The notes beneath the pieces are model-generated. The model searched no databases. It worked only from the letters and a program-made list of their open reading frames with translations, and was not told the origin of the DNA. A program made the translations under genes and the position numbers. DNA of 64,000 bases from an uncultured Gemmatimonadaceae bacterium (lineage in GTDB: Bacteria; Gemmatimonadota; Gemmatimonadetes; Gemmatimonadales; Gemmatimonadaceae), in contig CAWHHI010000020.1 of assembly GCA_963829055.1 (NCBI GenBank), positions 288,001-352,000 on the forward strand, given 5' to 3'. Shown here in pieces: positions 1 through 64,000 of the stretch. Within the stretch, counting starts at the first letter, position 1. Each line of letters begins with the position of its first letter.

Positions 1-141
1 CGCTCGAAGACGAGGTGGAGACGGCCATGATACGAACCTACACCACGCACCTTTCGTGAGCGTAAAGGTTCTGTCCCGGCACGTACCACTAGTATTGAGG
101 ACGCGCGTTGCGCGCGGGCACCAGCCAAAGGACGGGTCATA

Positions 142-840
142 GTGCGAACGCTCGGCGTGCTTGGCGGGATGAGCTGGGAATCGACGGCCGAGTACTATCG
201 GCTGCTCAACCGCGGTGTGTCGGAGCGACTCGGCGGGCTGCATTCGGCACGGCTGCTCGTGCATAGCGTGGATTTCGCCGACGTCGCGGCAATGCAACAA
301 GCCGGCGACTGGAGGGCGGCGGGCGCGCTGCTGGGCGAGGCAGCGGCGGGCCTCGAGCGCGCTGGAGCCGAGGCGATCGTGCTGGCGACGAACACCATGC
401 ACTACGTAGCGGCGGAGATCGAACGCGCCATCGCTATCCCGCTCCTTCATATCGTCGACCCAACGGGCGAGGCACTCGCGCGACACGGTGTGACCCGTGC
501 CGGACTGCTCGGGACGCGGTACACGATGGAGCTTCCGTTCTGGCGAGAGCGGCTGCTCGCGCGTTACGGCATCGATCTCGTCGTGCCGGATGATGCGGAC
601 CGCGCGCTCGTGCATCGCGTGATCTTCGACGAGCTGTGTCGAGGACGGATCGACGCCGGCTCGCGGGCGGAGTACGTCGCAGTGACGGAGCGGCTGCGCG
701 CGAAGGGTGCGGAGGCAGTGATCTTCGGCTGCACGGAGATCGGGCTGCTGCTCGGGCCGGACGACGTGTCGCTGCCGGCGTTCGACACGACGGTGTTGCA
801 CTCGGCGGCGGCGGTGGAGTTCGCGGTGACGGGGCCATAG
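142..840 (+). CDS. Aspartate/glutamate racemase family protein (RacX/YgeA-like)
   Basis: GVLGGMSWEST N-terminus, ATNTMH and GCTEI catalytic motifs; intact 232 aa ORF. Confidence 0.92.
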   Translation: MRTLGVLGGMSWESTAEYYRLLNRGVSERLGGLHSARLLVHSVDFADVAAMQQAGDWRAAGALLGEAAAGLERAGAEAIVLATNTMHYVAAEIERAIAIPLLHIVDPTGEALARHGVTRAGLLGTRYTMELPFWRERLLARYGIDLVVPDDADRALVHRVIFDELCRGRIDAGSRAEYVAVTERLRAKGAEAVIFGCTEIGLLLGPDDVSLPAFDTTVLHSAAAVEFAVTGP

Positions 841-899
841 GAAGGAGGCCGCAGGAAGGAGGCCGGAGAATGCAGGCCTCAGGAAGGAGGCCATAGGCC
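832..899. repeat. 14-bp period tandem repeat (GGAAGGAGGCCnnn x4)
   Basis: ggaaggaggccgca/ggaaggaggccgga/gaatgcaggcctca/ggaaggaggccata directly after the racemase stop; related unit at ~56850-56880. Confidence 0.8.
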
Positions 900-955
900 G
901 GCAGCAGTTCGTACTAGGCGTTAGGCACATCTCGGCCACTCGAGGAGGGGTTCGT

Positions 956-1427
956 ATGCACCGTATTCTCGTGTGCTTGCTTATCGCAGGCGTCATGACG
1001 ATTCGGCCGGCGCCGATATTCCGCCCAGGCGCCAGCCGCTACGGCGACAGCGCCGCTGCCTTCCATCACGTTGCCGCCTGCGCTCGATCGCGTGCTTCGT
1101 GATTATGAGCGGGCGTGGCGGGCGCGGAATGCGGACTCGCTGGCGGCGCTGTTCACCCAGGACGGGTTCACGCTCTCGTCCAGCCAACCCATGCGACGCG
1201 GGCGCGCCGCCATCCGCGACGGGTACGCGAACAGCGGCGGGCCGCTCGCGCTCCGCGCGGTCGCGTACGCGGCGGACGACACCGTGGGGTACATCATCGG
1301 CGCGTACGCGCGAGAGAGCGGCGATCCGGATATCGGAAAGTTCGTGCTCGCCCTCCGGCGCACGTCCGGAGGGCCGTGGCGGATCGCCGCGGACATGGAC
1401 AATGGCAACGGTCCGCCACGTCGTTAG
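956..1427 (+). CDS. Secreted NTF2-like / DUF4440 protein (one frameshift near 1020)
   Basis: GAGGAGG RBS and ATG 956 with signal-like start; C-terminal frame 1071-1427 has YERAWRARNADSLAALFTQDG ... GKFVLALRR..WRIAADMDN. Confidence 0.75.
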
Positions 1428-1431
1428 GCTG

Positions 1432-2739
1432 TCAGAATTGCGCCGCCTCCGTCGACCCGGCGAGCGCGACCGTCGATGCGATACCGCCGGACACGAGCTG
1501 CGTCACCGCATCGAAGTACCCGGTACCGACCTCGCGCTGGTGGCGCGTCGCGGTGTAGCCTAACGCTTCGGCCGCGAACTCCGCCTCCTGCAGCTCCGCA
1601 TACGCGGCCATGCCGCGCGTCCGATACGACTCGGCCAGCTGGAACATGCCGTAGTTCAGCGAGTGGAAGCCGGCGAGCGTCACGAACTGGAACTTGTAAC
1701 CCATCGCCCCGAGCTCGCGCTGGAATCGCGCGATCGTGCTCGCGTCGAGCTTCTTCTTCCAGTTGAACGACGGCGAGCAGTTGTAGGCGAGCATCTTCCC
1801 CGGGAATTTCTCGTGCACGCTGTCGGCGAACTGACGCGCTTCGTCGAGATCGGGCGTCGATGTCTCGCACCAGAGGAGGTCCGCGTACGGAGCATAGGCA
1901 ACGCCGCGGGCGATCGCGCAGTCGAGCCCACCCGAGATGCGGAAGAAACCTTCCGGCGTTCGCTCGCCCGTGATGAAGGGGCGGTCTCGCTCGTCGACGT
2001 CGCTCGTCAGCAGTCGCGCGCTGTCGGCATCGGTGCGGGCGATGATCACGGTCGGCACGTCGAGCACGTCGGCGGCGAGCCGCGCGGCGACGAGGGTACG
2101 AATGAACTGCCCCGTCGGCAGCAGCACCTTGCCGCCCAGGTGGCCACACTTCTTCTCGGACGAGAGCTGATCCTCGAAGTGCACGCCCGACGCGCCCGCC
2201 TCGATCATCGCCTTCATCAGCTCGAACGCGTTCAGTGGACCGCCGAACCCTGCCTCCGCATCCGCCACGATGGGCGCGAACCAGTAGTGCTCGCCGCGCT
2301 TGCCTTCGGATGCTTCGATCTCATCGGCTCGCATGAGCGCCTGATTGATGCGCCGCACCACGGATGGAACGCTGTTGGCCGGATACAGGCTCTGGTCCGG
2401 GTAGGTCTGTCCCGAGAGGTTCGCGTCGGCGGCGACCTGCCAGCCGCTGAGATAGATGGCCTCGAGTCCGCCGCGGACCTGCTGGACGGCCTGGTTGCCG
2501 GTGAGTGCGCCGAGTGCGTGGACGTAGTCGCGCGTCGTGAGCAGCTCCCAGAGCCGCCGTGCGCCGACCTGCGCCAGCGTATGGTGTACGACGACCGAGC
2601 TGCGCAGGCGCTCGACGTCCTCGGTGGTGTACGGGCGCTGAACGCCGGCCCAGCGCGACTCGGCGCCACCGACTGGCGTGGTGGCGTCAGCGTTAGGCAG
2701 CACCGGGTCGGTCGTCAGGTCGTTGATGATGGTCGCCAT
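1432..2739 (-). CDS. aceA: Isocitrate lyase
   Basis: [10 protein letters not shown] active-site motif, [22 protein letters not shown]; intact 435 aa. Confidence 0.98.
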
Positions 2740-2831
2740 CGCGTTGTCCTCTGGAGTTCGTGTGATTGCCGCGCAATGACGCCGTCATCTGTGACGTCGC
2801 CGGCCGCGTCCGTGGAGTCGGTCGGATCAGG

Positions 2832-4542
2832 TCAGTCGAGCCGGTCGTACGCGACGACCGTGAGGAATTCGCGCAGGTCGTAGTCGAGCGTGAGCGACGA
2901 GAAGATCTCGCACGCGTCGTCGAAGTGGCCGGTCTGGAACGCGTCCTCGCCGACGTCGCGCCGGATGGCGGTCACCTCGTCCTCGATCATGGCGGCCACG
3001 AGGCGCGGGCAGACCTCGCGGCCGTCATCGAGCCGAGCGCCGTGACGAAGCCATTGCCAGAGCTGCGCCCGGGAGATCTCCGCGGTCGCGACGTCTTCCA
3101 TCAGGTTGTACAGCGGGACCGCGCCCGCACCGCCGAGCCACGCGGCGAGATAGCGAATGCCGACGCGGATGTTGAGGCGGAGTCCATCCTCGGTGCGAGG
3201 TCCCGTCGGGATGCCTAACAAGTCTTGCGGCGGTGACGTGGACGTCTTCGCGGCGGACGTGACGCTGGTCGTCGCCGGTCATTCCGGCGGCGAACGCGTC
3301 TCGTGCGACGAGCACGAGCGCCGGGTGCGCGACCCAGGTGCCGTCGTGTCCGTCACCGGCCTCGCGCTGCTTGTCCGCGGCCACCTTCTCGAGTGCCGCG
3401 GCGTTCGCGAGCGCATCATCACGCACGGGGATCTGCGCCGCCATGCCGCCGATGGCGAACGCATCTCGGCGGTGACACGTGCGGACGACGAGCTGCGTGT
3501 AGGCCCGCATGTTCGGCTGCGTCATGGTGACCGCGGCCCGATCCGGGAACACCGCGCCGGGGTCGTGGCGACGCATCTTGATCGAGCTGAAGATGTAGTC
3601 CCAGCGACCGCAGTTGAGCCCCGAGGCATGCTCGCGGAGCTCCCACAGGATCTCGTCCATCTCGAACGCCGCCGGCAGCGTCTCGATGAGCACCGTCGCG
3701 CGGATCGTGCCGTGCGGGATGCCTAACGTGTCCTGGGCGTGGCGGAAGACGGTGTTCCAGAAGCGCGCCTCGCGATGACTCTCGAGCTTGGGCAGGTAGA
3801 AGTACGGGCCCGTTCCGCGCTCGACGAGCGCGTGCGCGTTATGGAAGAAGTAGAGACCGAAATCCACGAGGGCAGCCGGCACGGGCCGGCCGTCGAGCAG
3901 CAGGTGGTGCTCCATGAGGTGCAATCCGCGCGGCCGCACGACGAGCGTCGCGCGCTTCGGGGCGAGCCGGTAGGACTTGCCCGTCACGGGGTCCTCCAAC
4001 GCGATGGTGCCGCGCACGGCGTCGCGCAGGTTGACCTGGCCGTCGATGATGTTCTCCCAGGTCGGCGAGCACGCGTCCTCGAAGTCCGCCATGAACACGT
4101 CGGCGCCGGAGTTGAGCGCGTTGATCATCATCTTGCGATCGACCGGCGCGGTGATCTCGACGACGCGGCGCCGGAGGTCGGTGGGGGCCGGTGCCACCGT
4201 CCATTCGGCGTCGCGGATCGATTGCGTCTCGGGCAGGAAGTCGAGTCGGTCTTCACCGCGCTCGAGGCGTTCTCGCCGGTCGGCGCGGGCCGCCAGGAGC
4301 TCGCGAACCGCAGGTCCGAAGCGGTCCACGAGGTCGGCGACGAACGCCAGCGCTTCCGGCGTGAGCACGACGGCCGACCCGCCCGGCGCCGCTCGGCCAA
4401 CGGGGTGGCGGACGTCGACCCGGCGCGCGGTGGCGGCGTCGGCGCCGCTTGGCTCGGAGCCGCTTGGCGACGATGCCACGGACACCGGATGGCGTGGCCC
4501 GCGCGGGAATTCGGGCTCGAATCGAAGCGGTTGCGCTGTCAT
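2832..4542 (-). CDS. aceB: Malate synthase A (frameshift near 3222)
   Basis: [39 protein letters not shown] and [19 protein letters not shown] across two frames; likely ATG 4542 with GAGGA RBS. Confidence 0.95.
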
Positions 4543-4652
4543 TGGGTTCCTCGAGCTCAGCGCACCGGCGCGATGCCGGGCGACGGTGACTTCCGCTCGA
4601 TACCGCTCCATGGTGGTGGAGCGCGTGAGAGCGTGGGTGTAGCGTCGCCTGC

Positions 4653-4763
4653 TTTGCAAACTGGCAACCATGGCAGTGCCTGACAACCAACATTCAGGAA
4701 TTCAACGAGTTGGCCGGTCGCCAATTGTGAAGACGCTTGCTGTGAATCTGAAAAGTTTGTAAA
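4653..4763. promoter_or_regulatory. Candidate RamB/PrpR-type operators in the divergent aceB / regulator intergenic region
   Basis: TTTGCAAA palindrome at 4653-4660 and TTTGTAAA at 4756-4763 in an AT-rich island; resembles the TTTGCAAA core bound by RamB/PrpR-family regulators. Confidence 0.6.
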
Positions 4764-4788
4764 TCACAGATCCATCGCGGAGGCGACC

Positions 4789-6228
4789 GTGGCAGACCCC
4801 GTGTTCCTTGGCCGACGCATCCGGTCGCTCCGCGTGCGACTTGGCGTCAGCCAGGCCGACCTCGCGAAGCGACTCGGGATCTCGTCGAGCTACCTCAACC
4901 TCCTGGAGCACGACCGGCGGCCCGTCACCGCTCCGCTCCTGCTCGAGCTGTCCCGCGTCCTCGACGTCGACCTTCGCGTTCTTGCCGGAGGCTCCGCGGA
5001 CGCCGAGCTGGTGGCGACGCTCACCGAGATCTTTGGCGAGCCCCTGTTCGAGGATCATCCGCTGACCGCCGCGGACGTGCGTGCGCTCGTCGCCGCGAGC
5101 CCCGACGTCGCGCGCGCGATCGTCCGCCTTCACGAGGGCTACGCGAGCACACGGGCGTCACTGGAGATGCTCGGTCACCAGCTGCTCGACGACCCCCAGG
5201 AGCTCGGCAACCTCGACCGCGCTCGACTCTCGTCGGAGCAGGTGTCGGACTTCATCCAGCGCCACGGCAACTACTTTCCGACGCTCGAGACCGAGGCGGA
5301 CCGTCTGCTCGCGGACAGCGGTGGCGACGGCGAGGATCTCTTCGGCCGCCTAACGCGGTACCTCGAGCGGACGCACGGGGTCCGCGTGCGCACCGTGACC
5401 GTCGGCGAGATGCGCGGCGCCGTCCGTCGCTTCGATCCCGAGCGCCGCGAGCTCCAGCTTTCCGAGATCCTCCGGCGCGGGTCACGGAACTTCCAGCTCG
5501 CCGTTCAGGCCGCCCTTCTCGGCAGCTCGCGCGCACTCGAGGCGCTGACGGTCGACCCGAAGCTCCCGAGCGACGAGTCGCGCTCGCTCGCACGCGTCGC
5601 ACTGGCCGGCTACCTCGCCGGTGCCGTGCTCATGCCGTACGACGCGTTCCTCCGCGCGGCCGAAGCGGAGCGATACGACATCGAGCTGCTCGGTCACCGC
5701 TTCCGCGTCGGCTGGGAGCAGACCTGTCACCGCCTCACGACGCTCCGACGTCCGGGCGCCGAGGGTGTGCCGTTCTACATGCTGCGCGTGGACATCGCGG
5801 GGAACATCTCCAAGCGCTTCAGCGCGGCAGGCATCCGGTTTCCGCGATTCAGTGGGCTGTGCTCACTGTGGAACGTACATGCGGCGTTCCTGCAGCCTGG
5901 GCGTGTCCGCGTGCAGCTCTCGCGGATGCTCGATGGACACACGGTGCTGGCCGTCGCGCGCACGGTGCAGCGGCATTCGGGCAGCTACAAGGCGCTCGAG
6001 GCGCCATACGCCGTGGGCATCGGCTGCGATTCGTCCCACGCGCGCCGACTCGTCTACTCCGACGGGCTCGACATCGACAATGCGGCGGCGGCGGTGCCGA
6101 TCGGCATCACCTGTCGGCTGTGCGAGCGTGCGGATTGCACCGCGCGCGCCGTGCCGTCGCTCGGAGGCGCGCTCCGGATCGATGAGAACGTACGCGGCGT
6201 GTCGTTCTTCGCGCCGGTGCCTTCATAG
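4789..6228 (+). CDS. ramB: RamB/ScfR (short-chain fatty acyl-CoA) family regulator: XRE HTH + central domain + C-terminal Cys cluster
   Basis: LGISSSYLNLLEHDRRP HTH, EQTCHRLTTLRRPG, RVDIAGNISKRFS, PIGITCRLCERADC; divergent from aceBA. Confidence 0.88.
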   Translation: MADPVFLGRRIRSLRVRLGVSQADLAKRLGISSSYLNLLEHDRRPVTAPLLLELSRVLDVDLRVLAGGSADAELVATLTEIFGEPLFEDHPLTAADVRALVAASPDVARAIVRLHEGYASTRASLEMLGHQLLDDPQELGNLDRARLSSEQVSDFIQRHGNYFPTLETEADRLLADSGGDGEDLFGRLTRYLERTHGVRVRTVTVGEMRGAVRRFDPERRELQLSEILRRGSRNFQLAVQAALLGSSRALEALTVDPKLPSDESRSLARVALAGYLAGAVLMPYDAFLRAAEAERYDIELLGHRFRVGWEQTCHRLTTLRRPGAEGVPFYMLRVDIAGNISKRFSAAGIRFPRFSGLCSLWNVHAAFLQPGRVRVQLSRMLDGHTVLAVARTVQRHSGSYKALEAPYAVGIGCDSSHARRLVYSDGLDIDNAAAAVPIGITCRLCERADCTARAVPSLGGALRIDENVRGVSFFAPVPS

Positions 6229-6307
6229 CATCACGACCATAGCATCACGACGGCTGATCGTTGGACGAAAAAGCATGACCGGCTCCGTCGCGGAACAGCA
6301 CTACGGA

Positions 6308-6593
6308 ACGCAGAACGCGCAGGGCCGCTGCGCGGCCATCGCAGAAGGACGCAGAAAAGAGCCGCTCGGGACACGGTGGGGACACCGAGCCTTTGAGAAA
6401 GGGGACAACCTCGGGACGCATTGGCCAGTCCGAGGCCGAGGTCATCCCGAGCGGCAGCGATTGTCATCCCGAGCAGACGCGAGGGTCGACGTCATCGGAG
6501 CCAGTCCGGCCAGGTGTACGCGAAGATCCTCGTCGCTGCCGCTCCTGGGATGCGCATTGCGTCGCGCGCGAAGCGCGCCTGCGTATTCTGCGT
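6308..6593. repeat. Intergenic inverted repeat enclosing a REP-like GTCATCCCGAGC element
   Basis: acgcagaacgcgcagg (6308-6323) pairs 14/16 with cctgcgtattctgcgt (6578-6593); two gtcatcccgagc arms inside at 6441 and 6463. Confidence 0.65.
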
Positions 6594-6635
6594 TGCGCAG
6601 TGCCGACGCCACACCCCAGCATGGGGCCACCAGCT

Positions 6636-9600
6636 CTAGACTTCGAGCCGATCTCCAGGCCGCGCCGCCACGGCATACAGCGCAGGCATCAGGTAGACGC
6701 TGATCAGCAGCCGCGAGAACAGCCCACCGACGATCACGAGCGCGAACGGCCGCTGCGAGTCCGACCCGACCCCGCTCGACAGCGCGGCCGGCAGCAGGCC
6801 TAACGCGGCGACGAGCGCGGTCATCATGATCGGCCGGAGCCGCAGCAGCGCCGCCTCGCGACGTCGCGTCGGCGATACTCTTCCCCGTCCGCCGCAGCTC
6901 GTTCACGTACGAGATGTAGACGATCGCCGTCTGCACCGACACGCCGAACAGCGCCAGGAACCCGATCCCCGACGACACCGAGAACGGCGTTCCCGTAAGC
7001 TCGAGCGCGAGCAACCCGCCGATCGGCGCCGAGAGCACCACGCCCACGACCGTGATGAACGGGAACTTGAAGTTGTTGTAGAGCGCGAACAGGATCACGA
7101 AGATCAGCGTCAGCGTCACCGGCAGAATGAACTGCAGCTGCGCGCGCGACGCCGTGTACTCCTCGTACTCGCCGCCCCACACGACGCGATAGCCGGCCGG
7201 CATCGGCACCGCCGCGGCCACCTTCCGCTGCGCCTCCTGCACCGCGCCCGCGAGATCTCTGCCCTCGACCGAGTACTGGACTCCGATGAACCGGGAGTTG
7301 TCCTGCCGGTAGATGAACGACGCGCCGTTCGCGAGCTGGATGTCCGCGAGCTCGCGCAGCGGCACGCGCTGCCCGTCCGCCGTCGCGACGAGAATGTTGC
7401 CGATCTGCTCCGGCGTCTCGCGATACTGCGGCTGCGAGCCGAACGACGAGATCGAACAGCCGCTCGCCCTGCGCGACCTGCGTCGCGGCCGCTGCCGCCG
7501 ACCGCGGCCTCGATCAGCCCGTTGATGTCGGCGACGTTGATCCCGTAGCGCGCGATCTTCGCCCGGTCGATGTCGATCGTCAGGCTCGGCTGACCGAGCT
7601 CCTGCACCACCGTCACGTGCTTCACGCCGCGCACCTGGTCGAGCACGCGCTTCACCGCGCGCCCCTTCTGCTCGAGCACCGCGAGGTCGGTGCCGAACAC
7701 CTTCACGTCGAGCGAGCTCTTGAGCCCCGTCTCCGCTTCGTCGACCGCGTCCTCCGCCGGCTGCGTGAAGTTGAACGTGATGCCCGGGAACACCTTGAGC
7801 TTGTCGCCCACCGCCGCGATGAGCTCGGGCCTTCGTCGCGATACGCGCCGTTCCACTCGCTGTACGGCTTGAGCCCGACGTAGAACTCGGCGTTGAAGAA
7901 GCCCGTCGGATCGGTGCCGTCATCGGGACGGCCGTGCTCCGACGCGACGACCGTCACCTCGGGGAACGAGCGCAGGATCTCGCGCACCTGCGGCACGATC
8001 TTCGACGACTCCTCGAACGAGATCGTGTACGGCATCGTCGCCCGCACCCACAGCGCGCCCTCGTCGAGCTTCGGCATGAACTCGGCGCCGATGCGCGGGA
8101 TGAGCAGCATCGAAAGCGCGAACACGGCAGTCGACAGCGCCGATCGTCCACCACGGGCGCGCGAGCGCACGCGTCAGGCCGCGCGCATACTGCGCGCGGA
8201 TCCACTCGTAGACGGGATTCCGCCGCTCGCGCACGCCGCGCTCGCAGCAACCACGCGCACAGCACGGGCAAGCAGCGTCAGCGTGACGATGAGCGCGCCG
8301 ATCAGCGCGAAGATCGTCGTGTCCGCCATCGGCTCGAACAGCTTGCCCGACGGTCCGCGCAGCACGTAGATCGGCAGGAAGCTCGCGATGATCACCGCCA
8401 CCGCGTAGAAGATCGGCCGGTCCACCTCGGCCGCCGCGGCAATGATCGTGTGCACGACGCCGAGCCGTTCCACCTCAGGGTCAGCCAGCCGTCGATAGAT
8501 GTTCTCGACCATGACGACAGCGCCGTCGACGAGAATGCCGAAGTCGATCGCGCCGATGGACAGCAGGTTCGCCGGAATGTCGCGCAGGTCGAGGCAGATG
8601 AACGCGAACAGCAGCGACAGCGGAATCGTCACCGCGACGATGAGCCCGGACCGGAAGTCGTACAGGAAGAAGATGAGGACGATCGACGACGAGCACGATG
8701 CCGCGAAGCAGGTTGTCCTCGACCGTCCGCGTCGTCAGGCGAATGAGGTCGCTGCGATCGTAGAACGGAACGATCTTCACGTCCTTCGGCAGGATCTCGT
8801 TGTTCAGCTCGTCGCGTCTTCTTCTGGATGCCCTTGAGAACGGTCTGCGCCTGCTCGCCCGTGCGCAGCGTGACGACGCCCTCGACGGCGTCGTTCTGAT
8901 TCTGGAAGCCGAACTGGCCGAGTCGCGGCGCCGCGCCGATCACGACCTGCGCCGATGTCCTTCACGAGCACCGGCGTTCCGTCGTGCACGGCGAGGACGA
9001 CGTTACCGATGTCTTCCGTCGTCGCGACGCGGCCGAGGCCGCGCACGTAGTAGAACTGCCCGCCCTCGGAGTAGAAGCCGCCGCCGGCGTTGCCGTTGTT
9101 CGCGCCGAGCGCCGTCGCGACGTCGCGGCACGCTGAGCCCGGCGCCGGCGAGCTTCGCCGGATCGATCAGCACCTGGTACTGCATCGTCTCGCCGCCTAA
9201 CGACTCGAGGTCGGCGACGCCGGGCACGGACTTGTAGCCGCGATCGATCACCCAGTCCTGCAGGATGTGCAGATCCCGCGCGGAACGGTCAGGGCTCTGC
9301 AGCACGTAGCGATAGACCAGCCCCGACGGCGAGAACAGCGGCGACACGCCCGCCGACACGCCCTCCGGCAGCTCGACGTCGGGCACGCGCTCGAACACGC
9401 GCTGGCGCGCGAAGTAGTTGTCGGTGCCGTCCACGAACGTGAGCGTGACGTCGGACAGCCCGTACAGCGAGACCGAGCGCATCACCCGAAGTCCGGGCAG
9501 ACCGTTCATCTGCAGTCTCGACGGGCGCCGTGATCAGCCGCTCGACCTCCTCCGCGGCGTGACCCGGCCACTGCGTGATGATCTCCACCATCGGCGGCGA

Positions 9601-9858
9601 GAGATCCGGATACGCATCGACAGGCAGACGCTTGAACGACCAGAACCCGAGCGCCGACGATCGCCAGCGCCGCGAGCACGACGAGCAGCCGCTGGCGAAG
9701 CGAGATGGCGACGATGCGGTTGACGAACGATGGCCTGCGCGCGGCTTCCTCCGCCTCGGCGTGCGCGAGCTCGTGCCTCCACGTATCCGACCGTTACCGC
9801 CTGACGGTGCCCCGTCATCGACCACGGGACTCGACGGTGTTTCGACGCGATCGCTCAC
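6636..9858 (-). CDS. CusA/CzcA family heavy-metal RND efflux permease (multiple frameshifts)
   Basis: LPVDAYPDLSPPMVEIITQWPG, ANLLSIGAIDFGILVDGAVVMVEN, EFMPKLDEG, GIGFLALFGVSV, MMTALVAALGLLP..GSDSQRPFA in successive frames; GTGA overlap with the MFP stop. Confidence 0.9.
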
Positions 9859-11102
9859 TGGCTCTGCGCGAACTGCACGAACAGCGCGCCCTCGGAGATG
9901 ATGCGTTCGCCCGCCTTGACTCCGGCCTTCACCTCGTACTGGTCGCCGACGCGAGAGCCGAGCGTGATCTGGCGCCTCGCGAACGAGGTGCCCTTCGCGC
10001 TCGTCACTTCCACGAACACGAACGGCAGGTTGTCGTCGTCGCGCAGCACCGACGTCACCGGGATGAGCAGTCCGCTCCGTCCGCGCGACGCGTGAATCGC
10101 GACCTGTACGTACATGTCCTTCTTGAGCAGTCGCCGCGTGTTCGGCACCACGACGCGAACCGGCGTCGCCTTCGTGTTCGGATCCACGAGCGCGGCGATG
10201 TACGCCACGCGTCCGACGAACGGCGTCGGCGATGCGGTCGTCGTCACCTCCGCACGGTCGCCCACCTGCACGGCCGAGAGGTCCGACTCGAACACGCTCG
10301 TCTGTACCCACATCGTCGCGAGGTTCGCGATCGTGTACGTCGGCGTGGACCCCGCCTGCAGCAGCTGCCCCGGGTTGATGAGCCGCTCGACGACGGTACC
10401 GTCGATCGGCGCGCGAATCGCCGCCTGCATCGTCGGCACGTCCTTGCCGTCGCGGAGCGCCGCGATCGACGCGTCGTCCACGCCTAACGCGCGGAGCTGC
10501 TGCAGCGCGGCGTCACGGTCGGCCCCGGCCGCCACAGCGTCCGTCTGCGCCTGCTCGAGGTCGCGCTTGGCGATCGCGTCGTTCTTCCAGAGCTGCTCGT
10601 CGAGATCCGCGACGCGCTTGGCCTGCACCCACGCGGCCTGCGCTTTCCGGAAGTCGGCGACCGTGGACGCAAAGTCCGGCGAGGACACGAGCGCCAACGC
10701 CTGCCCCGCGCGCACCGACGCGCCCGGCTCCGCCAGAATGCGGGTGACCGGCCCGGAGATCGGCGCGAGCACCTGCGTGGACACGTCGGCGTCGAACTGC
10801 GCCGTGCCCGTCGCCTGAATGGTCGGCCGGAAGTCCGACTGCGCCACCGGCTCGATGTGGAGCCGCGCCAGCTGCTCGGCCGGAACGATCACGGTGCCGG
10901 CGCTCGCGCCGTTCCCCGTATCCGCCGGCGACGCTGCGTTCGCCGCCGGTGTCCCGGCCGCGCTGCGCGCCGAATCGGACTCGGCGTTCGATTGCGAGCA
11001 GGCACCTAACGCGAAACTCGTCACCGCGATCGTCGTCCACGCAACCGCCTGTCGGCCAACCGAGCGCGAACGCGCGGGTGTGATTGCCTGATTACCGCGC
11101 AT
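9855..11102 (-). CDS. RND efflux periplasmic adaptor (MFP, CzcB/CusB-like)
   Basis: Lipoprotein-like ALGAC, APISGPVTRI, IRAPIDGTVVER, VDPNTKAT; lies between TolC and RND genes. Confidence 0.92.
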   Translation of the reverse strand: MRGNQAITPARSRSVGRQAVAWTTIAVTSFALGACSQSNAESDSARSAAGTPAANAASPADTGNGASAGTVIVPAEQLARLHIEPVAQSDFRPTIQATGTAQFDADVSTQVLAPISGPVTRILAEPGASVRAGQALALVSSPDFASTVADFRKAQAAWVQAKRVADLDEQLWKNDAIAKRDLEQAQTDAVAAGADRDAALQQLRALGVDDASIAALRDGKDVPTMQAAIRAPIDGTVVERLINPGQLLQAGSTPTYTIANLATMWVQTSVFESDLSAVQVGDRAEVTTTASPTPFVGRVAYIAALVDPNTKATPVRVVVPNTRRLLKKDMYVQVAIHASRGRSGLLIPVTSVLRDDDNLPFVFVEVTSAKGTSFARRQITLGSRVGDQYEVKAGVKAGERIISEGALFVQFAQSQ

Positions 11103-12434
11103 TGGACCCTCCGCTCTGGAGCGTGGAAAGTGGAGCACCTGTCGCACGCTCGAGATCGGCGATGGCGTCGTTCACCGCGGCGAGCGCCGCGGCGTATTGT
11201 GTCTGGGCATCGAGCAGCGTTCGCTGCGCGTCGATCACCTCGAGCGCCGACGACCCGCCGAGCGTGTAGCTGGCCGACGCGATGCGGAACGCCTCTCGCG
11301 CCGAGGGCAGCAGTTGATCGCGCAGGTAGACCGCCTGTCGGTACGACGTCGATGCCGTCGCGTAAGCGTTGCGAAGATCTTCGCCGACCTGCGCCGCGAC
11401 ATCGCGATACTGCGCTGAGAGCTCATTCTGCCGATGCTGCGCCTCGGCCACCTCACCGCGCTGGTGTTGCCAGAAGAAGATCGGCAACGCGAACCCGATG
11501 CCCGTCTCGTATTCAGAGACGCCGCCGTACGGCCGGCTCTGAGTCAGGCTGAAGTCCAGATCGGGGACGAGGTATCGCTGCGCGAGCTGCGCTTGCGCGC
11601 GTGCACCCGCCTGCTCGCTCTGCAAGCCGCGCAACTCCGGGCGACGCGCTATCGCGATTGCCTCGAGCTGCGCGAAGTCCGGCGGCACCGCAGGAATCGT
11701 CAGGCTGTCCGCCGCCTCGACGGACGCGCCGAGCACGCGACCCAACAATCGGTTGAGCGCGGCCCGTGCGTTCGCCACGCCGCGCTCGTTGGCGATGAGG
11801 TCATTTTCGGCTTGCGCGACGCTCACCTGCGCCTTGATGACATCGAGCTTCGCGACCGTGCCGGCGTTGAAACGGGCCTGGGTCTTGTCGAGAAAACCCT
11901 GCGTCAGCGTCCGAGCTTCCTCCAGATCTCGTCGATGCTGGAGCGACACGAGCAGCGAGTCATAGGCCTGGTTCGTCTGGAACACGATGAGCTGGCGCTG
12001 GAGCGTGTACGACTGATCGATGCTCCCGAGCTCGCCGCGCGCGACCTTCCCTTGCAAGATGATCTTGCCCGGGTAGGGAATCGTGATGCCGGCCGACACT
12101 TCTCTTGCGGTTCCACCGCCTGGACGGAATGCAGCCGGCTGGCCCTCGATGCTGACGCCAATCGATGGCTCGGGCAGCGCGCGAGCCTGCGTGACGCGGG
12201 CTTGTGCCTGCGCAACCTGTTCACGCGAGACCTCCAGCGTGGGGTTGCGGGCAAGTGCCTCATGGATGGCCTGTTGCCGCGTGAGGCGGAGGACGTGCGT
12301 TGTGCTGTCGGGCCGCTGCTGCGCGCTCGCGTCGCGAACGTGCCAGCAGGCAGAGAGGACCACCACAACCACCGCGACCGCAGCGCGCCGCGCGATGGAG
12401 AATGCGGTGGATGAAACCGAAAACGATGACGCAT
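11092..12434 (-). CDS. TolC/CzcC family outer-membrane efflux protein (start probably frameshifted)
   Basis: LTRQQAIHEALARNP, ARFNAGTVAKLDVIKAQ, SYTLGGSSALEVIDAQR OEP repeats. Confidence 0.92.
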
Positions 12435-12570
12435 GCCGATTGCCCGTTGACCGGATGAGCCACGTGACCGGAACGGTCGCGTGGATGAGCTCCGTACGGC
12501 GTCGGCCTAACGAGTCGATGGCCTGCGGGCGGCGCTACCGGATAGGCAGCGCTCACGTTCCCGCGGCGGT

Positions 12571-12591
12571 GCTCGCGGGTATTCCGCGAGC
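12571..12591 (-). promoter_or_regulatory. Hairpin just downstream of the leader ORF stop
   Basis: gctcgcgg-gtatt-ccgcgagc, 8-bp perfect stem, 5 nt past the stop of 12597-12983. Confidence 0.4.
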
Positions 12592-12596
12592 CTCGA

Positions 12597-12983
12597 TCAG
12601 CCGAGCCGGGCGGGCACGGGCGGAGCGCGAGCGACGGTGGGATCACGCCGCTCGGCGTTGGGCTGGAGGAGCGGTGCGGCAGGTGGCTGCGCGGCGAACC
12701 GGCTGACGTGTGGCGCGAGCGGGTCCGAAACCGGCGCCGTGCTGGTGAGGTGGCGCGCGACGCATGCCGCGCAGTTCGCCTCGTTGTGCACGTAGTGAAG
12801 GCGCTCGGACTGCTGCTCGATGTGCGCTCCCAACTGCGTTGGGGCACGACCTTCACCCAGCGGCACCACCGCGGAGACGAACAGCTGCACCAGGCCGAGT
12901 AGCACGAACACGACGACCCCCGCCCGCGATCGCGGCCGGGACGGTCGAGTGGTTCGGTCAGCTTGGCGAATGGTGGCGATCAT
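12597..12983 (-). CDS. DUF2946-like leader protein (TM segment, His, CxxC, C-terminal RAPP)
   Basis: Hydrophobic VVVFVLLGLVQLFVSAVV, HYVHNEANCAAC, ends ARAPPVPARLG; first gene ahead of the efflux operon. Confidence 0.75.
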   Translation of the reverse strand: MIATIRQADRTTRPSRPRSRAGVVVFVLLGLVQLFVSAVVPLGEGRAPTQLGAHIEQQSERLHYVHNEANCAACVARHLTSTAPVSDPLAPHVSRFAAQPPAAPLLQPNAERRDPTVARAPPVPARLG

Positions 12984-13149
12984 CGAGTGAGTGTTACGAA
13001 ACTACGACCCCGTTACGCGAGAGACCAGCACGGCGTTGGTTTCGGGGGAGAACGGCCCCGGCGAAGGCTCACCGGGGCTACCTTGCCCGTGCCTAACTCG
13101 CCGGGCCGGGCTGCAGGCACCAACCAGCGCGCAGCGCTATTTTGGCTTC

Positions 13150-14930
13150 ATGCCGACATACAAGGCTCCGCTCGCCGATATCCGGTTCGTTCTCGACGAC
13201 CTCCTCGATGTCGGGCAACTTACCGCGCTGCCCGGCTACGCCGACGCGACTCCCGACCTGCTCGCGACCGTGCTCGAGGAAGCCGCCAAGCTGTGCGAGG
13301 AAGTGCTCGCCCCGCTCAACCAGTCCGGCGACGCCGAAGGGTGTCACTACGAGAACGGGGTCGTCCGTACTCCGCGTGGTTTCCGCGAGGGGTACGACGC
13401 CTACCGCGAGGGCGGGTGGCCGGCCATGGTCGCGCCGCCAGAGTTCGGGGGACAGGGGTTGCCCCACATTGCGGGCGTGGTGCTCGACGAGATGCTCTGC
13501 TCGGCGAACCTCTCGTTCAGCATGTATCCCCTGCTCGCGCACGGCAGCGTCGGCGCGCTCGAGCGCTGGGGCGACGAGGAGCTCAAGCGTCGATTTCTGC
13601 CGAGGCTCGTGGACGGCTCGTGGACCGGCACCATGTGCCTCACGGAGCCGCACGCCGGCACCGACCTCGGATTGATTCGGACGCGCGCCGTGCCCGCGGG
13701 CGACGGCGCGTACCTCGTGACCGGCACGAAGATCTTCATCTCGGCCGGGGAGCACGATCTCACGGACAACATCGTCCACCTCGTGCTCGCGCGACTCCCC
13801 GACGCGCCGCCGGGCACCAAGGGCATCAGCCTGTTCGTGGTGCCAAAGCGCCTGCCGACGGACGAGGGACTGCGCCGGATCGCCGAACGGCGTCGTCTGC
13901 GGGTCGATCGAGCACAAGATGGGGATCAAGGCGAACGCGACGTGCGTCATGAACTTCGAGAACGCGCGTGGCTGGCTCGTCGGCGACCCGCACAAGGGCA
14001 TGCGCGCCATGTTCACGATGATGAACGGCGCGCGACTCGGCGTCGGCATGCAGGGGCTCGGCCTGGCCGAGGTGAGCTACCAGAACGCCGTGGCGTACAC
14101 CAGGGAGCGCCTGCAGGGCCGGTCCGCGCACGGCTCGCCAGCACCTAACGCCGATGCCGACCCGATCATCGTGCACCCGGACGTGCGGCGCATGTTGATG
14201 ACGATGAAGGCGTACATCGAGGGCATGCGCGCACTGGCGTACTGGGTCGGCATGCTGATCGACGTCGAGGAGCGTCACGCCGATACCGCCACGCGCGAGG
14301 AAGCGACCGACCTCGTCGCGCTCATGACGCCGGTCATCAAGGCGTTCTGCACCGACGTCGGCTTCGAGATCACGAACCTCGCGCTCCAGTGCTTCGGCGG
14401 TCACGGCTACATCCGCGAGTACGGCATGGAGCAGTTCGTGCGCGACGCGCGGATCGCGCAGATCTACGAAGGCACGAATGGCGTGCAGGCGATGGACCTG
14501 CTCGGCCGCAAAGTGCCTGACGGCAACGGCCGCCTCGTGCAGCGGTTCGTCGCGCTGGCCGAGCGAGATCTGGCCGAGGCGGCGAAAGCAGCCTGCGCTC
14601 CGCGCGATGGCGGAGCGCGTGCGCGACGCGCTGCACGCGCTGCTCCAGGTTACCGGAACGGTGATGGCGCGCGCGGCCAGGGATCCGGACGAGATCGGCG
14701 CCGCCGCGACCGACTACCTGCGCATGTTCGGCCTGGTCGCGACCGGATGGATGTGGGTGCGCATGGCGGCGACGGCGATCGCGAAGGCCGGCGAGGGCGC
14801 GACCTCACTGCCCAAGGTCGACACGGCGAACTTCTACGTCATGAAGCTGCTGCCGCAGACGCACGCGCTCGCCGCGCAGATCGAGGCCGGCGCGCCGCCC
14901 GTCATGGCACTCGACGCGTCGGCATTCTAG
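13150..14930 (+). CDS. Acyl-CoA dehydrogenase (two frameshifts)
   Basis: MPTYKAPLADIRFVL, TGTMCLTEPHAGTDLG, GTKIFISAGEHDLTDNIVHLVLAR, QCFGGHGYIREYGMEQFVRDARIAQIYEGTNGVQ. Confidence 0.95.
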
Positions 14931-14932
14931 TC

Positions 14933-15108
14933 GTCATTCCGAGCGAGCGAGAGCGAGTCGAGGAATCGCGATTGTCCCGATAGAGGGGCCCCTCTGCCCG
15001 TGATGATCGCGATTCCTCGACTGCCGGCCCTGTCGGGCGTACTCCGCCAGTCCTTCGGAGCGGCCGAATCGCGCTCGGCCACGAGTGACTGACGCCGCTC
15101 GCAATTGC
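14933..15108. repeat. REP-like palindromic element (GTCATTCCGAGCG family)
   Basis: gtcattccgagcg..agtcgaggaatcgcgat..agaggggcccctct..atcgcgattcctcgact; homologous to 27622 and 31405 copies. Confidence 0.85.
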
Positions 15109-15199
15109 CTGAGACGTGATGGTCGGCAGTGGCGGTAGCCGTAGCACTCGCGCCCAGTCCTTCCGCGGTGGAGCGGCCCGAAGAACGGGTGCTCCGGCG

Positions 15200-15351
15200 C
15201 GAGCGGAGCGCCATGCGCGCCGCATCAATGAGATGGGCAACCATCGCGTGCGCCGTGAAGCGCCCCACCGCGGAGCCGCGGCCGGATCGAGCCGCGAGAA
15301 GCGAGTGAGGATCTCCCGTCGTGCGTCTGCGTCCCACATGGATTGCGTCAT
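15200..15351 (-). pseudogene. Truncated DUF1569/DinB-like gene fragment
   Basis: MTQSMWDADARREILTRFSRLDPAAAPRWG then (shifted) RFTAHAMVAHLIDAARMAL; similarity lost afterwards, near the repeat. Confidence 0.5.
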
Positions 15352-15502
15352 CGCCAAACGATTCGAGTATGCACAGCGACTCGACTACTTCGACAATGTA
15401 GCAATCCCGTCGGCTGCACATGGCGAGCTTTTCGCAGGGACGACGATGCTCGCACGACTGCCCTTCACTCCGCTCAACTGAAAGGACGTACAGGTATCGT
15501 TC

Positions 15503-16030
15503 ATGATCGCTCGCACTCCACTCACCGGGAACGCCGACCCATCGCCGACGGGCCCGCTCGGCCCAGGCACTGTCGCGCCCGACTTCTCGCTGCCCAGCGG
15601 TCCGAATTCGACCCTGCAGCTGTCCACGCTGCGCGGGCGTCCGGTCATACTCGTGTTCTATCCCGCCGACTGGAGCCCCGTCTGCGGTGACGAGCTCGCG
15701 CTCTTCAATGAATTGCTGGACGAGTTTCGACGGTACGACGCCGAGCTGCTCGGCATTTCCGTCGACGGTATCTGGTGTCACCAGGCGTACCGCGACGCGC
15801 GGCATTTCGCCTTTCCGCTGCTCGCGGACTTCGAACCGAAGGGCGCGGTCGCCCGGGCGTACGGCGTGTATCGCGATCAGGACGGGACGGCCGAGCGCGC
15901 GCTGTTCGTGCTCGACACGGGCGGCGTGATCCGGTGGAGCTACGTGTCGCCAGTCGGCGTCAATCCCGGAGCGGACGGCATTCTCTCCGCGCTCGAGGCG
16001 CTGCCGGCGCCGACGGGGGCATCGCAATGA
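15503..16030 (+). CDS. Peroxiredoxin/redoxin (AhpC-TSA family)
   Basis: APDFSLP, LVFYPADWSPVCGDEL, LLADFEPKGAVARAYGVY, ERALFVLD. Confidence 0.92.
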   Translation: MIARTPLTGNADPSPTGPLGPGTVAPDFSLPSGPNSTLQLSTLRGRPVILVFYPADWSPVCGDELALFNELLDEFRRYDAELLGISVDGIWCHQAYRDARHFAFPLLADFEPKGAVARAYGVYRDQDGTAERALFVLDTGGVIRWSYVSPVGVNPGADGILSALEALPAPTGASQ

Positions 16031-16566
16031 GAGAGCGCGTGATCGAGATCCGGCCCGACGATCACGTTTCCGGATCGCCTAACGCGCCAGTCACGCTCGT
16101 CGAGTATGGTGACTACGAATGCCCGCACTGCGGCGCCGCGTTTCCGATCGTCGAGAACATCCGCCGGCGGCTCGGCGATCGCCTCCAGTTCGTGTACCGC
16201 CACTTCCCGCTGACGCAGTCGCACCCGCATGCGGAGCACGCGGCCGAGATCGCGGAGGCGGCCGGCGAGCGTGGAGCGTTCTGGGCCATGCACGAGACGC
16301 TGTTCGCGAACCAGAGTGCGCTCGACGACGTGAGCCTCGTCGCGTATGCCCAGAGTGTCGGCGTGGACCCGCAGTGGGCCGCGGAGGCGCTGGCGGCCGG
16401 CACGTTCGCGCCGCGCGTCCGCGAACAGTTCATGAGTGGCGTGCGCAACGGAGTGAACGGGACACCGACGTTCTTCATCAACGGCAGGCGCTTCGACTAC
16501 TCGCTGAACGAGCGCGTGCTGCTGGCGACGCTCGAGGATGCGGCGCTCGCGAACAGCTCGAGCTGA
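16027..16566 (+). CDS. DsbA family thioredoxin-fold protein
   Basis: TLVEYGDYECPHC, VYRHFPL, GVNGTPTFFING; ATGA overlap with the upstream gene. Confidence 0.92.
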   Translation: MRERVIEIRPDDHVSGSPNAPVTLVEYGDYECPHCGAAFPIVENIRRRLGDRLQFVYRHFPLTQSHPHAEHAAEIAEAAGERGAFWAMHETLFANQSALDDVSLVAYAQSVGVDPQWAAEALAAGTFAPRVREQFMSGVRNGVNGTPTFFINGRRFDYSLNERVLLATLEDAALANSSS

Positions 16567-16627
16567 CCGGCCCGACCGACTGCCCGAATGGCTGCTCCAG
16601 ATTCATCACTACCAGCAGGAGACTCAC

Positions 16628-16963
16628 ATGTCAGAGACGAAGCGCATCGCCACCGACCAGCTCACACGATACTTCGACGCCTTCAGCAAGCGGTTTCTGA
16701 TGGGCGACGCGAAGAAATCCGCAGATGTGGAGATTCTCGGTGACGTGGGAGATCAGCCTGTCGCGAGCGGCGTGAGGCTGCTCGGTGTGGACTACGACCC
16801 ACACACGAACGCGCTCGAGCTGGAGCTCGAGTCGGGAGACCATCGCGCATACAATCCGCGCGAAGTGTGGGCCGTGGAGGAGGCGGACGGATTCATCAGC
16901 TCACTGCAGGTCGTTCGGGATGACGGTCAGCGCGAGATCGTCAACATCCGGCGTGGCACGTAG
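16628..16963 (+). CDS. DUF5335-like protein
   Basis: CAGGAG RBS; YFDAFSKRF..VEILGDVGDQ..LLGVDYDP pattern. Confidence 0.65.
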   Translation: MSETKRIATDQLTRYFDAFSKRFLMGDAKKSADVEILGDVGDQPVASGVRLLGVDYDPHTNALELELESGDHRAYNPREVWAVEEADGFISSLQVVRDDGQREIVNIRRGT

Positions 16964-17104
16964 GCCACGCGAGAAGGCACGCGAAGTGGCAGAAGGCTGC
17001 CGAATTGCTCGGGCCTGACACTGATAAATCGTGCTTTGTCCGGCCGAGCCAGCTTCGGCGGCCCCGCAAATGCGCTCTATGGGGTTTCCTCGTTAGGGAG
17101 TGTC

Positions 17105-17374
17105 ATGGTCTCGTCGTCCCAGCTCGAAGGATCGCCGCTGCTGGCGCTGCAGCCGTATCCGAATCGTCCGCCGCCGTCACCCGATGGTCCCTGCGAGCGT
17201 CGATACGTCGACGACAGGGGCACCGCGTGGTGCGTGCATGAGCTCATCCGCGACGACGGCCCGCCGTCACTGTATTTCGAGTGCTCTGCGTCGTTCCGCC
17301 GAGTCAAGCACTACCCTGCCAACTGGCGTGAGATCGGGCCGGCGCAACTCGAGGCTCTGAGTCACAGTACCTGA
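17105..17374 (+). CDS. Small hypothetical protein, paralogous to 53064-53309
   Basis: YVDDRGTAWCVHE..SLYFE..RRVKHYPANW..LEALS aligns with the 53064 ORF. Confidence 0.7.
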   Translation: MVSSSQLEGSPLLALQPYPNRPPPSPDGPCERRYVDDRGTAWCVHELIRDDGPPSLYFECSASFRRVKHYPANWREIGPAQLEALSHST

Positions 17375-17591
17375 CCGTCACTGCTCGCGACGCTGGTTGC
17401 CGAGTCTCGCCTGCTCCGCGACTGCTGCCGCGACATCGCGTGGGGCGACGCGCAACGCCTCACTGCACCGTGGCCATTCCGTTGCTTTAGCGCGGCAGGA
17501 CGTCGCATGCACCCGCGCGCGTACCCGGCCGTCCTTGCGCGTGCGCACGGTGTGGAACACTATCAACTTTGCGGTTGTGCTCGGGAGACTT

Positions 17592-20500
17592 GTGGCCAAT
17601 GGAAAGCGCACGCCTGCAGTGGCCAAACGCGCGTCCAAGGCCGCGAGCCGGAACAGCACGCATTCTGACACCACGCCCCCGATAGTCCGCGGGCCAACGG
17701 TCGTCGGCATTGGCGCGTCCGCCGGTGGCCTCGAGGCATTCACTCGCCTCATCAGCCGCCTCCCCGCGGAAACCGGGTTGGCGTACGTGCTGGTGCAACA
17801 CCTCGACCCCGCCCACGAAAGCCTGCTGGCCGAGCTGCTCGCACGCACGGCGTCTGTGCCGGTGGTCGAGGCACGGGACGGCATGAAGCTCGAGCGCGAC
17901 CACGCGTACGTCATTCCGCCGAACGCCACGATGACCCTCAGGGACGGGCATCTTCGGCTCGTCCGGAGGAACCAAACGCAGGGACTGCACCTGCCGATCG
18001 ATGCGTTCCTCTGCTCGCTCGCGGATGCGCACGGCAGTGAGGCCGTTGGCGTGATCCTGTCGGGTACCGGATCCGATGGATCGCGCGGCATCGAAGCCAT
18101 CAAGGCCGAGGGCGGAATCACGATCGCGCAGGACCCAGCCTCGGCGCGTTTTGCGAGCATGCCGCAGAGCGCGGTGGCGAGCGGTTATGTCGATTTCGTA
18201 CTGACGACCGAAGGCATCGCCGACCGGCTCGCGGAGCTCGGGCGCCACCTCGCCGAATTGCCGCCGGCGCGAGACACCAACGCCGAGCCATCGGCCGAGG
18301 AGCTGGAGGAAGTGAACCAGATCCTCGTGGCGCTCAAGGCTCGGACGAAGGTCGACTTCAGGGGGTACCGCCGCGGAACCATTCAACGCCGCATCCTCCG
18401 GCGAATGCTTCTCCACCGGCAGGACTCGCACAGGGACTATCTAGCCCACCTGCGAGAGAACCCCGACGAGCTCGACGCACTCTACGAGGATTTGCTCATT
18501 GGGGTGACGAGCTTCTTCCGGGATTCCGACGCGTTCGATGTGCTGCAGCGCGATGGCTTCCCCGCGATGATGGCGGCGCACCCGCCGGAGAAGCCGGTTC
18601 GGGTGTGGGTCGCGGGATGCTCGGGCGGCGAGGAGGCGTACTCGATCGCGATCGCGCTCCTCGAGTTTCTCGGCGACAAGGCTGGCGAGACCCCGATCCA
18701 GATCTTCGCGACGGATCTGAGCGAGGTCGCGATCGCCAGAGCGCGAACGGGGCGCTACCCTGATGGAATTGCCGCGGTGATCTCGCCGGAACGGTTGGAG
18801 CGATTCTTCGTCAAGGAGGACAGCGGCTACCGGATCCTCAAGGCGGTGCGCGACCTGTGCGTGTTCTCGCGCCAGGACCTCGTACGCGATCCGCCGTTCT
18901 CGCATCTCGATCTGATCACGTGCCGCAACGTGCTCATCTACCTGGAGCCGGTGCTACAGCAGCGCGTGTTCCCGATCTTCCACTATGCGCTGGAACCGAA
19001 CGGCCTGTTGTTGTTAGGCAGCGCGGAATCGGTGACCGCCGCGTCGGAGCTGTTCACGGTAGTCGATAAACGCCACCGGATCTTCTCCCGCCGCCCGACC
19101 GCTGCCCGCCCCCTCGATCTCGATCTGTCGGTCGGAGAACCGCACGTCACGTCCCGCCGTGTGATGCGCAGGCCGTTCGCGATCGCGCCGTCCATCGACG
19201 AGGTTCAGGCCGAGGCGGACCGCGTCCTGATTGCGCGTTATGCGCCGGGCGGCGTAGTGGTGAACGACCAGCTCGACATTCTGCAATTCCGCGGGCGCAC
19301 CAGCGGATTTCTCGAGCATCCCTCGGGAGTGGCGAACCTCAAGTTGCTCGAGCTCGTGCTCCCCGAGCTCGTCGCGCCGCTGCGTCTCGCGATCCAGACT
19401 GCGCGCGCGAGCGACCAGAAGGTCTCCACGTCCGGCATCGTGCTTGGCAGTGGCAAGACCGGTCGCCTGGCGACTATCGAGGTGCTTCCGTTCGCGGCAC
19501 CATCCTCGGGAGAACGGTATTTCGTCGTCATGATCCAGGAGACGCCCCTCGCCGCGTCGCCTGCCACGGTGGTAGTCGCGGATGTCAAGCGTGCACCTGG
19601 ATCGCGACGCCAGATGGGGCAGATCAAGGACCTCCGCGAAGAGCTCGCGGCGCTCAAGGTGTACGTGCAGGGCGTCATCGAGGACAGCGAAGCGGCAAGT
19701 GAGGAGCTGCGTGCGGCGAACGAAGAGGCGCAGTCGAGCAACGAGGAGTTTCAGAGCGCGAACGAGGAGCTGGAGACCACGAAGGAAGAGATCCAGTCTA
19801 CGAACGAAGAGCTGGAGACCGTCAACGAGGAGCTACGCCACCGGAACCGCGAGCTGAGCGACCTCTCGAGCGACCTGGCGAACGTGCTCGCCGGGATCGC
19901 GATCCCGATCGTCATCGTGGGAAGCAACCTGCGCCTGCGGCGGTTCACGCCGGCCACCGAGCGCGTCATGCGCGTGATCCCGACAGACGCCGGGCGCCCG
20001 CTCGATGATGTGAAGCTTCGCGTGAACATTCCCGACCTGTCGCAGCGCATCATGAAGACGATCGAAACCCTCATCGTCTCCGAGCAGGAGGTGCAGGATG
20101 ACGATGGCCACTGGTGGTCGCTGACGATTCGTCCGTACGAAACCGTGGATCGTAAGGTAGAGGGCGCGGTACTGGTCTTCGCGGATGTGGACGCGAGCAA
20201 ACAGTACCGGGGACGGATCGAAGAAGTGTCGGAGTCACGCCGGCAGTTGCTCGTCACGTCGGAGGTGGCGCGAGCGGAGGCCGACACGGCGATGAAGTCT
20301 GCAGAAGTAGCGAACCGCGCGAAGAGCGGGTTTCTGGCGAACATGAGTCATGACCTGCGCACGCCGCTCAACGCCATCGCTGGCTACGCCGAACTGATGG
20401 AGCTGGGCATCCGCGGACCGGTCACGGAGGAACAACGGATCGACCTCGCTCGCATCAGACGCAGCACGCGTCATCTGCTTTCGCTTATCAACGATATCCT

Positions 20501-21026
20501 GAACTTCGCGAAGCTCGACCACGGTCGCCTCGACTTCCTGATTATCGACGTCCCACTCGACGGGATCGTCGCGGAGCTCCAGGAGATGATCGCGCCGCAG
20601 TTTCGCGCGAAATCCATCACGCTCGACTGCGCCGGCTGCTCCGGCATCGCGCGGGCGGATCCCGAGCGCCTCCGTCAGATCCTGCTGAACCTGTTGACGA
20701 ACGCGCTCAAGTTCACACCGCCTCGTGGGCGGGTGCGCATTGCGACGTCGGAATCCAGCGATCGAGTCACGATCGATGTCATCGACACCGGCGTGGGCAT
20801 TCGCGCGGGGATGCTCGAAGGCATCTTTGAGCCGTTCGTGCAGGTCGACCGCAGCATGACCAGCGGCAGCTCGGATGGCGTCGGACTCGGCCTCGCGATC
20901 AGTCGCGACCTCGCGCGCCGGATGGACGCGGAGCTCACCGTAGAGAGCACGGTTGGCGAGGGGTCGCGATTCTCCCTCACGATGCCTCGCGGCGCGGACC
21001 TGCCCGGCGCACCGCCGATCGCCTAG
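17592..21026 (+). CDS. CheB methylesterase / CheR methyltransferase / PAS / histidine kinase fusion
   Basis: GIGASAGG, VQHLDP, ILSGTGSDG (CheB); IGVTSFFRD, RVWVAGCSGGEEAYS, LITCRNVLIY (CheR); SSNEE coiled coil; MSHDLRTPL, NALKFT, GVGLGL; GTG start with GGGAG RBS. Confidence 0.93.
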   Translation: MANGKRTPAVAKRASKAASRNSTHSDTTPPIVRGPTVVGIGASAGGLEAFTRLISRLPAETGLAYVLVQHLDPAHESLLAELLARTASVPVVEARDGMKLERDHAYVIPPNATMTLRDGHLRLVRRNQTQGLHLPIDAFLCSLADAHGSEAVGVILSGTGSDGSRGIEAIKAEGGITIAQDPASARFASMPQSAVASGYVDFVLTTEGIADRLAELGRHLAELPPARDTNAEPSAEELEEVNQILVALKARTKVDFRGYRRGTIQRRILRRMLLHRQDSHRDYLAHLRENPDELDALYEDLLIGVTSFFRDSDAFDVLQRDGFPAMMAAHPPEKPVRVWVAGCSGGEEAYSIAIALLEFLGDKAGETPIQIFATDLSEVAIARARTGRYPDGIAAVISPERLERFFVKEDSGYRILKAVRDLCVFSRQDLVRDPPFSHLDLITCRNVLIYLEPVLQQRVFPIFHYALEPNGLLLLGSAESVTAASELFTVVDKRHRIFSRRPTAARPLDLDLSVGEPHVTSRRVMRRPFAIAPSIDEVQAEADRVLIARYAPGGVVVNDQLDILQFRGRTSGFLEHPSGVANLKLLELVLPELVAPLRLAIQTARASDQKVSTSGIVLGSGKTGRLATIEVLPFAAPSSGERYFVVMIQETPLAASPATVVVADVKRAPGSRRQMGQIKDLREELAALKVYVQGVIEDSEAASEELRAANEEAQSSNEEFQSANEELETTKEEIQSTNEELETVNEELRHRNRELSDLSSDLANVLAGIAIPIVIVGSNLRLRRFTPATERVMRVIPTDAGRPLDDVKLRVNIPDLSQRIMKTIETLIVSEQEVQDDDGHWWSLTIRPYETVDRKVEGAVLVFADVDASKQYRGRIEEVSESRRQLLVTSEVARAEADTAMKSAEVANRAKSGFLANMSHDLRTPLNAIAGYAELMELGIRGPVTEEQRIDLARIRRSTRHLLSLINDILNFAKLDHGRLDFLIIDVPLDGIVAELQEMIAPQFRAKSITLDCAGCSGIARADPERLRQILLNLLTNALKFTPPRGRVRIATSESSDRVTIDVIDTGVGIRAGMLEGIFEPFVQVDRSMTSGSSDGVGLGLAISRDLARRMDAELTVESTVGEGSRFSLTMPRGADLPGAPPIA

Positions 21027-23279
21027 TGCGGACCCGGCGATCCCTCCGAGCGCTGCCTGCCTCGCAGAATATCCAGGCGGAGCTCCGTCCACCCGCGGAG
21101 TTGATAGTACTCCACGCGGATCTCGTGGCGGCCGGCGCCTAACGCGGCAGCGTCCACCTTCGACTCGTGCGGCGCCCAGCTGTCGATCGCGAGGCGGCCA
21201 TCGACCCACACGCGCACGCCGTCATCGCTGATGGTTCGTAGCGTGTACTCACCGGGTCCGAGGGTGACAGCGCCCGTTGCGCTGATGGCAAAGCGCTCTT
21301 GCGGCAGGCCGGCAATGGTCGGCCGATACCACACGTAATCGAGCCGCGACGGTCGTTGTGACAGTGTGGGCTGGCCGCGCAACAGTGTCGCGAAGGCATC
21401 GGCGTTGGCTGGCGGGTCGCTCGTGCTGTCGCGCCACGTGAAGAACCGAACGTTCCACGCTATGGGTGGCTCGAAGCGTCGATACGAGAAGCGCGTCGGA
21501 CTCTGATCGCGCGTGTTCGACCCACGGCGATACTCGAGCGTGAGCGCCCAATCGTGTTCATTCCCCTTCGTGGGCGTGACGATGATGCTGTCAGTCCCGA
21601 TATCACCCACGCGCCCGCTGTCGTGAGACACGCGCGCGATCCCACGCCGTTCGACGACCCGCCAACGACCTGCCGGCCCGAGGACGCGCAACGTCAGGGG
21701 ATTGACGCGCGAGCTATCGGCGGGCCAGAGCAATGGAGCTCTCCAGTCGTACGGCCCCCACTCGGTGACGATGATGGCGGAGCGCGCGCGTCGCGCCAGC
21801 GAGTCAGTGCCGGGCTCGAGGCCACCTGACATCTTCGGAGGCGCGAGCCGCGAGAACTCTGGCGGGAGCGCCGGCAGGTCTACGATCTCTCCCGCGCGCT
21901 GGGCCGCACGCCCGGACTCGCGCGTGGTGTCGGCCATGCCGCGCTCGTCGGCAACAATCCACCGCGACGTGTCGGCGAGCACGTAGATCGAGTCGGCGCG
22001 CACCACCCGATTCCCCGTTAGGCGCGTGCCTTCTGTCGCCGAGGCGCGCACGGCGACCCGCGGACCGTTGAAGATGTTCTCGCGTGAGCCGATAGTCTCG
22101 GCTCCGCGTATCACGGTGCTTCGGGTATCCCCAGTCCGACGGCTCGATGGGGTTCGCCCAGAGGTAGACGGCGGTGGAATCTTCGGTGAACCGGTTGTAC
22201 GAGATGTCGTTGTTCTGCCCGTGCTCGATCGCGATCCCGACGCGGTTTCGCCGGAAGTCGTTGCCGATGATTTTCGAGTCGTAGCTGTAGCCGCCCCACA
22301 AGCCGTGATCGGAGCCCTCGATCAGGTTGTTGATGAACGTGTTACGGCTGAACGTCGCTTCCATGCCGTTCGTGGGCGCGAAACTGAAATCGTTCCCGTA
22401 GAACAGATTGTCGTTCGCGCCGCCCTCGCCGGTGTCCATGGTGCTCTGGCCGGCCCAGAGGAAGAGGCCATCGCCGCTGTGCGTCATGGAGTTGTACGCG
22501 ACGACGTTGCGGCAGCTCTGCTCGTAGACGAGCAAGGCGGCCGAGTCCTGGCCGCGCCGGTAGAAGCCGTGGCTGTAGCCGCGCACGTTGTAGTCGGCGT
22601 GGTTGTGCGCGATGAGGTTGTCGCTCGACCGATAGAGACCGAACCCGATTCCGGAGTTGAACGAGACGACGTTGTTCCAGAGACGGAGGCTGTCGCTGCG
22701 CACGAGCAGGAAGCCGTTCATGCCGTGCTCCGCGCGATTGCCGCGAATCTCGCCGCCGCGCACGTCCACGAGATACGCGGCGGCGCCGAAGCGCAGCCAC
22801 TCGTCCTTCTCGTTATGGTGGAACGAGAGCCAGTCGGCGATGCTCTCGTGCTCGATGAGGCTGAACAACCGTGGTTTCCAGTTGTCGCCCAGGTCGTTGT
22901 CGGTCAGCGTGAGGTTGCGCGTGCCGCGCGCGAGGATGCCGACCTTGTAGCCGCGCACGCGCGCGTGCTGGATGCGCACGTTCGCGCCGCCGTCGACGCG
23001 GATCCCGACGCCGGCGCCCGCGTCGGGGTCGGCGTTAGGCGGCGCGCCGTCGAGCGTCGCGCCCGCGAAGTCGACGGTGATGTCGGTGCCGCGGATGGTG
23101 ACCGCGGCGTCGTCGAGCGCCCTGGGCGCGGACAGCCGATACACCTTGGGCGCGATGCGCACCGACCTCGTGATGACGAGCCCCGGCCGGAGCTCGATGG
23201 TCGGCAGCTGGGCGGCGAGATGCTGGCCGAGCATCGCCCACATCGCGGCGCCGACGACGGCAGCTCTGAGTGATCTCAT
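21023..23279 (-). CDS. Secreted right-handed beta-helix (NosD-like) + PA14 domain protein (frameshift near 22090)
   Basis: Signal peptide, Asn-rich PbH1 repeats, C-terminal TISDDGVRVWVDGRLAIDSW..HEIRVEYYQ (PA14). Confidence 0.8.
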
Positions 23280-23381
23280 GGCGCCAAGCTACGGAATCGC
23301 GTGCGGTTCGGGAGACGGGCTGGCTCCTCAGACGACAAGAGGAACGGATGCAGCGAATCGAACGGATGGACTCCATGGTCG

Positions 23382-23431
23382 TCCCGAGGAGCCGCCAGAG
23401 CCTGTCCCTGAGGAGCGCAACGTCGAAGGGA
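23382..23431. repeat. Partial REP-like arm shared with ~45233-45279
   Basis: cccgaggagccgccagagcctgtccctgaggagcgcaacgtcgaaggga vs cccgaggagcgccagagcctgccctgaggagcgcagcgacaaaggga. Confidence 0.7.
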
Positions 23432-23506
23432 TGGGACCTGCTGTGCCTCACCCCGACCGACGGGCGCTAAATTGCCCGGCAGCACGCCACGCATCACTGG
23501 AGTCCA

Positions 23507-23876
23507 ATGGCCCCCAACCCGCTCGTCAGACTACGCAAGGTGTGTCTCGCCCTGCCCGAGGCACACGAAGTCGAGGCGTGGGGGGAACCGACGTTTCGCA
23601 TCCGAAACAAGCTGTTCGCCATGTACGCCCACGCCGAGAACCACCATGGCGGCGGACAGGCGGCCGTGTGGTGCAAGGCCGCGCCCGGCAACCAGGCCGC
23701 CATGGTGCAGGCTGACCCCGACCGCTTTTTCGTCCCGCCCTACGTGGGCTCCAGCGGCTGGATCGGCATTCGCCTCGACGCGCAACACCGACTGGAAGGA
23801 GCTGGCCGAGCTCATGCACGACGCCTACCGGCTCGTCGCGCCAAAGCGGTTCCTCGCCGCCCTGGACGCGCGGTGA
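23507..23876 (+). CDS. MmcQ/YjbR family DNA-binding protein (frameshift near 23785)
   Basis: CLALPEAHEVEAWGEPTFRIRNKLFA, FFVPPYVGSSGWIGIRLD, then DWKELAELMHDAYRLVAPK. Confidence 0.88.
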
Positions 23877-23991
23877 CGCACGCCGCAAAACGGGCTGCGA
23901 CGCCAGCGCCCGACACTCGTCTATTGAATACGCGCCCGCGCACGCCAATACATATGCGCGTCAACTTCAATTCATTCAGGAGGAGGTTGTT

Positions 23992-24180
23992 GTGGACGAC
24001 AAGCAGCTCGCAAAGCTGATCCGAAAGAACCTCGCGAAAGTCGAGAAAGCCGCGAACGCAAAGCAGAAGCGCACGTACGACCCGACCCTGGCCGCGACCC
24101 GTGGCACCACGAGCGAGGACGGCGATGTGGAAGTGGAGCGCGAGCAGTTCTTCAAGGAGATGAAGCGCCGCGAGTTCTAG
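23992..24180 (+). CDS. Small hypothetical protein (62 aa)
   Basis: Strong AGGAGGAGG RBS, typical codon usage, charged helical sequence. Confidence 0.65.
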   Translation: MDDKQLAKLIRKNLAKVEKAANAKQKRTYDPTLAATRGTTSEDGDVEVEREQFFKEMKRREF

Positions 24181-24219
24181 CCTCCCGGCCGCACCCCGGG
24201 CCGAACCCTCACGTTCCGG

Positions 24220-24767
24220 ATGCACCCACGCACCGAAGAGCTGCTGCGCCACCTCGACGCCAATCGCGTCGTGCTCCGCGCAGCAGTCGACTGATGTCCC
24301 CCCTTCGCTGCGCGAGACGCGCCCCGCTCCCGATCGCTGGTCCGTCGCCGAGGTGCTCGAGCACCTGGCGCGAGTCGAGGAGCAGCTCACGCGTCTCCTG
24401 ACGGCGAAGCTATCCGAGGCGCGCGCTGCCGGCACTCTGGGTCCCGAGTCCAACAGCGATCCGGTCATCGACGCACGCGCCCACCGCATTGTTCTCGACC
24501 GGCGCACTCGCGTCACTGCCGGCGACCGCGTCCTCCCGCGCGGAGAGCTCGACTCCGCCGCTGCACTCGCGAAACTCGAAACCGCGCGCGACAAGCTGCG
24601 CGAGCTACTCATTGCGCACGACGGCGTGAGCGATCGCCGCGGTGTCGCACCCGCATCCGGTTCTCGGACCGATCGACGGATACCAGTGGTTCGCGTTCGT
24701 GGGCTCTCACGAGGCACGACACGCCGCCCAGATCCGTGAGGTCGGAGAAGCAGCGCGAAACGCCTGA
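24220..24767 (+). CDS. DinB family protein (frameshifted)
   Basis: RWSVAEVLEHLARVE and HPVLGPIDGYQWFAFVGSHEARHAAQI across frames. Confidence 0.82.
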
Positions 24768-24880
24768 CTCGGCGGCTGCACGCTGGGCACATCTGCCGAC
24801 GGCTGCATGCTGCGGCCGCACGCTGCCCGCTGCTGCTAATACTCGCCCGGTCACCCACGCGCTGCTCGCTGCACGCAGCG

Positions 24881-24926
24881 GCAACCAGCGTCACCCAGCA
24901 ACCAGCACGACCACCCAGCCACCAGC
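24881..24926. repeat. 46-bp dispersed repeat, copy 1
   Basis: gcaaccagcgtcacccagcaaccagcacgaccacccagccaccagc; 45/46 identical to 32356-32401. Confidence 0.85.
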
Positions 24927-25072
24927 GCTGTCCGACGGCCACTCCGACCTTGGACAGTCACTCTGGACGTTGATTGGCTCTGGCCCCCGCAACGCACCAA
25001 CCCGATTGTCGTCGAATTGGCCCCAGCCCCGTCTCCGCGGCTGTCGGCGCCGTCCCCACGATCGGAGGCCAC

Positions 25073-25720
25073 ATGCCCTTGGCGTCGTTCGAGACACCGC
25101 TGGAATCGACGGCCACCCGCGCCTTCCACGACGGTCCCATCCTGGACTGCGCACCACCCACAACTTCACCGCGACTAGACACCACTGATCCGACGCTCCG
25201 CATCCGGGCACACCGCGTCTACCCGGCGTCGCGCGAGGAACTGTTCGCCAGCTGGACGCGACGCACCGCCTGGGACTCCTGGATGCGTCTGCGCTCCCGA
25301 TCGCGCTCGACGCTGTCGCCATGCCGCGGCGGCGCCTTCCGCCTCGAGCTCGCGGAAGGACCGGCGATACACGTCATCACCGGCGTCGTCCATGACATCC
25401 GGCCGGACGAGCTTCTCTCCCTCGGGTGGGTGCATCAGAACACGAACGACCACGGGTCAACGGTCGATGTCACCTTCCAGTCCGCGCACGACGGAACGGC
25501 GCTGACGCTCGTCCACCGCGGCATCACCAGCCGGCGCGAAGCGTCGTGGCTCATGCGCCTCTGGTCCGCTGTGCTCGGGCGGCTCGAGACCTACGTCGCC
25601 GGCGGAGTGGCGTCGTCCACGCGGTGCGACACGCGGCATGTACGTGTGCAAGCGCGGCCGCCACTGATCGGGCGCGTCGCTTACGTGCACACGGTTCGCC
25701 GCGCATCATCCGACGCATGA
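25073..25720 (+). CDS. SRPBCC/AHSA1-like domain protein
   Basis: RVYPASREELFASWT, GGAFRLEL, LLSLGW, STVDVTF..GTALTLVH; GGAGG RBS; ATGA overlap with the next gene. Confidence 0.78.
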   Translation: MPLASFETPLESTATRAFHDGPILDCAPPTTSPRLDTTDPTLRIRAHRVYPASREELFASWTRRTAWDSWMRLRSRSRSTLSPCRGGAFRLELAEGPAIHVITGVVHDIRPDELLSLGWVHQNTNDHGSTVDVTFQSAHDGTALTLVHRGITSRREASWLMRLWSAVLGRLETYVAGGVASSTRCDTRHVRVQARPPLIGRVAYVHTVRRASSDA

Positions 25721-27286
25721 CGAGGCGCCGCGCCCCTGAAGGCATTCCGGTTCTGATCGCCCTCGACACCAAGGCGAGCGGGTCGCTCTCGCGGCAGATC
25801 TATCGCGCGCTGCGCGACGGCATTCTGGCGGGCCGACTCACGGGTGGCCTGCGACTCCCGTCCACCCGCGCGCTGGCAATCGACCTCGGCGTGTCGCGCA
25901 ACACCGTCGTCACGGCGTTCGACCAGCTGCTGGCGGAGGGCTACGTCGAGAGCCGAGTCGGCCGTGGGACACGCGTCAGCCAGACGATGCCGGACCACCT
26001 GCTGCACGCGCGCTCGCGGCCGCGCGTCAGGATCGTGACGACCGCTCCGGGGAACTCTGCTCCGGGGAGCGCTCCCTCCGCGCGCGGCGCGTTGCTCGTC
26101 GATCACGCGCGTCGCAGGTCGGCGGTGGACGAGGGGACGGTCGCGTTCGCGCCCGGCGTTCCCGCGCTGGACCTGTTTCCCTGGCAGACGTGGAGTCGCC
26201 TCGTCGCGAATCGGGCCCGCGAGCTCGGCGCCAGCATCTGGCCGGCTACGCCGATTCGTTAGGCTACCGGCCGCTGCGCGAGGCGGTCGCGCGTTACGTC
26301 GCGGTCGCGCGTGGCGTCAACTGCACCGCGGATCAGGTCCTGATCGTCGGCGGGTCGCAACAGGGGATCGATCTCGTCGCCCGCGTCGCCACCGATCCTG
26401 GCGACTCGGCGTGGATCGAGGATCCGGGCTACTATGGCGCGTTAGGCGCGTTCGCCGGGGCGGGCTTGCGCGTCACCGGCGTGCCCGTCGACGCGGACGG
26501 CATGAGTGTCGCGGCCGGTCGCGTCGGCGCGCCGGCCGCGCGTCTCATGTACGTCACGCCATCGCATCAGTTCCCGCTTGGCGTCACGATGTCGTTGTCG
26601 CGACGGCTGGAGCTGCTCGCGGCCGCGGCGGAGATGCAGGCGTGGATCGTCGAGGACGACTACGACAGCGAGTTCCGCTACGTGAGCCGCCCGCTGACGG
26701 CATTGCAAGGCCTCGATACCGAGAGGGCGCGTCGTGTACGTCGGCACGTTCAGCAAGGTGATGTTCCCCGCACTGCGCATCGGCTTCGTCATCGCCCCGC
26801 AATCGCTGCTGCCAGCGATCACCGCGGCGCGCAAGTTCGCCGGCACGCAACAGGCCGTGCTCGAACAGATGGTGCTCGCCGATTTCATCACCGATGGACA
26901 CTTCGAGCGACACGTGCGACGCATGCGCGCCGTGTACGCCGAGCGGCAGCAGCGATCTCATCGATGCGCTGCGAGCGGAGTGTGCGGGCGTGCTCGATGC
27001 GTCGCCGGCGGGGTCGGGCATGCATCTCGTGGGTTGGCTGCCGCCGGATGCGGATGACGCGGACGTATCGCGCCGAGCAGCCACACGAGGCGTCGATGCG
27101 ATTGCGTTGTCGGCGTTCGCGGTCGGCCGCGGCGTCGGGCGACCAGGCGTGCTGCTCGGCTACGCGCACGTGAATCGCGCGACGATGTTCGCCGCGGCTC
27201 GTGGCCTGGCGGGTGCGATACGAGAGAGTCTCGCACAACGGCCGCGAGCGCTCGCGGGGCGAGCGAGTCGAGGCGCGTCCGACTAG
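25717..27286 (+). CDS. MocR/GabR family PLP-dependent transcriptional regulator (frameshifts)
   Basis: GntR HTH LPSTRALAIDLGVSRNTV; YVTPSHQFPLG, WIVEDDYDSEFRY, YVGTFSKVMFPALRIG. Confidence 0.93.
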
Positions 27287-27341
27287 CGATCCGGGGCCAG
27301 CCGGGAACGATGCCGCACGCGCCGAATCCACGCTGATGCAG

Positions 27342-27840
27342 GCGTCGCTGCGCCGGTGCCGGTGGGAACTACGATTGGGCGGATCAACTGCAAAACTGCC
27401 GGATACTGCTTTGCATCGACGCTGGCTCATCACCGGGCTCTGAAGTAATAGGAACGGCCGCTCGGGACGCAGGAGTCTCCCGAGCGGCCGTTCCCAAAAT
27501 TCCCGGCTCGTTGCGCGAGGAGCGGGATCTACCGAGCGGTATCCTGCTTCTTCCGTTTCATCCGCCCAATCGCAGTTCCCACCGGCCCCGGCGCAACGAT
27601 GCCGGGAATGCAAAGCCGGCCTGTCATTCCGAGCGGAGGCCCGAAGGGCCGCAGTCGAGGAATCGCGATCGTCCCGATAGAGGGCTCCTCTACCCGTATG
27701 ATCGTCGATTCCTCGACTGCGCCCTGAGCGGCCTCCGCTCGCAATGACAGCCGGCGCGCTCGCTCGGAATGACAACTATCCGGCCGTTTTGCAGTTCATC
27801 CGCGCCATCGTAGTTCCCACCGGCCCCGGCGCGATGATGC
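27342..27840 (-). mobile_element. Modular palindromic (MITE/REPIN-like) element, copy 1, inverted relative to copies 2 and 3
   Basis: Arms ccggtgggaactacgattgggcggat / atccgc..atcgtagttcccaccgg, central 17-bp stem 27451-27494; homologous to 48558 and 58596 copies. Confidence 0.8.
27622..27774. repeat. REP-like GTCATTCCGAGCG element nested in the modular element
   Basis: tgtcattccgagcg ... cgctcggaatgaca termini with an internal agtcgaggaatc/gattcctcgact stem. Confidence 0.88.
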
Positions 27841-27865
27841 CCGGTAAATCAAGTGCATCGCGCCA

Positions 27866-30800
27866 TCACGGTTTCCATACCGGCACTCGGCCACTCGTCC
27901 ACGGCACCCCAGCCGTCTCCGCCTGATCCCCCACGCGCTTGAGATCCTGCTCGACCAGCGTACGCAACCGATCGAGCAGCCCACCGAGCTCCGCGGCCGC
28001 GATGTCGTACTGACGCTTCTGCGTTGCCGTCGCGTCCTCCATCGTGTTCGACCACAGACTGTTCGCGATGCCGTTCACGCGGTTGAGCAACGACGGCGGC
28101 GTCGGCTCGCTGCGTCGCGCCATCGTCGGATCGCCCGCGAGCGCCATTTGAATGTCGCGCAGCCGCCGTCTCGATGCGCCGCACTTCGGCATCCAGCTTC
28201 GTCATCCGCGCTCGGCGTTTCCTGGACGGCGCGCTTGAGCAACTGCACGCGGCTCATTGTTTCATTCGCTACCGCGTTCGCGCCGAGCAATGCGCGTTGC
28301 AGCGCGGCCGTCTTCTGCTGGAATGCGACGACCGCCGGCGGAGCGTGGCGTCGTCCCCGAGTCGAGCGGCGCGACCATGAACGACTGCGGATCGCCTATC
28401 GCGGTGACGACGCCATCGACGCGCTTGGCGAGCGCCACGGTGTAGCGCCCCGGCGCCACCATCGGCCCCGCGGGACCGCCACCACCGAACGGCGTTTCCT
28501 GATCGGGCTCGTCGTTCGCGCCGCCGCCGCCCCACCTCCTCCAGCACCACCGGCGCCGGCGCCGGCGGCCACTGGATTCGGCGTCGGGTACCGCAGGTTC
28601 CACGTCACGCGCTGCACGCCCGCCGTCGTCGGACCCGTTAGGCGCCGCACGACACGACCCTCGGCGTCCGTCACCGTCAGGATCATCGCCGGCGCCTCCT
28701 CCTGATCCTCCACCTTGAGCGAATCCCATGGCGGATACATCACATCCTGCCCACGACGCGCCGCATCGCGCTCAGCTGCCTGACGACGCGCGCGACGACT
28801 GCGCAGCTCGCGGTTGAGGTGATACGTGAACACCGCGCCCGGCGCCGGATTCGGCGTCAGGAAGAACGATGCGCCCTGGAAGCTCGCGCCCGTGCCGCCG
28901 AGTGGGCTCGAGAGCACGTACATGGACGCGCGCTTCACCGGGAACAGCGTCGCCTCGCGCGCGACGACCTGGCGGCGTTAGGCCGCGCAGCGGCGAGAGG
29001 TCATCGAGGATGTAGAAGCCGCGACCGAACGTCGCGACCACGAGGTCGTCCTCGCGCTTCTGAATCGCCAGGTCGCGCACCTGGATCGTCGGCAGCCCGC
29101 CGCGGAGACGCGTCCAGTGCTGGCCGCCGTTCGTCGTCGACGTAGAGACCGAACTCCGTACCAACGAACAGCAGGTTGCGATCGATGTGGTCCTCGATCA
29201 CGACGTACACCGTCCCTCGCTCGGGGAGATTGCCGGCGATCGACGTCCAGCTCCGTCCGAGGTCGGTGCTCTTGAGCACGTACGGCTTGTAGTCGCCCGA
29301 CTTGTGATTGTCGAACGATGCGTAGACCGTGTTCGCGTCGTGCTGCGACGGCGTCACGCGCGAGACGAACGTCGTGTCCGGCACGCCCGGGAAGCGACTC
29401 GATCTTCCGCCAGCTCTGTCCGCCGTTCTCGCTGATCTGAATCAGTCCGTCATCGGTACCGGCGAACAGCAGGCCGTCCTTCACCGGCGACTCGGCGAGC
29501 GTGACGACGCTCCCGTAGAGCGACGTCGACGTGTTCTTCGCGACGGCGTCCACACTCCACACGCGATCCATCATCTTGAGCCGGTTCCGATCGATCTGAC
29601 GCGACAGATCGGGGCTCACCGCGCTTCCACGACGTGCCGCGATCATCGCTCCGGTACACGCGATCCGACGCGAAGTAGAGCCGGGTGTTCGCGTGCGGGC
29701 TGATGATGAGCGGCGAGTCCCAGTGCCAGCGCAGCGGCTCCTCGCCTGGCTCGGACTGTGGCACGATGTTGATCGACTCACCCGTCGCGAGATTGAAGCG
29801 CTGCAGGTTGCCGTGCTGCGACTCGGCGTAGACGGTGTTGGGGTCCTTCGGGTCGACGCGCGACTGGAATCCGTCGCCGCCGGCGGTGACGAACCAGTCG
29901 GCGTTCGTGATGCCATGCTCGGTGCGCGTGCGCGACGGGCCACCTAACGAGAAGTTGTCCTGCGTGCCGCCGTACACGCGGTAGAACGGAAGCGCGTTGT
30001 CGGTGTCCACGTGGTAGAACTGCGTGACCGGCAGGTTGGCGAAGAACTTGTACGTCTGCCCGCGGTCGAACGACTCGTACAGTCCGCCGTCGCATCCGAT
30101 GAGCAGGTGCTCGGTCTCGTCGGGGTCGATCCACACGACGTGATTGTCCACGTGCTTGTTGCGCTCGCCGAGTCGGCGAAAGTTCCTGCCGCCGTCGTCG
30201 GTGATCATCGTCTGCACGTCGACGGCATACACGCGATCGACGTTCACCGGATCGGGGAAGATCTCGTTGTAGTACAAGCCACCCGCCTGGTAGCCGCTCA
30301 TGCGCTCCCAGTTCACGCCACCGTCGCGCGAGCGAAAGAATCCGCCGCGTGCGTTCGCGGCTTCCGCGATCGCGTACACGACGTCCGGATTCGCCGGCGC
30401 GACAGCGAGACCGATGCGCCCGAGATCTTCCGTCGGAAGACCTGTCTGCGACTTCTTCCACGTCGCGCCGGCGTCGGTCGACCGCCAGAGTCCCGACTGC
30501 GGGCCACCGGCGATGTAGCCCCACTGTCGGCGGAAACGCTGCCACGTCGTGGCAATGAGCGATGTCGGGATTGCGCGGGTCGAGCACGATGTCGCTCGCG
30601 CCGGACCACTCGCCGCCGTCGAGCACCTTCTTCCATGTCTTGCCGCCGTCCGTCGTCTTGAACAGCCCGCGATCGCCACCGCGACTGAAGAGCGGTCCCT
30701 GCGCGGCGACGTACACGACGTCGGAGTTTCGCGGATCGATGAGGATCTTGCCAATGTGCTCGGACTGCTTGAGCCCGACGTTCTGCCAGGTGCGTCCGCC

Positions 30801-31344
30801 GTCGATCGACTTGTAGACGCCGTCGCCGTAGGAAACGGAGCGTTGCGCGTTGTTCTCACCGGTGCCGACCCAGACCACGTTCGGGTTCTTCGGGTCGATG
30901 ACGACGTTGCCGATCGAGTACGACGCCTGGTTGTCGAAGATCGGCGTCCAGGTGGTGCCGGCGTTCGTGGTCTTCCACACGCCGCCTGACGCGACGGCGA
31001 CGTACCAGGTGCGCTTGTCGCGCGGATGCACCGCAATGTCCGACAACACGTCCGGACGTGACGGCCGGGCCGATCGATCGGAAGCGCAGGCCGTTGTACG
31101 GGGACGGTGGCTCGGAATCCCCGCGCGCTCGTTGCGTGGTGTCGCGCGCGCCGCCCGCGCCGACGCGTGCGGTGTCTCCGCGCGAGGCGCTGTCCCCACG
31201 CGCGCTGGGTCGCCGAGCGGCGTCGCGTCGCAGGCTGTCACGCGCCTGACGCGTGGTGTCGCGGACCTGTGCGTGGAGACCGGAGGCAGGAAGAACGACA
31301 GCGGCAGCCACCAGCGTGGCCGCGGAAACGACAGACAACCGCAT
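27866..31344 (-). CDS. VPS10/sortilin-like BNR-repeat glycosyl hydrolase (multiple frameshifts)
   Basis: Signal peptide, FRSIGPAVTSGR, GGVWKTTNAGTTWTPIFD, repeated S-x-D-G-G-x-[TS]-W, VYGGTQDN, LVVATFGRGFYILDDLSPLR. Confidence 0.9.
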
Positions 31345-31404
31345 GGAAAGTCCTGGCGAGAGGCGGGAGAAAATTGCGCCAGGAACGTGATGCCGACTAG
31401 CGGT

Positions 31405-31540
31405 TGTCATTCCGAGCGGAGCCGGCAGCGGGAGTCGAGGAATCCTCGGCGTCACGGCAGAGGGGCCCTCTACGGTACGCCGCGATTCCTCGACTGCGTC
31501 GCTCGCTCGGATGACATGCCGCGGCTCCGCTCGGCATGAC
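31405..31540. repeat. REP-like GTCATTCCGAGCG element
   Basis: tgtcattccgagcgg..agtcgaggaatc..agaggggccctct..gattcctcgact..cgctcggatgaca..cgctcggcatgac. Confidence 0.85.
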
Positions 31541-31571
31541 GGCCGTCGTCCCGCCTTCCGCCTTCCGGCCC

Positions 31572-32267
31572 TTACAACGCCAACGCCGACTTGAAGACCG
31601 GCTTGTTCTCCGTCAGCACCTTCGCGACGCCCTTCCACGCGTCGCCGGTGTTCACGTCGCGCTTCCACTCGAGCAGCGACACGCGGAGTCCCGCACGCCG
31701 CGCCGTCGTCGAGCGTCTTCTGCAGCGTGTCGCCCGTGCCGAACGGAATGTCCATGAACAGCGCCTTGAGCGGCTTCTTCATCCCGATGAGGTAGTAGCC
31801 GCCGTCGAACGACGGACCGATCACCGACATCGGCCTGGTCGAGCCGCGCGTACGCTTCGCCGATCACCGCTTCGGTCACGCCCGGGCAGTCGACGCCGAT
31901 CAGGATCACGCGGTCCGCGCCCTCCGAGAACGCGCGCTCGAGCGCCGCGAGCATCCGACGGCCGAGGTCGCCGTCGCCCTGCGCGCGGTAGTCGAACAGA
32001 TCGCCGAACCAGTCGCGCATCGCATCGCCGCTTCCCGTTAGGCGCGTAGGCGATGGTCTTGCGACACCAGTCCACGTGCGACGCCGCGGCCACCGCATGC
32101 TCCGCGAGCGTGCGATACGCCGTGAGCGCGACGTCGGGCCCGAGGTCCGCCGCAATGCGCGACTTGACGCGCCCCTTCTCGGGGGCGTTGGCGAAGATGA
32201 CGAGCGAACGAGACGAAGCGATCACGACGACGGCAGCCGAGTTCGGAGAAGAACGTGCGGTGACCAT
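31572..32267 (-). CDS. DUF2064 / TIGR04282-like glycosyltransferase (frameshifts; start uncertain)
   Basis: VIFANAPEKGRVKSRIA, QGDGDLGRRM, ILIGVDCP, VIGPSFDGGYYLIG. Confidence 0.85.
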
Positions 32268-32355
32268 CCTAACGGCAGGACGACCGAACGCGCACGAGCG
32301 TTGCGTCACACGGCGCTATGCCCACTGTTTGTGTGACGCACACGGCATAGCGGCC

Positions 32356-32401
32356 GCAACCAGCGTCACCCAGCAACAAGCACGACCACCCAGCCACCAG
32401 C
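32356..32401. repeat. 46-bp dispersed repeat, copy 2
   Basis: 45/46 identical to 24881-24926, same orientation. Confidence 0.85.
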
Positions 32402-32418
32402 CGCAGTCCCCGTTCCCG

Positions 32419-33703
32419 CTACTGTGCGACCTTCCCGTCCAGTTGCTGGATGGTCTTCGTCGACGGCGGCCGCTCCTTCTTGAGTCGCGCCGATACGACC
32501 TCCGCCTGCTTCAGCACGCGCAGCACGTTGTCGCCCGCGAGCTTCTTCAGGTCGGCGTCCGTCCAGCCCCGACGCGACAGCTCGGCGAACAGATCCGGGA
32601 ACTTCGAGACGTCCTCGAGGCCGACCACCAGATCCGTGATGCCGTCGAAGTCGCTGCCGATGCCCACGTGATCCACGCCGGCGACCTTCCGAATGTGCTC
32701 GATGTGATCGGCCACCTGGCCTAGCGTCGCCTTGGGCTGCGGGTGCGCCTGCGTCCACGTCGTCCAGCTCACGCGTCGCACCGCGGCGCGTGTCGTTGCC
32801 AAGCCGGCGTCGCGCATCCGCGACCGCCGCGGCCTGTGCATCGTCCCACTGCCTTCACCTCCTTCGACACGAACGACGTCACGAACGGCACCATCACCAC
32901 GCCGCCGTTCTTCGGCAGCCGCGCGAGAATCGAGTCCGGCACGTTTCGCGCGATGATCGACCAGCTCGCGCGATCCCGAGTGCGAGAAGATCACCGGCGC
33001 CTCCGTCGCGTCGAGCGCGTCGCTCATCGTCCCCGGCGACACGTGCGAGAGATCCACCAGCATGCCGAGCCGGTTCATCTCGTGCACGACTTCCTTGCCG
33101 AAGGTCGTGAGCCCGCCGTGCTTCGGCCGAGTCGAGCGCGGCGTCGGCCCAGTCGAGCGTGACGTTGTGCGTGAGCGTCATGTAGCGTGCGCCGAGATCG
33201 TAGTAGACGCGCAGCGCACCTAACGAGTTCTCGATCGCGTGCCCGCCCTCGAGCCCGAGCAGCGAGCCGATCTTGCCGGCCTTGAACGACGACCGCACCG
33301 CCGTCCGCCGTGAGCGCCCACTGCAAGCCGCTCCGGATACTTCGCGATCACGCGGCGCGCGATGTCGAACTGCTCGAGCTGCACGCGCGCGTACCCCGAA
33401 TCCTTGATCTCGCCGGGGATGTAGATCGACCAGAACTGCGCGCCGACCATCCCCTTCTTCAGCCGCGCGAGATCGGTATGCCCCGGCGCCGTTCTTGCGA
33501 AGGTCGTACGCCTCGACGTCGTGCGGCGCCGTCGTCGCCTCGCGGATCGCCCACGGCAGATCGTTGTGCCCGTCGACGAGCGGCGTCGTGCTCAGCACGC
33601 GCCGGGCGCGCGCGATGTCCGCGGCGGATGGCGCGGGTGTGGGTGTCTGCGCGTCGGCGGCGAAAGCGGCGGTCACGAGAAGGGCGGCGGCGAGGAGTCG
33701 CAT
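32419..33703 (-). CDS. Membrane dipeptidase (peptidase M19), frameshifted
   Basis: [53 protein letters not shown]. Confidence 0.93.
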
Positions 33704-33809
33704 GGTCCAGAAGAAGCGAGAATGTGTCGAGGAGCTACTGCAGTCGCAGGCTGTGCAGCTCGCCAGCCTAACGGTAGCACCCAGCAACGTGAAGCGTCGA
33801 CCTCCGCCG

Positions 33810-33902
33810 TTCGGTTCCCCGTTCCCGGCTCCCAGTTCCCGTTCGCGCTGGTCCGATTCCCGATTCCCGCATCATTCCCGCATTCCCGATCCCCCATTCC
33901 CT
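33810..33902. repeat. Short-period (about 7 bp) TTCCCG-type tandem repeats
   Basis: ttccccg/ttcccgg/ctcccag/ttcccg..attcccg/attcccg/attcccg in divergent intergenic DNA. Confidence 0.65.
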
Positions 33903-33939
33903 TGCGCCTCCTTCGACCGCTCATTTAGAACTCGTGTCG

Positions 33940-34490
33940 ATGCCCCTGCCAGCAACGATCCGCACACTCGCCATCGTGACGTCGCTCTGCGCCGCGAGCC
34001 TGCCGTGAGTCCGAGGGTACGCTACCAGGGCTACGCCGATCGCACAGCCGGCGGTCGGCGACAGCGCACTCGTCGCCGTCTCCTCCTACCTCACGCTCGA
34101 CTCCACCGGCCCCGTTCGCTACGACAGCGCCGCCGCACAGTACGGTCGAGCGACTCTCGACGCAGTTCGGCGGCATCATGCGACCCGACACGGTCGCGGT
34201 CTTCCACCGACAGATGCTCGAGGGCCTCGATTCGCTCGTGCTCGCCATGCGCGTACTACGCGAGCGTGAAACGAGCTGCTCCGCCGAACGCACCATCGAC
34301 TGCGTCGACGCACGCGACTTCGGCTACATCCTCGGCTCCATGCGCAACGGGGCCCGCATCTACCTCGACGCGCGACGCCGCATGCGCGAGACCATGCGAT
34401 CGCTCGGCGCGAGCTTCCCGGATCCGCCAGCGGTGTCTCGCGTCCGCACTCGACCCGCGCCCAGCCGCCACGAGCGCCCCGCATCCGTGA
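33940..34490 (+). CDS. Hypothetical, probably exported protein (frameshifted)
   Basis: Signal-like MPLPATIRTLAIVTSL; coding-like frame from 34178; GTGA overlap at 34487-34490. Confidence 0.45.
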
Positions 34491-35880
34491 CCGATCCCGC
34501 AGACGACGTCGACGTCGTCATCATCGGCGCGGGCGTGTCCGGCCTCGCCGCCGCGAAACGACTCACCGAAGCAGGCGTGACGCACCACGGTTCTCGAGGC
34601 GCGCAATCGCATCGGCGGGCGGATCTACACCACGCGCGACGAGCGCACGCCACTCCCGATCGAGATGGGCGCCGAGTTCGTGCACGGGTCGGCACCCGAG
34701 CTCGTCGAGATCGTGCGGGCGTCGAAGCTGGTGGTCGCCGACACCTCGGCGAGCGCTGGCGCTCCGAGCGCGGGAAGCTCACGAACCTCGACGACGAGAA
34801 TTACTGGCAGCAGCTCGCGCACGTCATGGAGCGGCTCGACCCGAAGCGAACACCCGACCGCTCGTTTCAGGAGTTCCTCGATACGAAGCCCGGTGGGCAG
34901 TCGCTCGCGAAGCAGCGCACGCTCGCGCGCGAGTACGTGTCGGGGTTTCACGCCGGCGATCCGGAACGCGATGAGCGAACGCTGGCTCGCAGACGGCGGC
35001 ATGCCCGCTGACGAGGATGAAGAAGCGTCAGGGACGCGATCCTCGACGGCTACGACCACGTGCCCGCCGGCGCTCGCCACGGCGGGCTTCCGCGTTAGGC
35101 TCGCGCACGTCGTGCATGCAGATCGTCTGGGAGCCGGGGAGCCGTCGAGGTCCGCTATCCGTCCCGGCCGGCCGATGGGCTCGCGCACCAACGGTGCGAT
35201 TCGCGCGCGTTCGGCGATCATCACCGTGCCGCTCGGCGTGCTCCAGCACACGACGGGCGACGACGGTCGTCACGTTCACCCCCGACGTCGCTGACATTCG
35301 ACGAGCCGCCAGTCAGCTCGCCATGGGGTCGGTCGCCCGCATCACGCTGCTGTTTCGGGAGCCGTTCTGGGAGGCACGAGCAATGCAGCGAAAGACCGGC
35401 GGTCGCTCGCTGACCGATCTGTCGTTTCTCCACTCGTCCGACGATGAGGTCCCGGTGTGGTGGACGTCAGCTCCAGTCCGAACGCAGCAACGCTCGTAGG
35501 GTGGACCGGCGGGCCGAAGGCCGCGCGGCTCGTCGCGCGCGGACCGGCAGAGGTCGAGGCCCGCGCGATCGCGGCGCTCGCTCGCGTGCTCGGGATGCAA
35601 CGTCGTCGCGTCGAGTCGCTCGTCGAGGCGTGTTGGTATCACGACTGGCAGCCGATCCGTTCACCCGTGGCGCGTACAGCTATGGCCTGGTCGGCGGAAG
35701 CGACTGCGCGAAACACCTCGCCCGGCCGGTCGGACGAAGACGCTGTTCTTCGCCGGCGAGGCCGCCGACGGCGAAGGTCGCACCGGGACCGTGCACGGCG
35801 CGATCGGCACCGGCTACCGCGCCGCGGCGGCCGTGCTGCGCCTAACGACGCGCGCGCGTCTCGCGCCCGCGGACGATGAT
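34487..35880 (+). CDS. Flavin monoamine oxidase family protein (several frameshifts; end approximate)
   Basis: [62 protein letters not shown]. Confidence 0.88.
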
Positions 35881-35888
35881 CGGCGAGC

Positions 35889-36572
35889 ATGGAGCCGCCA
35901 GTCACACCCGTGTTCCGCGACCGCACCGACGCCGGTCGCATTCTCGCCGGCCGAGCTCGCGGGCTACGCGGGACGCAGCGACGTCATCGTGCTCGCGCTT
36001 CCCCGCGGCGGCGTGCCCGTCGCCTACGAGGTCGCCCGCGCGCTCGGCGCGCCGCTCGACGTGTTCCTCGTCCGCAAGCTCGGGCTGCCGGGCCACGAGG
36101 AGCTCGCGATGGGCGCCATCGCGAGCGGCGGCATCCGGCTGATCAACGACGACGTCGTCGAGCGCCTACCACGTGACCGACGCGGAGATCGAGACGGTCG
36201 CGGTCGCGGAACAGGCGGAGCTGGAGCGCCGCGAGCGCATGTATCACGACAGGCCGATCACTTCCACCACTTCGAGGATCACACGGTCGATTCTCGTGGA
36301 TGACGGCCTCGCGACCGGCGCCACGATGCGCGTCGCGGTGCTGGCGCTCCGCGAGAAATCACCGACGCGCATCGTGGTCGCCGTGCCCGTTGCCGCACCC
36401 GAGACGTGCGACGAATTTCGCAGCGTCGTCGACGACGTCATCTGCGCCGAGACGCCGTACACCGTTCTACGCCGTCGGGATATGGTACGAGGACTTCGCG
36501 CAGACGACCGACGAAGAGGTCCACGAGCTGTTGACCGCCGCGCGCGACCACCCGTACGCTGAGCCGTCATAA
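35889..36572 (+). CDS. Phosphoribosyltransferase family protein (frameshifts)
   Basis: [51 protein letters not shown]. Confidence 0.9.
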
Positions 36573-36576
36573 CGAG

Positions 36577-37494
36577 ATGCGTTTCCTCATCATCGGAGCC
36601 GGCGGTATCGGGGCGTATTCGGCGGCGAGCTCGCTCGCGCCGGCCACGAGGTCACGATGTTCGCCCGCGGCGCACACCTCGACGCCATGCGAGCGCAACG
36701 GCCTCACGGTCCGCGAGCCCGAGGGCGAGTTCGTCGCGCGCGTCGGCGCGACGGACAGTGTCGACGAGCTCCCAGCGCCGACGTCGCCGTCGTCGCGGTG
36801 AAGAGCTACTCGCTGCGCCGACGTCACTTCCCGTCGTGCGCACTCGCCGCCGAGCGAGGCGCCGACGTGGTCCCGCTGCTGAACGGAGTCACCGCGGCCG
36901 ACGAGCTCATCGCCGGTGGCGTGCCACGATCCACACGTGCTCGGCGGACTCGCTCGCGTGAGTGTGGTGCGAACGGAGCCGGGCGTCGTCGAGCGACGGA
37001 GCGGTTTCAACAGCATGGTCGTCGGCGAATTGGGCGGCGGGACTGAGCGAGCGCGCGACGGCGATCGCCGACGCCTTGCCAGCGCGCGGGCGTCGACGCC
37101 CGCGCGTCGGCCACGATGGACGTGGAGCTCTGGCAGAAGTACGTGTTCATCACCGCCATGGCCGCCGTGTGCGGGCTCGGCTCGCACGTCGATTGGCCCG
37201 GTGCGCGAGGCACCCGGCGGCCGTCGCCTCATCCAGCGGGCGGTCACGGAGGTCGTCGATGTCGCGCGCGCTCGTGGAGTCCCGCTTCCCGACGACGAAG
37301 CGCCGCGAACCTCCGCGTACATCATCGACACGCTGCCCGCGGCCATGAAGCCGAGCTTTCTGCTCGACCTCGAGAGCGGCGGACCAACGGAGCTCGACAC
37401 GCTGAGCGGGGCGGTCTCGCGGTTCGCGGCCGAAGCGGGCATCGAGACCCCGGTCCACGAGACGGCGACGGCCGCGCTCGGCGTTAGGCGTTAG
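36577..37494 (+). CDS. panE: 2-dehydropantoate 2-reductase (ketopantoate reductase), heavily frameshifted
   Basis: IIGAGGIGAY, AVKSY, VPLLNG, LWQKY, KPSFLLDLESGGPTELDTLSG. Confidence 0.85.
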
Positions 37495-37633
37495 CCGACC
37501 ACGAGTGTGACGGCCGGCGGCCGGCAGTGGCAGTCGAACTGCGTGTACAATGTGATGTTCCTCGCTGTTTCCGGCCAGGACCAGTTACATTCGCGCGGTT
37601 CGCTGTGCCGTCTCGCCGACCGGCCGTCCGATC

Positions 37634-40392
37634 GTGGTCCGTCGCGACTCGTCATCCTCCGGCGCCGCCGCCAGCTCGACTTCCACGGCCCCTAACGCGA
37701 GCCGTCACGGCCGACCCACGTCACCTCGCGCTCGTATTCGCGACCGTGCAGGACGCCGCCGTCGTCACGCGATGCCGACGGCCGCATCGTCGACTGCAAT
37801 CCCGCCGCGGAACGCCTGTTCGGCAGCGCGCGCAGGCACGACGGCCTCACGCGCGTCGACCGAGCTCGCCGGAACGATCGATCGCCGCTGACGACGACGC
37901 CGCCGACGCCGCTGCGCTGCGGCGATGGCCGGTGGGAGGGTGAGATCGCCTTCGTGAGTCACGACGGCCGACTCGGGCACTCCACGCGACGCTCGTCGCG
38001 CAGCGCCAATGACGCCGGGTACGACGACGCTTCGTCGCATCTATCGGGACATCACCGGCAGAAGGCGGTCGAGGAAACGCTCCGCGAGAGCGAGAAGCGA
38101 CTGCGCTTTGCACTCGAGGGCGCGAACGAAGGGCTCTGGGACTGGAGCATCGACACCGGCGACGTCTACTTCAGCGCGGCCGCCGAGTTGATGCTCGGCT
38201 ACGAGCCCGGCGAGATGGAGCGTCGAGCCGGGCGGCACGTGGGACCAGAGCCTGCACCCCGACGACATGCCCGCGGTCCAGCGGGCGATCGACGAACACG
38301 TCGCCGGCAACACGCCGGCGTACGAGGCCGAGTATCGCTGCCGCACGAAGCAGGGCGGCTGGAAGTGGCTCCTCGGCCGCGGCAAGGTCGTCGAGCGGAA
38401 CGCCGACGGCTCGCCGCGCCGGATGACCGGCATTCACATCGACATCACCGAGCGCAAGCAGGCCGAGGAAACGCGAGCGCGGCTGACGGCGATTCTCGAC
38501 GCGACGCCGGACCTCGTCGCGACTTCCGACCGCCGACTTCACGACGCTGTACATGAACCCCGCGGGCCGGCGCATGCTCGGCCTCGACGAACACGAGGAT
38601 CTGACGGGTCGATGGATCGGCGACGACGTATCCGGCGCATGTCCGCCAGCGAGATGTTCGACGAGGCGATTCCGACGGCGGTACGTGATGGATTCTGGCG
38701 TGGAGAGAGCGCGTTCATTGGCGCCGACGGGCGAGAGCACCCCGCGACGCAGATCGTGCTCGCGCATCGGAATCGTCTCGGAAAAATCGAGTACTTCTCG
38801 ACGGTGCATGCGCGACGACACGGAGCGACTGCGCGCCGAGGCGGTGGTTCGCGAGAGCGAGGAGCGACATCGGCTGCTGTTCGAGGAGAATCCGATCCCG
38901 CTCCTCGTCATCGACGCCGAGACGCTGATGTTCCTCGTCGGTGAACGCGTCGGCGGTGCGGCAGTACGGCTACTCGCGCGACGAGTTCGCGCGGATGTCG
39001 ATCACCGACATCAGGCCGCCGAGGACGCGGCGATCGCACTCTCGCGCGCGGCGGCGCCATCCGAGGTGCGCTCGCAGCGATCGGGCCCCTACCGGCACAG
39101 GCGGAAGGATGGCTCGATCGTCATCGTCGACATCGTGTCGCGGGACTTCGTGTTCGCGGGACGCCACGCTCGTCTCGTTCTCGCCATCGACGTCACGGAG
39201 CAGCGGCACCTCGAGGATCAGCTCCGCCAGTCACAGAAGATCGAGGCGGTCGGCCAGCTCGCGGGCGGCATCGCGCACGACTTCAACAACCTGCTGACCG
39301 TCATCAAGGGCAACGTGGAGCTCGCGCTCCACCAGTTGCCCACGGGCGTGCCGCTGCGCGAATGATCTCGAGCAGGTGGCGCACGCAGCGTCGCGCGCGG
39401 CGCTGCTCACGCGGCAGCTGCTCGCGTTCAGCCGCAAGCAGGTGCTCACGCCGGCGGTGCTCGATCTCAACGAGGTCGTCGCCGAGGCGGAGCGGATGCT
39501 GCGCCGCGTGATCGGCGAGGACATCACGTTCGTCACGCAGCTCGCGCCGACGGTCTCGCGCGTGACCGCGGACCGTGGGCAGATCGAGCAGGTGCTCGTG
39601 AATCTCGTCGTGAACGCGCGCGACGCGATGCCCGACGGGTGGCGTGCTCACGGTCGCGACGGCGCGACGTGACCGTGTCGTGCCGCGGACGCGCGGCACG
39701 CGGTATCGTCCCCGGTCCGTACGTGACGCTTCGCGTCGAGCGACACGGGCGTCGGCATGGACGACACGACGCGGTCGCGCATCTTCGAGCCGTTCTTCAC
39801 GACGAAGCCGGTCGGGCACGGCACCGGACTCGGCCTCGCGACCGTGTATGGCGTCGTGCATCAGTCCGGCGGCTTCGTCACCGTGGACAGCACGCCGCGG
39901 TGTCGGGTCGACGTTCACCGTCTTCTCTGCCGCGCACGTGCGCATGTCGAGAACCCGACCGGCGGCACCGGTCCGGATGCGGTATCGAGCGCGGGCTCGG
40001 AGACGATTCTGCTCGTCGAGGATGAGGACGAAGTGCGCACGGTCGCGCGACGCGTGCTCGTGGAGGCGGGATACACGGTGCTCGAGGCGGCGAACGCCGC
40101 GGAGGCGATCGAGGTGTTCGATCGCTCGCCGGGCGCGATGGCGATGCTCGTGTCGGATGTCGTGATGCCCGGACTCAATGGGCACGAGCTCAGTCAAATG
40201 CTGCGGCTCCGCGCGCCGCGGCTGCCGACGCTGTTCGTGTCGGGATACAGCTTCGATGCGCGCGGTGAGTCGTCGGGATTCGACGACGAGAGCTTCCTCG
40301 CGAAGCCGTACGATCCGGCGGAGCTCGCGCGCCGGGTGCGCTCGATCTCGATGCGACCGCGTGCGGCGAGCGAGCCGCTGACGAGCGTGTAA
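37634..40392 (+). CDS. Multi-PAS hybrid sensor histidine kinase / receiver (CckA-like), many frameshifts; start uncertain
   Basis: GLWDW and HPDD PAS motifs, [62 protein letters not shown]. Confidence 0.88.
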
Positions 40393-40487
40393 CGGCCGAT
40401 GACCGTAAAGTGTTAGACGCAACAAATATTTGCAGTCGGCGGACTGGGCCGTATAGCTTCGCCGCACTCTCAGCACAGGAGCACGGA

Positions 40488-40733
40488 ATGGCCGACTCCG
40501 GCTTCCCGACACGCGACCTCGGCGCCTAACGCCAGCATCGACGGCGACATCGCGGTGCTCCTCGATCGCGTGTGCGCCAGTCTGCCGCACGACTACACGA
40601 AGCAACTCGTCCGCGACGTCGTTCGACTGAAGCTCGGGCTGGGATTCGAGGGCGACGTGCGCGACTACCTCAAGCGACGCAGCGGCGAGTATCGCCGCGG
40701 TGCGGCGGTCGTCGAGGAACAGCGACGAAGTAG
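40488..40733 (+). CDS. Small hypothetical protein (frameshifted), related to 56041-56289
   Basis: CAGGAG RBS and ATG 40488; IAVLLDRVCASLPHDYTKQLVRDVVRLK. Confidence 0.5.
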
Positions 40734-40749
40734 CGCTCCGCCAGCGCGA

Positions 40750-43421
40750 TTACTCCGTCCGAGTGCCGTCGCCGGATCGGCTCGGCTCGCGTACGTCGCC
40801 GGCACCCACGTCGCGACGAGCGCCGTCAGCGACCAGCACCGCGGACACGGCGATGAACGTCAGCGGATCCTTCGACGCGACGCCGAAGAGCAGCGTCTGC
40901 ATGAGCCGCGTCGCGAGCGAGCGCACCGACCGTGCCGATCACGAGCCCGAACGACTACCAGCCGCAGGCCATTCCGAACGACGAGCCACCGCACGTCGTT
41001 CGCCTGCGCACCGAGCGCGAGCCGGATCCCCATCTCCCGCACTCGGCGACGCGCCATCTGCGCCATCACGCCGTAGACGCCGACGACGGCCAGCGCCAGT
41101 CCGACGCTCGCGAATAGCAGCAGCAGCGTCGTGAGGAAGCGCTCGCGCGCGAGCGACTGCGCGCGCACTTCGTTCATGGTCACGGATGGACTCGAGCGCG
41201 AGCGACCGGTCCAGCTCCGCGACCGTGCGGCGGATCGCCGGACCTAACGACGCGGGATCGCCGGCGGTTCGCAGCACCATGAACATACCGTTCGTCGGCG
41301 ACTGCGCGAGCGGCTCGAACACCTCGATCTGCGGCTCGAGGCTGAGCTTCGTCTGATGCTGGCTCTTCACGACACCGACGATCGTGTTCCACGTCGACGT
41401 GGAGTCCGGGTCCTTGTCGAACGTGATCCGCTTGCCGATCGGATCCTGTCCCTTGAAGTGCTTCTTCGCGAATGCCTCGTTGATGACCACGACCTGCGGG
41501 CCGTTCGCGCGGTCGTCGGCCGTGAACGCTCGCCCGGCGAGCACCGGCGTCTTCATCGACCTTGAAGATAGTCCGGCGTCACGCGGCGATGCAGCGACCT
41601 CGCTCCCGTACGTGCCCGCCGGCCAGCCCTGCGACGGTGAAGTCGCTCGTAGTAGCCCGAGTTGTCGAGCGAGAGCTGCGAGACGCCGCCGACCCCCTGT
41701 ACGCCCGGAATGCCGCGCAGCCGCTCCTCCAGCCGCGTGAAGAACGAGAGGACCTTCTCGCCGGTGTCGTACCGCGCGCCCGGGAAGCACGAGCTTGGCG
41801 GCGAGAACGCCATTCGGGTCGAAGCCCGGATCGACGTGCTCCAGGCGGAGCAGGCTTCGCACGAGCAGACCGGCGCCGACGCTCAGCATGAGCGCGAGCG
41901 CGACCTCACCGATGACGAGACGCTCGCCCCACCGCCGGATCCGGCGACTCTCGCTGCCGCCTCGGCCACCTTCCTTGAGGGCGTCGAGCGGAAGGCGTCG
42001 GCTCGACCACAGCGCCGGCGCTATCCCGAACAGCAGGCCGCTCACCGTCGTGATGGCGAGCACGTAGGCGAGCACGACCCAGTCGAACTCGAACCGGGAG
42101 ACGCGCAGCATGCCGGCGGGCTGCATGGCCTGGAGCGCCCGCGTGCCCCACCAGCCTAACGCCACGCCGGCTGCGCCACCGACCACGGACGTGACGAGGC
42201 TCTCGGTCAGGGCCTGCCTGACGAGCCGTCGCCGGCCCGCACCAAGGGCGAGTCGCAGCGCGGCCTCGCGCTCCCGTCCCGCCGCCTTCACCAGCATCAG
42301 GTTGCCGACGTTCGCGCAGGCGATGAGCAGCAGCAGCCCGACGGCGCCGAGCAGGACGAGCAGCGGCAGCCGCGTGTCGCCGATGAGGAACTCGTGCAGT
42401 GGCGTCATCCCCGCGCCCATGGCTTTGTTGGTCTGCGGATAGTCGCGCTGCAATCGCTTCACGACGGCCTGCAGCTGTGCGTCGGCCGTCTCCTGCGTCA
42501 CGCCCGGCTTCAGGCGTGCAACCACGCTCACCCAGTGGGCGCGACGGAAGAACACCTGCTGTCGATTGTTCGGATTCCACCGCCACGGCTGCCAGAGATC
42601 GACCTCCGTCGTTCGGGTACGCGAAGCGAGGCGGGCATGACGCCGACCACCTGCACGGGGCTCCCATCGAGCTGGATCGTTCGGCCGATCACGCGCGGGT
42701 CGCTGCCGAACCGGTCGCGCCAGAGCCGATGGGACAGCACGGCGACGCTCTGGTCGGTGCGCCACGTCTCGGCGTCCGGTGAATGTCCTGCCTAACGCCG
42801 CGCGGGCGCCGAGCACCGAGAAGAAGTTGCCCGTGCCGAAGGCCGGCTTGACGATCGTCGGCTCACCACCGTCCGAGAGCGTCGACGCGCCGAACGCGTC
42901 GGCGTAGCCCATGACGTCCGCGAAGGACGCAACCTGCTCCTTCCAGTCGAACATGTTGGCCGGGGCGGCCACCTCCTTGTACCACCCCTTCTCCGGGTTT
43001 TCCTCCCACAGCATGTAGAGCTGCTCGGGGTTCGGGAACGGGAGCGGCCGCAGGATGACGGCATTCACCGCCGAGAAGATGGCGGTGTTCGCACCGACGC
43101 CGAGTGCGAGCGTGAGTATCGCGGCCGCCGCGAGCGCCGGCGTGCGACGCATGGTTCGCAGTGTGTATCGCGTGTCGGCGACGAGCTCCTCGACGGGGCG
43201 CGCCGCGTAGACGTCGTGGTGCGCCTCGCGCGTCTGCGTCAGCCCACCGAACTGCACCAGCGCGTGTCGCCGCGCCTCTGCTCGGCTCATGCCGAGGCGA
43301 ACGTTCTTTTCCGTTTCCTGCTCGATGATGAAACTCGATCTCGTCGTTCAACGCCTTCTCGGCCGCGCGGGGAAACAGCAGTGCGCGTAGCCGAGCGGTG
43401 AATGCCCTTGATGGCGGCCAT
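40750..43421 (-). CDS. ADOP-type duplicated orphan ABC permease (MacB/FtsX repeats), frameshifted
   Basis: LALGVGANTAIFSAVNAVILRPLP, LLIACANVGNL, REREAALRLALGA, GVYGVMA..EMGIRLALGA. Confidence 0.9.
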
Positions 43422-43484
43422 GGTGGCTCCGGGAGGCGAGCCCGCGGTCCACCGCTGGCGCGACCTCGTAAAATGTCGTGCTCG

Positions 43485-43820
43485 TTAGGTGGTCTGGAGG
43501 ATGAACTCGACGGCTTCCACGTAGCGGCGCCAGTTCGCGGCTTCGGTGCCGACCGCGCGTCGTCCGGCGGCGGTCAGGCGATAGTACTTCGCGCGCCGGT
43601 TGTTCTCCGTCGTCCGCCATTCGCTGTCTATCCAGCCCTTCTGCTCCAGCCGCTGGAATGCCGGATAGAGCGATCCCTGGTTCGCGTCGAGCACGCCGCG
43701 CGACATCTGCTGGATACGCTGCCCGATCCCCCACCCGTGCATGGGCTCGAGGGTGAGCGTCTTGAGGATCAGCAGGTCGAGCGTACCACGAAGGACATCA
43801 CTGGAGGGAGGCTGCTGCAT
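43485..43820 (-). CDS. padR: PadR family regulator (acidobacterial subfamily)
   Basis: LRGTLDLLILKTL..MHGWGI..GSLYPA..ENNRRAKYYRLTAAG. Confidence 0.95.
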   Translation of the reverse strand: MQQPPSSDVLRGTLDLLILKTLTLEPMHGWGIGQRIQQMSRGVLDANQGSLYPAFQRLEQKGWIDSEWRTTENNRRAKYYRLTAAGRRAVGTEAANWRRYVEAVEFILQTT

Positions 43821-43846
43821 GCGCCGGACGGGTAGAGGACGCGCTA

Positions 43847-43899
43847 CTCTTGTCGGATTCCAAGAGAAGAGTGCGAAGTCTTCTGTCGGAAGTCAAGAG
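43847..43899. promoter_or_regulatory. Paired candidate PadR operators
   Basis: ctcttgtcggattccaagag (43847) and cttctgtcggaagtcaagag (43880), 33 bp apart, upstream of padR. Confidence 0.6.
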
Positions 43900-43936
43900 G
43901 AGCATGTCCGTGCCAGGGGAGCACGACGTCCGATCA

Positions 43937-44168
43937 CAAAAAACAAAGAGCAGACAGGATTGCACGATTGACAGGATTGGACGGCGTTGCATTCGGGCTG
44001 GCTTACGCAACGAGCCGGGAATGAGGGGAACAGCCGCTCGGACGCCACTCTCTCCGAGATGTGTCCACATTCGTTAGGCCGGCCGAGTCGCCGCTCGATA
44101 TGTAGGCGGTCTGTTAATCCTGTCCATCCTGTCAATCCTGTCTCTGTTGCTGTCTGCTTTTTTCTTTT
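43937..44168. repeat. Inverted repeat with 9-bp periodic ACAGGATTG arms
   Basis: agacaggattgcacgattgacaggatt (43952-43978) vs aatcctgtccatcctgtcaatcctgtct (44116-44143), flanked by A-rich and T-rich tracts. Confidence 0.78.
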
Positions 44169-44276
44169 GGCTCAGCGGGTGTATCAGGGGCCTTCGGTGA
44201 TACCATCCTAGCCGTCGGCAACGATCACGTTCGAGAAGATCCTCGCGATGCTCGGGATGACACCGCTGATGGCTCG

Positions 44277-44855
44277 TTAGCCACCCACACGCGATAGCGA
44301 ACGCAGCTGACCGATCTCGGGGTGGCTCGCCTCCGAGCCATCGGCGTCGGAGCTCATGACACGACGCACCGACGACAGGTGCTCGATGAACCAGCGTCCA
44401 CGTGGCGAGCCGAGGTCGTCGTAGCGAATGCGGCGGCTGCCGGAGCTCGCGTGGATGATCCGGCCATTGCCCGCATACATGGCCACGTGGCCCGCGCGCC
44501 CACGCTTCGTGTGGAAGAACAGCAGGTCACCGACGCGCAGCGAATCCGCGCCGATGGCTACGGCACGCCCCGCCGTCGCCTGCTCTCGCGCTGTTCGCGG
44601 CAGCGCGATGCCGTGGCGCGAGAAGACATATCGCACGAACCCCGAGCAGTCGAACGCACCTGGCTTCACTCCGCCGAGGCGGTACCGTGTTCCGAGGTAT
44701 CGCGCCGCGGTTGCGGCGATCCCTTTCGAGGACCCTGGCACGGTGACGCTCGCGGTCGCGTCCGTGGTCGCGACGGTGGATGCGCGAGCGCTGTCGGGCG
44801 TCGCGCTCACGAACATGATCAAATTGACCGAAACGGCGGACACAATGGACACCAT
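44277..44855 (-). CDS. NlpC/P60 (C40) peptidase
   Basis: YLGTRYRLGG..FDCSGFV, LPRTAREQ, GDLLFF, GHVAMY..IIHAS. Confidence 0.92.
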   Translation of the reverse strand: MVSIVSAVSVNLIMFVSATPDSARASTVATTDATASVTVPGSSKGIAATAARYLGTRYRLGGVKPGAFDCSGFVRYVFSRHGIALPRTAREQATAGRAVAIGADSLRVGDLLFFHTKRGRAGHVAMYAGNGRIIHASSGSRRIRYDDLGSPRGRWFIEHLSSVRRVMSSDADGSEASHPEIGQLRSLSRVGG

Positions 44856-45064
44856 GGACTGCCTCCGGTTGTCTGGCGCCCGCTACTAAGGCACTCGGCG
44901 CACCGGAAGAATTCGCCCTTTGGCACAGCGATGCGTGCAGGAACGTGTGGCATGTCGGTCGATCGCAGCGCGGCCGCAACACGCCGCGATGGACGCGCGC
45001 GGCGTACATCACACACGCAAGTGGCTATGCACTACTGACCACTTTCGCGACAGCATCGATAGCG

Positions 45065-45225
45065 CTACGGCGGATACCGCTGCAGGTACTGGAGATCATC
45101 CGCGTCCTTGCGCACGACGTAGATCGAGCGCGTTCCGAAGCCGACGATCCGCCAGTCGTTAGGCACGTCGACAGAGAACGCAGGCGCGCCTCGCGCGCGA
45201 CGCAGACGGACCCGGAAACCGGAAT
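45065..45225 (-). pseudogene. Orphan C-terminal fragment of a beta-propeller-like protein
   Basis: VDVPNDWRIVGFGTRSIYVVRKDADDLQYLQRYPP* looks like a real protein end, but upstream is repeat DNA with no start. Confidence 0.5.
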
Positions 45226-45232
45226 ACTGTCT

Positions 45233-45380
45233 CCCGAGGAGCGCCAGAGCCTGCCCTGAGGAGCGCAGCGACAAAGGGACCTTCTGTGATGCTCTTGTGG
45301 CCCGACTGGCTACGATAATGTCACGGAAGATCCCTCTGCCGCTGCGCTCGGGATGACAAACGCTGCCGCTCGGCATGACA
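45233..45380. repeat. REP-like element (..CGCTCGGGATGACA arms)
   Basis: agatccctc..cgctcgggatgaca..cgctcggcatgaca; a related half copy sits at 44235-44262. Confidence 0.75.
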
Positions 45381-45413
45381 CTTGTCGCGAGAGCGCCTAG
45401 AGATGAGGCATCA

Positions 45414-48095
45414 TCAATCCGAACGCATCGATGTAAGCGGATCGATGCGCGTCGCGCGGCGTGCCGGGATGTAACTCGCCAGCAGGGCGACGACCGTCAG
45501 GAGCAATGCGACCGCACCGTACGTCAGCGGGTCGGTGACACGAACCCCGTACACCACGTTCGTCATGAGCCGCGTCACCAGCAATGCGCCGATCAACCCC
45601 GCGACGACACCGGCCATCACCACGCGCATCCCCTGCCCGATGATGAGCCTAACGACGTTCCGCGGCGTGGCGCCGAGCGCCATCCGCACACCGATCTCGT
45701 GCGTGCGGCGTGATACGGCGTAGCTGATCACGCCGTAGATCCCCACCGCCGCGAGCACCAGCGCGACCGCCGCGAACGTCGCGAGCAGCACGAGCGTGAA
45801 CCGCGGCCGCGCATTCGCGCCCGACACCACATCGTCCATGGTCTGCACCGCCGTCACCGGGACCGCCCGGTCCAGCGATCCGATCACATCACGAACCGCC
45901 GGCGCGAGCGCGGCCGGGTTGCACCGGCTGCTCGTTGGGCACGACGCGCGCGCGACGAGCGTCATGTAGGCCACGTGCCCGCCGTCGCTCTCGAGATACT
46001 GTCGATCCTGCAGGTACGGCAGAAACACTTCCTCGCTGGCCGGAGACGCCCAGTCAGCCTGCACTCCATTCTTCACGACGCCCACGACTGTCATCCACTG
46101 CGGCTGGCCGGTGCCGGGATCGAGCGCGATCCGCTTCCCGATCGCGTCCTCGTTAGGCCAGTAGCGACGCGCGAGGAAGTCGTTGACCACCACCACCGCT
46201 GGCGCACCAAGCCGATCCGCCTCGGTGACGTCGCGCCCGCGCAGGATCGGCAGCCGCATGGTCTGGAAGTAGCCTGGAAACACGGCACGATAGGCGGCCC
46301 TCGGAACGTCCCCGGGCTGCGGCCGCGGACGTCCGTCCACGATGAACTGAAGCCCCCAGATGTCCCCAGCGATCGGCACGTGATTGATCAGGCTTGCGGA
46401 CTCCACGCCCGGCAACTGACGCACGCGCTCCAGCGCCGTCGTGTAGAACGTCAGCCGACTTCCCGGCGCCGCCTCCGCGGTTCCCTTGAGCGATATCTCC
46501 GCCGACAGCACGCCGTGTGGGTCGAACCCGGGATCGATCGCCCGCAGCGCGACGAAACTGCGAATCGCCAGGCCGGCGCCGGTGAGCAGCATGAGCGCAA
46601 GCGCGATCTCCGATCCCACGAGCACGCTACGCACTCGACCGCGCTTCCCGCTCTCGGTCGATCCTCGCGCGCCGTCCCGCAACGCCTCGGACATCTCGCT
46701 TCGAGACACTCGTAAGGCAGGGAGCAAGCCGAAACCCAGCCCCGTGAGCAGCGATACCACGACCGTGAACGCGAGCACCCACGGATCGAGCGAGATGCCC
46801 GCCGCGCGCGGGACGCTGTTGCCCGCGAGCGCGACGAGCGCCTGTAGCCCGCCGCGTGCGAGCATCACGCCGATGGCCCCACCGACAAACGCCAGCACCA
46901 CGCTCTCGGTCAGTAGCTGTCGCAGGAGACGTCCGCGACTCGCCCCGAGCGCGAGACGAACGGTCATCTCGCGATGCCGCGCCGTCGCGCGCGCCAGCAG
47001 CATGTGCGCGACGTTCGCACACGCGATGAGCAGCACGAACCCCACGGCACCGAGCAGCACCAGAAGTGCCGAGCGGACGTTGCCGACGACCATGGTGTCG
47101 AGCGGCGTGACGGTCACGTCGCGGTTCGTCCCGGGAAACGCCTTCTCGAGGTTCGCCGTGATAGTCGCCATCTGCGCCCGCGCCGCGCCGAGCGATGTGC
47201 CGGGCGCCAACCGCGCGAAGATGCGCAGGCTCTGTCCCTGTCGGCTGGACGCTCGCTCGCCTAACGCGAGCGGCGCCCACATCTGCACGCCGGTCGCCCA
47301 GAACATCGGGAAGTCGAAACCGCGCGGCATCACGCCGACGACCGTATAGGACGTCCCGTCGACGAGGAGCTGTTGGCCCAGGACGTCGCGCCGCCCGGCG
47401 AACCGCCGCTGCCAGTACCCCCACGACAACACGACCGGCAACTCTCCACTCGGCGCATCGTCTTCCGGCCGCAGCAGCCGTCCGATCAGCGGGCGAACGC
47501 CGGTCATCGCGAGGACATCCGAGGTGACCTGAAGACCCTGCACGCGCTCCGGCGCATCGCCGCTGACGTTGCCGCTCCAGTACTGCGCGGCACCCATCGT
47601 CGAGAACACCGTGTTCTGTCGCTTCCAGTCGAGGTAGTTGGCCGGCGCGACCGGATCCCGCGTGTCGTGCAGGACCGCGACGAGTGCGTCGGGGTCGGTG
47701 TACGGCAGCGGTCGTAACAGGACGCCATTGACGACACTGAAGATCGCCGTGGTTGCGCCGATCCCGAGCGCCAGCGCGATCACCGCGACAACGGTAAAGG
47801 CGGGCCGCCGGATCAGCGTGCGCACCGCGTACCGCACGTCGAGCAGTGTCGTCTCGAGCAGCGCACCCGAGCGAACCTCGCGCACGTCGTCCTTCACGCG
47901 CTCGAGCCGCCCGAGCTCCACGAGCGCGGCGCGACGCGCGTCCTCCGCGCTCATGCCGGCGCGCATCTTCTCCGCCGCGAGGAGATCGGTGTATGCGCGC
48001 AGTTCCTCGTCGAGATCGTGCTCGACGCCGGACTTCGAGAACAGATTGCGTCCGAGGCTCTTCGCCCGTGACGATAGTCGGCTGAGCGGTGACAT
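45414..48095 (-). CDS. ADOP-type duplicated orphan ABC permease (intact)
   Basis: DLDEELRAY..EDARRAAL N-terminal prefix domain, two MacB/FtsX halves, RTHEIGVRMALGA, RRATRIDP; ATG 48095 with GGAG RBS. Confidence 0.95.
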   Translation of the reverse strand: MSPLSRLSSRAKSLGRNLFSKSGVEHDLDEELRAYTDLLAAEKMRAGMSAEDARRAALVELGRLERVKDDVREVRSGALLETTLLDVRYAVRTLIRRPAFTVVAVIALALGIGATTAIFSVVNGVLLRPLPYTDPDALVAVLHDTRDPVAPANYLDWKRQNTVFSTMGAAQYWSGNVSGDAPERVQGLQVTSDVLAMTGVRPLIGRLLRPEDDAPSGELPVVLSWGYWQRRFAGRRDVLGQQLLVDGTSYTVVGVMPRGFDFPMFWATGVQMWAPLALGERASSRQGQSLRIFARLAPGTSLGAARAQMATITANLEKAFPGTNRDVTVTPLDTMVVGNVRSALLVLLGAVGFVLLIACANVAHMLLARATARHREMTVRLALGASRGRLLRQLLTESVVLAFVGGAIGVMLARGGLQALVALAGNSVPRAAGISLDPWVLAFTVVVSLLTGLGFGLLPALRVSRSEMSEALRDGARGSTESGKRGRVRSVLVGSEIALALMLLTGAGLAIRSFVALRAIDPGFDPHGVLSAEISLKGTAEAAPGSRLTFYTTALERVRQLPGVESASLINHVPIAGDIWGLQFIVDGRPRPQPGDVPRAAYRAVFPGYFQTMRLPILRGRDVTEADRLGAPAVVVVNDFLARRYWPNEDAIGKRIALDPGTGQPQWMTVVGVVKNGVQADWASPASEEVFLPYLQDRQYLESDGGHVAYMTLVARASCPTSSRCNPAALAPAVRDVIGSLDRAVPVTAVQTMDDVVSGANARPRFTLVLLATFAAVALVLAAVGIYGVISYAVSRRTHEIGVRMALGATPRNVVRLIIGQGMRVVMAGVVAGLIGALLVTRLMTNVVYGVRVTDPLTYGAVALLLTVVALLASYIPARRATRIDPLTSMRSD

Positions 48096-48126
48096 CGCTC
48101 CGGCTCCGCGTGTGGTTGGTGTGTCG

Positions 48127-48459
48127 TTAGGTGGCCTGGAGCGCATACGCGATCGCGACCGCGATGCGCTTCCACTCGCCCGTCTCGGCGTCGAGCTGTC
48201 GCCGCCCGGCGGCCGTGAGGCGGTAGTACTTGGCGCGCCGGTTGTTCTCCGAGGTGCCCCACGAGGCACTCAGCCAGCCCGCTTCTTCCATCCGGTGCAA
48301 TGATGGGAAGAGCGATCCCGGTTTGACCTGGAACGTGCCGCGCGTGATCTGCTCGACCCGTCGGGCGACGCCGAGCCCATGCAGCTCACCGAGGGCGAGC
48401 GACTTGAGGATCAGCAGGTCGAGCGTGCCCTGGAGGAGGTTGGTGCGCGTGTCGGTCAT
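48127..48459 (-). CDS. padR: PadR family regulator (acidobacterial subfamily)
   Basis: LLQGTLDLLILKSL..LHGLGV..GSLFPSL..ENNRRAKYYRLTAAG. Confidence 0.95.
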   Translation of the reverse strand: MTDTRTNLLQGTLDLLILKSLALGELHGLGVARRVEQITRGTFQVKPGSLFPSLHRMEEAGWLSASWGTSENNRRAKYYRLTAAGRRQLDAETGEWKRIAVAIAYALQAT

Positions 48460-48469
48460 CCGATGTTCC

Positions 48470-48519
48470 TATAGACATTCGATATAAAGCGATCGTGACT
48501 CCCCTATCGAATGTCTATA
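48470..48519. promoter_or_regulatory. Paired candidate PadR operators (perfect 15-bp inverted repeat)
   Basis: tatagacattcgata (48470-48484) and tatcgaatgtctata (48505-48519), immediately upstream of the padR ATG. Confidence 0.65.
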
Positions 48520-48557
48520 TGACACCGCGAGTCTGGCAAGCGTTGCGTGACCTGTGA

Positions 48558-49049
48558 TCTGGTCTCATCGCGCCGGGCCGGTGGGAACTACGATTGGGCG
48601 GATGAACTGCAAACGGCCGGACGTCATTCCGAGCGGAGGCCGCAGGCCGCAGTCGAGCGCATCGCGGTATCGCGAGGATCTCGACCGCGCCGCTCGCTCG
48701 AATACGCCGCATCGGCGGCCGGGGGAACTGCGATTTCGCGGATGAAACGGAAGAATCAGGATACTGCTCGGTAGATGTCCGGCTCCGCTCGCAACGAGCC
48801 GTGAATTCTTGGGAACGGCCGCTCGGGACGCACTGCGTGTCCCGAGCGGCCGTTCCCATTATTTCAGAGTCCGGCGAGAGCCAGCGTCGATGCAAAGCCG
48901 TATCCGGCCGTTTTCCGTGTCATCCGCGAAATCGTAGTTCCCACCGGCCCCGCGCAACGATGCCGGGAATGCAAAGCCGTATCCGGCCGTTTCGCAGTGC
49001 AGATCCGCCAGATCGCTGTTCCGACGGGCCCCGGCGCGATGAGACCAGA
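48558..49049 (+). mobile_element. Modular palindromic (MITE/REPIN-like) element, copy 2
   Basis: Perfect 20-bp terminal inverted repeat tctggtctcatcgcgccggg (48558-48577 / 49030-49049), four arms, 19-bp central stem 48810-48858, decayed REP at 48623-48705. Confidence 0.85.
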
Positions 49050-49098
49050 CTTGGCGTATCGTTCTCCACACAATCGTCTCACAGGAAATTCGACGCCC

Positions 49099-50091
49099 AT
49101 GGCGCCATCCCCAACACCGATCGTGCGCGTCGCGATCGCTCAAGACGAAGTCGCCGCCGACCTCGAGCGCGGTCTCGACCTCACCGACGCGCGCGCCGCC
49201 GACGCCGCACGCGCGGGCGCGGCGCTCGTCGTTTTCCCCGAGACGTGGCTGCCCGGCTACCCGGCGTGGCTCGACGTCTGCCGCGATGCCGGGCTCTGGG
49301 ATCACCCGCCCGTGAAGGCCGTCTTTCGTCGGATGGCCGAGCAGAGCGTCGTCGTCGACGGCGACTCGGGACAGGCCCTGGCGGCGATTGCTCGGCGTCA
49401 CCAGATCGCGATGACTATCGGCGTCGTCGAACGCGTCGAGCGCGGACCGGGCCGCGGCACGCTGTTCAACGCGCTGCTCACGTACGGACCCGACGGATCG
49501 CTGCTCAATCACCACCGCAAGCTCGTTCCCACCTACACCGAGCGACTGGTGTGGGGACCCGGCGACGCCGACGGCATTCGTGCCGTGGATGTTCCCGTGC
49601 ACAGCGGACACGCGCGCGTCGGTGGGCTCGTGTGCTGGGAACACTGGATGCCGCTCGCGCGGCAGGCGCTGCACAACGCTGGCGAAGACATCCACGTCGC
49701 CGCCTGGCCGACGGTGAAAGACATGCTGCAGATCGCGAGTCGGCACTACGCGTTCGAGGGACGATGCTTCGTGCTCGCCGCCGGATCGCTGATGCGCGCG
49801 TCCGCCCTGCCCCGCGAGCTGGAAGCGCACCCGGAGCTCGTGAAGGACGAACATCAGTTCGTGCTGCGCGGCGGGAGCGCGATCATCGGGCCTGATGGGC
49901 ACTACGTGAGCGAGCCGGTATTCGACCGCCCCGCGCTCCTGGTCGCCGACCTCGACCTCGGCCTAACGAGAGAAGAGTCGATGGCGCTCGACGTCGCCGG
50001 ACACTATAGCCGACCGGACGTGTTCGCGTTCGAGGTCAACCGCGGGCAGCGCCGGACGGAGCTGATCGCCGAGCTGACTCGGTCGCCCTGA
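49099..50091 (+). CDS. Nitrilase / carbon-nitrogen hydrolase
   Basis: VFPETWLPGYP (E), HRKLVPTYTER (K), GLVCWEHWMP (C), LDVAGHYSRPD. Confidence 0.93.
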   Translation: MAPSPTPIVRVAIAQDEVAADLERGLDLTDARAADAARAGAALVVFPETWLPGYPAWLDVCRDAGLWDHPPVKAVFRRMAEQSVVVDGDSGQALAAIARRHQIAMTIGVVERVERGPGRGTLFNALLTYGPDGSLLNHHRKLVPTYTERLVWGPGDADGIRAVDVPVHSGHARVGGLVCWEHWMPLARQALHNAGEDIHVAAWPTVKDMLQIASRHYAFEGRCFVLAAGSLMRASALPRELEAHPELVKDEHQFVLRGGSAIIGPDGHYVSEPVFDRPALLVADLDLGLTREESMALDVAGHYSRPDVFAFEVNRGQRRTELIAELTRSP

Positions 50092-50201
50092 TCCCGCGCG
50101 CGCTCGTGACGAACGCGCTCCCGACGTAGGGACGAAGCGCAAGCGGCGAACCTTCGCGCGGTGCGGCATGTCCAAGCTCATGCCCGCACCCAGAGACGAC
50201 C

Positions 50202-52639
50202 ATGGACACCCTGATCAACGACGTCCGCTTCGCCGTTCGAAGCCTCCTTCGCTCACCGAGCTTCGCGCTCACGGCCGTTCTCGCGCTCGGCCTCGGAATC
50301 GGCTCCACCGCCGGCGTGTTCAGTCTCCTCGAGGGCGTGGTGCTCCGGCCACTGCCATTCCGCGAGCCCGAAAGGCTGGTGACGATCTGGGACACGAACC
50401 GCGAGAAGTCGCTGACTCACGAGCCGATCTCGCCGGTCACGTTCCACGACTATCGCGGACTGTCCGGCGTGTTTCAGGATGCCGCGGCGTGGTGGCGTCC
50501 GCAGCTCAACCTCGCGGACGAGACCGGCGACCCGATTCGCGTCTCCGCTGTGGAAGCGTCGGACAACCTGTTCCACGTGCTCGGTGTCCAGCCCGCGATC
50601 GGTCGCGGATTCACGATCCATCCCGGACCTGTTCGGCCCCGAGCACGAGGCGATCATCAGCCACCGGCTCTGGCAGACCCGATTCAGCGGCGATGCCGCC
50701 GTCATTGGCCGCGGCGATCCGGCTGAACGGCTTCACGTATACCGTCGTCGGGATCATGCCGCCGGGCTTCGGCTTCCCGGGCGAGACGGACCTCTGGCAG
50801 CAGTTGCAGTGGAATCTCCACAACCACAGTCGCGGCGCGCACTTCATGGAGTCCGTCGCGCGCCTGCGACCCGGCGTCACTCCCGAGCGCGCCAACAGCG
50901 AGCTCGCCGCGCTCGGCACTCGACTCGGCGACGAGTTCCGCGGGACGAACGCCGGGTGGACGCCGAAGGTCATCGAGCTCGACCGCGAGACCGCGGGCGT
51001 GTTCCGTCCAGGACTGTTCGCGCTGTTCGGCGCATCGGCGCTGCTGCTGCTCATCGCCTGCATCAACGTCGCGAACCTGCTGCTCGCGCGCGCGAGCGCG
51101 CGTCGGCGCGAGGTCGCGCTGCGCGCCGCCATTGGCGCGAGCCGAGGGCGGCTCGTTAGGCTCTTTCTCACGGAGAGCGTGGTGCTCGCGGTGGCCGGCG
51201 CCGTCGTCGGAGTCGCCGTCGCGGTGCTGAGCGTGAAGACGCTGCTGGCCGCGTCTCCCGTGCGCATCCCGCGCGCCGACGCGATCGGCATCGACGCACC
51301 CGTGCTCCTCTTCGCGACGCTCATCGCTGCATTGACAGCGCTCGCGTTCGGACTCGTACCGGCGTTCATCATGTCGCGCGCCGAGCTGCAGGATGCGCTC
51401 AAGGATGGCAGCAAGGGCAGTGGCGCTCAGGGTCGCACGATGCGGAGCGCGCTCGTGATCGCGGAGGTCGCGCTCGCCGTGATCCTGCTCTCCGGCGCGG
51501 GGCTGCTCGTGCGCAGCGTGTCGCGGATGCTTCGTGTGAGCACCGGCGTCGACCCGGCGTTCGTCATCACCGCCGACATGCAGCTGCCTGACGCGGCGTA
51601 TCCGCGAGTGGCCGCGCGTCGATCAGTTCTACGCGTCGCTCGTGCGCGGGATCGCCAATCGTCCGGGGATCGTCGCGGCCGGCACCACGACGTTCCTGCC
51701 GCTCGAACCTGGGTGGCGACTCCCGTACACCGCGGTCGGCGCCGCTCCGGTCCCCACCGGTGATGAACCGACTGGCGCAGGTCCATTCCGCGGACGGGGG
51801 CTACTTCGCGGCCATTCGCGCGCCCATCGTACGCGGGCGCACGTTCGATGCGCATGACGACGCGACGGCGAACCCGGTGGTGATCGTGAACGAGACGATC
51901 GCGAAGCGACTGTGGCCCGGCGTCGATCCCGATCGGCAAGCGTGTGAGCCTGACGATCCGTCAGATCGGTCCGCTCGCGCGCCGCGTCGTTGCCGGCGAC
52001 GAGCACGAAGTCGTCGGCGTCGTGCGAGACATTCGGAACACGTCCGTGCGCGACGAGCCTGAACCGGCGATGTACTTCGCGCCGGGCCAGTTCCCTGCTC
52101 GCAAGATGTATCTCGTCGTGCGCGGACGCGGCGACGTCGCGCAGCTCACCGCCATCATCCGGAAGAGGTTCGCCGGCTCGACCCGACGCTCCCGTTAGGC
52201 GACGTCCAGCCGATGAGCCGGGTGCTCGGCGCAGTCGCCGATCCGCCGCGGTTCGTGATGATGCTGATGACGGCGTTCGCCGTTCTCGCGCTCACGCTCG
52301 CGGCCCTCGGGATTTACGGCATGCTCAGCTACGCGGTGAGCCACCGCCGGCGCGAGTTCGGAATCCGCCTCGCCCTCGGCGCTCGGCCGTCGGGCGTGGT
52401 TGGGCTCATTCTGCGCGAGGGGCTCACCCTCGTGATCGCGGGCTGTGTCATCGGCGATTGCTGGCATGCTCGCGGCCGGCCGCTCGCTCTCCGGCTTCCT
52501 GTTCGAGGTGAAGCCCTGGGACCCGACGACGGTCGCTGGCGTTCTGGCGGTGGTGCTCGTCGTCGCGACACTCGCGTGTCTCATTCCGGGACGTCGGGCA
52601 TCCGCGGAAGACCCTGCCGGAGCGTTGCGCGCGGACTGA
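50202..52639 (+). CDS. ADOP-type ABC permease lacking the N-terminal prefix (frameshifts)
   Basis: MDTLINDVRFAVRSL..ALGLGIG, LLIACINVANLLLAR, GIYGMLSYAV..REFGIRLALGA, ALRAD*. Confidence 0.9.
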
Positions 52640-53063
52640 CACTCCAGGAATAGCTGTTGTCACGGCTGACTGGCAGCGGACAGATCGATTGGGAATCCAT
52701 AATATCGTGAACGGCCTCCTGGACTGCGGGGGCCGTTTGCGTGCGTCCGCCCTCATGCCGACCGTGTTTTCGGGTCGCGCACGAACAACGCCGATAGCGG
52801 TTCCCACGTGTTTCCCGGGTCGCCATGTGGACAAGTAGGTCGCTCGGTTGGATATTCGAGTCGAGCCGCCGTCAAGAATGAAATGAGTGGGACGAGCCGT
52901 ACACAGCCATTCCCGTTGCCCCGGGCCTGCCGAACGGCCCCCGCTGTCTACCGGTTCACCTCGGAGCTATTCTTGACGCGCGCGCCTAACGCGCATTGTT
53001 CCGCAGGGTATTTCTGAGCGAGCCGCTGCTGGTTTCGCCCGCGAAAGCATTCGAGGCAAATAG

Positions 53064-53309
53064 ATGGCGCAGGAACCTGGTACGGCCGGCGGACTCGAAC
53101 CTCAAGAAGTTCCGCCGAGTCGAGGATCGGTTGTCGGATATGTCGATGGCGCGGGTGTGCCGTGGCGCGCATACGAGCGCCGGCGACCTGGCCAGCGACC
53201 GGCGCTCGTGTTCGAGTCAGCGCAAGCCATTCGACTCGTGCGCGACTTCCCGGAAAACTGGTTCACGCTGCCACGCGCCGCCCTGGAAGCGTTGAGCTGG
53301 AGCGTCTAG
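53064..53309 (+). CDS. Small hypothetical protein, paralogous to 17105-17374
   Basis: YVDGAGVPWRAYE..ALVFES..IRLVRDFPENW..LEALS; GAGG upstream. Confidence 0.72.
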   Translation: MAQEPGTAGGLEPQEVPPSRGSVVGYVDGAGVPWRAYERRRPGQRPALVFESAQAIRLVRDFPENWFTLPRAALEALSWSV

Positions 53310-53469
53310 CCGCTGCGCGGACGGTCCAGCGGTGGGTGGTACACGACGAACCATCGGTTCGTCCCACGCCTCAAACTGCTTTCGAGGAATGGATGTCCAA
53401 GGGTCGGCTGGCGCGTCTGCGCCAGCCGACCTTCGTTTTTGGACCAGCTTCCTCGAGAGGACGCGGCAC

Positions 53470-55906
53470 GTGTCAAATTCTTCGATCGTCACCGAGCTGT
53501 CGGCCGCGGTGCGCGCGCTGCGACGAGCGCCGCTGGTTTCCGGTTCCGCAATCCTGTGCGTCGCCCTCGGCATCGGGGCAACCGCCGCGATCTCGAGCGC
53601 GATCAGTCGCGCACTGCTGCAGCCGCTGCCGTTCCGAAGTCCCGAGCGACTGGTCACCGTGTACCGCACGACGCCGCACTTCGACACCGGGCCGTTCTCG
53701 CCGGCGAACTACCTCGACCTGGCGCGCGAAACGCCGTCAGCTCGAAGCGCTCGCCGCCATCACGCCGACGACGAGCCTGTTGCAGCTGACCGACGAGGCG
53801 ACACAGGTCACCGTGAACCGCGTGACGGGCAACGTGTTCCCCATGCTCGGTCTGCGTGCGCTACGCGGGCGCTTGCTCAACGCCGCTGATGATCAGGCCA
53901 ATGCGCCACTCGCTCGCCGTGATCGGCGAGGAGCTGTGGCGGGAGCGTTTCGGCGGCGATCCCGCGCTCGTCGGGAAGCCAATTCGTCTCGACGGGCAGG
54001 CGTACACCGTCGTCGGGCATCGCGCCTCGCGAGTTCGGCATTCCGCACGGCTCGCAGGTGATTCGCTCGCAGGTGTGGGTCCCCATGCAGTTCTCGCCGA
54101 ACGAGCTGGCACAGCGCGGCAGCAACTACCTGTATGCGTTAGGCAGGCTGGCTCCCGGCGCGACCCTCCAGTCGGCCCACGCGGAGCTGGTCCGGCTGTT
54201 CGACGGCATCGTCGCCGCGAACCCGGAGTTGCGAGGCGAGCAGGTGCGCGCGCTCTCGCTCGTTGGTGAAGGCGTGCGGACGGTGCGCAAACCGCTGATG
54301 CTGCTGTTCGGCGCCGTGTGCATGGTGCTGCTCATCGCCGCCACGAACGTCGCCAGCCTGCTGCTCGCGCGATCCGTGCATCGGCGGCGTGAGCTCGCCA
54401 TCCGTTCGGCGTTAGGCGGCAACCGGCACCAGCTCATGCGACCGGTGCTGAGCGAGAGTCTCGTGATGACGGCTATCGGGCTGCTCCTCGGGCTGGGGTT
54501 GGCGTGGGGCGGCGTCCGCACCATCGGCTCGCTCGCCGCCGCTCGTCTCCCTCAGCTCGCGGGGCTCTCGGTGGACTGTCCGCGTGATCGCGTTCGCCAT
54601 CGCGCTCGCGGTGCTGGTGGCGCTCGTGTGCGGCGGCCTGCCGGCGTGGCGAAGTGCGGCCGTCGATCCGCAGGACGCGCTTCGCGACGGGCGCGGCGGC
54701 GGGACGAGCCGGGCTCACCATCGCGTGCTCGGGTCGCTCGTCGTGGCCGAAGTCGCGCTGTCGCTCATGCTGCTGATCGGCGCGGGGCTCGTCCTCAAAG
54801 GGTTCTCGCAGCTGCTCTCGAAAGACCCCGGGTTCGACCCGAACCCGATCCTCACGCTGCAGGCGACCGATCTCGCCCGACCGCTATCCCGACGGCAACA
54901 CCGTAGAGCGCTTCCTCGAGCCGGCGCTGCAGAAGATTCGCGAGATCCCCGGCGTCGACGCGGCGGCATCGATCTCCCTCATCCCGTACGTCAACTGGGG
55001 CTGGAACTTCAACATCCGCTACGAGGGGCAGCCGGGCACCGACCGGACGCGTCTCCCGATGACGGAGAATCGCGTTGCGACCCCCGAGTTCTTCCAGGTC
55101 ACGAAGCAGCGCCTCATCGCCGGCCGACTCCTCGGCCCCCAGGACGACGGGCGACCGGAATCGCCGGCGGTCGTGGTCGTGAATCAGGCGCTCGTGAAGC
55201 GCGATTTCCCCGGTGGCGATCCGATCGGCAAGCGCTTCTACACGGGCGACACCACGTTCGCGACGATTGTGGGCGTCGTCAGCGATATCAGGAATTTCGG
55301 ACCGATCGAGGACCCGCACGGCGAGGTGTATCGGCCGTTCCGCCAAGCGGGCCAGGGATCTTCGAGCTTCGCCATCATGGTTCGAACGCGCCGCGGCAAC
55401 CCCGCGGACCTCACCGCGGCGGTTCGCGCCGCCGTGCGATCCGTCGATCAGCAGGTCGCGATCACCGATGTGAAGACGATGCCTGAGGTCATGGCCCTCA
55501 GCACGGGAAGCGCGCGCTTCTACCTGATCCTGCTGGCGAGCCTTCGCGTGCGTGGCGCTCGTCCTGGCGGTGTCGGGCATCTATGGAGTGCTGAGCTACG
55601 CCGTGGCCCAGCGGACGCGCGAGTTCGGAATCCGCAGCGCCCTCGGCAGCACACCGGCGACAACGCTCGCGCTCGTCACGCGGGAAGGGCTACGCCTCAT
55701 CGGCATTGGAGTGGCGCTCGGCCTCGCCGGCAGCATGGCCGCGACTCGACTGCTCAGCGCCATGCTCTACGGCGTCAGCCCACTCGACCGAGCCACATGG
55801 GCCGCGACTACGGCCGCGCTCATGGTCGTCGGGCTGATTGGCCACGCTCCTACCCGCATTTCGGGCAACGCGCGCGGACCCGTTGCTCGCGATCAGGGCG
55901 GACTGA
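53470..55906 (+). CDS. ADOP-type ABC permease lacking the N-terminal prefix (frameshifts)
   Basis: AVRALRRAP..VALGIGATAAI, LLIAATNVASLLLAR, GIYGVLSYAVAQRTREFGIRSALG. Confidence 0.9.
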
Positions 55907-56040
55907 TTCTGCGGATCGAGTCGATGACCTCTGGCGCCCATGGAAGAGTCTGTTAACATAGCGACTGTTGCCTATATCACAGATCGGGACGCTGTTTGCA
56001 TTGCATTTTTGGCGGCCAGCCACGATCCCAAGGTCTTCCA

Positions 56041-56289
56041 ATGAACGATCTGAAAACTGAATACGACTCAACTGAACGCCTTGCACACGAACGCATAGCA
56101 CGCGAGATCGGCGTGGATGAATCAGTCGTCTCGAGCATCGCTGCGCGTCTCCGTCTCGTGCGAGGTGACCTGTCCGACTCGGGGTTCTTCTCCCTGGTCC
56201 GCGACGTGGTGAAAACGAAGATCAGCTTCGCCGAGCGGGATGCGAAGGAAGACCTGTCCGTGGTGAGAATCCGGCCACGAGCAGACTGA
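56041..56289 (+). CDS. Small hypothetical protein
   Basis: Clean 82-aa ORF from ATG 56041; IAARLRLVRGDLSDSGFFSLVRDVVKTK resembles the 40488 ORF. Confidence 0.6.
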   Translation: MNDLKTEYDSTERLAHERIAREIGVDESVVSSIAARLRLVRGDLSDSGFFSLVRDVVKTKISFAERDAKEDLSVVRIRPRAD

Positions 56290-56295
56290 GTACTT

Positions 56296-56382
56296 TTGCT
56301 ACGATTGGGGTCAGACTCGAGTCTGACCCCAATTACGTAGCAACAGAACGATGAGAATCGAGTCAGGCTCGAGCCTGACTCG
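56296..56382. repeat. Two perfect CTCGAG-centred palindromes (REP-like)
   Basis: attggggtcagactcgagtctgaccccaat (56304-56333, 30 bp) and cgagtcaggctcgagcctgactcg (56359-56382, 24 bp). Confidence 0.85.
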
Positions 56383-56459
56383 TCGAGTCAAGTGCGTCTG
56401 CTCCCAGGATCAAGCGGACCGGTCCTTGCTCAACAGTAGAGCAACCTCACCGTGATCCC

Positions 56460-56792
56460 ATGGACCAATCCACTCCCCGCGCATTCTCAGCTCGGTATAC
56501 GGAACCCAGCGGGCGGCGGTGGCTGGCGGAGGAAGTAGCCCGACTCGAGACCGTCACTCCGGCCGTCGACGGGCCAACGCCTCGTCTGGTCCTGCGATTC
56601 ACGAGCGAGGACTCCCTCCACGAGCAGCGGTTCACGCGCTGTGGTCCGCTCCGGTGGACGAGCCCGGAGATCATCGAGGCGTTGTTCCTCAGCGCACGTC
56701 CGGTCCGTGCCGTGCCCGAGCCGCCTCCACCCGGCGGTCCTCGGCGCCGCGCCACGCGGCGAGACTCGAAGCGAAACGGGCCCCCGGAGTAA
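56460..56792 (+). CDS. Small hypothetical protein, possibly a remote member of the 17105/53064 family
   Basis: YTEPSGRRWLAEE..LVLRFTS..RW..IIEALF. Confidence 0.5.
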   Translation: MDQSTPRAFSARYTEPSGRRWLAEEVARLETVTPAVDGPTPRLVLRFTSEDSLHEQRFTRCGPLRWTSPEIIEALFLSARPVRAVPEPPPPGGPRRRATRRDSKRNGPPE

Positions 56793-56917
56793 GGGGCCCA
56801 GGGTTTTGGCCTCATGCGTCCACGGGTTGCCGAGCGATGCAACGAGGCCCCAGGAAGGAGGCCTTAGGAAGGAGGCGGCCTTCGGAGGGCGGACGGCGGA
56901 AGGCGCGCGACATTGAA

Positions 56918-58381
56918 TCAGGGCACCAGAACAACCGTATACGGCCGCTCACCCACCGGGATCGTCGCAGTCACGCGTCGTTGTGCCGTCGAGATGACGC
57001 TCACGCTGTTGGATCGACCGTTCGCCACGTACAGCGTCGCGCCGTCCGGCGTGAGCGCCACACCCCACGGGCGCTGCCCAACGGGGATGGACGCGACGAC
57101 GGACCGACCAGTGACGTCGACGACGCTGACCTGATTCGCGCGACCGTTCGCGATGTAGGCGAAGCGACCATCCGGCGAGATGGCGATGCCCGTCGGCTTC
57201 GTCGTCCGGTCACCGATCGTGATCGTGGCCGTCACCGAGTCCCGCCGCACGTCGAAGACGTGCACGAGGCCACCGTCCTCCGTACTCACGAGCCCCCACT
57301 GCCCGTTAGGCGCGAACACGATGAATCTCGGACGCGCACCGACGTGCATGACGCCGACACGCTGGCCACTCGACGCATCGAGCGCGGTCACCGTCGAGTC
57401 GGTCTCCCCGGTGATGTAGACCTTCGTCCCACGCGGCCCAACCAGAATCCCTTCCGGCTCGCGCCCGACGGCGGCGCGGAACCGCATTCGATGTCCCGTG
57501 ACCGCGACCGCCGTGGCCGAGTCGAGCGCTTCGTTGGAGACGTAGATCGTGCGACCGTCCGGGCTGACCGAGACCTGCTCGGGATCGGCGCCGACCGGGA
57601 TCGTGTCGACGACGCGACGTGCGGCGATATCGATGACACCAACTGCGTTGTCCTTGCCTAGTGCGACGTACGCACGACGCCCATCCGGGGCGACGGCAAG
57701 TCCGCGTGGCCGGGCCCCAACGTCGAAGGTCGCGACGACGGCGTTGCCCTCGATGACGCTCACGGTGTTCCCGCCCTCGTTGCTCACGAGGCCACGCTGC
57801 GCACGAGCCGTGGAGGGCGCGGTGCCTAACGCCACCAAGCCCAGCACGCCCACCGCGACGGACGCGCGCCGCGTCGGGATCCGCCGCCTGCGCTCTCGAC
57901 GCATCACCCACCGCTCGGCCAACACTGCGTCCAGTCCCCACGTGCGTCCAGCGCCGGCGAAGAGGAACGCGAGCATCATGGCCAGCAGCATCACGTGGAA
58001 CCCTTGTTGCCCTGAGCTCATGTGCTGGACCGCGAGCCCGTATGTGATGACCTGCAGTGCCCCGAATACCGCGCCAACTTCGGTCAGGAGCCCGAACGTG
58101 AGGGACAGCCCTACGGCGACTTCACCGAGCGCCGTGAGGTGCGCGTACGCGTGGTTAGGCACGACGGTGCCGAGCAGGAACGCCTTGTATGCCGGGAACG
58201 GATTGTCGGCGGCATAGCGTGCGATCAGCTTCGGCATGGTGGCGATCCACCGCGGCGACGCCACCGGTATGGGAATGAAACCCGCGAGCAGCGCGATCGA
58301 GATCTTCGTGAGGATACTCTTGAGGAACCAGAGTCCGACGGTGATGCGCAGCAGCGCCAGCCAGCGATCCGGGTGGCGCAT
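56918..58381 (-). CDS. DoxX/DoxD-like membrane domain + YVTN beta-propeller (single ORF, possibly two genes)
   Basis: LALLRITVGLWF..GEVAVGLSLTFGL..AGAGRTWGLD, followed by repeats such as IPVGQRPWGVALTPDGATLYVAN. Confidence 0.8.
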   Translation of the reverse strand: MRHPDRWLALLRITVGLWFLKSILTKISIALLAGFIPIPVASPRWIATMPKLIARYAADNPFPAYKAFLLGTVVPNHAYAHLTALGEVAVGLSLTFGLLTEVGAVFGALQVITYGLAVQHMSSGQQGFHVMLLAMMLAFLFAGAGRTWGLDAVLAERWVMRRERRRRIPTRRASVAVGVLGLVALGTAPSTARAQRGLVSNEGGNTVSVIEGNAVVATFDVGARPRGLAVAPDGRRAYVALGKDNAVGVIDIAARRVVDTIPVGADPEQVSVSPDGRTIYVSNEALDSATAVAVTGHRMRFRAAVGREPEGILVGPRGTKVYITGETDSTVTALDASSGQRVGVMHVGARPRFIVFAPNGQWGLVSTEDGGLVHVFDVRRDSVTATITIGDRTTKPTGIAISPDGRFAYIANGRANQVSVVDVTGRSVVASIPVGQRPWGVALTPDGATLYVANGRSNSVSVISTAQRRVTATIPVGERPYTVVLVP

Positions 58382-58595
58382 GGCGCGCTTCGCGTCCGAG
58401 GTTCCGACGTTTACGTGCGCGAGCGCCGTGGACCGCTCGGCGTCATACCAGCTGGCGTCCGCTATGGATGCTTTCATGGGTGGGGCGATAGGGTAACCGG
58501 CGGGCGCGATTCGCGGACCGGTCAATCCTTGGCATAGTTGCTGTTGCAAGCGATGTTCCGTGAGCGGCGATTCTCGCGAATACTTGGGGTCGCTA

Positions 58596-58936
58596 TCATC
58601 GCGCCGGGACCGGTGGGAACACGATTGGGCGGATCTGTACTGCGAAACTGCCGGATCCGGCTTTGCATTCAGCCTCATTGCGCCGCGGTCGGTGGGAACT
58701 ACGATTTCGCGGATGAACGCGGAAGAAGCAGGATATCGCTCGGTAGGTCCGGCTCGCTCGCGCAACGGGCCGGGATGTTTCGGGAACGGCCGCTCGGGAC
58801 GCAGGCGTCTCCCGAGCGGCCGTTCCCATCTCGTATCAGCGTGCGGCGAGAGGCCAGCGTCAATGCAAAGCCGTATCCGGCCGTTTTCCGCGGTGCGATC
58901 CGCGCCATCGTAGTTCCCACCGGCCGCGGCGCGATA
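58596..58936 (+). mobile_element. Modular palindromic (MITE/REPIN-like) element, copy 3 (no nested REP)
   Basis: Arms at ~58598, ~58678 and ~58898, 18-bp central stem 58782-58827. Confidence 0.82.
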
Positions 58937-58982
58937 GTGCCTGAACTCGATAGTGCCTGAACCCGATAGCGCCTAACGCCGA

Positions 58983-59014
58983 ATCGCCCGGAGGCCAGTC
59001 GGCCTCCGGGCGAT
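58983..59014 (-). terminator. GC-rich hairpin after the porin-like gene
   Basis: atcgcccggaggcc-agtc-ggcctccgggcgat, 14-bp perfect stem 20 nt past the stop; no clear U tract. Confidence 0.55.
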
Positions 59015-59034
59015 CTCCGCGGCAATCGTCGTAC

Positions 59035-60454
59035 TTAGAAGGCGACCACGCCCTCCAGCATGAATCCGTCGAACTTGGCGCCGTGGCGGATGTCGGTGAT
59101 CGGGAAGTTGCTGTACGTCTGTTTCACCCACTCGCCCTTCATGAGCAGGATCGGGGTGATGAACCACCCGCCGGCGAGGGCCGCGCGCTCGGCGCTGGCG
59201 TCCGACGTGTACCCTTTGAACCGGCCCTCGACCGTGTTGTAGCGGGCGCCGACGTACGCCTTCTCGTTCTTGAGGAACCGGTAGATCACGTCCCCGGCGT
59301 ACTGGTCGAACGACCGCTTGCCCGTCTCCGTCGTCTGCGCGCCGCTCGCCTGCTCGGCCACGCCGAAGAACTCCAGCCCGCGGTACTTCACGAACGGGTT
59401 GATCTGGTAGCTGTGCACCGCGCTGCCGAACGCCGGGTCGAACATGCCCGACATCTTCTGCGCCGCCTCGGTCGCCGCCGTATTCTCGACCACGAGGTAG
59501 TAGCGCGAACCGGCACGATCACCGGCGAACAGCGTCTGGTTGGCCGAGCGCGTCTGGCTGAACAGCGATCCCGTTAGGCGGGTCCGCAGGTTGGGCGTCA
59601 GCTGGCGGTCGACGCCGACCTTGCCGTAGAACGCGGGCGACCGCTTCGCCGGCGCCGACACCTGGCCGCGGATCTCGCCGCCCGTGATGCCGACCATGCC
59701 CAGCAGACCCTTGCCGCGGAGGTACGCCTCGCCGCCGACTTCGGTCGTGAACGGATCGAGGATCAGGTTCCCGACGAACGCGTTGTGCATGGCGTTGCCG
59801 TTGTCGGTGCGACGGAAGTGCGAGTCGCCGTAGTTGATCTCGAAGTGCCCGAACTTGAGCGAGACGTAGTCCATCATGCGTCTCGAGCGCCTTCACCTTG
59901 ATCGGCGAGCCGTCGATGAGCAGGAAGCCGTCCTTGACCCACGTCTCGTTGTGGTGGCGCGAGGACAGGTACGAGGTCAGCGCGACGCGGATCCCCGGCG
60001 CGATCTGCGCGTTCAGGTACAGGTTGGCCGTGGCGTTGTTGAAGCCGTTGCCGATCGACATGAGCTGGTTGGCGTCGACCTTCGTGATCGGATCGATCTT
60101 CGGGGCGGCGCCCGTCTCATGCGAGAGCCCCTGGAACTGCTGCGTGAAGGCGGCGCCCCAGCTGAGCTGGAAGCCCGTGAACGGCGTCGCGTCGCTCTTC
60201 GGCGCCTCGAAGGTGTTGATCCCGCGCTGATCGATCGGGTGGATGTGCTGAATCACCGTCTTGGGCACCAGGCTCGCGACGGTCGTCGCGGCCGCGGCGG
60301 AAGAGTCGGGGGTCGCCGGCTTCGCCTCGGACTTCGTGGTGGTCGCCGGGCGGCTGATGGTGTCGGCGGACGCAGTGTTCGGGTTCGCCTGCCCCATGGC
60401 TGGAACAGCAGCGAAGAGCGTAGCGCTCAATGCGAGGACAGGGGTGAGTCTCAT
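59035..60454 (-). CDS. Outer-membrane beta-barrel / porin-like hypothetical protein (frameshift near 59880)
   Basis: Signal peptide, FNNATANLYLNAQ..YLSSRHHNETWVKDG, amphipathic strands, C-terminal Phe (GVVAF). Confidence 0.75.
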
Positions 60455-60525
60455 AATCGTGGTCTCCGGTGAAGTATTCGAGACAGGCAGTCTTTGATTG
60501 GTGAACCGATCTCGATCAGTCTCGA

Positions 60526-61122
60526 TCAGTCTTTGAGCAGGAGGTCGAAGCCGACCTTCACGCGCTCGTCGACTTTCATGGTGCCGAGCATCAGCGTGGG
60601 TGGCTTGAGGCCCCACTCGGTCATCCTGAGCTCGTGCGTGCCCACCACGTGCAGCATGCCGGACGCGCCCTCGCTCGCGTTCACGGTCATGGAGACCGGC
60701 TTCTCCACGCCACCCATCGCGAGCGTGCCGGCGAGCGTCACGCGGACGACGTCCGCCTGCTTCGCGAGATCGTACGACGCGAGCTTGAAGACGATCGTCG
60801 GGTTGGTCTTCGCCTTGAGCGCCTTGAGCATGTGCTCGTTCATCGTGCCGTTCTTGCAATCGAGGCGCTCGGTGTTCACGCGGATCTCCACCGCGGTCAC
60901 CGCTTTCTCGCCGGCGAGGACGGCCGTCGTCGCGCCGGGCACGGACTCGACGTTCGCGTCGAAGGCGGTCGCGCTGCACTCGAACGAGCGCACCGTGGAG
61001 CTGCCGCTGATCCAGAGGCGGCTCGCGGGCTGAAGGTCCAGGGCGACCGCGCGCGGTGTCGCCGCCATGACAGCGGGAGCGATGCAGAAGAGGGGGAGTG
61101 CTCTGGAAATGCGCCGGCGCAT
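60526..61122 (-). CDS. YceI family protein
   Basis: Signal peptide, SRLWISGSSTVRSFEC, MNEHMLKALK..PTIVF, GTLAMGGVEK, MTEWGLKPPT. Confidence 0.88.
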   Translation of the reverse strand: MRRRISRALPLFCIAPAVMAATPRAVALDLQPASRLWISGSSTVRSFECSATAFDANVESVPGATTAVLAGEKAVTAVEIRVNTERLDCKNGTMNEHMLKALKAKTNPTIVFKLASYDLAKQADVVRVTLAGTLAMGGVEKPVSMTVNASEGASGMLHVVGTHELRMTEWGLKPPTLMLGTMKVDERVKVGFDLLLKD

Positions 61123-61282
61123 TGTTGATTCTCCGTGAGAAGGAACCCGGTCGCGCAGTGGCCGCGACTCTGGTCTCATATTCGGCTCGGCGGGTCGGCG
61201 CATCAGTCGGGAGGATCGCGCCACATGCGTCGGGTTCGTACGCTCGATGCGTCAGGCAAACCCTGAGCGGAGCAGGTGACAG

Positions 61283-61786
61283 CTACGGCGTGACCTCGCC
61301 CGTGGCGTCGCCCAGGGAATGGCGCGCGGGCATCGCCGTTCGCGCCTCGCGTCCGGTCAACTCGTCCGGCCGTACCTTGAGGACAACGGTACGCTCGGGT
61401 GTGGGATCCCCGTCACCTAACGCGCTCGGTACGAGCGTACGCAGGTACGCGACCGCCTGCCGGTACGACTCGCGTTCGACCGGAGGTCCGTCGTCACGAA
61501 GCACGTAGACGGTGCCGTGCGCGACGACACTCCGCCAGTCGAAAAGCCCGTCGACCTCGTCCACCTCCAGCGCAATCCACGGGGAGTGGGCGAGCGCCGC
61601 GAGCTTGGAACCGGGTGCAGTCCGCATGTAGATCGCCCCATCCGGATACACGTAATGGATAGGCTCGATGTCCACGCGCCCGTGGAACGTGTAGGCAATC
61701 CGCCCGACGTTATGGCGAGCGAGCAGCTGCTCGACCTCGCGCGGATCGAGCGTACGGAATGTCGGTGTGGGATTTCCCGTCGGCAT
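61283..61786 (-). CDS. Pyridoxamine 5'-phosphate oxidase-like flavin-binding protein
   Basis: LLARHNVGRIA..IEPIHY..RTAPGSKL..LEVDEVDGLFDWRSVVAHG..LTGR. Confidence 0.85.
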   Translation of the reverse strand: MPTGNPTPTFRTLDPREVEQLLARHNVGRIAYTFHGRVDIEPIHYVYPDGAIYMRTAPGSKLAALAHSPWIALEVDEVDGLFDWRSVVAHGTVYVLRDDGPPVERESYRQAVAYLRTLVPSALGDGDPTPERTVVLKVRPDELTGREARTAMPARHSLGDATGEVTP

Positions 61787-61853
61787 ACGGCGGCCTCGAG
61801 ATGGCGTGTGATCAGTGCACAAGCGTGTGGCGCTGGGCGTTAGGCAGCAGCAA

Positions 61854-62621
61854 TCACGGCGTGAGCCCCGGCAGGTGCGCCAGGTGCATGGGAGAGCGCG
61901 TGTACGATTCGAGCGTCAATACCGTCGATCCGATCACCGGCATGGACGTCTCGATGCGGACCGGGATGCGGCACATGTCATCCGTCAGGTGCAGCCGGAT
62001 GACGCCATCGCCATGGAACCGACCAGCGTCTCTCACGTGCATCTCGACGATGATCGTGGAGAACGTGCCGGCCTCGGTGCGAATGGTGTCGCGGCCGACG
62101 ACGCGCACTTCGACCGGGTTGCGCTCCCGATCGTAATGGCGCGCGACGCGATAGACGGTATCAGGAACGAGCGGCAGGGTCCGTATGAAGTAGATGAACG
62201 AGAGCTCGTCCAGCGGCGCATTCGTCGGGCTCTCGCCACCGTCGCCACGCGTCGTCTGCCAGCGCTGCGATTCGGGAAACAGCTCGACCTGTTCGTCGCT
62301 GCCCGTGAACGCGCGACGCTCCCGCTTCCTGAACCGCAGCGCCGACATCCGTGCGGGATCGAGCCACGAGTCCGCGCGGTCGAGCGCCTTGATGGGCCCG
62401 ATCCGGGCGCGCACCTCGGACTTGAGCAGATAGGTCGCGACGCCGCGCACGTCTTCCGGCCCCTGGATGGACATCGATCCCTGGCCGACGTGCTTGCTTC
62501 CGACGGTCACGCCGTAGTTCAGCCGCTCGCCGATGCTGAACGGCAACTCGACGGTCGTCTGTGCTCGCATCGCGAGCGGCACCACGAGCGCGAACCCTAC
62601 GCGCAACCCCATTCTGGCCAT
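61854..62621 (-). CDS. DUF3108 domain protein
   Basis: LPFSIGERLNY, LDELSFIYFIR, IRTEAGTFST, LTDDMCRIPVRI. Confidence 0.8.
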   Translation of the reverse strand: MARMGLRVGFALVVPLAMRAQTTVELPFSIGERLNYGVTVGSKHVGQGSMSIQGPEDVRGVATYLLKSEVRARIGPIKALDRADSWLDPARMSALRFRKRERRAFTGSDEQVELFPESQRWQTTRGDGGESPTNAPLDELSFIYFIRTLPLVPDTVYRVARHYDRERNPVEVRVVGRDTIRTEAGTFSTIIVEMHVRDAGRFHGDGVIRLHLTDDMCRIPVRIETSMPVIGSTVLTLESYTRSPMHLAHLPGLTP

Positions 62622-62928
62622 GCATCCTCGACCGTGCAGCGATCGTTAGGCGGTAGAACGAAGCTCCCGGTGAGTCCAGGGGGTCCTCGTCTACCGAACG
62701 ATCGGCGAAGCGAAGAGGCGAGGTCGTCAGGCATCGGTGGGAACGCGTGTCCGGCGATCGGCACGCTCGTGTGAGGGAATCCCCTGCACCGGCGGACGCA
62801 CGGGTAGTCGCCCCAGAAATGCGAGAGCGACGCCCGACATTCGTTAGGGTAACGCCGGACAGAACGGCACCCGGACGCCGCGATACTCTATGCGCGTGAC
62901 GACGAACCACTGCGTTCCGGAGGCCACA

Positions 62929-63861
62929 ATGAGTTCCACCGCGGCAAGATTGGCCCTTGGCCAGACCGCGCCCGAGCGCGGGCAGGGCATGTTGACGTTG
63001 CTCCGCCCCGAGATCCTGCTCGCTACCGACGGAACGCCGGCCGCACTCGCGGCCACTCGGGTGACCGCCGCGCTGGCGGCACGCTCGGGACTGCGACCGC
63101 ACGCGTTCACGGTGCTGCCGCCGCCCGTGCCACTGGATCCCTTGCTCACGACGATGTCGGCGACCTTCGATCCCCAGCTGGGCGCGGAACAGGAAATCGC
63201 ACGCCAGCTGAGGTCGTGTTCACCGAGCGGCGACACCTGGACGCGAGAAACGGTGATCGGATCGCCGGCCGATGAGATCGCGCGCGCAGCACACGCGCGA
63301 AACGCCGACCTCATCGTCATGGGCCTCCGTGCGCACGCGTTCCTCGACCGCGTCTTCCGCGACGAGACAGCGCTCACGGTGATGCGCCGCGCGGGCGTTC
63401 CAGTGCTCGCGGTCACCCCACTGCTCCGACAGCTGCCTCGGCGCATCGTCGTCGGTATCGATTTCAGTCGCGCGAGCATCGTCGCCGCGCGGGCCGCAAT
63501 GGGGTTACTCGACGAAGGCGGCGAGCTGCTCCTGACCTACGTGGAACCGCCCATCGAGACGCGACCCGAGGAAGCAAAAGCCTACGGCGGGATCTACGCG
63601 GAAGGACTCTCCGGCGCATTCGCTCGGCTCCGACAGGAGCTCGTGTCCCGCTCTGACGTCACTATCGACACCATCGTGCTTCGGGGAGCGGCACCGTCGG
63701 CGCTGCTGTCGCTCGCGACTCGCTCCGACGCCGACCTGATCGCCGTCGGCAGCCAGCGCCACAGCATCGCACGTCGCGCCTTCGTGGGCGGAGTGACGAC
63801 CGCGCTCGCACGAGCCGCCACGCGATCGTTGTTGGTCATTCCCCCCGAACGCCACGCTTGA
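62929..63861 (+). CDS. Universal stress protein (tandem USP domains)
   Basis: ILLATDGT..GSPADEI..ADLIVMG; RIVVGIDFS..DLIAVGS..FVGGVT..LLVIP. Confidence 0.92.
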   Translation: MSSTAARLALGQTAPERGQGMLTLLRPEILLATDGTPAALAATRVTAALAARSGLRPHAFTVLPPPVPLDPLLTTMSATFDPQLGAEQEIARQLRSCSPSGDTWTRETVIGSPADEIARAAHARNADLIVMGLRAHAFLDRVFRDETALTVMRRAGVPVLAVTPLLRQLPRRIVVGIDFSRASIVAARAAMGLLDEGGELLLTYVEPPIETRPEEAKAYGGIYAEGLSGAFARLRQELVSRSDVTIDTIVLRGAAPSALLSLATRSDADLIAVGSQRHSIARRAFVGGVTTALARAATRSLLVIPPERHA

Positions 63862-64000
63862 CGACACCGTCCGGGGTTCCCTGCGGTCGCGCTTCAACGG
63901 ATTCGAGACGGCCTAACGCGACTCGAGACTACCCGACGGGTGCCGGAGCGGCCTCGTAGGGGAGCGAGAACGAGAACAGACTGCCTCGGCCGGGCTGGCT

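Follow-up and report, generated by a model that had tools for sequence, protein, structure and literature searches.

The 64-kb stretch of Gemmatimonadaceae DNA analysed here (the window) raises the question of why one short sequence recurs along its whole length on both strands. The hexamer CCTAAC occurs at 60 sites, 31 on the plus and 29 on the minus strand, and every position listed in an earlier note on this DNA was recovered; dinucleotide shuffles of the window give an expectation of 5.33, with a maximum of 10. That note had reported an extension to CCTAACG at 56 of the 60 sites, a count with which ours agrees, against 2.43 expected from shuffles (maximum 6; 0 of 100 shuffles reach 56). 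Its excess is thus real and bigger than it claimed, since its expectation of about seven heptamers was somewhat high. Most sites do extend further, as it stated, with 44 of the 60 reading GCCTAACG, hereafter the word. The whole source genome (7,784,024 bases, 20 contigs) contains 7103 copies of CCTAAC, 6391 of CCTAACG (3154 on the plus and 3237 on the minus strand) and 5004 of GCCTAACG, corresponding to 0.82 per kb for CCTAACG and 0.64 per kb for GCCTAACG, and all contigs carry it, at 0.64-1.09 per kb. No other 8-mer in the genome scores as high as the word, which exceeds 49-fold the 102 copies expected from an order-2 Markov model and 19-fold the 257 expected at order 3. Its hyper-abundance is confirmed.

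Full copies of GCCTAACG lie on the plus strand at 6798..6805, 9195..9202, 10482..10489, 12505..12512, 16077..16084, 21137..21144, 33766..33773, 35840..35847, 52984..52991, 57824..57831, 58971..58978 and 63911..63918, and on the minus strand at 919..926, 1422..1429, 22016..22023, 26257..26264, 26440..26447, 28636..28643, 28976..28983, 32036..32043, 35093..35100, 37482..37489, 44072..44079, 45157..45164, 57304..57311, 59572..59579, 61838..61845 and 62644..62651; further full copies are described below with their reading frames or their conservation. The variants include ACCTAACG (plus strand, 11004..11011, 29942..29949, 33218..33225 and 61415..61422), CCCTAACG (minus strand, 17091..17098 and 62842..62849; plus strand, 37690..37697) and TCCTAACG (plus strand, 32267..32274). 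Only the hexamer is present in GCCTAACT (13091..13098, plus), in GCCTAACA at 19012..19019 (minus) and in GCCTAACC (58153..58160, minus).

A systematic basecalling or assembly artefact would be one trivial source of such a pattern, and the source genome does resemble a long-read metagenome-assembled genome (MAG) containing indel errors, in that it has 20 contigs, split genes and a completeness of 85.9%. This origin is contradicted by independently obtained metagenome contigs (L001, L002, L003, L081, L083 and L009), which carry the same word at matching positions; L001 is 96.5% identical to the window over 4318 bases. Fragmented MAGs agree with them at these positions, and the word occurs in six other species whose assemblies comprise 260-1170 contigs. 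Nor does the word simply follow from codon or peptide usage. Synonymous codons were permuted inside each called gene, which left both the encoded protein and the set of codons used by that gene unchanged. This gave 326 ± 21 copies (10 shuffles) against 3892 observed in called genes, so that the excess persists 12-fold under a codon-aware control. Together with the stop-frame evidence that follows, these results leave the probability of an artefact or a usage by-product practically negligible.

Of 6389 copies examined, 2286 could be framed confidently, the gene caller being crude (70.5% coding) and leaving 4103 unframed. The frames in use are sense Pro-Asn (671), sense Leu-Thr (389), antisense Leu-Gly (953) and antisense Val-Arg (262), and the codons that the word spells in these four frames (CCT, CTA, TTA and AGG) are rare ones. 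The two frames that would create a stop codon hold only 7 and 4 of the framed copies. At CC[C/T]AACG sites, T is found in 11 of 53 cases where a stop would result, compared with 2275 of 2438 elsewhere, which indicates that selection acts on the letters themselves. The excess is thereby shown to be a DNA-level property, not a codon- or protein-level one. Within the window, sense Pro-Asn copies lie at 14143..14150 (ACCTAACG, plus), 23033..23040 (GCCTAACG, minus) and 2691..2698 (GCCTAACG, minus), the last found only in the window and L001, with near-matches in relatives. A sense Leu-Thr copy of GCCTAACG (CTA) at 5348..5355 (plus) is common to all five aligned sequences, and an antisense Leu-Gly copy (TTA) at 1558..1565 (plus) is retained in L003 and differs by one letter in L081. 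The sequence flanking the copies is unconserved and holds little information; this is a bare word and not a repeat element.

Orientation is random. Neighbouring copies share it in 3293 of 6371 pairs, its correlation with GC skew is -0.17, and mixed orientation is also seen in other genera (for example, 38 plus and 36 minus in G119); no polarity was seen at any scale in this genome or in four other genera. This absence of strand bias contradicts a polar sequence of the Chi or KOPS type guiding RecBCD/AddAB or FtsK, for which we see hardly any likelihood. Chi and KOPS or architecture-imparting sequences are over-represented 8-mers like the word, and an FtsK with a gamma domain is encoded in the genome (the copy on contig C16 matches the FtsK query), but such sequences are strand-polarised with replication and need those partners. 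RecC was found in none of five genomes, and searches for the PDDEXK_1 nuclease detected it in the word-poor G120 but in neither of the word-rich G022 and G062; two word-rich genomes thus showed neither RecC nor an AddAB-type nuclease, as needed by Chi-type systems. Spacing is more even than chance: gaps of up to 200 bp make up 6.5% of all gaps (15.3% expected) and those of up to 50 bp 1.0% (4.1% expected), so short gaps are rarer than expected and copies over-dispersed. No excess of inverted pairs was found: of 6371 neighbour pairs, only 28 are inverted and no more than 60 bp apart. Palindromic loci numbered 2. The earlier description of a non-palindromic, strand-unbiased and evenly scattered DNA-level signal is upheld by the genome-wide counts, orientation and spacing.

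The word is also retained over evolutionary time. Across six species with 76-79% nucleotide identity, 52 of 76 aligned copies are conserved, compared with about 19% (range 15-21%) for background 7-mers. In the window, GCCTAACG is retained in 6 of 6 aligned species at 42790..42797 (plus) and 54410..54417 (minus), in 5 of 6 at 42154..42161 (plus), and in 4 of 6 at 45647..45654 and 47259..47266 (both plus), the latter site reading CCGAACG in the two most distant species. Retention is 3 of 6 at 51154..51161 (minus) and at 46151..46158 (minus; sense Pro-Asn in a gene whose translation suggests a MacB/FtsX-type permease), 2 of 6 at 54137..54144 (minus), 3 of 3 at 49961..49968 (plus), and 4 of 4 species of the genus for the 7-mer at 40524..40531 (plus). 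The variant ACCTAACG is retained in 3 of 6 species at 43483..43490 (minus) and 4 of 4 at 48125..48132 (minus), and its 7-mer in 5 of 5 at 41242..41249 (plus). The copy of GCCTAACG at 52193..52200 (minus), retained in 0 of 6, is new in this species.

New copies arise through point changes, with several different substitution types converging on the word and running against codon preference. This is illustrated by the malate synthase gene, where the antisense copy of GCCTAACG at 3721..3728 (plus) covers a Leu codon that reads CTG in L009 and L083, CTA in L081 and TTA in the window and L001-L003, towards the word; a GCCTAACA variant, also antisense in this gene at 3213..3220 (plus), is common to all five aligned close relatives. 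Three contig ends of 30-50 kb are free of the word, and on them single-copy core genes occur a second time, at 47-58% amino-acid identity; we take it from these sequences that the word is absent from DNA of probable foreign origin.

Several substitution types converging on one word speak against a single repair reaction, such as would be expected if an orphan methylase marked the word and a VSP-type endonuclease converted near-matches. Conversion of this kind has been proposed as a source of CCWGG-related words in E. coli and has also come up in discussions of HIP1; biased repair is able to enrich words, and the known effects of very-short-patch repair are small. The great rarity of one-letter neighbours differing at positions 2, 3 and 7 would suit such a drive. 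However, by the families searched (PF00145, PF01555 and PF02384) the genus is nearly devoid of DNA methyltransferases: in seven genus genomes of 77-92% completeness, the C5 methylase (PF00145), Vsr and the N6_N4 methylase (PF01555) were each found in 0 of 7. The N6_Mtase family (PF02384) is strong in G001 only and absent from the source genome, and elsewhere its matches are weak (E about 1e-4) and fall in large proteins common to word-poor relatives. The methylation-linked suggestion of the earlier note is weakened accordingly, and we regard this drive as very improbable. HIP1, which belongs to the highly iterated palindromes of cyanobacteria and has no mechanism known to us, is an octamer conserved beyond neutral expectation and linked to cognate methyltransferases. 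The word resembles it in being a highly iterated octamer of similar density and conservation, but is asymmetric and occurs in a genus almost without such enzymes. Chi, KOPS, methylation and VSP repair are thus not supported as causes of the word.

Among 151 Gemmatimonadaceae genomes, about 46 are enriched in the word (at least twice the control word count), and many genera lack enrichment. Genomes of one genus can differ in density by a factor of more than ten. Two g54 genomes hold 3896 (G062) and 4141 (G162) copies and a third (G120) only 66, and in g45 the counts are 4469 and 895. The signal is therefore not lineage-specific, as had been proposed, but patchy over about a third of a family. 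One genome, G010, carries the additional variant GCCAAACG (925 copies, control 110), which is enriched in none of the other genomes.

The earlier note also knew of no match to the word. This stands for Chi, KOPS, HIP1 and the known DNA uptake sequences (DUS) and uptake signal sequences (USS), but not for integrons. The attC inverse core, RYYYAAC, is matched by GCCTAAC, and the attC core, GTTRRRY, by the complementary GTTAGGC; PMC3053210 and PMC12901181 give this consensus for the R'' and R' boxes. By its letters, then, the word is the integron attC R'' box, a point new to this analysis. In relatives that otherwise lack it, copies cluster in integron cassette arrays as attC ends, where attC hairpins of roughly 100 nt start with GCCTAACG and end with GTTAGGC, identical to the word at the R'' end with the following G included; integrase genes or fragments adjoin two such arrays. 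An integron integrase exceeds the curated cut-off in 88 of the 151 family genomes, including the source genome (C20:208041-208958). As an isolated R box, the word might be read by the integrase of an integron or by another tyrosine recombinase akin to it, and its spread might reflect features of integrons, for example landing sites, decoys or cassette genesis.

Evidence beyond these arrays points away from such a link, which we consider improbable. Possession of an integrase does not set word-rich genomes apart (28 of 46 word-rich and 60 of 105 other genomes, from tables read by eye), and the word-rich G004, G095, G143, G061, G119 and G105 have only Xer-level matches. An attC site has an imperfect palindrome of 57-141 bp with extrahelical bases, whereas the genome-wide copies are single words with no attC partner or hairpin, lie inside conserved genes independently of integrase presence, and were gained there by point substitution, not insertion. 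The variant GCCAAACG of G010 violates the RYYYAAC consensus, and genomic insertion by IntI1 needs just GWT according to the preprint bioRxiv 10.1101/2022.09.11.507474. The identity with attC may also be chance, given how many known motifs could be matched. An integron integrase is not supported as the cause of the abundance.

By analogy with the DUS, we tentatively favour, with slightly less than even confidence, a recognition word of the DNA-uptake type spread by DNA-level drive. A putative component of an uptake or transformation apparatus would prefer double-stranded DNA with the word, so that word-bearing fragments from relatives would be imported and recombined more often. Through this preferential import, near-matches that mutate to the word would spread and existing copies be retained, a form of molecular drive. 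Over time the word would fill the genome to a density near one per kb, on both strands and in all non-stop frames, and foreign DNA would stay free of it. Of the three suggestions in the earlier note, self-DNA uptake is probably the best fit, because of density, lack of polarity, close-pair avoidance, stop-frame exclusion and conservation with turnover, together with the lack of the word in foreign DNA, the one-letter variant of a single genus and a set of competence genes. The source genome encodes ComEC, DprA, a secretin and pilins, and a ComEA-type HHH_3 frame adjoins PilB/PilT-type ATPases. These genes do not discriminate, since they are present equally in word-poor relatives (ComEC and HHH_3 in 21 of 21 genomes each; secretin, pilins, DprA and T2SSE in 5 of 5 each, word-poor relatives included). 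Our literature search found no report of natural transformation or of a DUS in Gemmatimonadota.

All these statistical features of the word would also be expected if selection favoured its binding by a chromosomal protein. A nucleoid organiser, or a protein reading the word as a 'self' marker for defence or repair, would keep it by ordinary host selection and not by uptake bias. This reading, unlikely in our estimate yet well ahead of the integron one, shares the lack of polarity, the conservation of 52 of 76 copies and the absence from foreign DNA, and as the distribution of competence genes does not follow that of the word, the evidence does not link the word to uptake in particular. On the other hand, no candidate binding protein was found, a more than tenfold range of density within genera would be unusual for a structural chromosome function, and close-pair avoidance is expected from a per-fragment benefit but not obviously from a binding array.

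The favoured uptake reading draws on two known systems, the tags that let Neisseria and Haemophilus identify DNA of their own kind. The USS of Pasteurellaceae, for which we know of no identified reader protein, is a short core word that occurs about once per kb without polarity, has a spacing more regular than chance would give and is tolerated within coding frames, and the word is like it in each of these respects. The USS is flanked by AT-rich segments, whereas the flanks of the word have low information. Neisseriaceae read their DUS through the minor pilin ComP. Like the word, the DUS is the most abundant one of its genome at about one per kb, present on both strands and in and outside genes, with one frame barred by a stop codon. 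The count given in PMC3630211 is about 1900 per 2.2-2.3 Mb. At 8 letters the word is shorter than the known DUS (10-12 letters) and USS (a length given as 9 bp in PMC1626085). Inverted DUS pairs acting as terminators are described as frequent in all DUS genomes (PMC3630211), and no such excess exists for the word. Like the DUS, the word occurs in several related genera, but its densities are uneven and many genera are without it. The word also belongs to another phylum; no ComP counterpart was found, and its uptake role is a proposal by analogy. Single-letter DUS dialects, with two in one genome (PMC3630211), are comparable to G010 with GCCTAACG and GCCAAACG. The DUS is described as a foreign-DNA marker (PMC7371117), to which the word-free contig ends here are comparable. 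The host of the word is a soil bacterium, in which GCCTAACG runs on either strand right through genes.

The genome of this uncultured Gemmatimonadaceae bacterium (G000) carries a real, strong, family-level DNA word, GCCTAACG. All 60 CCTAAC/GTTAGG sites listed in the earlier note are present in the window, 31 on the forward and 29 on the reverse strand, where dinucleotide shuffles lead one to expect 5.3. The claimed extension to CCTAACG was borne out at 56 of the 60 (2.43 expected; maximum among 100 shuffles, 6), and the full GCCTAACG stands at 44. Across the 7,784,024 bases of G000, assembled in 20 contigs at about 67% G+C (the window being C20:288001-352000), CCTAAC occurs 7103 times, CCTAACG 6391 times and GCCTAACG 5004 times, evenly on both strands, and all contigs carry the word at 0.64-1.09 copies/kb. 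An order-2 Markov model expects 102 copies of GCCTAACG, a 49-fold excess that gives it the top z-score among all 8-mers of the genome; an order-3 model expects 257. A maximal-order Markov ranking fails to bring out the word, as the excess already sits in its sub-words, and the order-2 and order-3 models were used in its place.

Around the CTAAC core, G occupies position 1 in 75% and position 8 in 87% of cases in G000. The flanks beyond the eight letters hold little information and, when aligned, have no similarity; the signal is therefore a bare eight-letter word rather than a REP, MITE or other element. A dispersed repeat of the REP/MITE kind is ruled out by these unconserved flanks and by the majority of copies lying in coding DNA.

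Within genes, the word is confined to permissive reading frames. The frame of each copy's two flanks was inferred from codon log-odds trained on 252 long ORFs; among 6389 copies examined, 2286 had one confident frame on both sides, and 4103 were weak, one-sided or two-framed. Confidently framed copies read as sense Pro-Asn (671), sense Leu-Thr (389), antisense Leu-Gly (953) or antisense Val-Arg (262), while the two frames that make a stop hold only 7 and 4 copies (11/2286); overall, 1067 framed copies are sense and 1219 antisense. At CC[C/T]AACG sites, T is found at 11/53 where a stop would result and at 2275/2438 elsewhere. The codons used by the word (CCT, CTA, TTA, AGG) each supply 1-6% of their own amino acid in G000. 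Enrichment also withstood the codon-aware check that the earlier note had called for: called genes carry 3892 copies, compared with 326 ± 21 after synonymous-codon permutation within each gene, which keeps the protein and the codon pool, even a word-inflated pool. The excess of the word is a DNA-level property. The gene caller was crude (6408 genes covering 70.5% of G000), and figures for copies outside genes are unreliable.

A caveat raised with the original observation, that the word could be a systematic basecalling artefact, is countered by the stop-frame test, by independent contigs and by six congeneric species. Avoidance of stop frames makes an artefact unlikely because a basecaller cannot know reading frames. 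The word also stands at about one per kb in independent metagenome or MAG contigs whose names and fragmentation resemble those of short-read assemblies: L001 (3 copies in 4.3 kb), L003 (11 in 10.3 kb), L009 (9 in 11.7 kb), L081 (11 in 10.5 kb) and L083 (6 in 8.6 kb); across some 2.06 Mb of other fetched loci, 27 copies occur altogether. L001 is 96.5% identical to positions 2468-6721 of the window, with word sites in common, and the copy at 5349 is common to 5/5 aligned sequences. The six other species of the genus hold 2501-5112 copies each, in assemblies of 260-1170 contigs. G000 has only 20 contigs yet 85.9% completeness, with some genes split, which suggests indel errors of long-read assembly. 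Its chorismate synthase is spread over a pair of overlapping ORFs (L201:1577-2260 with 2229-2795), and a PilB-type ATPase at C12:492578-493339 contains an in-frame TGA. Separately, 20 sequencing runs (16 studies) share 22-47% of sampled words from window positions 1-10000, a level of sharing that carries no weight as evidence here.

Along the genome, the word is without strand or replichore bias, in agreement with what the window had indicated. Neighbouring copies have the same orientation in 3293 of 6371 cases, with autocorrelation no higher than 0.034; orientation correlates with GC skew at -0.17 (137 bins of 50 kb). Orientation was mixed as well in DNA sampled from five further enriched genomes. 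A KOPS-like or architecture-imparting sequence would be polarized, and the lack of strand skew in G000 and in the other genera sampled argues against it; one-strand runs in four relatives (G119, G061, G161 and G086) hinted at such polarity but reflect listing order only, with strand counts in fetched DNA of 38+/36- for G119 and 18+/11- for G086. Chi, which is read by RecBCD or AddAB and is replication-biased, is likewise rejected, as the word has no polarity and RecC was found in 0/5 genomes. The AddAB-type nuclease domain PDDEXK_1 was not found in G022 and G062, which are word-rich (with an excess of the word), and is present in G120, which is word-poor (without it). The mean gap between copies in G000 is 1201 bp, and gaps of at most 200 bp make up 6.5% (15.3% under an exponential distribution) and gaps of at most 50 bp 1.0% (4.1%). 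Copies shun one another at short range. Inverted pairs are not enriched, with 28 within 60 bp among 6371 neighbour pairs and two palindromic loci in G000.

Word-free stretches of 30-50 kb lie exclusively at contig ends, at C6:5441-55038, C6:591809-623330 and C11:1-44055 (loci L200-L207). A prophage or ICE origin was considered for these islands. Their gene content is core, with none mobile; they hold a second version of the single-copy genes for FtsK, chorismate synthase (AroC), FolD, leucyl aminopeptidase (PepA) and DAHP synthase, only 47-58% identical to counterparts elsewhere in G000, and this duplication of core genes at about 50% identity speaks against a mobile origin. Neither an HK97 capsid nor a TerL ATPase was found in a search for prophage in G000. 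These three ends are probably chimeric or mis-binned, foreign DNA having been attached during assembly or binning, and the word thus marks 'self'. It also serves as a practical marker, flagging three probably chimeric contig ends in G000. Inside contigs, C4:804933-820718 and six other stretches of 9-13 kb lack the word; the largest has 63.3% G+C and metabolic genes, and may be recently acquired DNA.

Comparison of 20 kb of the window with the six species (76-79% nucleotide identity) revealed 52 of 76 aligned copies intact, against 15-21% of background 7-mers in the same alignments. Relatives that lack a copy have, at that site, a neighbour of the word one or two letters off. A Leu codon of malate synthase shows two silent steps, off the preferred codon and toward the word: the remotest relatives read CTG, L081 reads CTA, and the window and those closest to it read TTA. 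The species of G000 has newly gained the copy at 52193 (0/6), and the more distant lineages L009 and L083 have their own copies at different places. In these alignments, retention and steady gain via several substitution kinds point to a directional force that would read the whole word.

The nearest named loci to the window belong to Gemmatimonadota and Gemmatimonadaceae MAGs. Among 20 relatives, enrichment was confined to the genus and G010. A wider survey covered 151 family genomes representing 77 genera; its totals include four flagged as unpublished (G021, G047, G048 and G146), on which no claim depends separately. In about 46 of the 151, by a reading of the tabulated counts, the word outnumbered its reversed control at least twofold. 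Copies number 6360 in 5.1 Mb in G022, 4469 in 7.5 Mb in G053 and 3896 in 4.0 Mb in G062; most remaining family genomes fall far below the control count. Contrasts within genera are sharp, with G053 set against G112 in genus g45, and G062 and G162 (about 3900-4100 copies) against G120 (66 copies) in genus g54, the sharpest available contrast for finding a reader gene. Genus g21 offers another contrast, G029 against G099 and G147. Such patchiness, with differences inside single genera, should make the reader findable by comparative genomics.

G010 has a second word, GCCAAACG, with 925 copies compared with 110 for its control, and is the sole such genome among the 151. No other hyper-abundant 8-mer or dialect appeared in small samples (65-100 kb) of the word-poor G007, G008, G009 and G012; a 100-kb positive control from G000 gave z = 66 in the same search. 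A 400-kb sample of G010 (L161-L180) also contains 284 runs of eight T/A, 440-fold above expectation. Our literature search matched the word only in primers and found no report of it as a genome-wide word, nor a paper tying uptake sequences to Gemmatimonadota.

Linkage to methylation, suggested in the earlier note, did not hold up in the genus, where the search covered PF00145, Vsr, PF01555 and PF02384: the first three are absent from 7/7 genomes, and G001 alone has a strong PF02384 match. A HIP1-type palindrome with a cognate methyltransferase is excluded by the asymmetry of the word and by the counts for PF00145 and PF01555 (each 0/7). Similarly, a word driven by very-short-patch (VSP) repair would involve a C5 methyltransferase and Vsr, each found in 0/7 genus genomes; the word-poor G012 has the two side by side. 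By these profiles, the genus (G000-G006) is almost bare of DNA methyltransferases; in word-poor genera nearby, matches number up to 14.

To our knowledge, sequence-specific DNA uptake tags have so far been established for just two families of Proteobacteria. In almost all respects open to testing, terminator pairs excepted, the statistics of the word agree with this DUS/USS class, as DUS are described in PMC3630211. Like them, the word is short, non-palindromic, the most over-represented in its genome, and present on the order of one per kb. It occurs equally in both orientations without replichore or transcription polarity, lies within genes in permissive frames with stop frames excluded, is common to related taxa with a dialect (GCCAAACG in G010), and is rare in foreign DNA, as in the word-free contig ends. 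DUS differ in forming frequent inverted pairs as terminators, of which the word in G000 has no excess. Competence machinery is also encoded in G000, though equally in word-poor relatives.

This machinery in G000 comprises ComEC, DprA, a secretin, pilins and a ComEA-type HHH_3 frame beside PilB/PilT-type ATPases, and the same competence and pilus genes occur in word-poor relatives. It is compatible with uptake and does not discriminate word-rich from word-poor genomes; phyletic tracking of these genes is uninformative because they are universal. In Neisseria, ComP is the dedicated DUS receptor. No reader of the word was found among the competence genes compared between word-rich and word-poor genomes, and we know of no success so far in finding the USS reader by comparative genomics. 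On the comparative analysis presented here, a candidate uptake-tag drive is the preferred explanation of the word, a reading to which we give slightly less than an even chance. The main rival is that the word is the site of a putative chromosomal binder. If the word is an uptake tag, it would offer a way to study gene flow in soil. As the third such system, and one in a soil phylum that is abundant and hardly cultivated, it would then show self-recognising transformation to be widespread. If the reader is not uptake machinery, the word would mark another genome-wide DNA-reading system.

The word further coincides with part of the integron recombination site. In the word-poor G015 and G013, the few copies are clustered on one strand every 500-650 bp. 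These clusters are integron cassette arrays (L262-L263, G015:C95:1-24000; L264, G013:C3:1-8000; also on G015:C80, G015:C43 and G013:C26), in which each copy opens an imperfect palindrome of about 100 nt, closed by GTTAGGC, with the fold of an attC hairpin. The arrays have no ORF of at least 400 aa in 20 kb, and integrase genes or fragments adjoin two of them (G015:C80:6537-7148 and G013:C26:2268-3218), situated 3' of the arrays and not divergent from them. An attC site pairs its two boxes over an imperfect palindrome of 57-141 bp, and such sites form arrays of a single orientation beside intI. The consensus of the boxes, in PMC3053210 and PMC12901181, is RYYYAAC for R'' and GTTRRRY for R', which GCCTAAC and GTTAGGC fit, respectively. 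The genome-wide copies differ in being single and without hairpin folding, pairing occurring only in the G015 and G013 arrays.

An integron integrase scores above the curated cut-off in 88/151 family genomes, G000 included, where the match at C20:208041-208958, about 80 kb before the window, reaches 265.7 bits (cut-off 265). No attC array was recognised beside it, and 11 same-strand copies beyond it are not attC sites but ordinary coding DNA. As a cause of the word, the integrase was rejected: it does not track the word (28/46 word-rich genomes vs 60/105 others), and the copies are single, unstructured and arise by substitution. The G010 variant GCCAAACG breaks the attC consensus.

The identity of word and R box may be chance, as many known motifs could have matched, or the specificity of the reader may coincide with the cassette tag. 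GTTAGGC may have been the original core-site consensus. This heptamer is not in the main text of PMC4670013. A shared specificity is worth testing because, according to PMC12614218, natural transformation feeds cassettes to the chromosomal integrons of Vibrio. Under such a scheme, a putative uptake apparatus would prefer exactly the R box found in the attC site of all local gene cassettes (GCCTAACG, with GTTAGGC on the opposite arm), uptake tag and integron forming one system; competent cells would fish integron cassettes and kin DNA from soil DNA, and the thousands of copies in housekeeping genes, each single, would be a by-product of uptake bias via homologous recombination. We consider this unlikely. 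If true, natural transformation and cassette capture would be coupled through sequence recognition itself, a testable link that the R-box identity raises.

Two further repeats were observed in G000. One is a further family of over-represented words around TCGGAATGACA, with about 700 copies, 30-fold over order 3; it is probably part of another dispersed repeat. The window also holds two mutually inverted copies of a dispersed element of about 345 bp (58595-58945 and 48715-49042), without a match in an Rfam search of window positions 48000-60000. With terminal inverted repeats, a central hairpin, no internal copy of the word, and 67 copies of at least 250 bp in G000 at a mean identity of 81%, this element looks MITE-like.

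Follow-up and report, generated by a model that had tools for sequence, protein, structure and literature searches.

The repeated word described here follows a pattern like that known from Neisseria, Haemophilus and cyanobacteria, whose DNA carries "self tags". Molecular drive is the mechanism proposed for DUS and USS, and methylation-linked short-patch repair was once proposed for HIP1. A 2026 paper also proposes the role of an uptake signal for HIP1 (PMC13756078). An earlier note on the present DNA had likened its CCTAAC motif to DUS and HIP1; the comparison holds as a likeness and not as membership, the word resembling both and belonging to neither. A literature search found no paper on this word.

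Form and abundance of the word

The window, the whole stretch of 64,000 nucleotides analysed here, comes from an uncultured Gemmatimonadaceae bacterium and holds 60 copies of CCTAAC on both strands (Table 1), compared with a mean of 5.33 and a maximum of 10 in 100 dinucleotide-preserving shuffles. As the earlier note had claimed, the motif lies within genes in all open and stop frames: 16 copies read TTA-GG, nine CCT-AAC, five CTA-AC and five GTT-AGG, six fall across a stop (CGT-TAG three times, ACC-TAA twice, CCC-TAA once) and 19 have no called gene. Independent crude gene calls reproduced the reading frame of 17 of the 20 sites it listed. Two others (26441 and 35094) lack a called gene, yet open frames give the reading that had been listed; the site at 22017, taken for CTA-ACG, instead encodes Pro-Asn.

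The true unit is not the 6-mer of the earlier note but an 8-mer, GCCTAACG (G-CCTAAC-G), with G upstream in 79% and downstream in 90% of copies. In the 7.78-Mb genome of this soil bacterium GCCTAACG occurs 5,004 times, 49 times its order-2 Markov expectation, and is the top 8-mer by observed over expected. Its end positions vary in a graded way, ACCTAACG reaching 13 times and GCCTAACA 10 times expectation. Genome-wide, the sites divide into TTA-GG (1961), CCT-AAC (1402), CTA-AC (817), GTT-AGG (588), gene-boundary stop (564) and intergenic (1733) classes; four open frames, both stop-codon frames and the spacers thus all hold the word with constant flanks, the consensus Y-G-CCTAAC-G-M being identical in genes and spacers.

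Table 1. The 60 copies of CCTAAC in the window, by 6-mer coordinates; "same" marks the 17 sites whose frame agrees with the earlier note
Site	Strand	Reading	Gene or ORF (strand)	Remarks
920..925	-	word copy CGTTAGGC	no gene called	
1423..1428	-	CGT-TAG	stop of DUF4440 gene 1071-1427 (+)	same
1559..1564	+	GCG-TTA-GGC (Ala-Leu-Gly)	isocitrate lyase 1432-2739 (-)	same
2692..2697	-	CCT-AAC (Pro-Asn)	isocitrate lyase	same; variable N-terminus
3214..3219	+	GTT-AGG (Val-Arg)	malate synthase 3025-4485 (-)	
3722..3727	+	ACG-TTA-GGC	malate synthase	same; common to G003, G014
5349..5354	+	CGC-CTA-ACG (Arg-Leu-Thr)	regulator gene 4789-6228 (+)	same
6799..6804	+	GTT-AGG	AcrB-type gene piece 6442-7365 (-)	kept G001, G002, G005; absent G304
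9196..9201	+	TCG-TTA-GGC	ORF 9003-9509 (-)	kept in 4/4 genus relatives
10483..10488	+	GCG-TTA-GGC	HlyD-type gene 9855-11147 (-)	kept in 4/4 genus relatives
11005..11010	+	GCG-TTA-GGT	HlyD-type gene 9855-11147 (-)	kept in 4/4 genus relatives
12506..12511	+	word copy	no gene called	kept in 4/4 genus relatives
13092..13097	+	word copy GCCTAACT	no gene called	
14144..14149	+	CCT-AAC	acyl-CoA dehydrogenase gene 13919-14983 (+)	same
16078..16083	+	CCT-AAC	ORF 16027-16566 (+)	same
17092..17097	-	TCG-TTA-GGG	ORF 17036-17374 (+)	
19013..19018	-	TTG-TTA-GGC	CheB-CheR-kinase gene 17535-21026 (+)	
21138..21143	+	word copy	no gene called	
22017..22022	-	CCT-AAC	beta-helix gene 21804-23279 (-)	
23034..23039	-	CCT-AAC	beta-helix gene 21804-23279 (-)	
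26258..26263	-	CGT-TAG	stop of ORF 25717-26262 (+)	
26441..26446	-	TTA-GG if gene = ORF	no gene called; ORF 26190-27173 (+)	
28637..28642	-	CGC-CTA-ACG	ORF 28396-28938 (-)	
28977..28982	-	word copy	no gene called	
29943..29948	+	TCG-TTA-GGT	BNR-repeat gene 29450-30379 (-)	
32037..32042	-	word copy	no gene called	
32268..32273	+	word copy TCCTAACG	no gene called	
33219..33224	+	word copy ACCTAACG	no gene called	
33767..33772	+	word copy	no gene called	
35094..35099	-	GTT-AGG if gene = ORF	no gene called; ORF 34665-35294 (+)	
35841..35846	+	CGC-CTA-ACG	ORF 35791-36303 (+)	
37483..37488	-	GTT-AGG	ORF 37201-37494 (+)	same
37691..37696	+	CCC-TAA	stop of ORF 37507-37695 (+)	
40525..40530	+	word copy	no gene called	
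41243..41248	+	TCG-TTA-GGT	MacB/FtsX permease gene 40939-43290 (-)	
42155..42160	+	GCG-TTA-GGC	MacB/FtsX permease gene 40939-43290 (-)	
42791..42796	+	GCG-TTA-GGC	MacB/FtsX permease gene 40939-43290 (-)	
43484..43489	-	ACC-TAA	stop of padR 43485-43820 (-)	same
44073..44078	-	word copy	no gene called	
45158..45163	-	CCT-AAC	ORF 45065-45274 (-)	
45648..45653	+	GTT-AGG	MacB/FtsX permease gene 45414-48095 (-)	same
46152..46157	-	CCT-AAC	MacB/FtsX permease gene 45414-48095 (-)	same
47260..47265	+	GCG-TTA-GGC	MacB/FtsX permease gene 45414-48095 (-)	same
48126..48131	-	ACC-TAA	stop of padR 48127-48459 (-)	same
49962..49967	+	GGC-CTA-ACG	CN-hydrolase gene 49123-50091 (+)	same
51155..51160	-	GTT-AGG	FtsX-type gene 50693-51763 (+)	same
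52194..52199	-	CGT-TAG	stop of ORF 51944-52198 (+)	
52985..52990	+	word copy	no gene called	
54138..54143	-	GCG-TTA-GGC	ORF 54058-54906 (+)	
54411..54416	-	GCG-TTA-GGC	ORF 54058-54906 (+)	same
57305..57310	-	CCT-AAC	beta-propeller gene 56918-58525 (-)	
57825..57830	+	GCG-TTA-GGC	beta-propeller gene 56918-58525 (-)	
58154..58159	-	CCT-AAC	beta-propeller gene 56918-58525 (-)	
58972..58977	+	word copy	no gene called	
59573..59578	-	CGC-CTA-ACG	ORF 59035-59877 (-)	same
61416..61421	+	GCG-TTA-GGT	ORF 61283-61786 (-)	
61839..61844	-	word copy	no gene called	
62645..62650	-	word copy	no gene called	
62843..62848	-	word copy CGTTAGGG	no gene called	
63912..63917	+	word copy	no gene called	

Codon choice, amino acids and spacing

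The word is written through genes, stop codons and spacers against the genome's own codon habits. Across 7,952 crude gene calls, TTA makes up 11.3% of Leu codons before GGN (1991/17582) and 0.56% elsewhere (982/176254); the corresponding shares are 7.2% and 1.8% for CTA before ACN, 44.9% and 7.4% for CCT before AAC, and 46.4% and 8.2% for GTT before AGG. Pro-Asn pairs are encoded CCT-AAC in 39% of cases against 6.7% expected, while 372 of 984 TAA stops lie within CC-TAA-C and 267 of 2045 TAG stops within GT-TAG-G. The supposition that motif codons are no commoner in these dipeptides than in other contexts fails, because rare codons are 4 to 20 times commoner in motif context than outside it. 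The TTA enrichment before GGN and the CCT-AAC excess therefore place the pressure on DNA and not on protein, as had been proposed, and the use of all frames, stop frames and identically flanked spacers agrees. TTA codons do sit mostly in TTA-GG (16 of 20 in called window genes, 67% in the genome). The earlier note had taken GTT and CTA, too, to be otherwise avoided; these codons lie mostly outside the motif context, which covers 4% of GTT, itself 8.4% of Val codons, and 21% of CTA.

The proposal that the motif arises synonymously wherever the protein allows goes too far, since the word is present in only 4,882 (9.8%) of the 49,750 Leu-Gly, Pro-Asn, Leu-Thr and Val-Arg pairs and close copies are avoided. 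"Synonymous" is itself half right: codon choice is biased, but many sites are non-synonymous, altering amino acids at tolerant positions. Pro-Asn is over-used 1.40-fold, which places it eighth among 400 dipeptides, and Pro-Asn-[GAVDE] about twofold; in isocitrate lyase, TTA-GGC at window position 1559 stands where six of nine other aligned taxa have His-Gly, a change of His to Leu. In orthologs from another genus, the touched residues are unchanged at 15 of 52 coding sites found only in genome G000 and at 6 of 18 found only in G304; the 37 of 52 at which G000 differs from the G304 ortholog include background divergence.

The word has no strand polarity and is evenly spaced, with close neighbours avoided. 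Its density is about 0.9 per kb, with 3,494 and 3,609 copies on the two strands; gaps below 200 bp are depleted (548 observed, 1191 expected), those of 300-1500 bp are in excess, and same-strand runs match shuffles in number (12 contigs). On contig C16, word skew stays at about -0.16 to +0.03 across the region near 550 kb where both GC skew and gene strand switch. Three blocks of 31 to 48 kb each lack the word.

Distribution and a candidate reader

Members of the genus retain the word at orthologous positions, whereas other genera gained it separately and at different positions. Of 35 G000 sites compared inside the genus, 24 (69%) persist at 79% DNA identity, the background for identical 6-mers being 28.7%; with genus g43, 8 of 83 G000 sites are common to both, against a background of 22.9%. 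Patchiness is marked even inside one family, where three genomes of one genus have 3,479-4,141 copies each and a fourth has 66. An unrelated Verrucomicrobiae clade is also filled with the word, and a tailed phage fragment, genuine in having portal, large and small terminase and scaffold, bears 31 copies in 17 kb (1.8 per kb).

A basic protein of 100 residues (G000, contig C3, 271467-271769) is the candidate, and probable, reader for the majority of word-rich Gemmatimonadales. At E <= 1e-18 it was found in 21 of the 25 Gemmatimonadales genomes tested that are enriched in the word and in 6 of the 83 tested that are not, an association that may rest on few events because the genomes are kin. Its own promoter bears the word in tandem: G000, G001 and G005 have two or three copies at 8-bp spacing that run up to the start codon, and nine other genomes have 17 copies in 3.5 kb of sequence upstream of the gene. 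The predicted model, a poor one (pLDDT 52.9), has three strands and one helix with Lys/Ala-rich tails; it had no significant match in the PDB, the protein belongs to no Pfam family, and no homologs were found among 80 viral loci. The candidate is neither necessary nor sufficient for word richness. Single-sequence and profile searches did not find it in word-rich G240, G297, G401 and G304, the last 100% complete with 4,469 copies, nor in five of five word-rich Verrucomicrobiae; conversely, G151, G171, G056, G076, G258 and G381 encode it with word counts no higher than those of the reversed-word control.

What may maintain the word

As a tentative best explanation, GCCTAACG would be a DNA-level signal that pressure on the DNA itself maintains at about one copy per kb, perhaps as an array of binding sites for a putative sequence-specific DNA-binding protein inside the cell. 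Such a reader is favoured because a genuine phage carries the word and because the small basic protein tracks it in Gemmatimonadales, though not everywhere.

A drive through biased uptake accounts for the general pattern equally well. On this view competent cells would favour the uptake of GCCTAACG-bearing DNA, after which word-creating variants would spread through recombination by molecular drive; we consider this possible, if on the unlikely side. Density, equal strands and even spacing suit it, as do the graded tolerance of end-position variants, the use of all frames with protein changes, and the word-free blocks. ComEC is encoded in 35 of 35 genomes and DprA, a secretin and a ComEA-type HHH domain in five of five, but uptake genes are equally present in word-poor genomes, and competence is not known in the phyla concerned. 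The patchiness within one family also speaks against uptake. No receptor was identified, inspection of 67 kb of G293 and 100 kb of G007 turned up no different word, and pairs less than 100 bp apart show no terminator-type inverted excess (48 and 47 inverted, 119 direct). Transformation bias also leaves the word-rich phage unexplained, unless that phage is a long-resident prophage.

It is improbable that the word is the functionless product of a biased mutation, repair or recombination step, such as methylation-linked short-patch repair or the activity of an integron-type tyrosine recombinase. The latter derives its appeal from the word being equal to the integron core site: the 7-mer GCCTAAC / GTTAGGC matches the attC inverse-core / core consensus, RYYYAAC / GTTRRRY (PMC3053210). 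Next to an integrase-like gene, G000 carries about ten attC-like palindromes with these boxes at their ends, environmental contigs hold cassette arrays with the same boxes, integrase or its remnants occur in 19 of 20 word-rich genomes, and an enzyme specificity conserved across phyla would account for the same word in two of them. Above the curated cut-off, however, 17 of the 20 word-rich genomes and 12 of the 16 word-poor ones have integron integrase, and so its presence does not track the word. The bulk copies stand singly instead of pairing as in attC: at distances of 30-160 bp, 90 pairs have the attC order and 85 the reverse. Precise recombination by integrase, moreover, is not known to leave a scar from which the word could arise. 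For repair, Vsr is found in none of five genomes, and none of four DNA methylase Pfam families is common to the four word-rich genomes tested. At several gained sites two adjacent letters changed, GCCGCACG to GCCTAACG, as a biased step might produce, but no single one-off neighbour of the word is specially depleted, and the within-genus conservation of sites points to retention rather than continual replenishment, as Xu et al. (2018; PMC5861425) argued for HIP1.

A Chi-like signal that halts a DNA-degrading helicase-nuclease and so shields word-bearing resident DNA and phages would suit the word-rich phage, word-free blocks that could be foreign, and the need for both orientations at two-ended breaks, but is highly improbable given that RecC and AddB are each found in none of five genomes (one of them word-rich and 100% complete), that the word is not co-oriented with replication on C16, and that its 49-fold excess and sub-kilobase spacing lie far beyond known Chi sites.

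A lineage-specific intracellular reader does not explain why the same exact word occurs in two phyla, and a different reader would be required in the word-rich lineages without the small basic protein, namely genera g40 and g43 and the Verrucomicrobiae. Where such a protein acts, it would give word-bearing DNA a small advantage, through which word-creating changes would spread and word-destroying ones be lost; that advantage may lie in the organisation of the nucleoid, or in the marking of DNA as resident.

An Over-Represented Octamer

The 64-kb window (G000:C20:288001-352000) contains the hexamer CCTAAC 60 times, against 5.3 copies expected and a maximum of 10 in dinucleotide-preserving shuffles; the source Gemmatimonadaceae genome (G000; 7.78 Mb in 20 contigs, 66.7% G+C, 86% estimated completeness) contains it 7,103 times, split between the two strands as 3,494 and 3,609. 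Gemmatimonadales is the order suggested by gene content and by sequence matches; isocitrate lyase had its best matches in metagenome-assembled genomes of that order, but this enzyme is too conserved to place the organism more closely. The flanks of the genomic copies reveal that the real unit is G-CCTAAC-G, as a G precedes the core in 79% of copies and follows it in 90%. The resulting 8-mer, GCCTAACG, hereafter the word (a name also used for its core), is present in 5,004 copies, or 49 times the order-2 Markov expectation; it tops all 8-mers of at least 300 copies by over-representation, and ranks about 30th by raw frequency in this GC-rich genome. The word is not a palindrome, its reverse complement being CGTTAGGC. 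Variation is tolerated at the end positions, where ACCTAACG and GCCTAACA stand 13-fold and 10-fold over expectation, followed by GCATAACG at 4.4-fold, while the remaining one-off neighbours of the word lie at or below expectation.

Imprint on Codons, Stops and Proteins

The earlier note had claimed that CCTAAC is written synonymously into genes by means of rare codons, in all frames and with stop codons included. That observation is real, and a pressure at the level of DNA is confirmed. Among the 20 sites it cited, 17 lie in the frame given and two more fit an uncalled open frame, although the site at window position 22017 encodes Pro-Asn instead of the assigned dipeptide. Genome-wide, the rare codons are far commoner within the word-forming contexts than elsewhere, and the word encodes a correspondingly inflated share of the four dipeptides (see the table of word frames). 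This clearly contradicts the outcome that would have refuted the note's claim, namely that TTA, CTA and AGG are no commoner in these dipeptides than in other contexts. These and the following counts share the roughness of the crude gene calls from which they derive (7,952 genes over 79% of G000). Termination codons are drawn in as well, with 372 of 984 TAA and 267 of 2,045 TAG stops lying inside the word. The suitable dipeptides are nevertheless far from saturated, just 4,882 of 49,750 bearing it.

CCTAAC sites by frame in G000, with codon use in context vs elsewhere and the dipeptide share encoded by the word, observed vs expected
Frame or location	Word sites, genome	Codon use	Dipeptide share
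TTA-GG	1,961	TTA before GGN, 11.3% vs 0.56%	Leu-Gly, 11.3% vs 1.5%
CCT-AAC	1,402	CCT before AAC, 44.9% vs 7.4%	Pro-Asn, 38.9% vs 6.7%
CTA-AC	817	CTA before ACN, 7.2% vs 1.8%	Leu-Thr, 7.2% vs 2.2%
GTT-AGG	588	GTT before AGG, 46.4% vs 8.2%	Val-Arg, 3.6% vs 0.31%
Straddling a gene boundary	564		
Intergenic or uncalled	1,733		

Whereas the codon contexts uphold the DNA-level part of the claim, its synonymous part is only half borne out. Pro-Asn is over-used 1.40-fold, ranking eighth of 400 dipeptides, and Pro-Asn joined to G, A, V, D or E is over-used about 2-fold. In isocitrate lyase, where the word is spelled TTA-GGC at window position 1559, six of nine other aligned taxa carry His-Gly at the same place; the Verrucomicrobiae enzyme has the identical Leu-Gly word there, and a second word in it replaces two residues. 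An alignment with G304, a word-rich genome from a different genus, shows the residues that the word touches to be the same in both genomes at 15 of 52 coding sites found in G000 only and six of 18 found in G304 only, figures to which background divergence contributes. The word has the strength to alter how codons are used and which stop codons are chosen, and to alter proteins themselves.

Arrangement Along the Chromosome

Same-strand runs of the word match those of shuffles on 12 contigs, which rules out strand polarity of the Chi or KOPS type, and no flip of word strand accompanies the GC-skew switch on contig C16. Spacing departs from chance: only 548 gaps fall below 200 bp where 1,191 would be expected, and those of 300-1,500 bp are over-represented. 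Word pairs closer than 100 bp comprise 48 and 47 in the two inverted orders and 119 direct. Beyond about 10 bases the flanks are uninformative, and they do not differ between genes and spacers, which excludes a longer repeat or mobile element as the origin of the word.

Outside the window, not one copy of the word is present in three stretches of 31-48 kb that lie close to the ends of contigs (see the table of positions). The two that were annotated encode FtsK, aromatic amino-acid synthesis, glutamine synthetase and dihydroxy-acid dehydratase, housekeeping functions on which a prophage origin is rejected; such blocks may have arisen as chimeras of assembly or binning, or by recent import of chromosomal DNA. 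Two further features of the window deserve mention in their own right. Directly after an acyl-CoA dehydrogenase gene lies a long, near-perfect hairpin, parts of which have more than 100 matches of 75-91% identity across the six other genomes of the genus; the element is of the REP/MITE-like kind, palindromic and dispersed. Elsewhere, our gene calls show an AcrB-type efflux pump in pieces only, along DNA to which the orthologous DNA of relatives aligns throughout, and this fragmentation may reflect a frameshift, an assembly error or a gene-caller fault.

Positions of features in G000 and related genomes (C, contig; L, extracted locus)
Feature	Position	Details
Word-free block, annotated	G000:C6:6854-55038	
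Word-free block, annotated	G000:C11:7377-44055	
Word-free block	G000:C6:591809-623330	
Hairpin	window 14933-15047	DNA fold -34 kcal/mol, z -4.6
AcrB-type gene fragments	window 6442-9509	307-aa piece (profile positions 788-959), then small ORFs
attC-like imperfect palindromes	G000:C20:119252-205185	about ten over 86 kb, bounded by GCCTAACG...CGTTAGGC
Integrase-like gene	G000:C20:208008-208985	borderline integron-integrase match, 265.7 bits vs cut-off 265
Small basic protein gene	G000:C3:271467-271769	100 residues
Small-protein locus	G000:C3:271194-271769 (L245 700-1269)	promoter region with tandem word copies
Integron cassette arrays filed as viral	L160, L153, L177	cassettes of 300-700 bp
7-bp tandem arrays in inverted pairs	L107-L116 (G293, G007)	intergenic; (CTGCTTT)n and (CGTCTAT)n
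One-strand 8-mer runs	G021:C95:188-23656; G021:C43; G019:C3	one per 500-600 bp, up to 24 kb

Patchy Occurrence in Two Phyla and a Phage

All six other genomes of the genus are rich in the word (2,501 to 5,112 copies each). In 401 sampled genomes of the phylum, only part of the genera in the same family, and a single genus in a sister family, reach high counts; everywhere else the reversed control outnumbers the word. One genus includes both states, with 3,479-4,141 copies in three genomes (G240, G297 and G401) and 66 in one (G293). In a second phylum, an uncultured Verrucomicrobiae metagenome-assembled genome carries 2,006 copies; among its 36 nearest listed relatives many are enriched, with up to 2,512 copies, and more distant ones are not.

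Individual sites persist among close relatives. Within the genus, at 79% DNA identity, 24 of 35 G000 sites are kept vs a background of 28.7%, while against another word-rich genus (74.5% identity over 102 kb) eight of 83 are shared, with a background of 22.9%. Site retention within the genus together with low sharing between genera shows separate build-up of the word in different lineages, with retention of sites already formed. No other "dialect" word emerged from small samples of word-poor relatives, 67 kb of G293 and 100 kb of G007; these two genomes hold intergenic 7-bp tandem arrays. The one-strand 8-mer runs of the word-poor sister family (G021, G019) are probably a giant tandem-repeat gene, a different phenomenon.

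When viral contigs were scanned for two word copies separated by 400-430 bp, sequence was obtained for 80 loci, of which 15 have a word density of at least 0.5 copies per kb. One of the 15 (L200) is a fragment of a true phage that carries portal, terminase-subunit and scaffold genes and 31 copies in 17 kb. Protein comparison of the word-rich phage loci with G000 gave one match, unrelated. Three loci filed as viral are integron cassette arrays in which GCCTAAC and GTTAGGC boxes alternate 50-110 bp apart.

A Candidate Reader and a Proposed Binding Array

Screening G000 for small basic proteins whose genes have upstream copies of the word yielded a 100-residue protein with a Lys/Ala-rich tail, which belongs to no Pfam family and shows no signal peptide by eye. 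In G000, CGTTAGGC-TGTTAGGC lies immediately 5′ of its start, accompanied in the promoter region by the near-variants GCATAACG, CGTTATG and GGTTAACG. Two other genomes, G001 and G005, have three word copies at 8-bp spacing before the gene, and in nine other genomes 17 copies lie in the 3.5 kb upstream. Members of the family are conserved across 13 genera of Gemmatimonadales; among the genomes of this order that were tested, 21 of 25 word-enriched and six of 83 non-enriched ones gave a match to the protein. A structure model of three strands and a helix has low confidence (pLDDT 52.9), and its best PDB match, PC4, is not significant (E = 0.24). The protein was not found in the word-rich Gemmatimonadales G240, G297, G401 and G304, in five word-rich Verrucomicrobiae, or among the 80 viral loci. 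A search for tandem-word operators in word-rich genomes lacking it gave three matches, none at a promoter. The small protein is a plausible candidate reader within one clade, and no universal cause. The explanation proposed here, with considerable reserve, is that the word might serve inside the cell as an array of protein-binding sites.

A second lead, an AP2 domain (Atlas score 0.86), came to nothing either way: PF00847 matched neither any of the 36 genomes nor a single control genome, which leaves the search uninformative.

Known Systems and Rival Explanations

To our knowledge, genome-wide words of such strength are confined to a few groups, namely DUS, USS, HIP1 and Chi. DUS, which the minor pilin ComP reads in Neisseriaceae, and its Pasteurellaceae counterpart USS frequently occur as inverted pairs that serve as terminators. 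Like them, the word is short and non-palindromic, occurs about once per kb, equally on both strands and evenly spaced, sits in genes in all frames and affects their codons and residues, tolerates near-variants in a graded way, and spares some large blocks. Such likeness would fit a drive by biased DNA uptake equally well. Unlike DUS and USS, which are family-wide with dialects, the word is patchy inside one family and identical in a second phylum and a phage, and G000 lacks an abundance of terminator-type inverted pairs. Uptake genes do not help: ComEC is present in 35 of 35 genomes, and DprA, a secretin and ComEA-type HHH_3 each in all five genomes of a test set of word-rich G000, G304 and G240, word-poor G293 and the word-rich Verrucomicrobiae G031; being equally present in word-poor genomes, they do not discriminate. 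Uptake bias is, on balance, somewhat unlikely.

A parallel in magnitude is HIP1 (GCGATCGC) of cyanobacteria, which PMC5861425 describes as 15- to 300-fold over-represented. Roles in nucleoid structure or DNA exchange are proposed in PMC5861425 and PMC13756078, and the latter presents HIP1 as a palindrome read by two methylases. Like HIP1, the word is an 8-mer with an excess of the same order, sites conserved between genomes and no gene-level role. Unlike HIP1, it is not a palindrome, and none of four methylase families (PF01555, PF02384, PF00145 and PF02086) is common to G000, G304, G240 and G031, the C5 methylase PF00145 being absent from the first three. A regular-expression screen for methylase motifs in our own gene calls gave 14 proteins, mostly irrelevant.

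The spelling of the word recalls the integron attC site, whose core and inverse core are given as GTTRRRY and RYYYAAC in PMC3053210. GTTAGGC and GCCTAAC satisfy this consensus exactly as in attC, and these boxes are used by environmental cassette arrays and by the attC-like sites of G000, which adjoin an integrase-like gene. In bulk, however, the word does not bound imperfect palindromes of 57-141 bp as attC boxes would (90 pairs in attC order vs 85 in the opposite order); apart from the attC-like pairs, all on C20 at 119-205 kb, the roughly 7,100 copies are single words in ordinary genes without a palindrome partner. Eleven same-strand sites in a row next to the integrase-like gene were rejected as a cassette array, having no partner boxes and lying in coding DNA. 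Integron integrase (TIGR02249 above cut-off) is carried by 17 of the 20 word-rich genomes and by 12 of the 16 that are word-poor; its presence does not follow word abundance, and its part as the driver is doubtful. (The 16 include G429; this and three other unpublished genomes, G013, G424 and G436, appear in some tables, and beyond G429 in this tally no claim depends on them.) The Vsr endonuclease (PF03852) was found in none of the five test genomes. A repair or recombinase drive seems improbable.

Chi, read by RecBCD or AddAB, is likewise short and over-represented and may be enriched in phages too, as this word is, but RecC (TIGR01450) and AddB (TIGR02786) were each found in none of the five test genomes and replication-linked polarity is absent, making a Chi-like signal highly improbable.

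Meaning for Soil Bacteria

Beside the proposed binding array stands a broader and unlikely reading, in which GCCTAACG would be a shared "resident DNA" tag of a soil community, read by a horizontally spread system in Gemmatimonadota and Verrucomicrobiota and copied by their phages. If true, this would be motif-based recognition of a new kind, directed at self or partner DNA, with the integron recombination core either its source or its recipient. A literature search found no description of this 8-mer, of CCTAAC over-representation, or of uptake- or HIP1-like words in Gemmatimonads. The word belongs to two little-studied, mostly uncultured soil phyla and shares its spelling with the integron core site. 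It is already usable as a sharp marker for foreign or mis-binned DNA in these genomes and as a host-linking signal for phages and plasmids, and its reader, if found, would open a new way to study how soil bacteria exchange DNA or organise their chromosomes.
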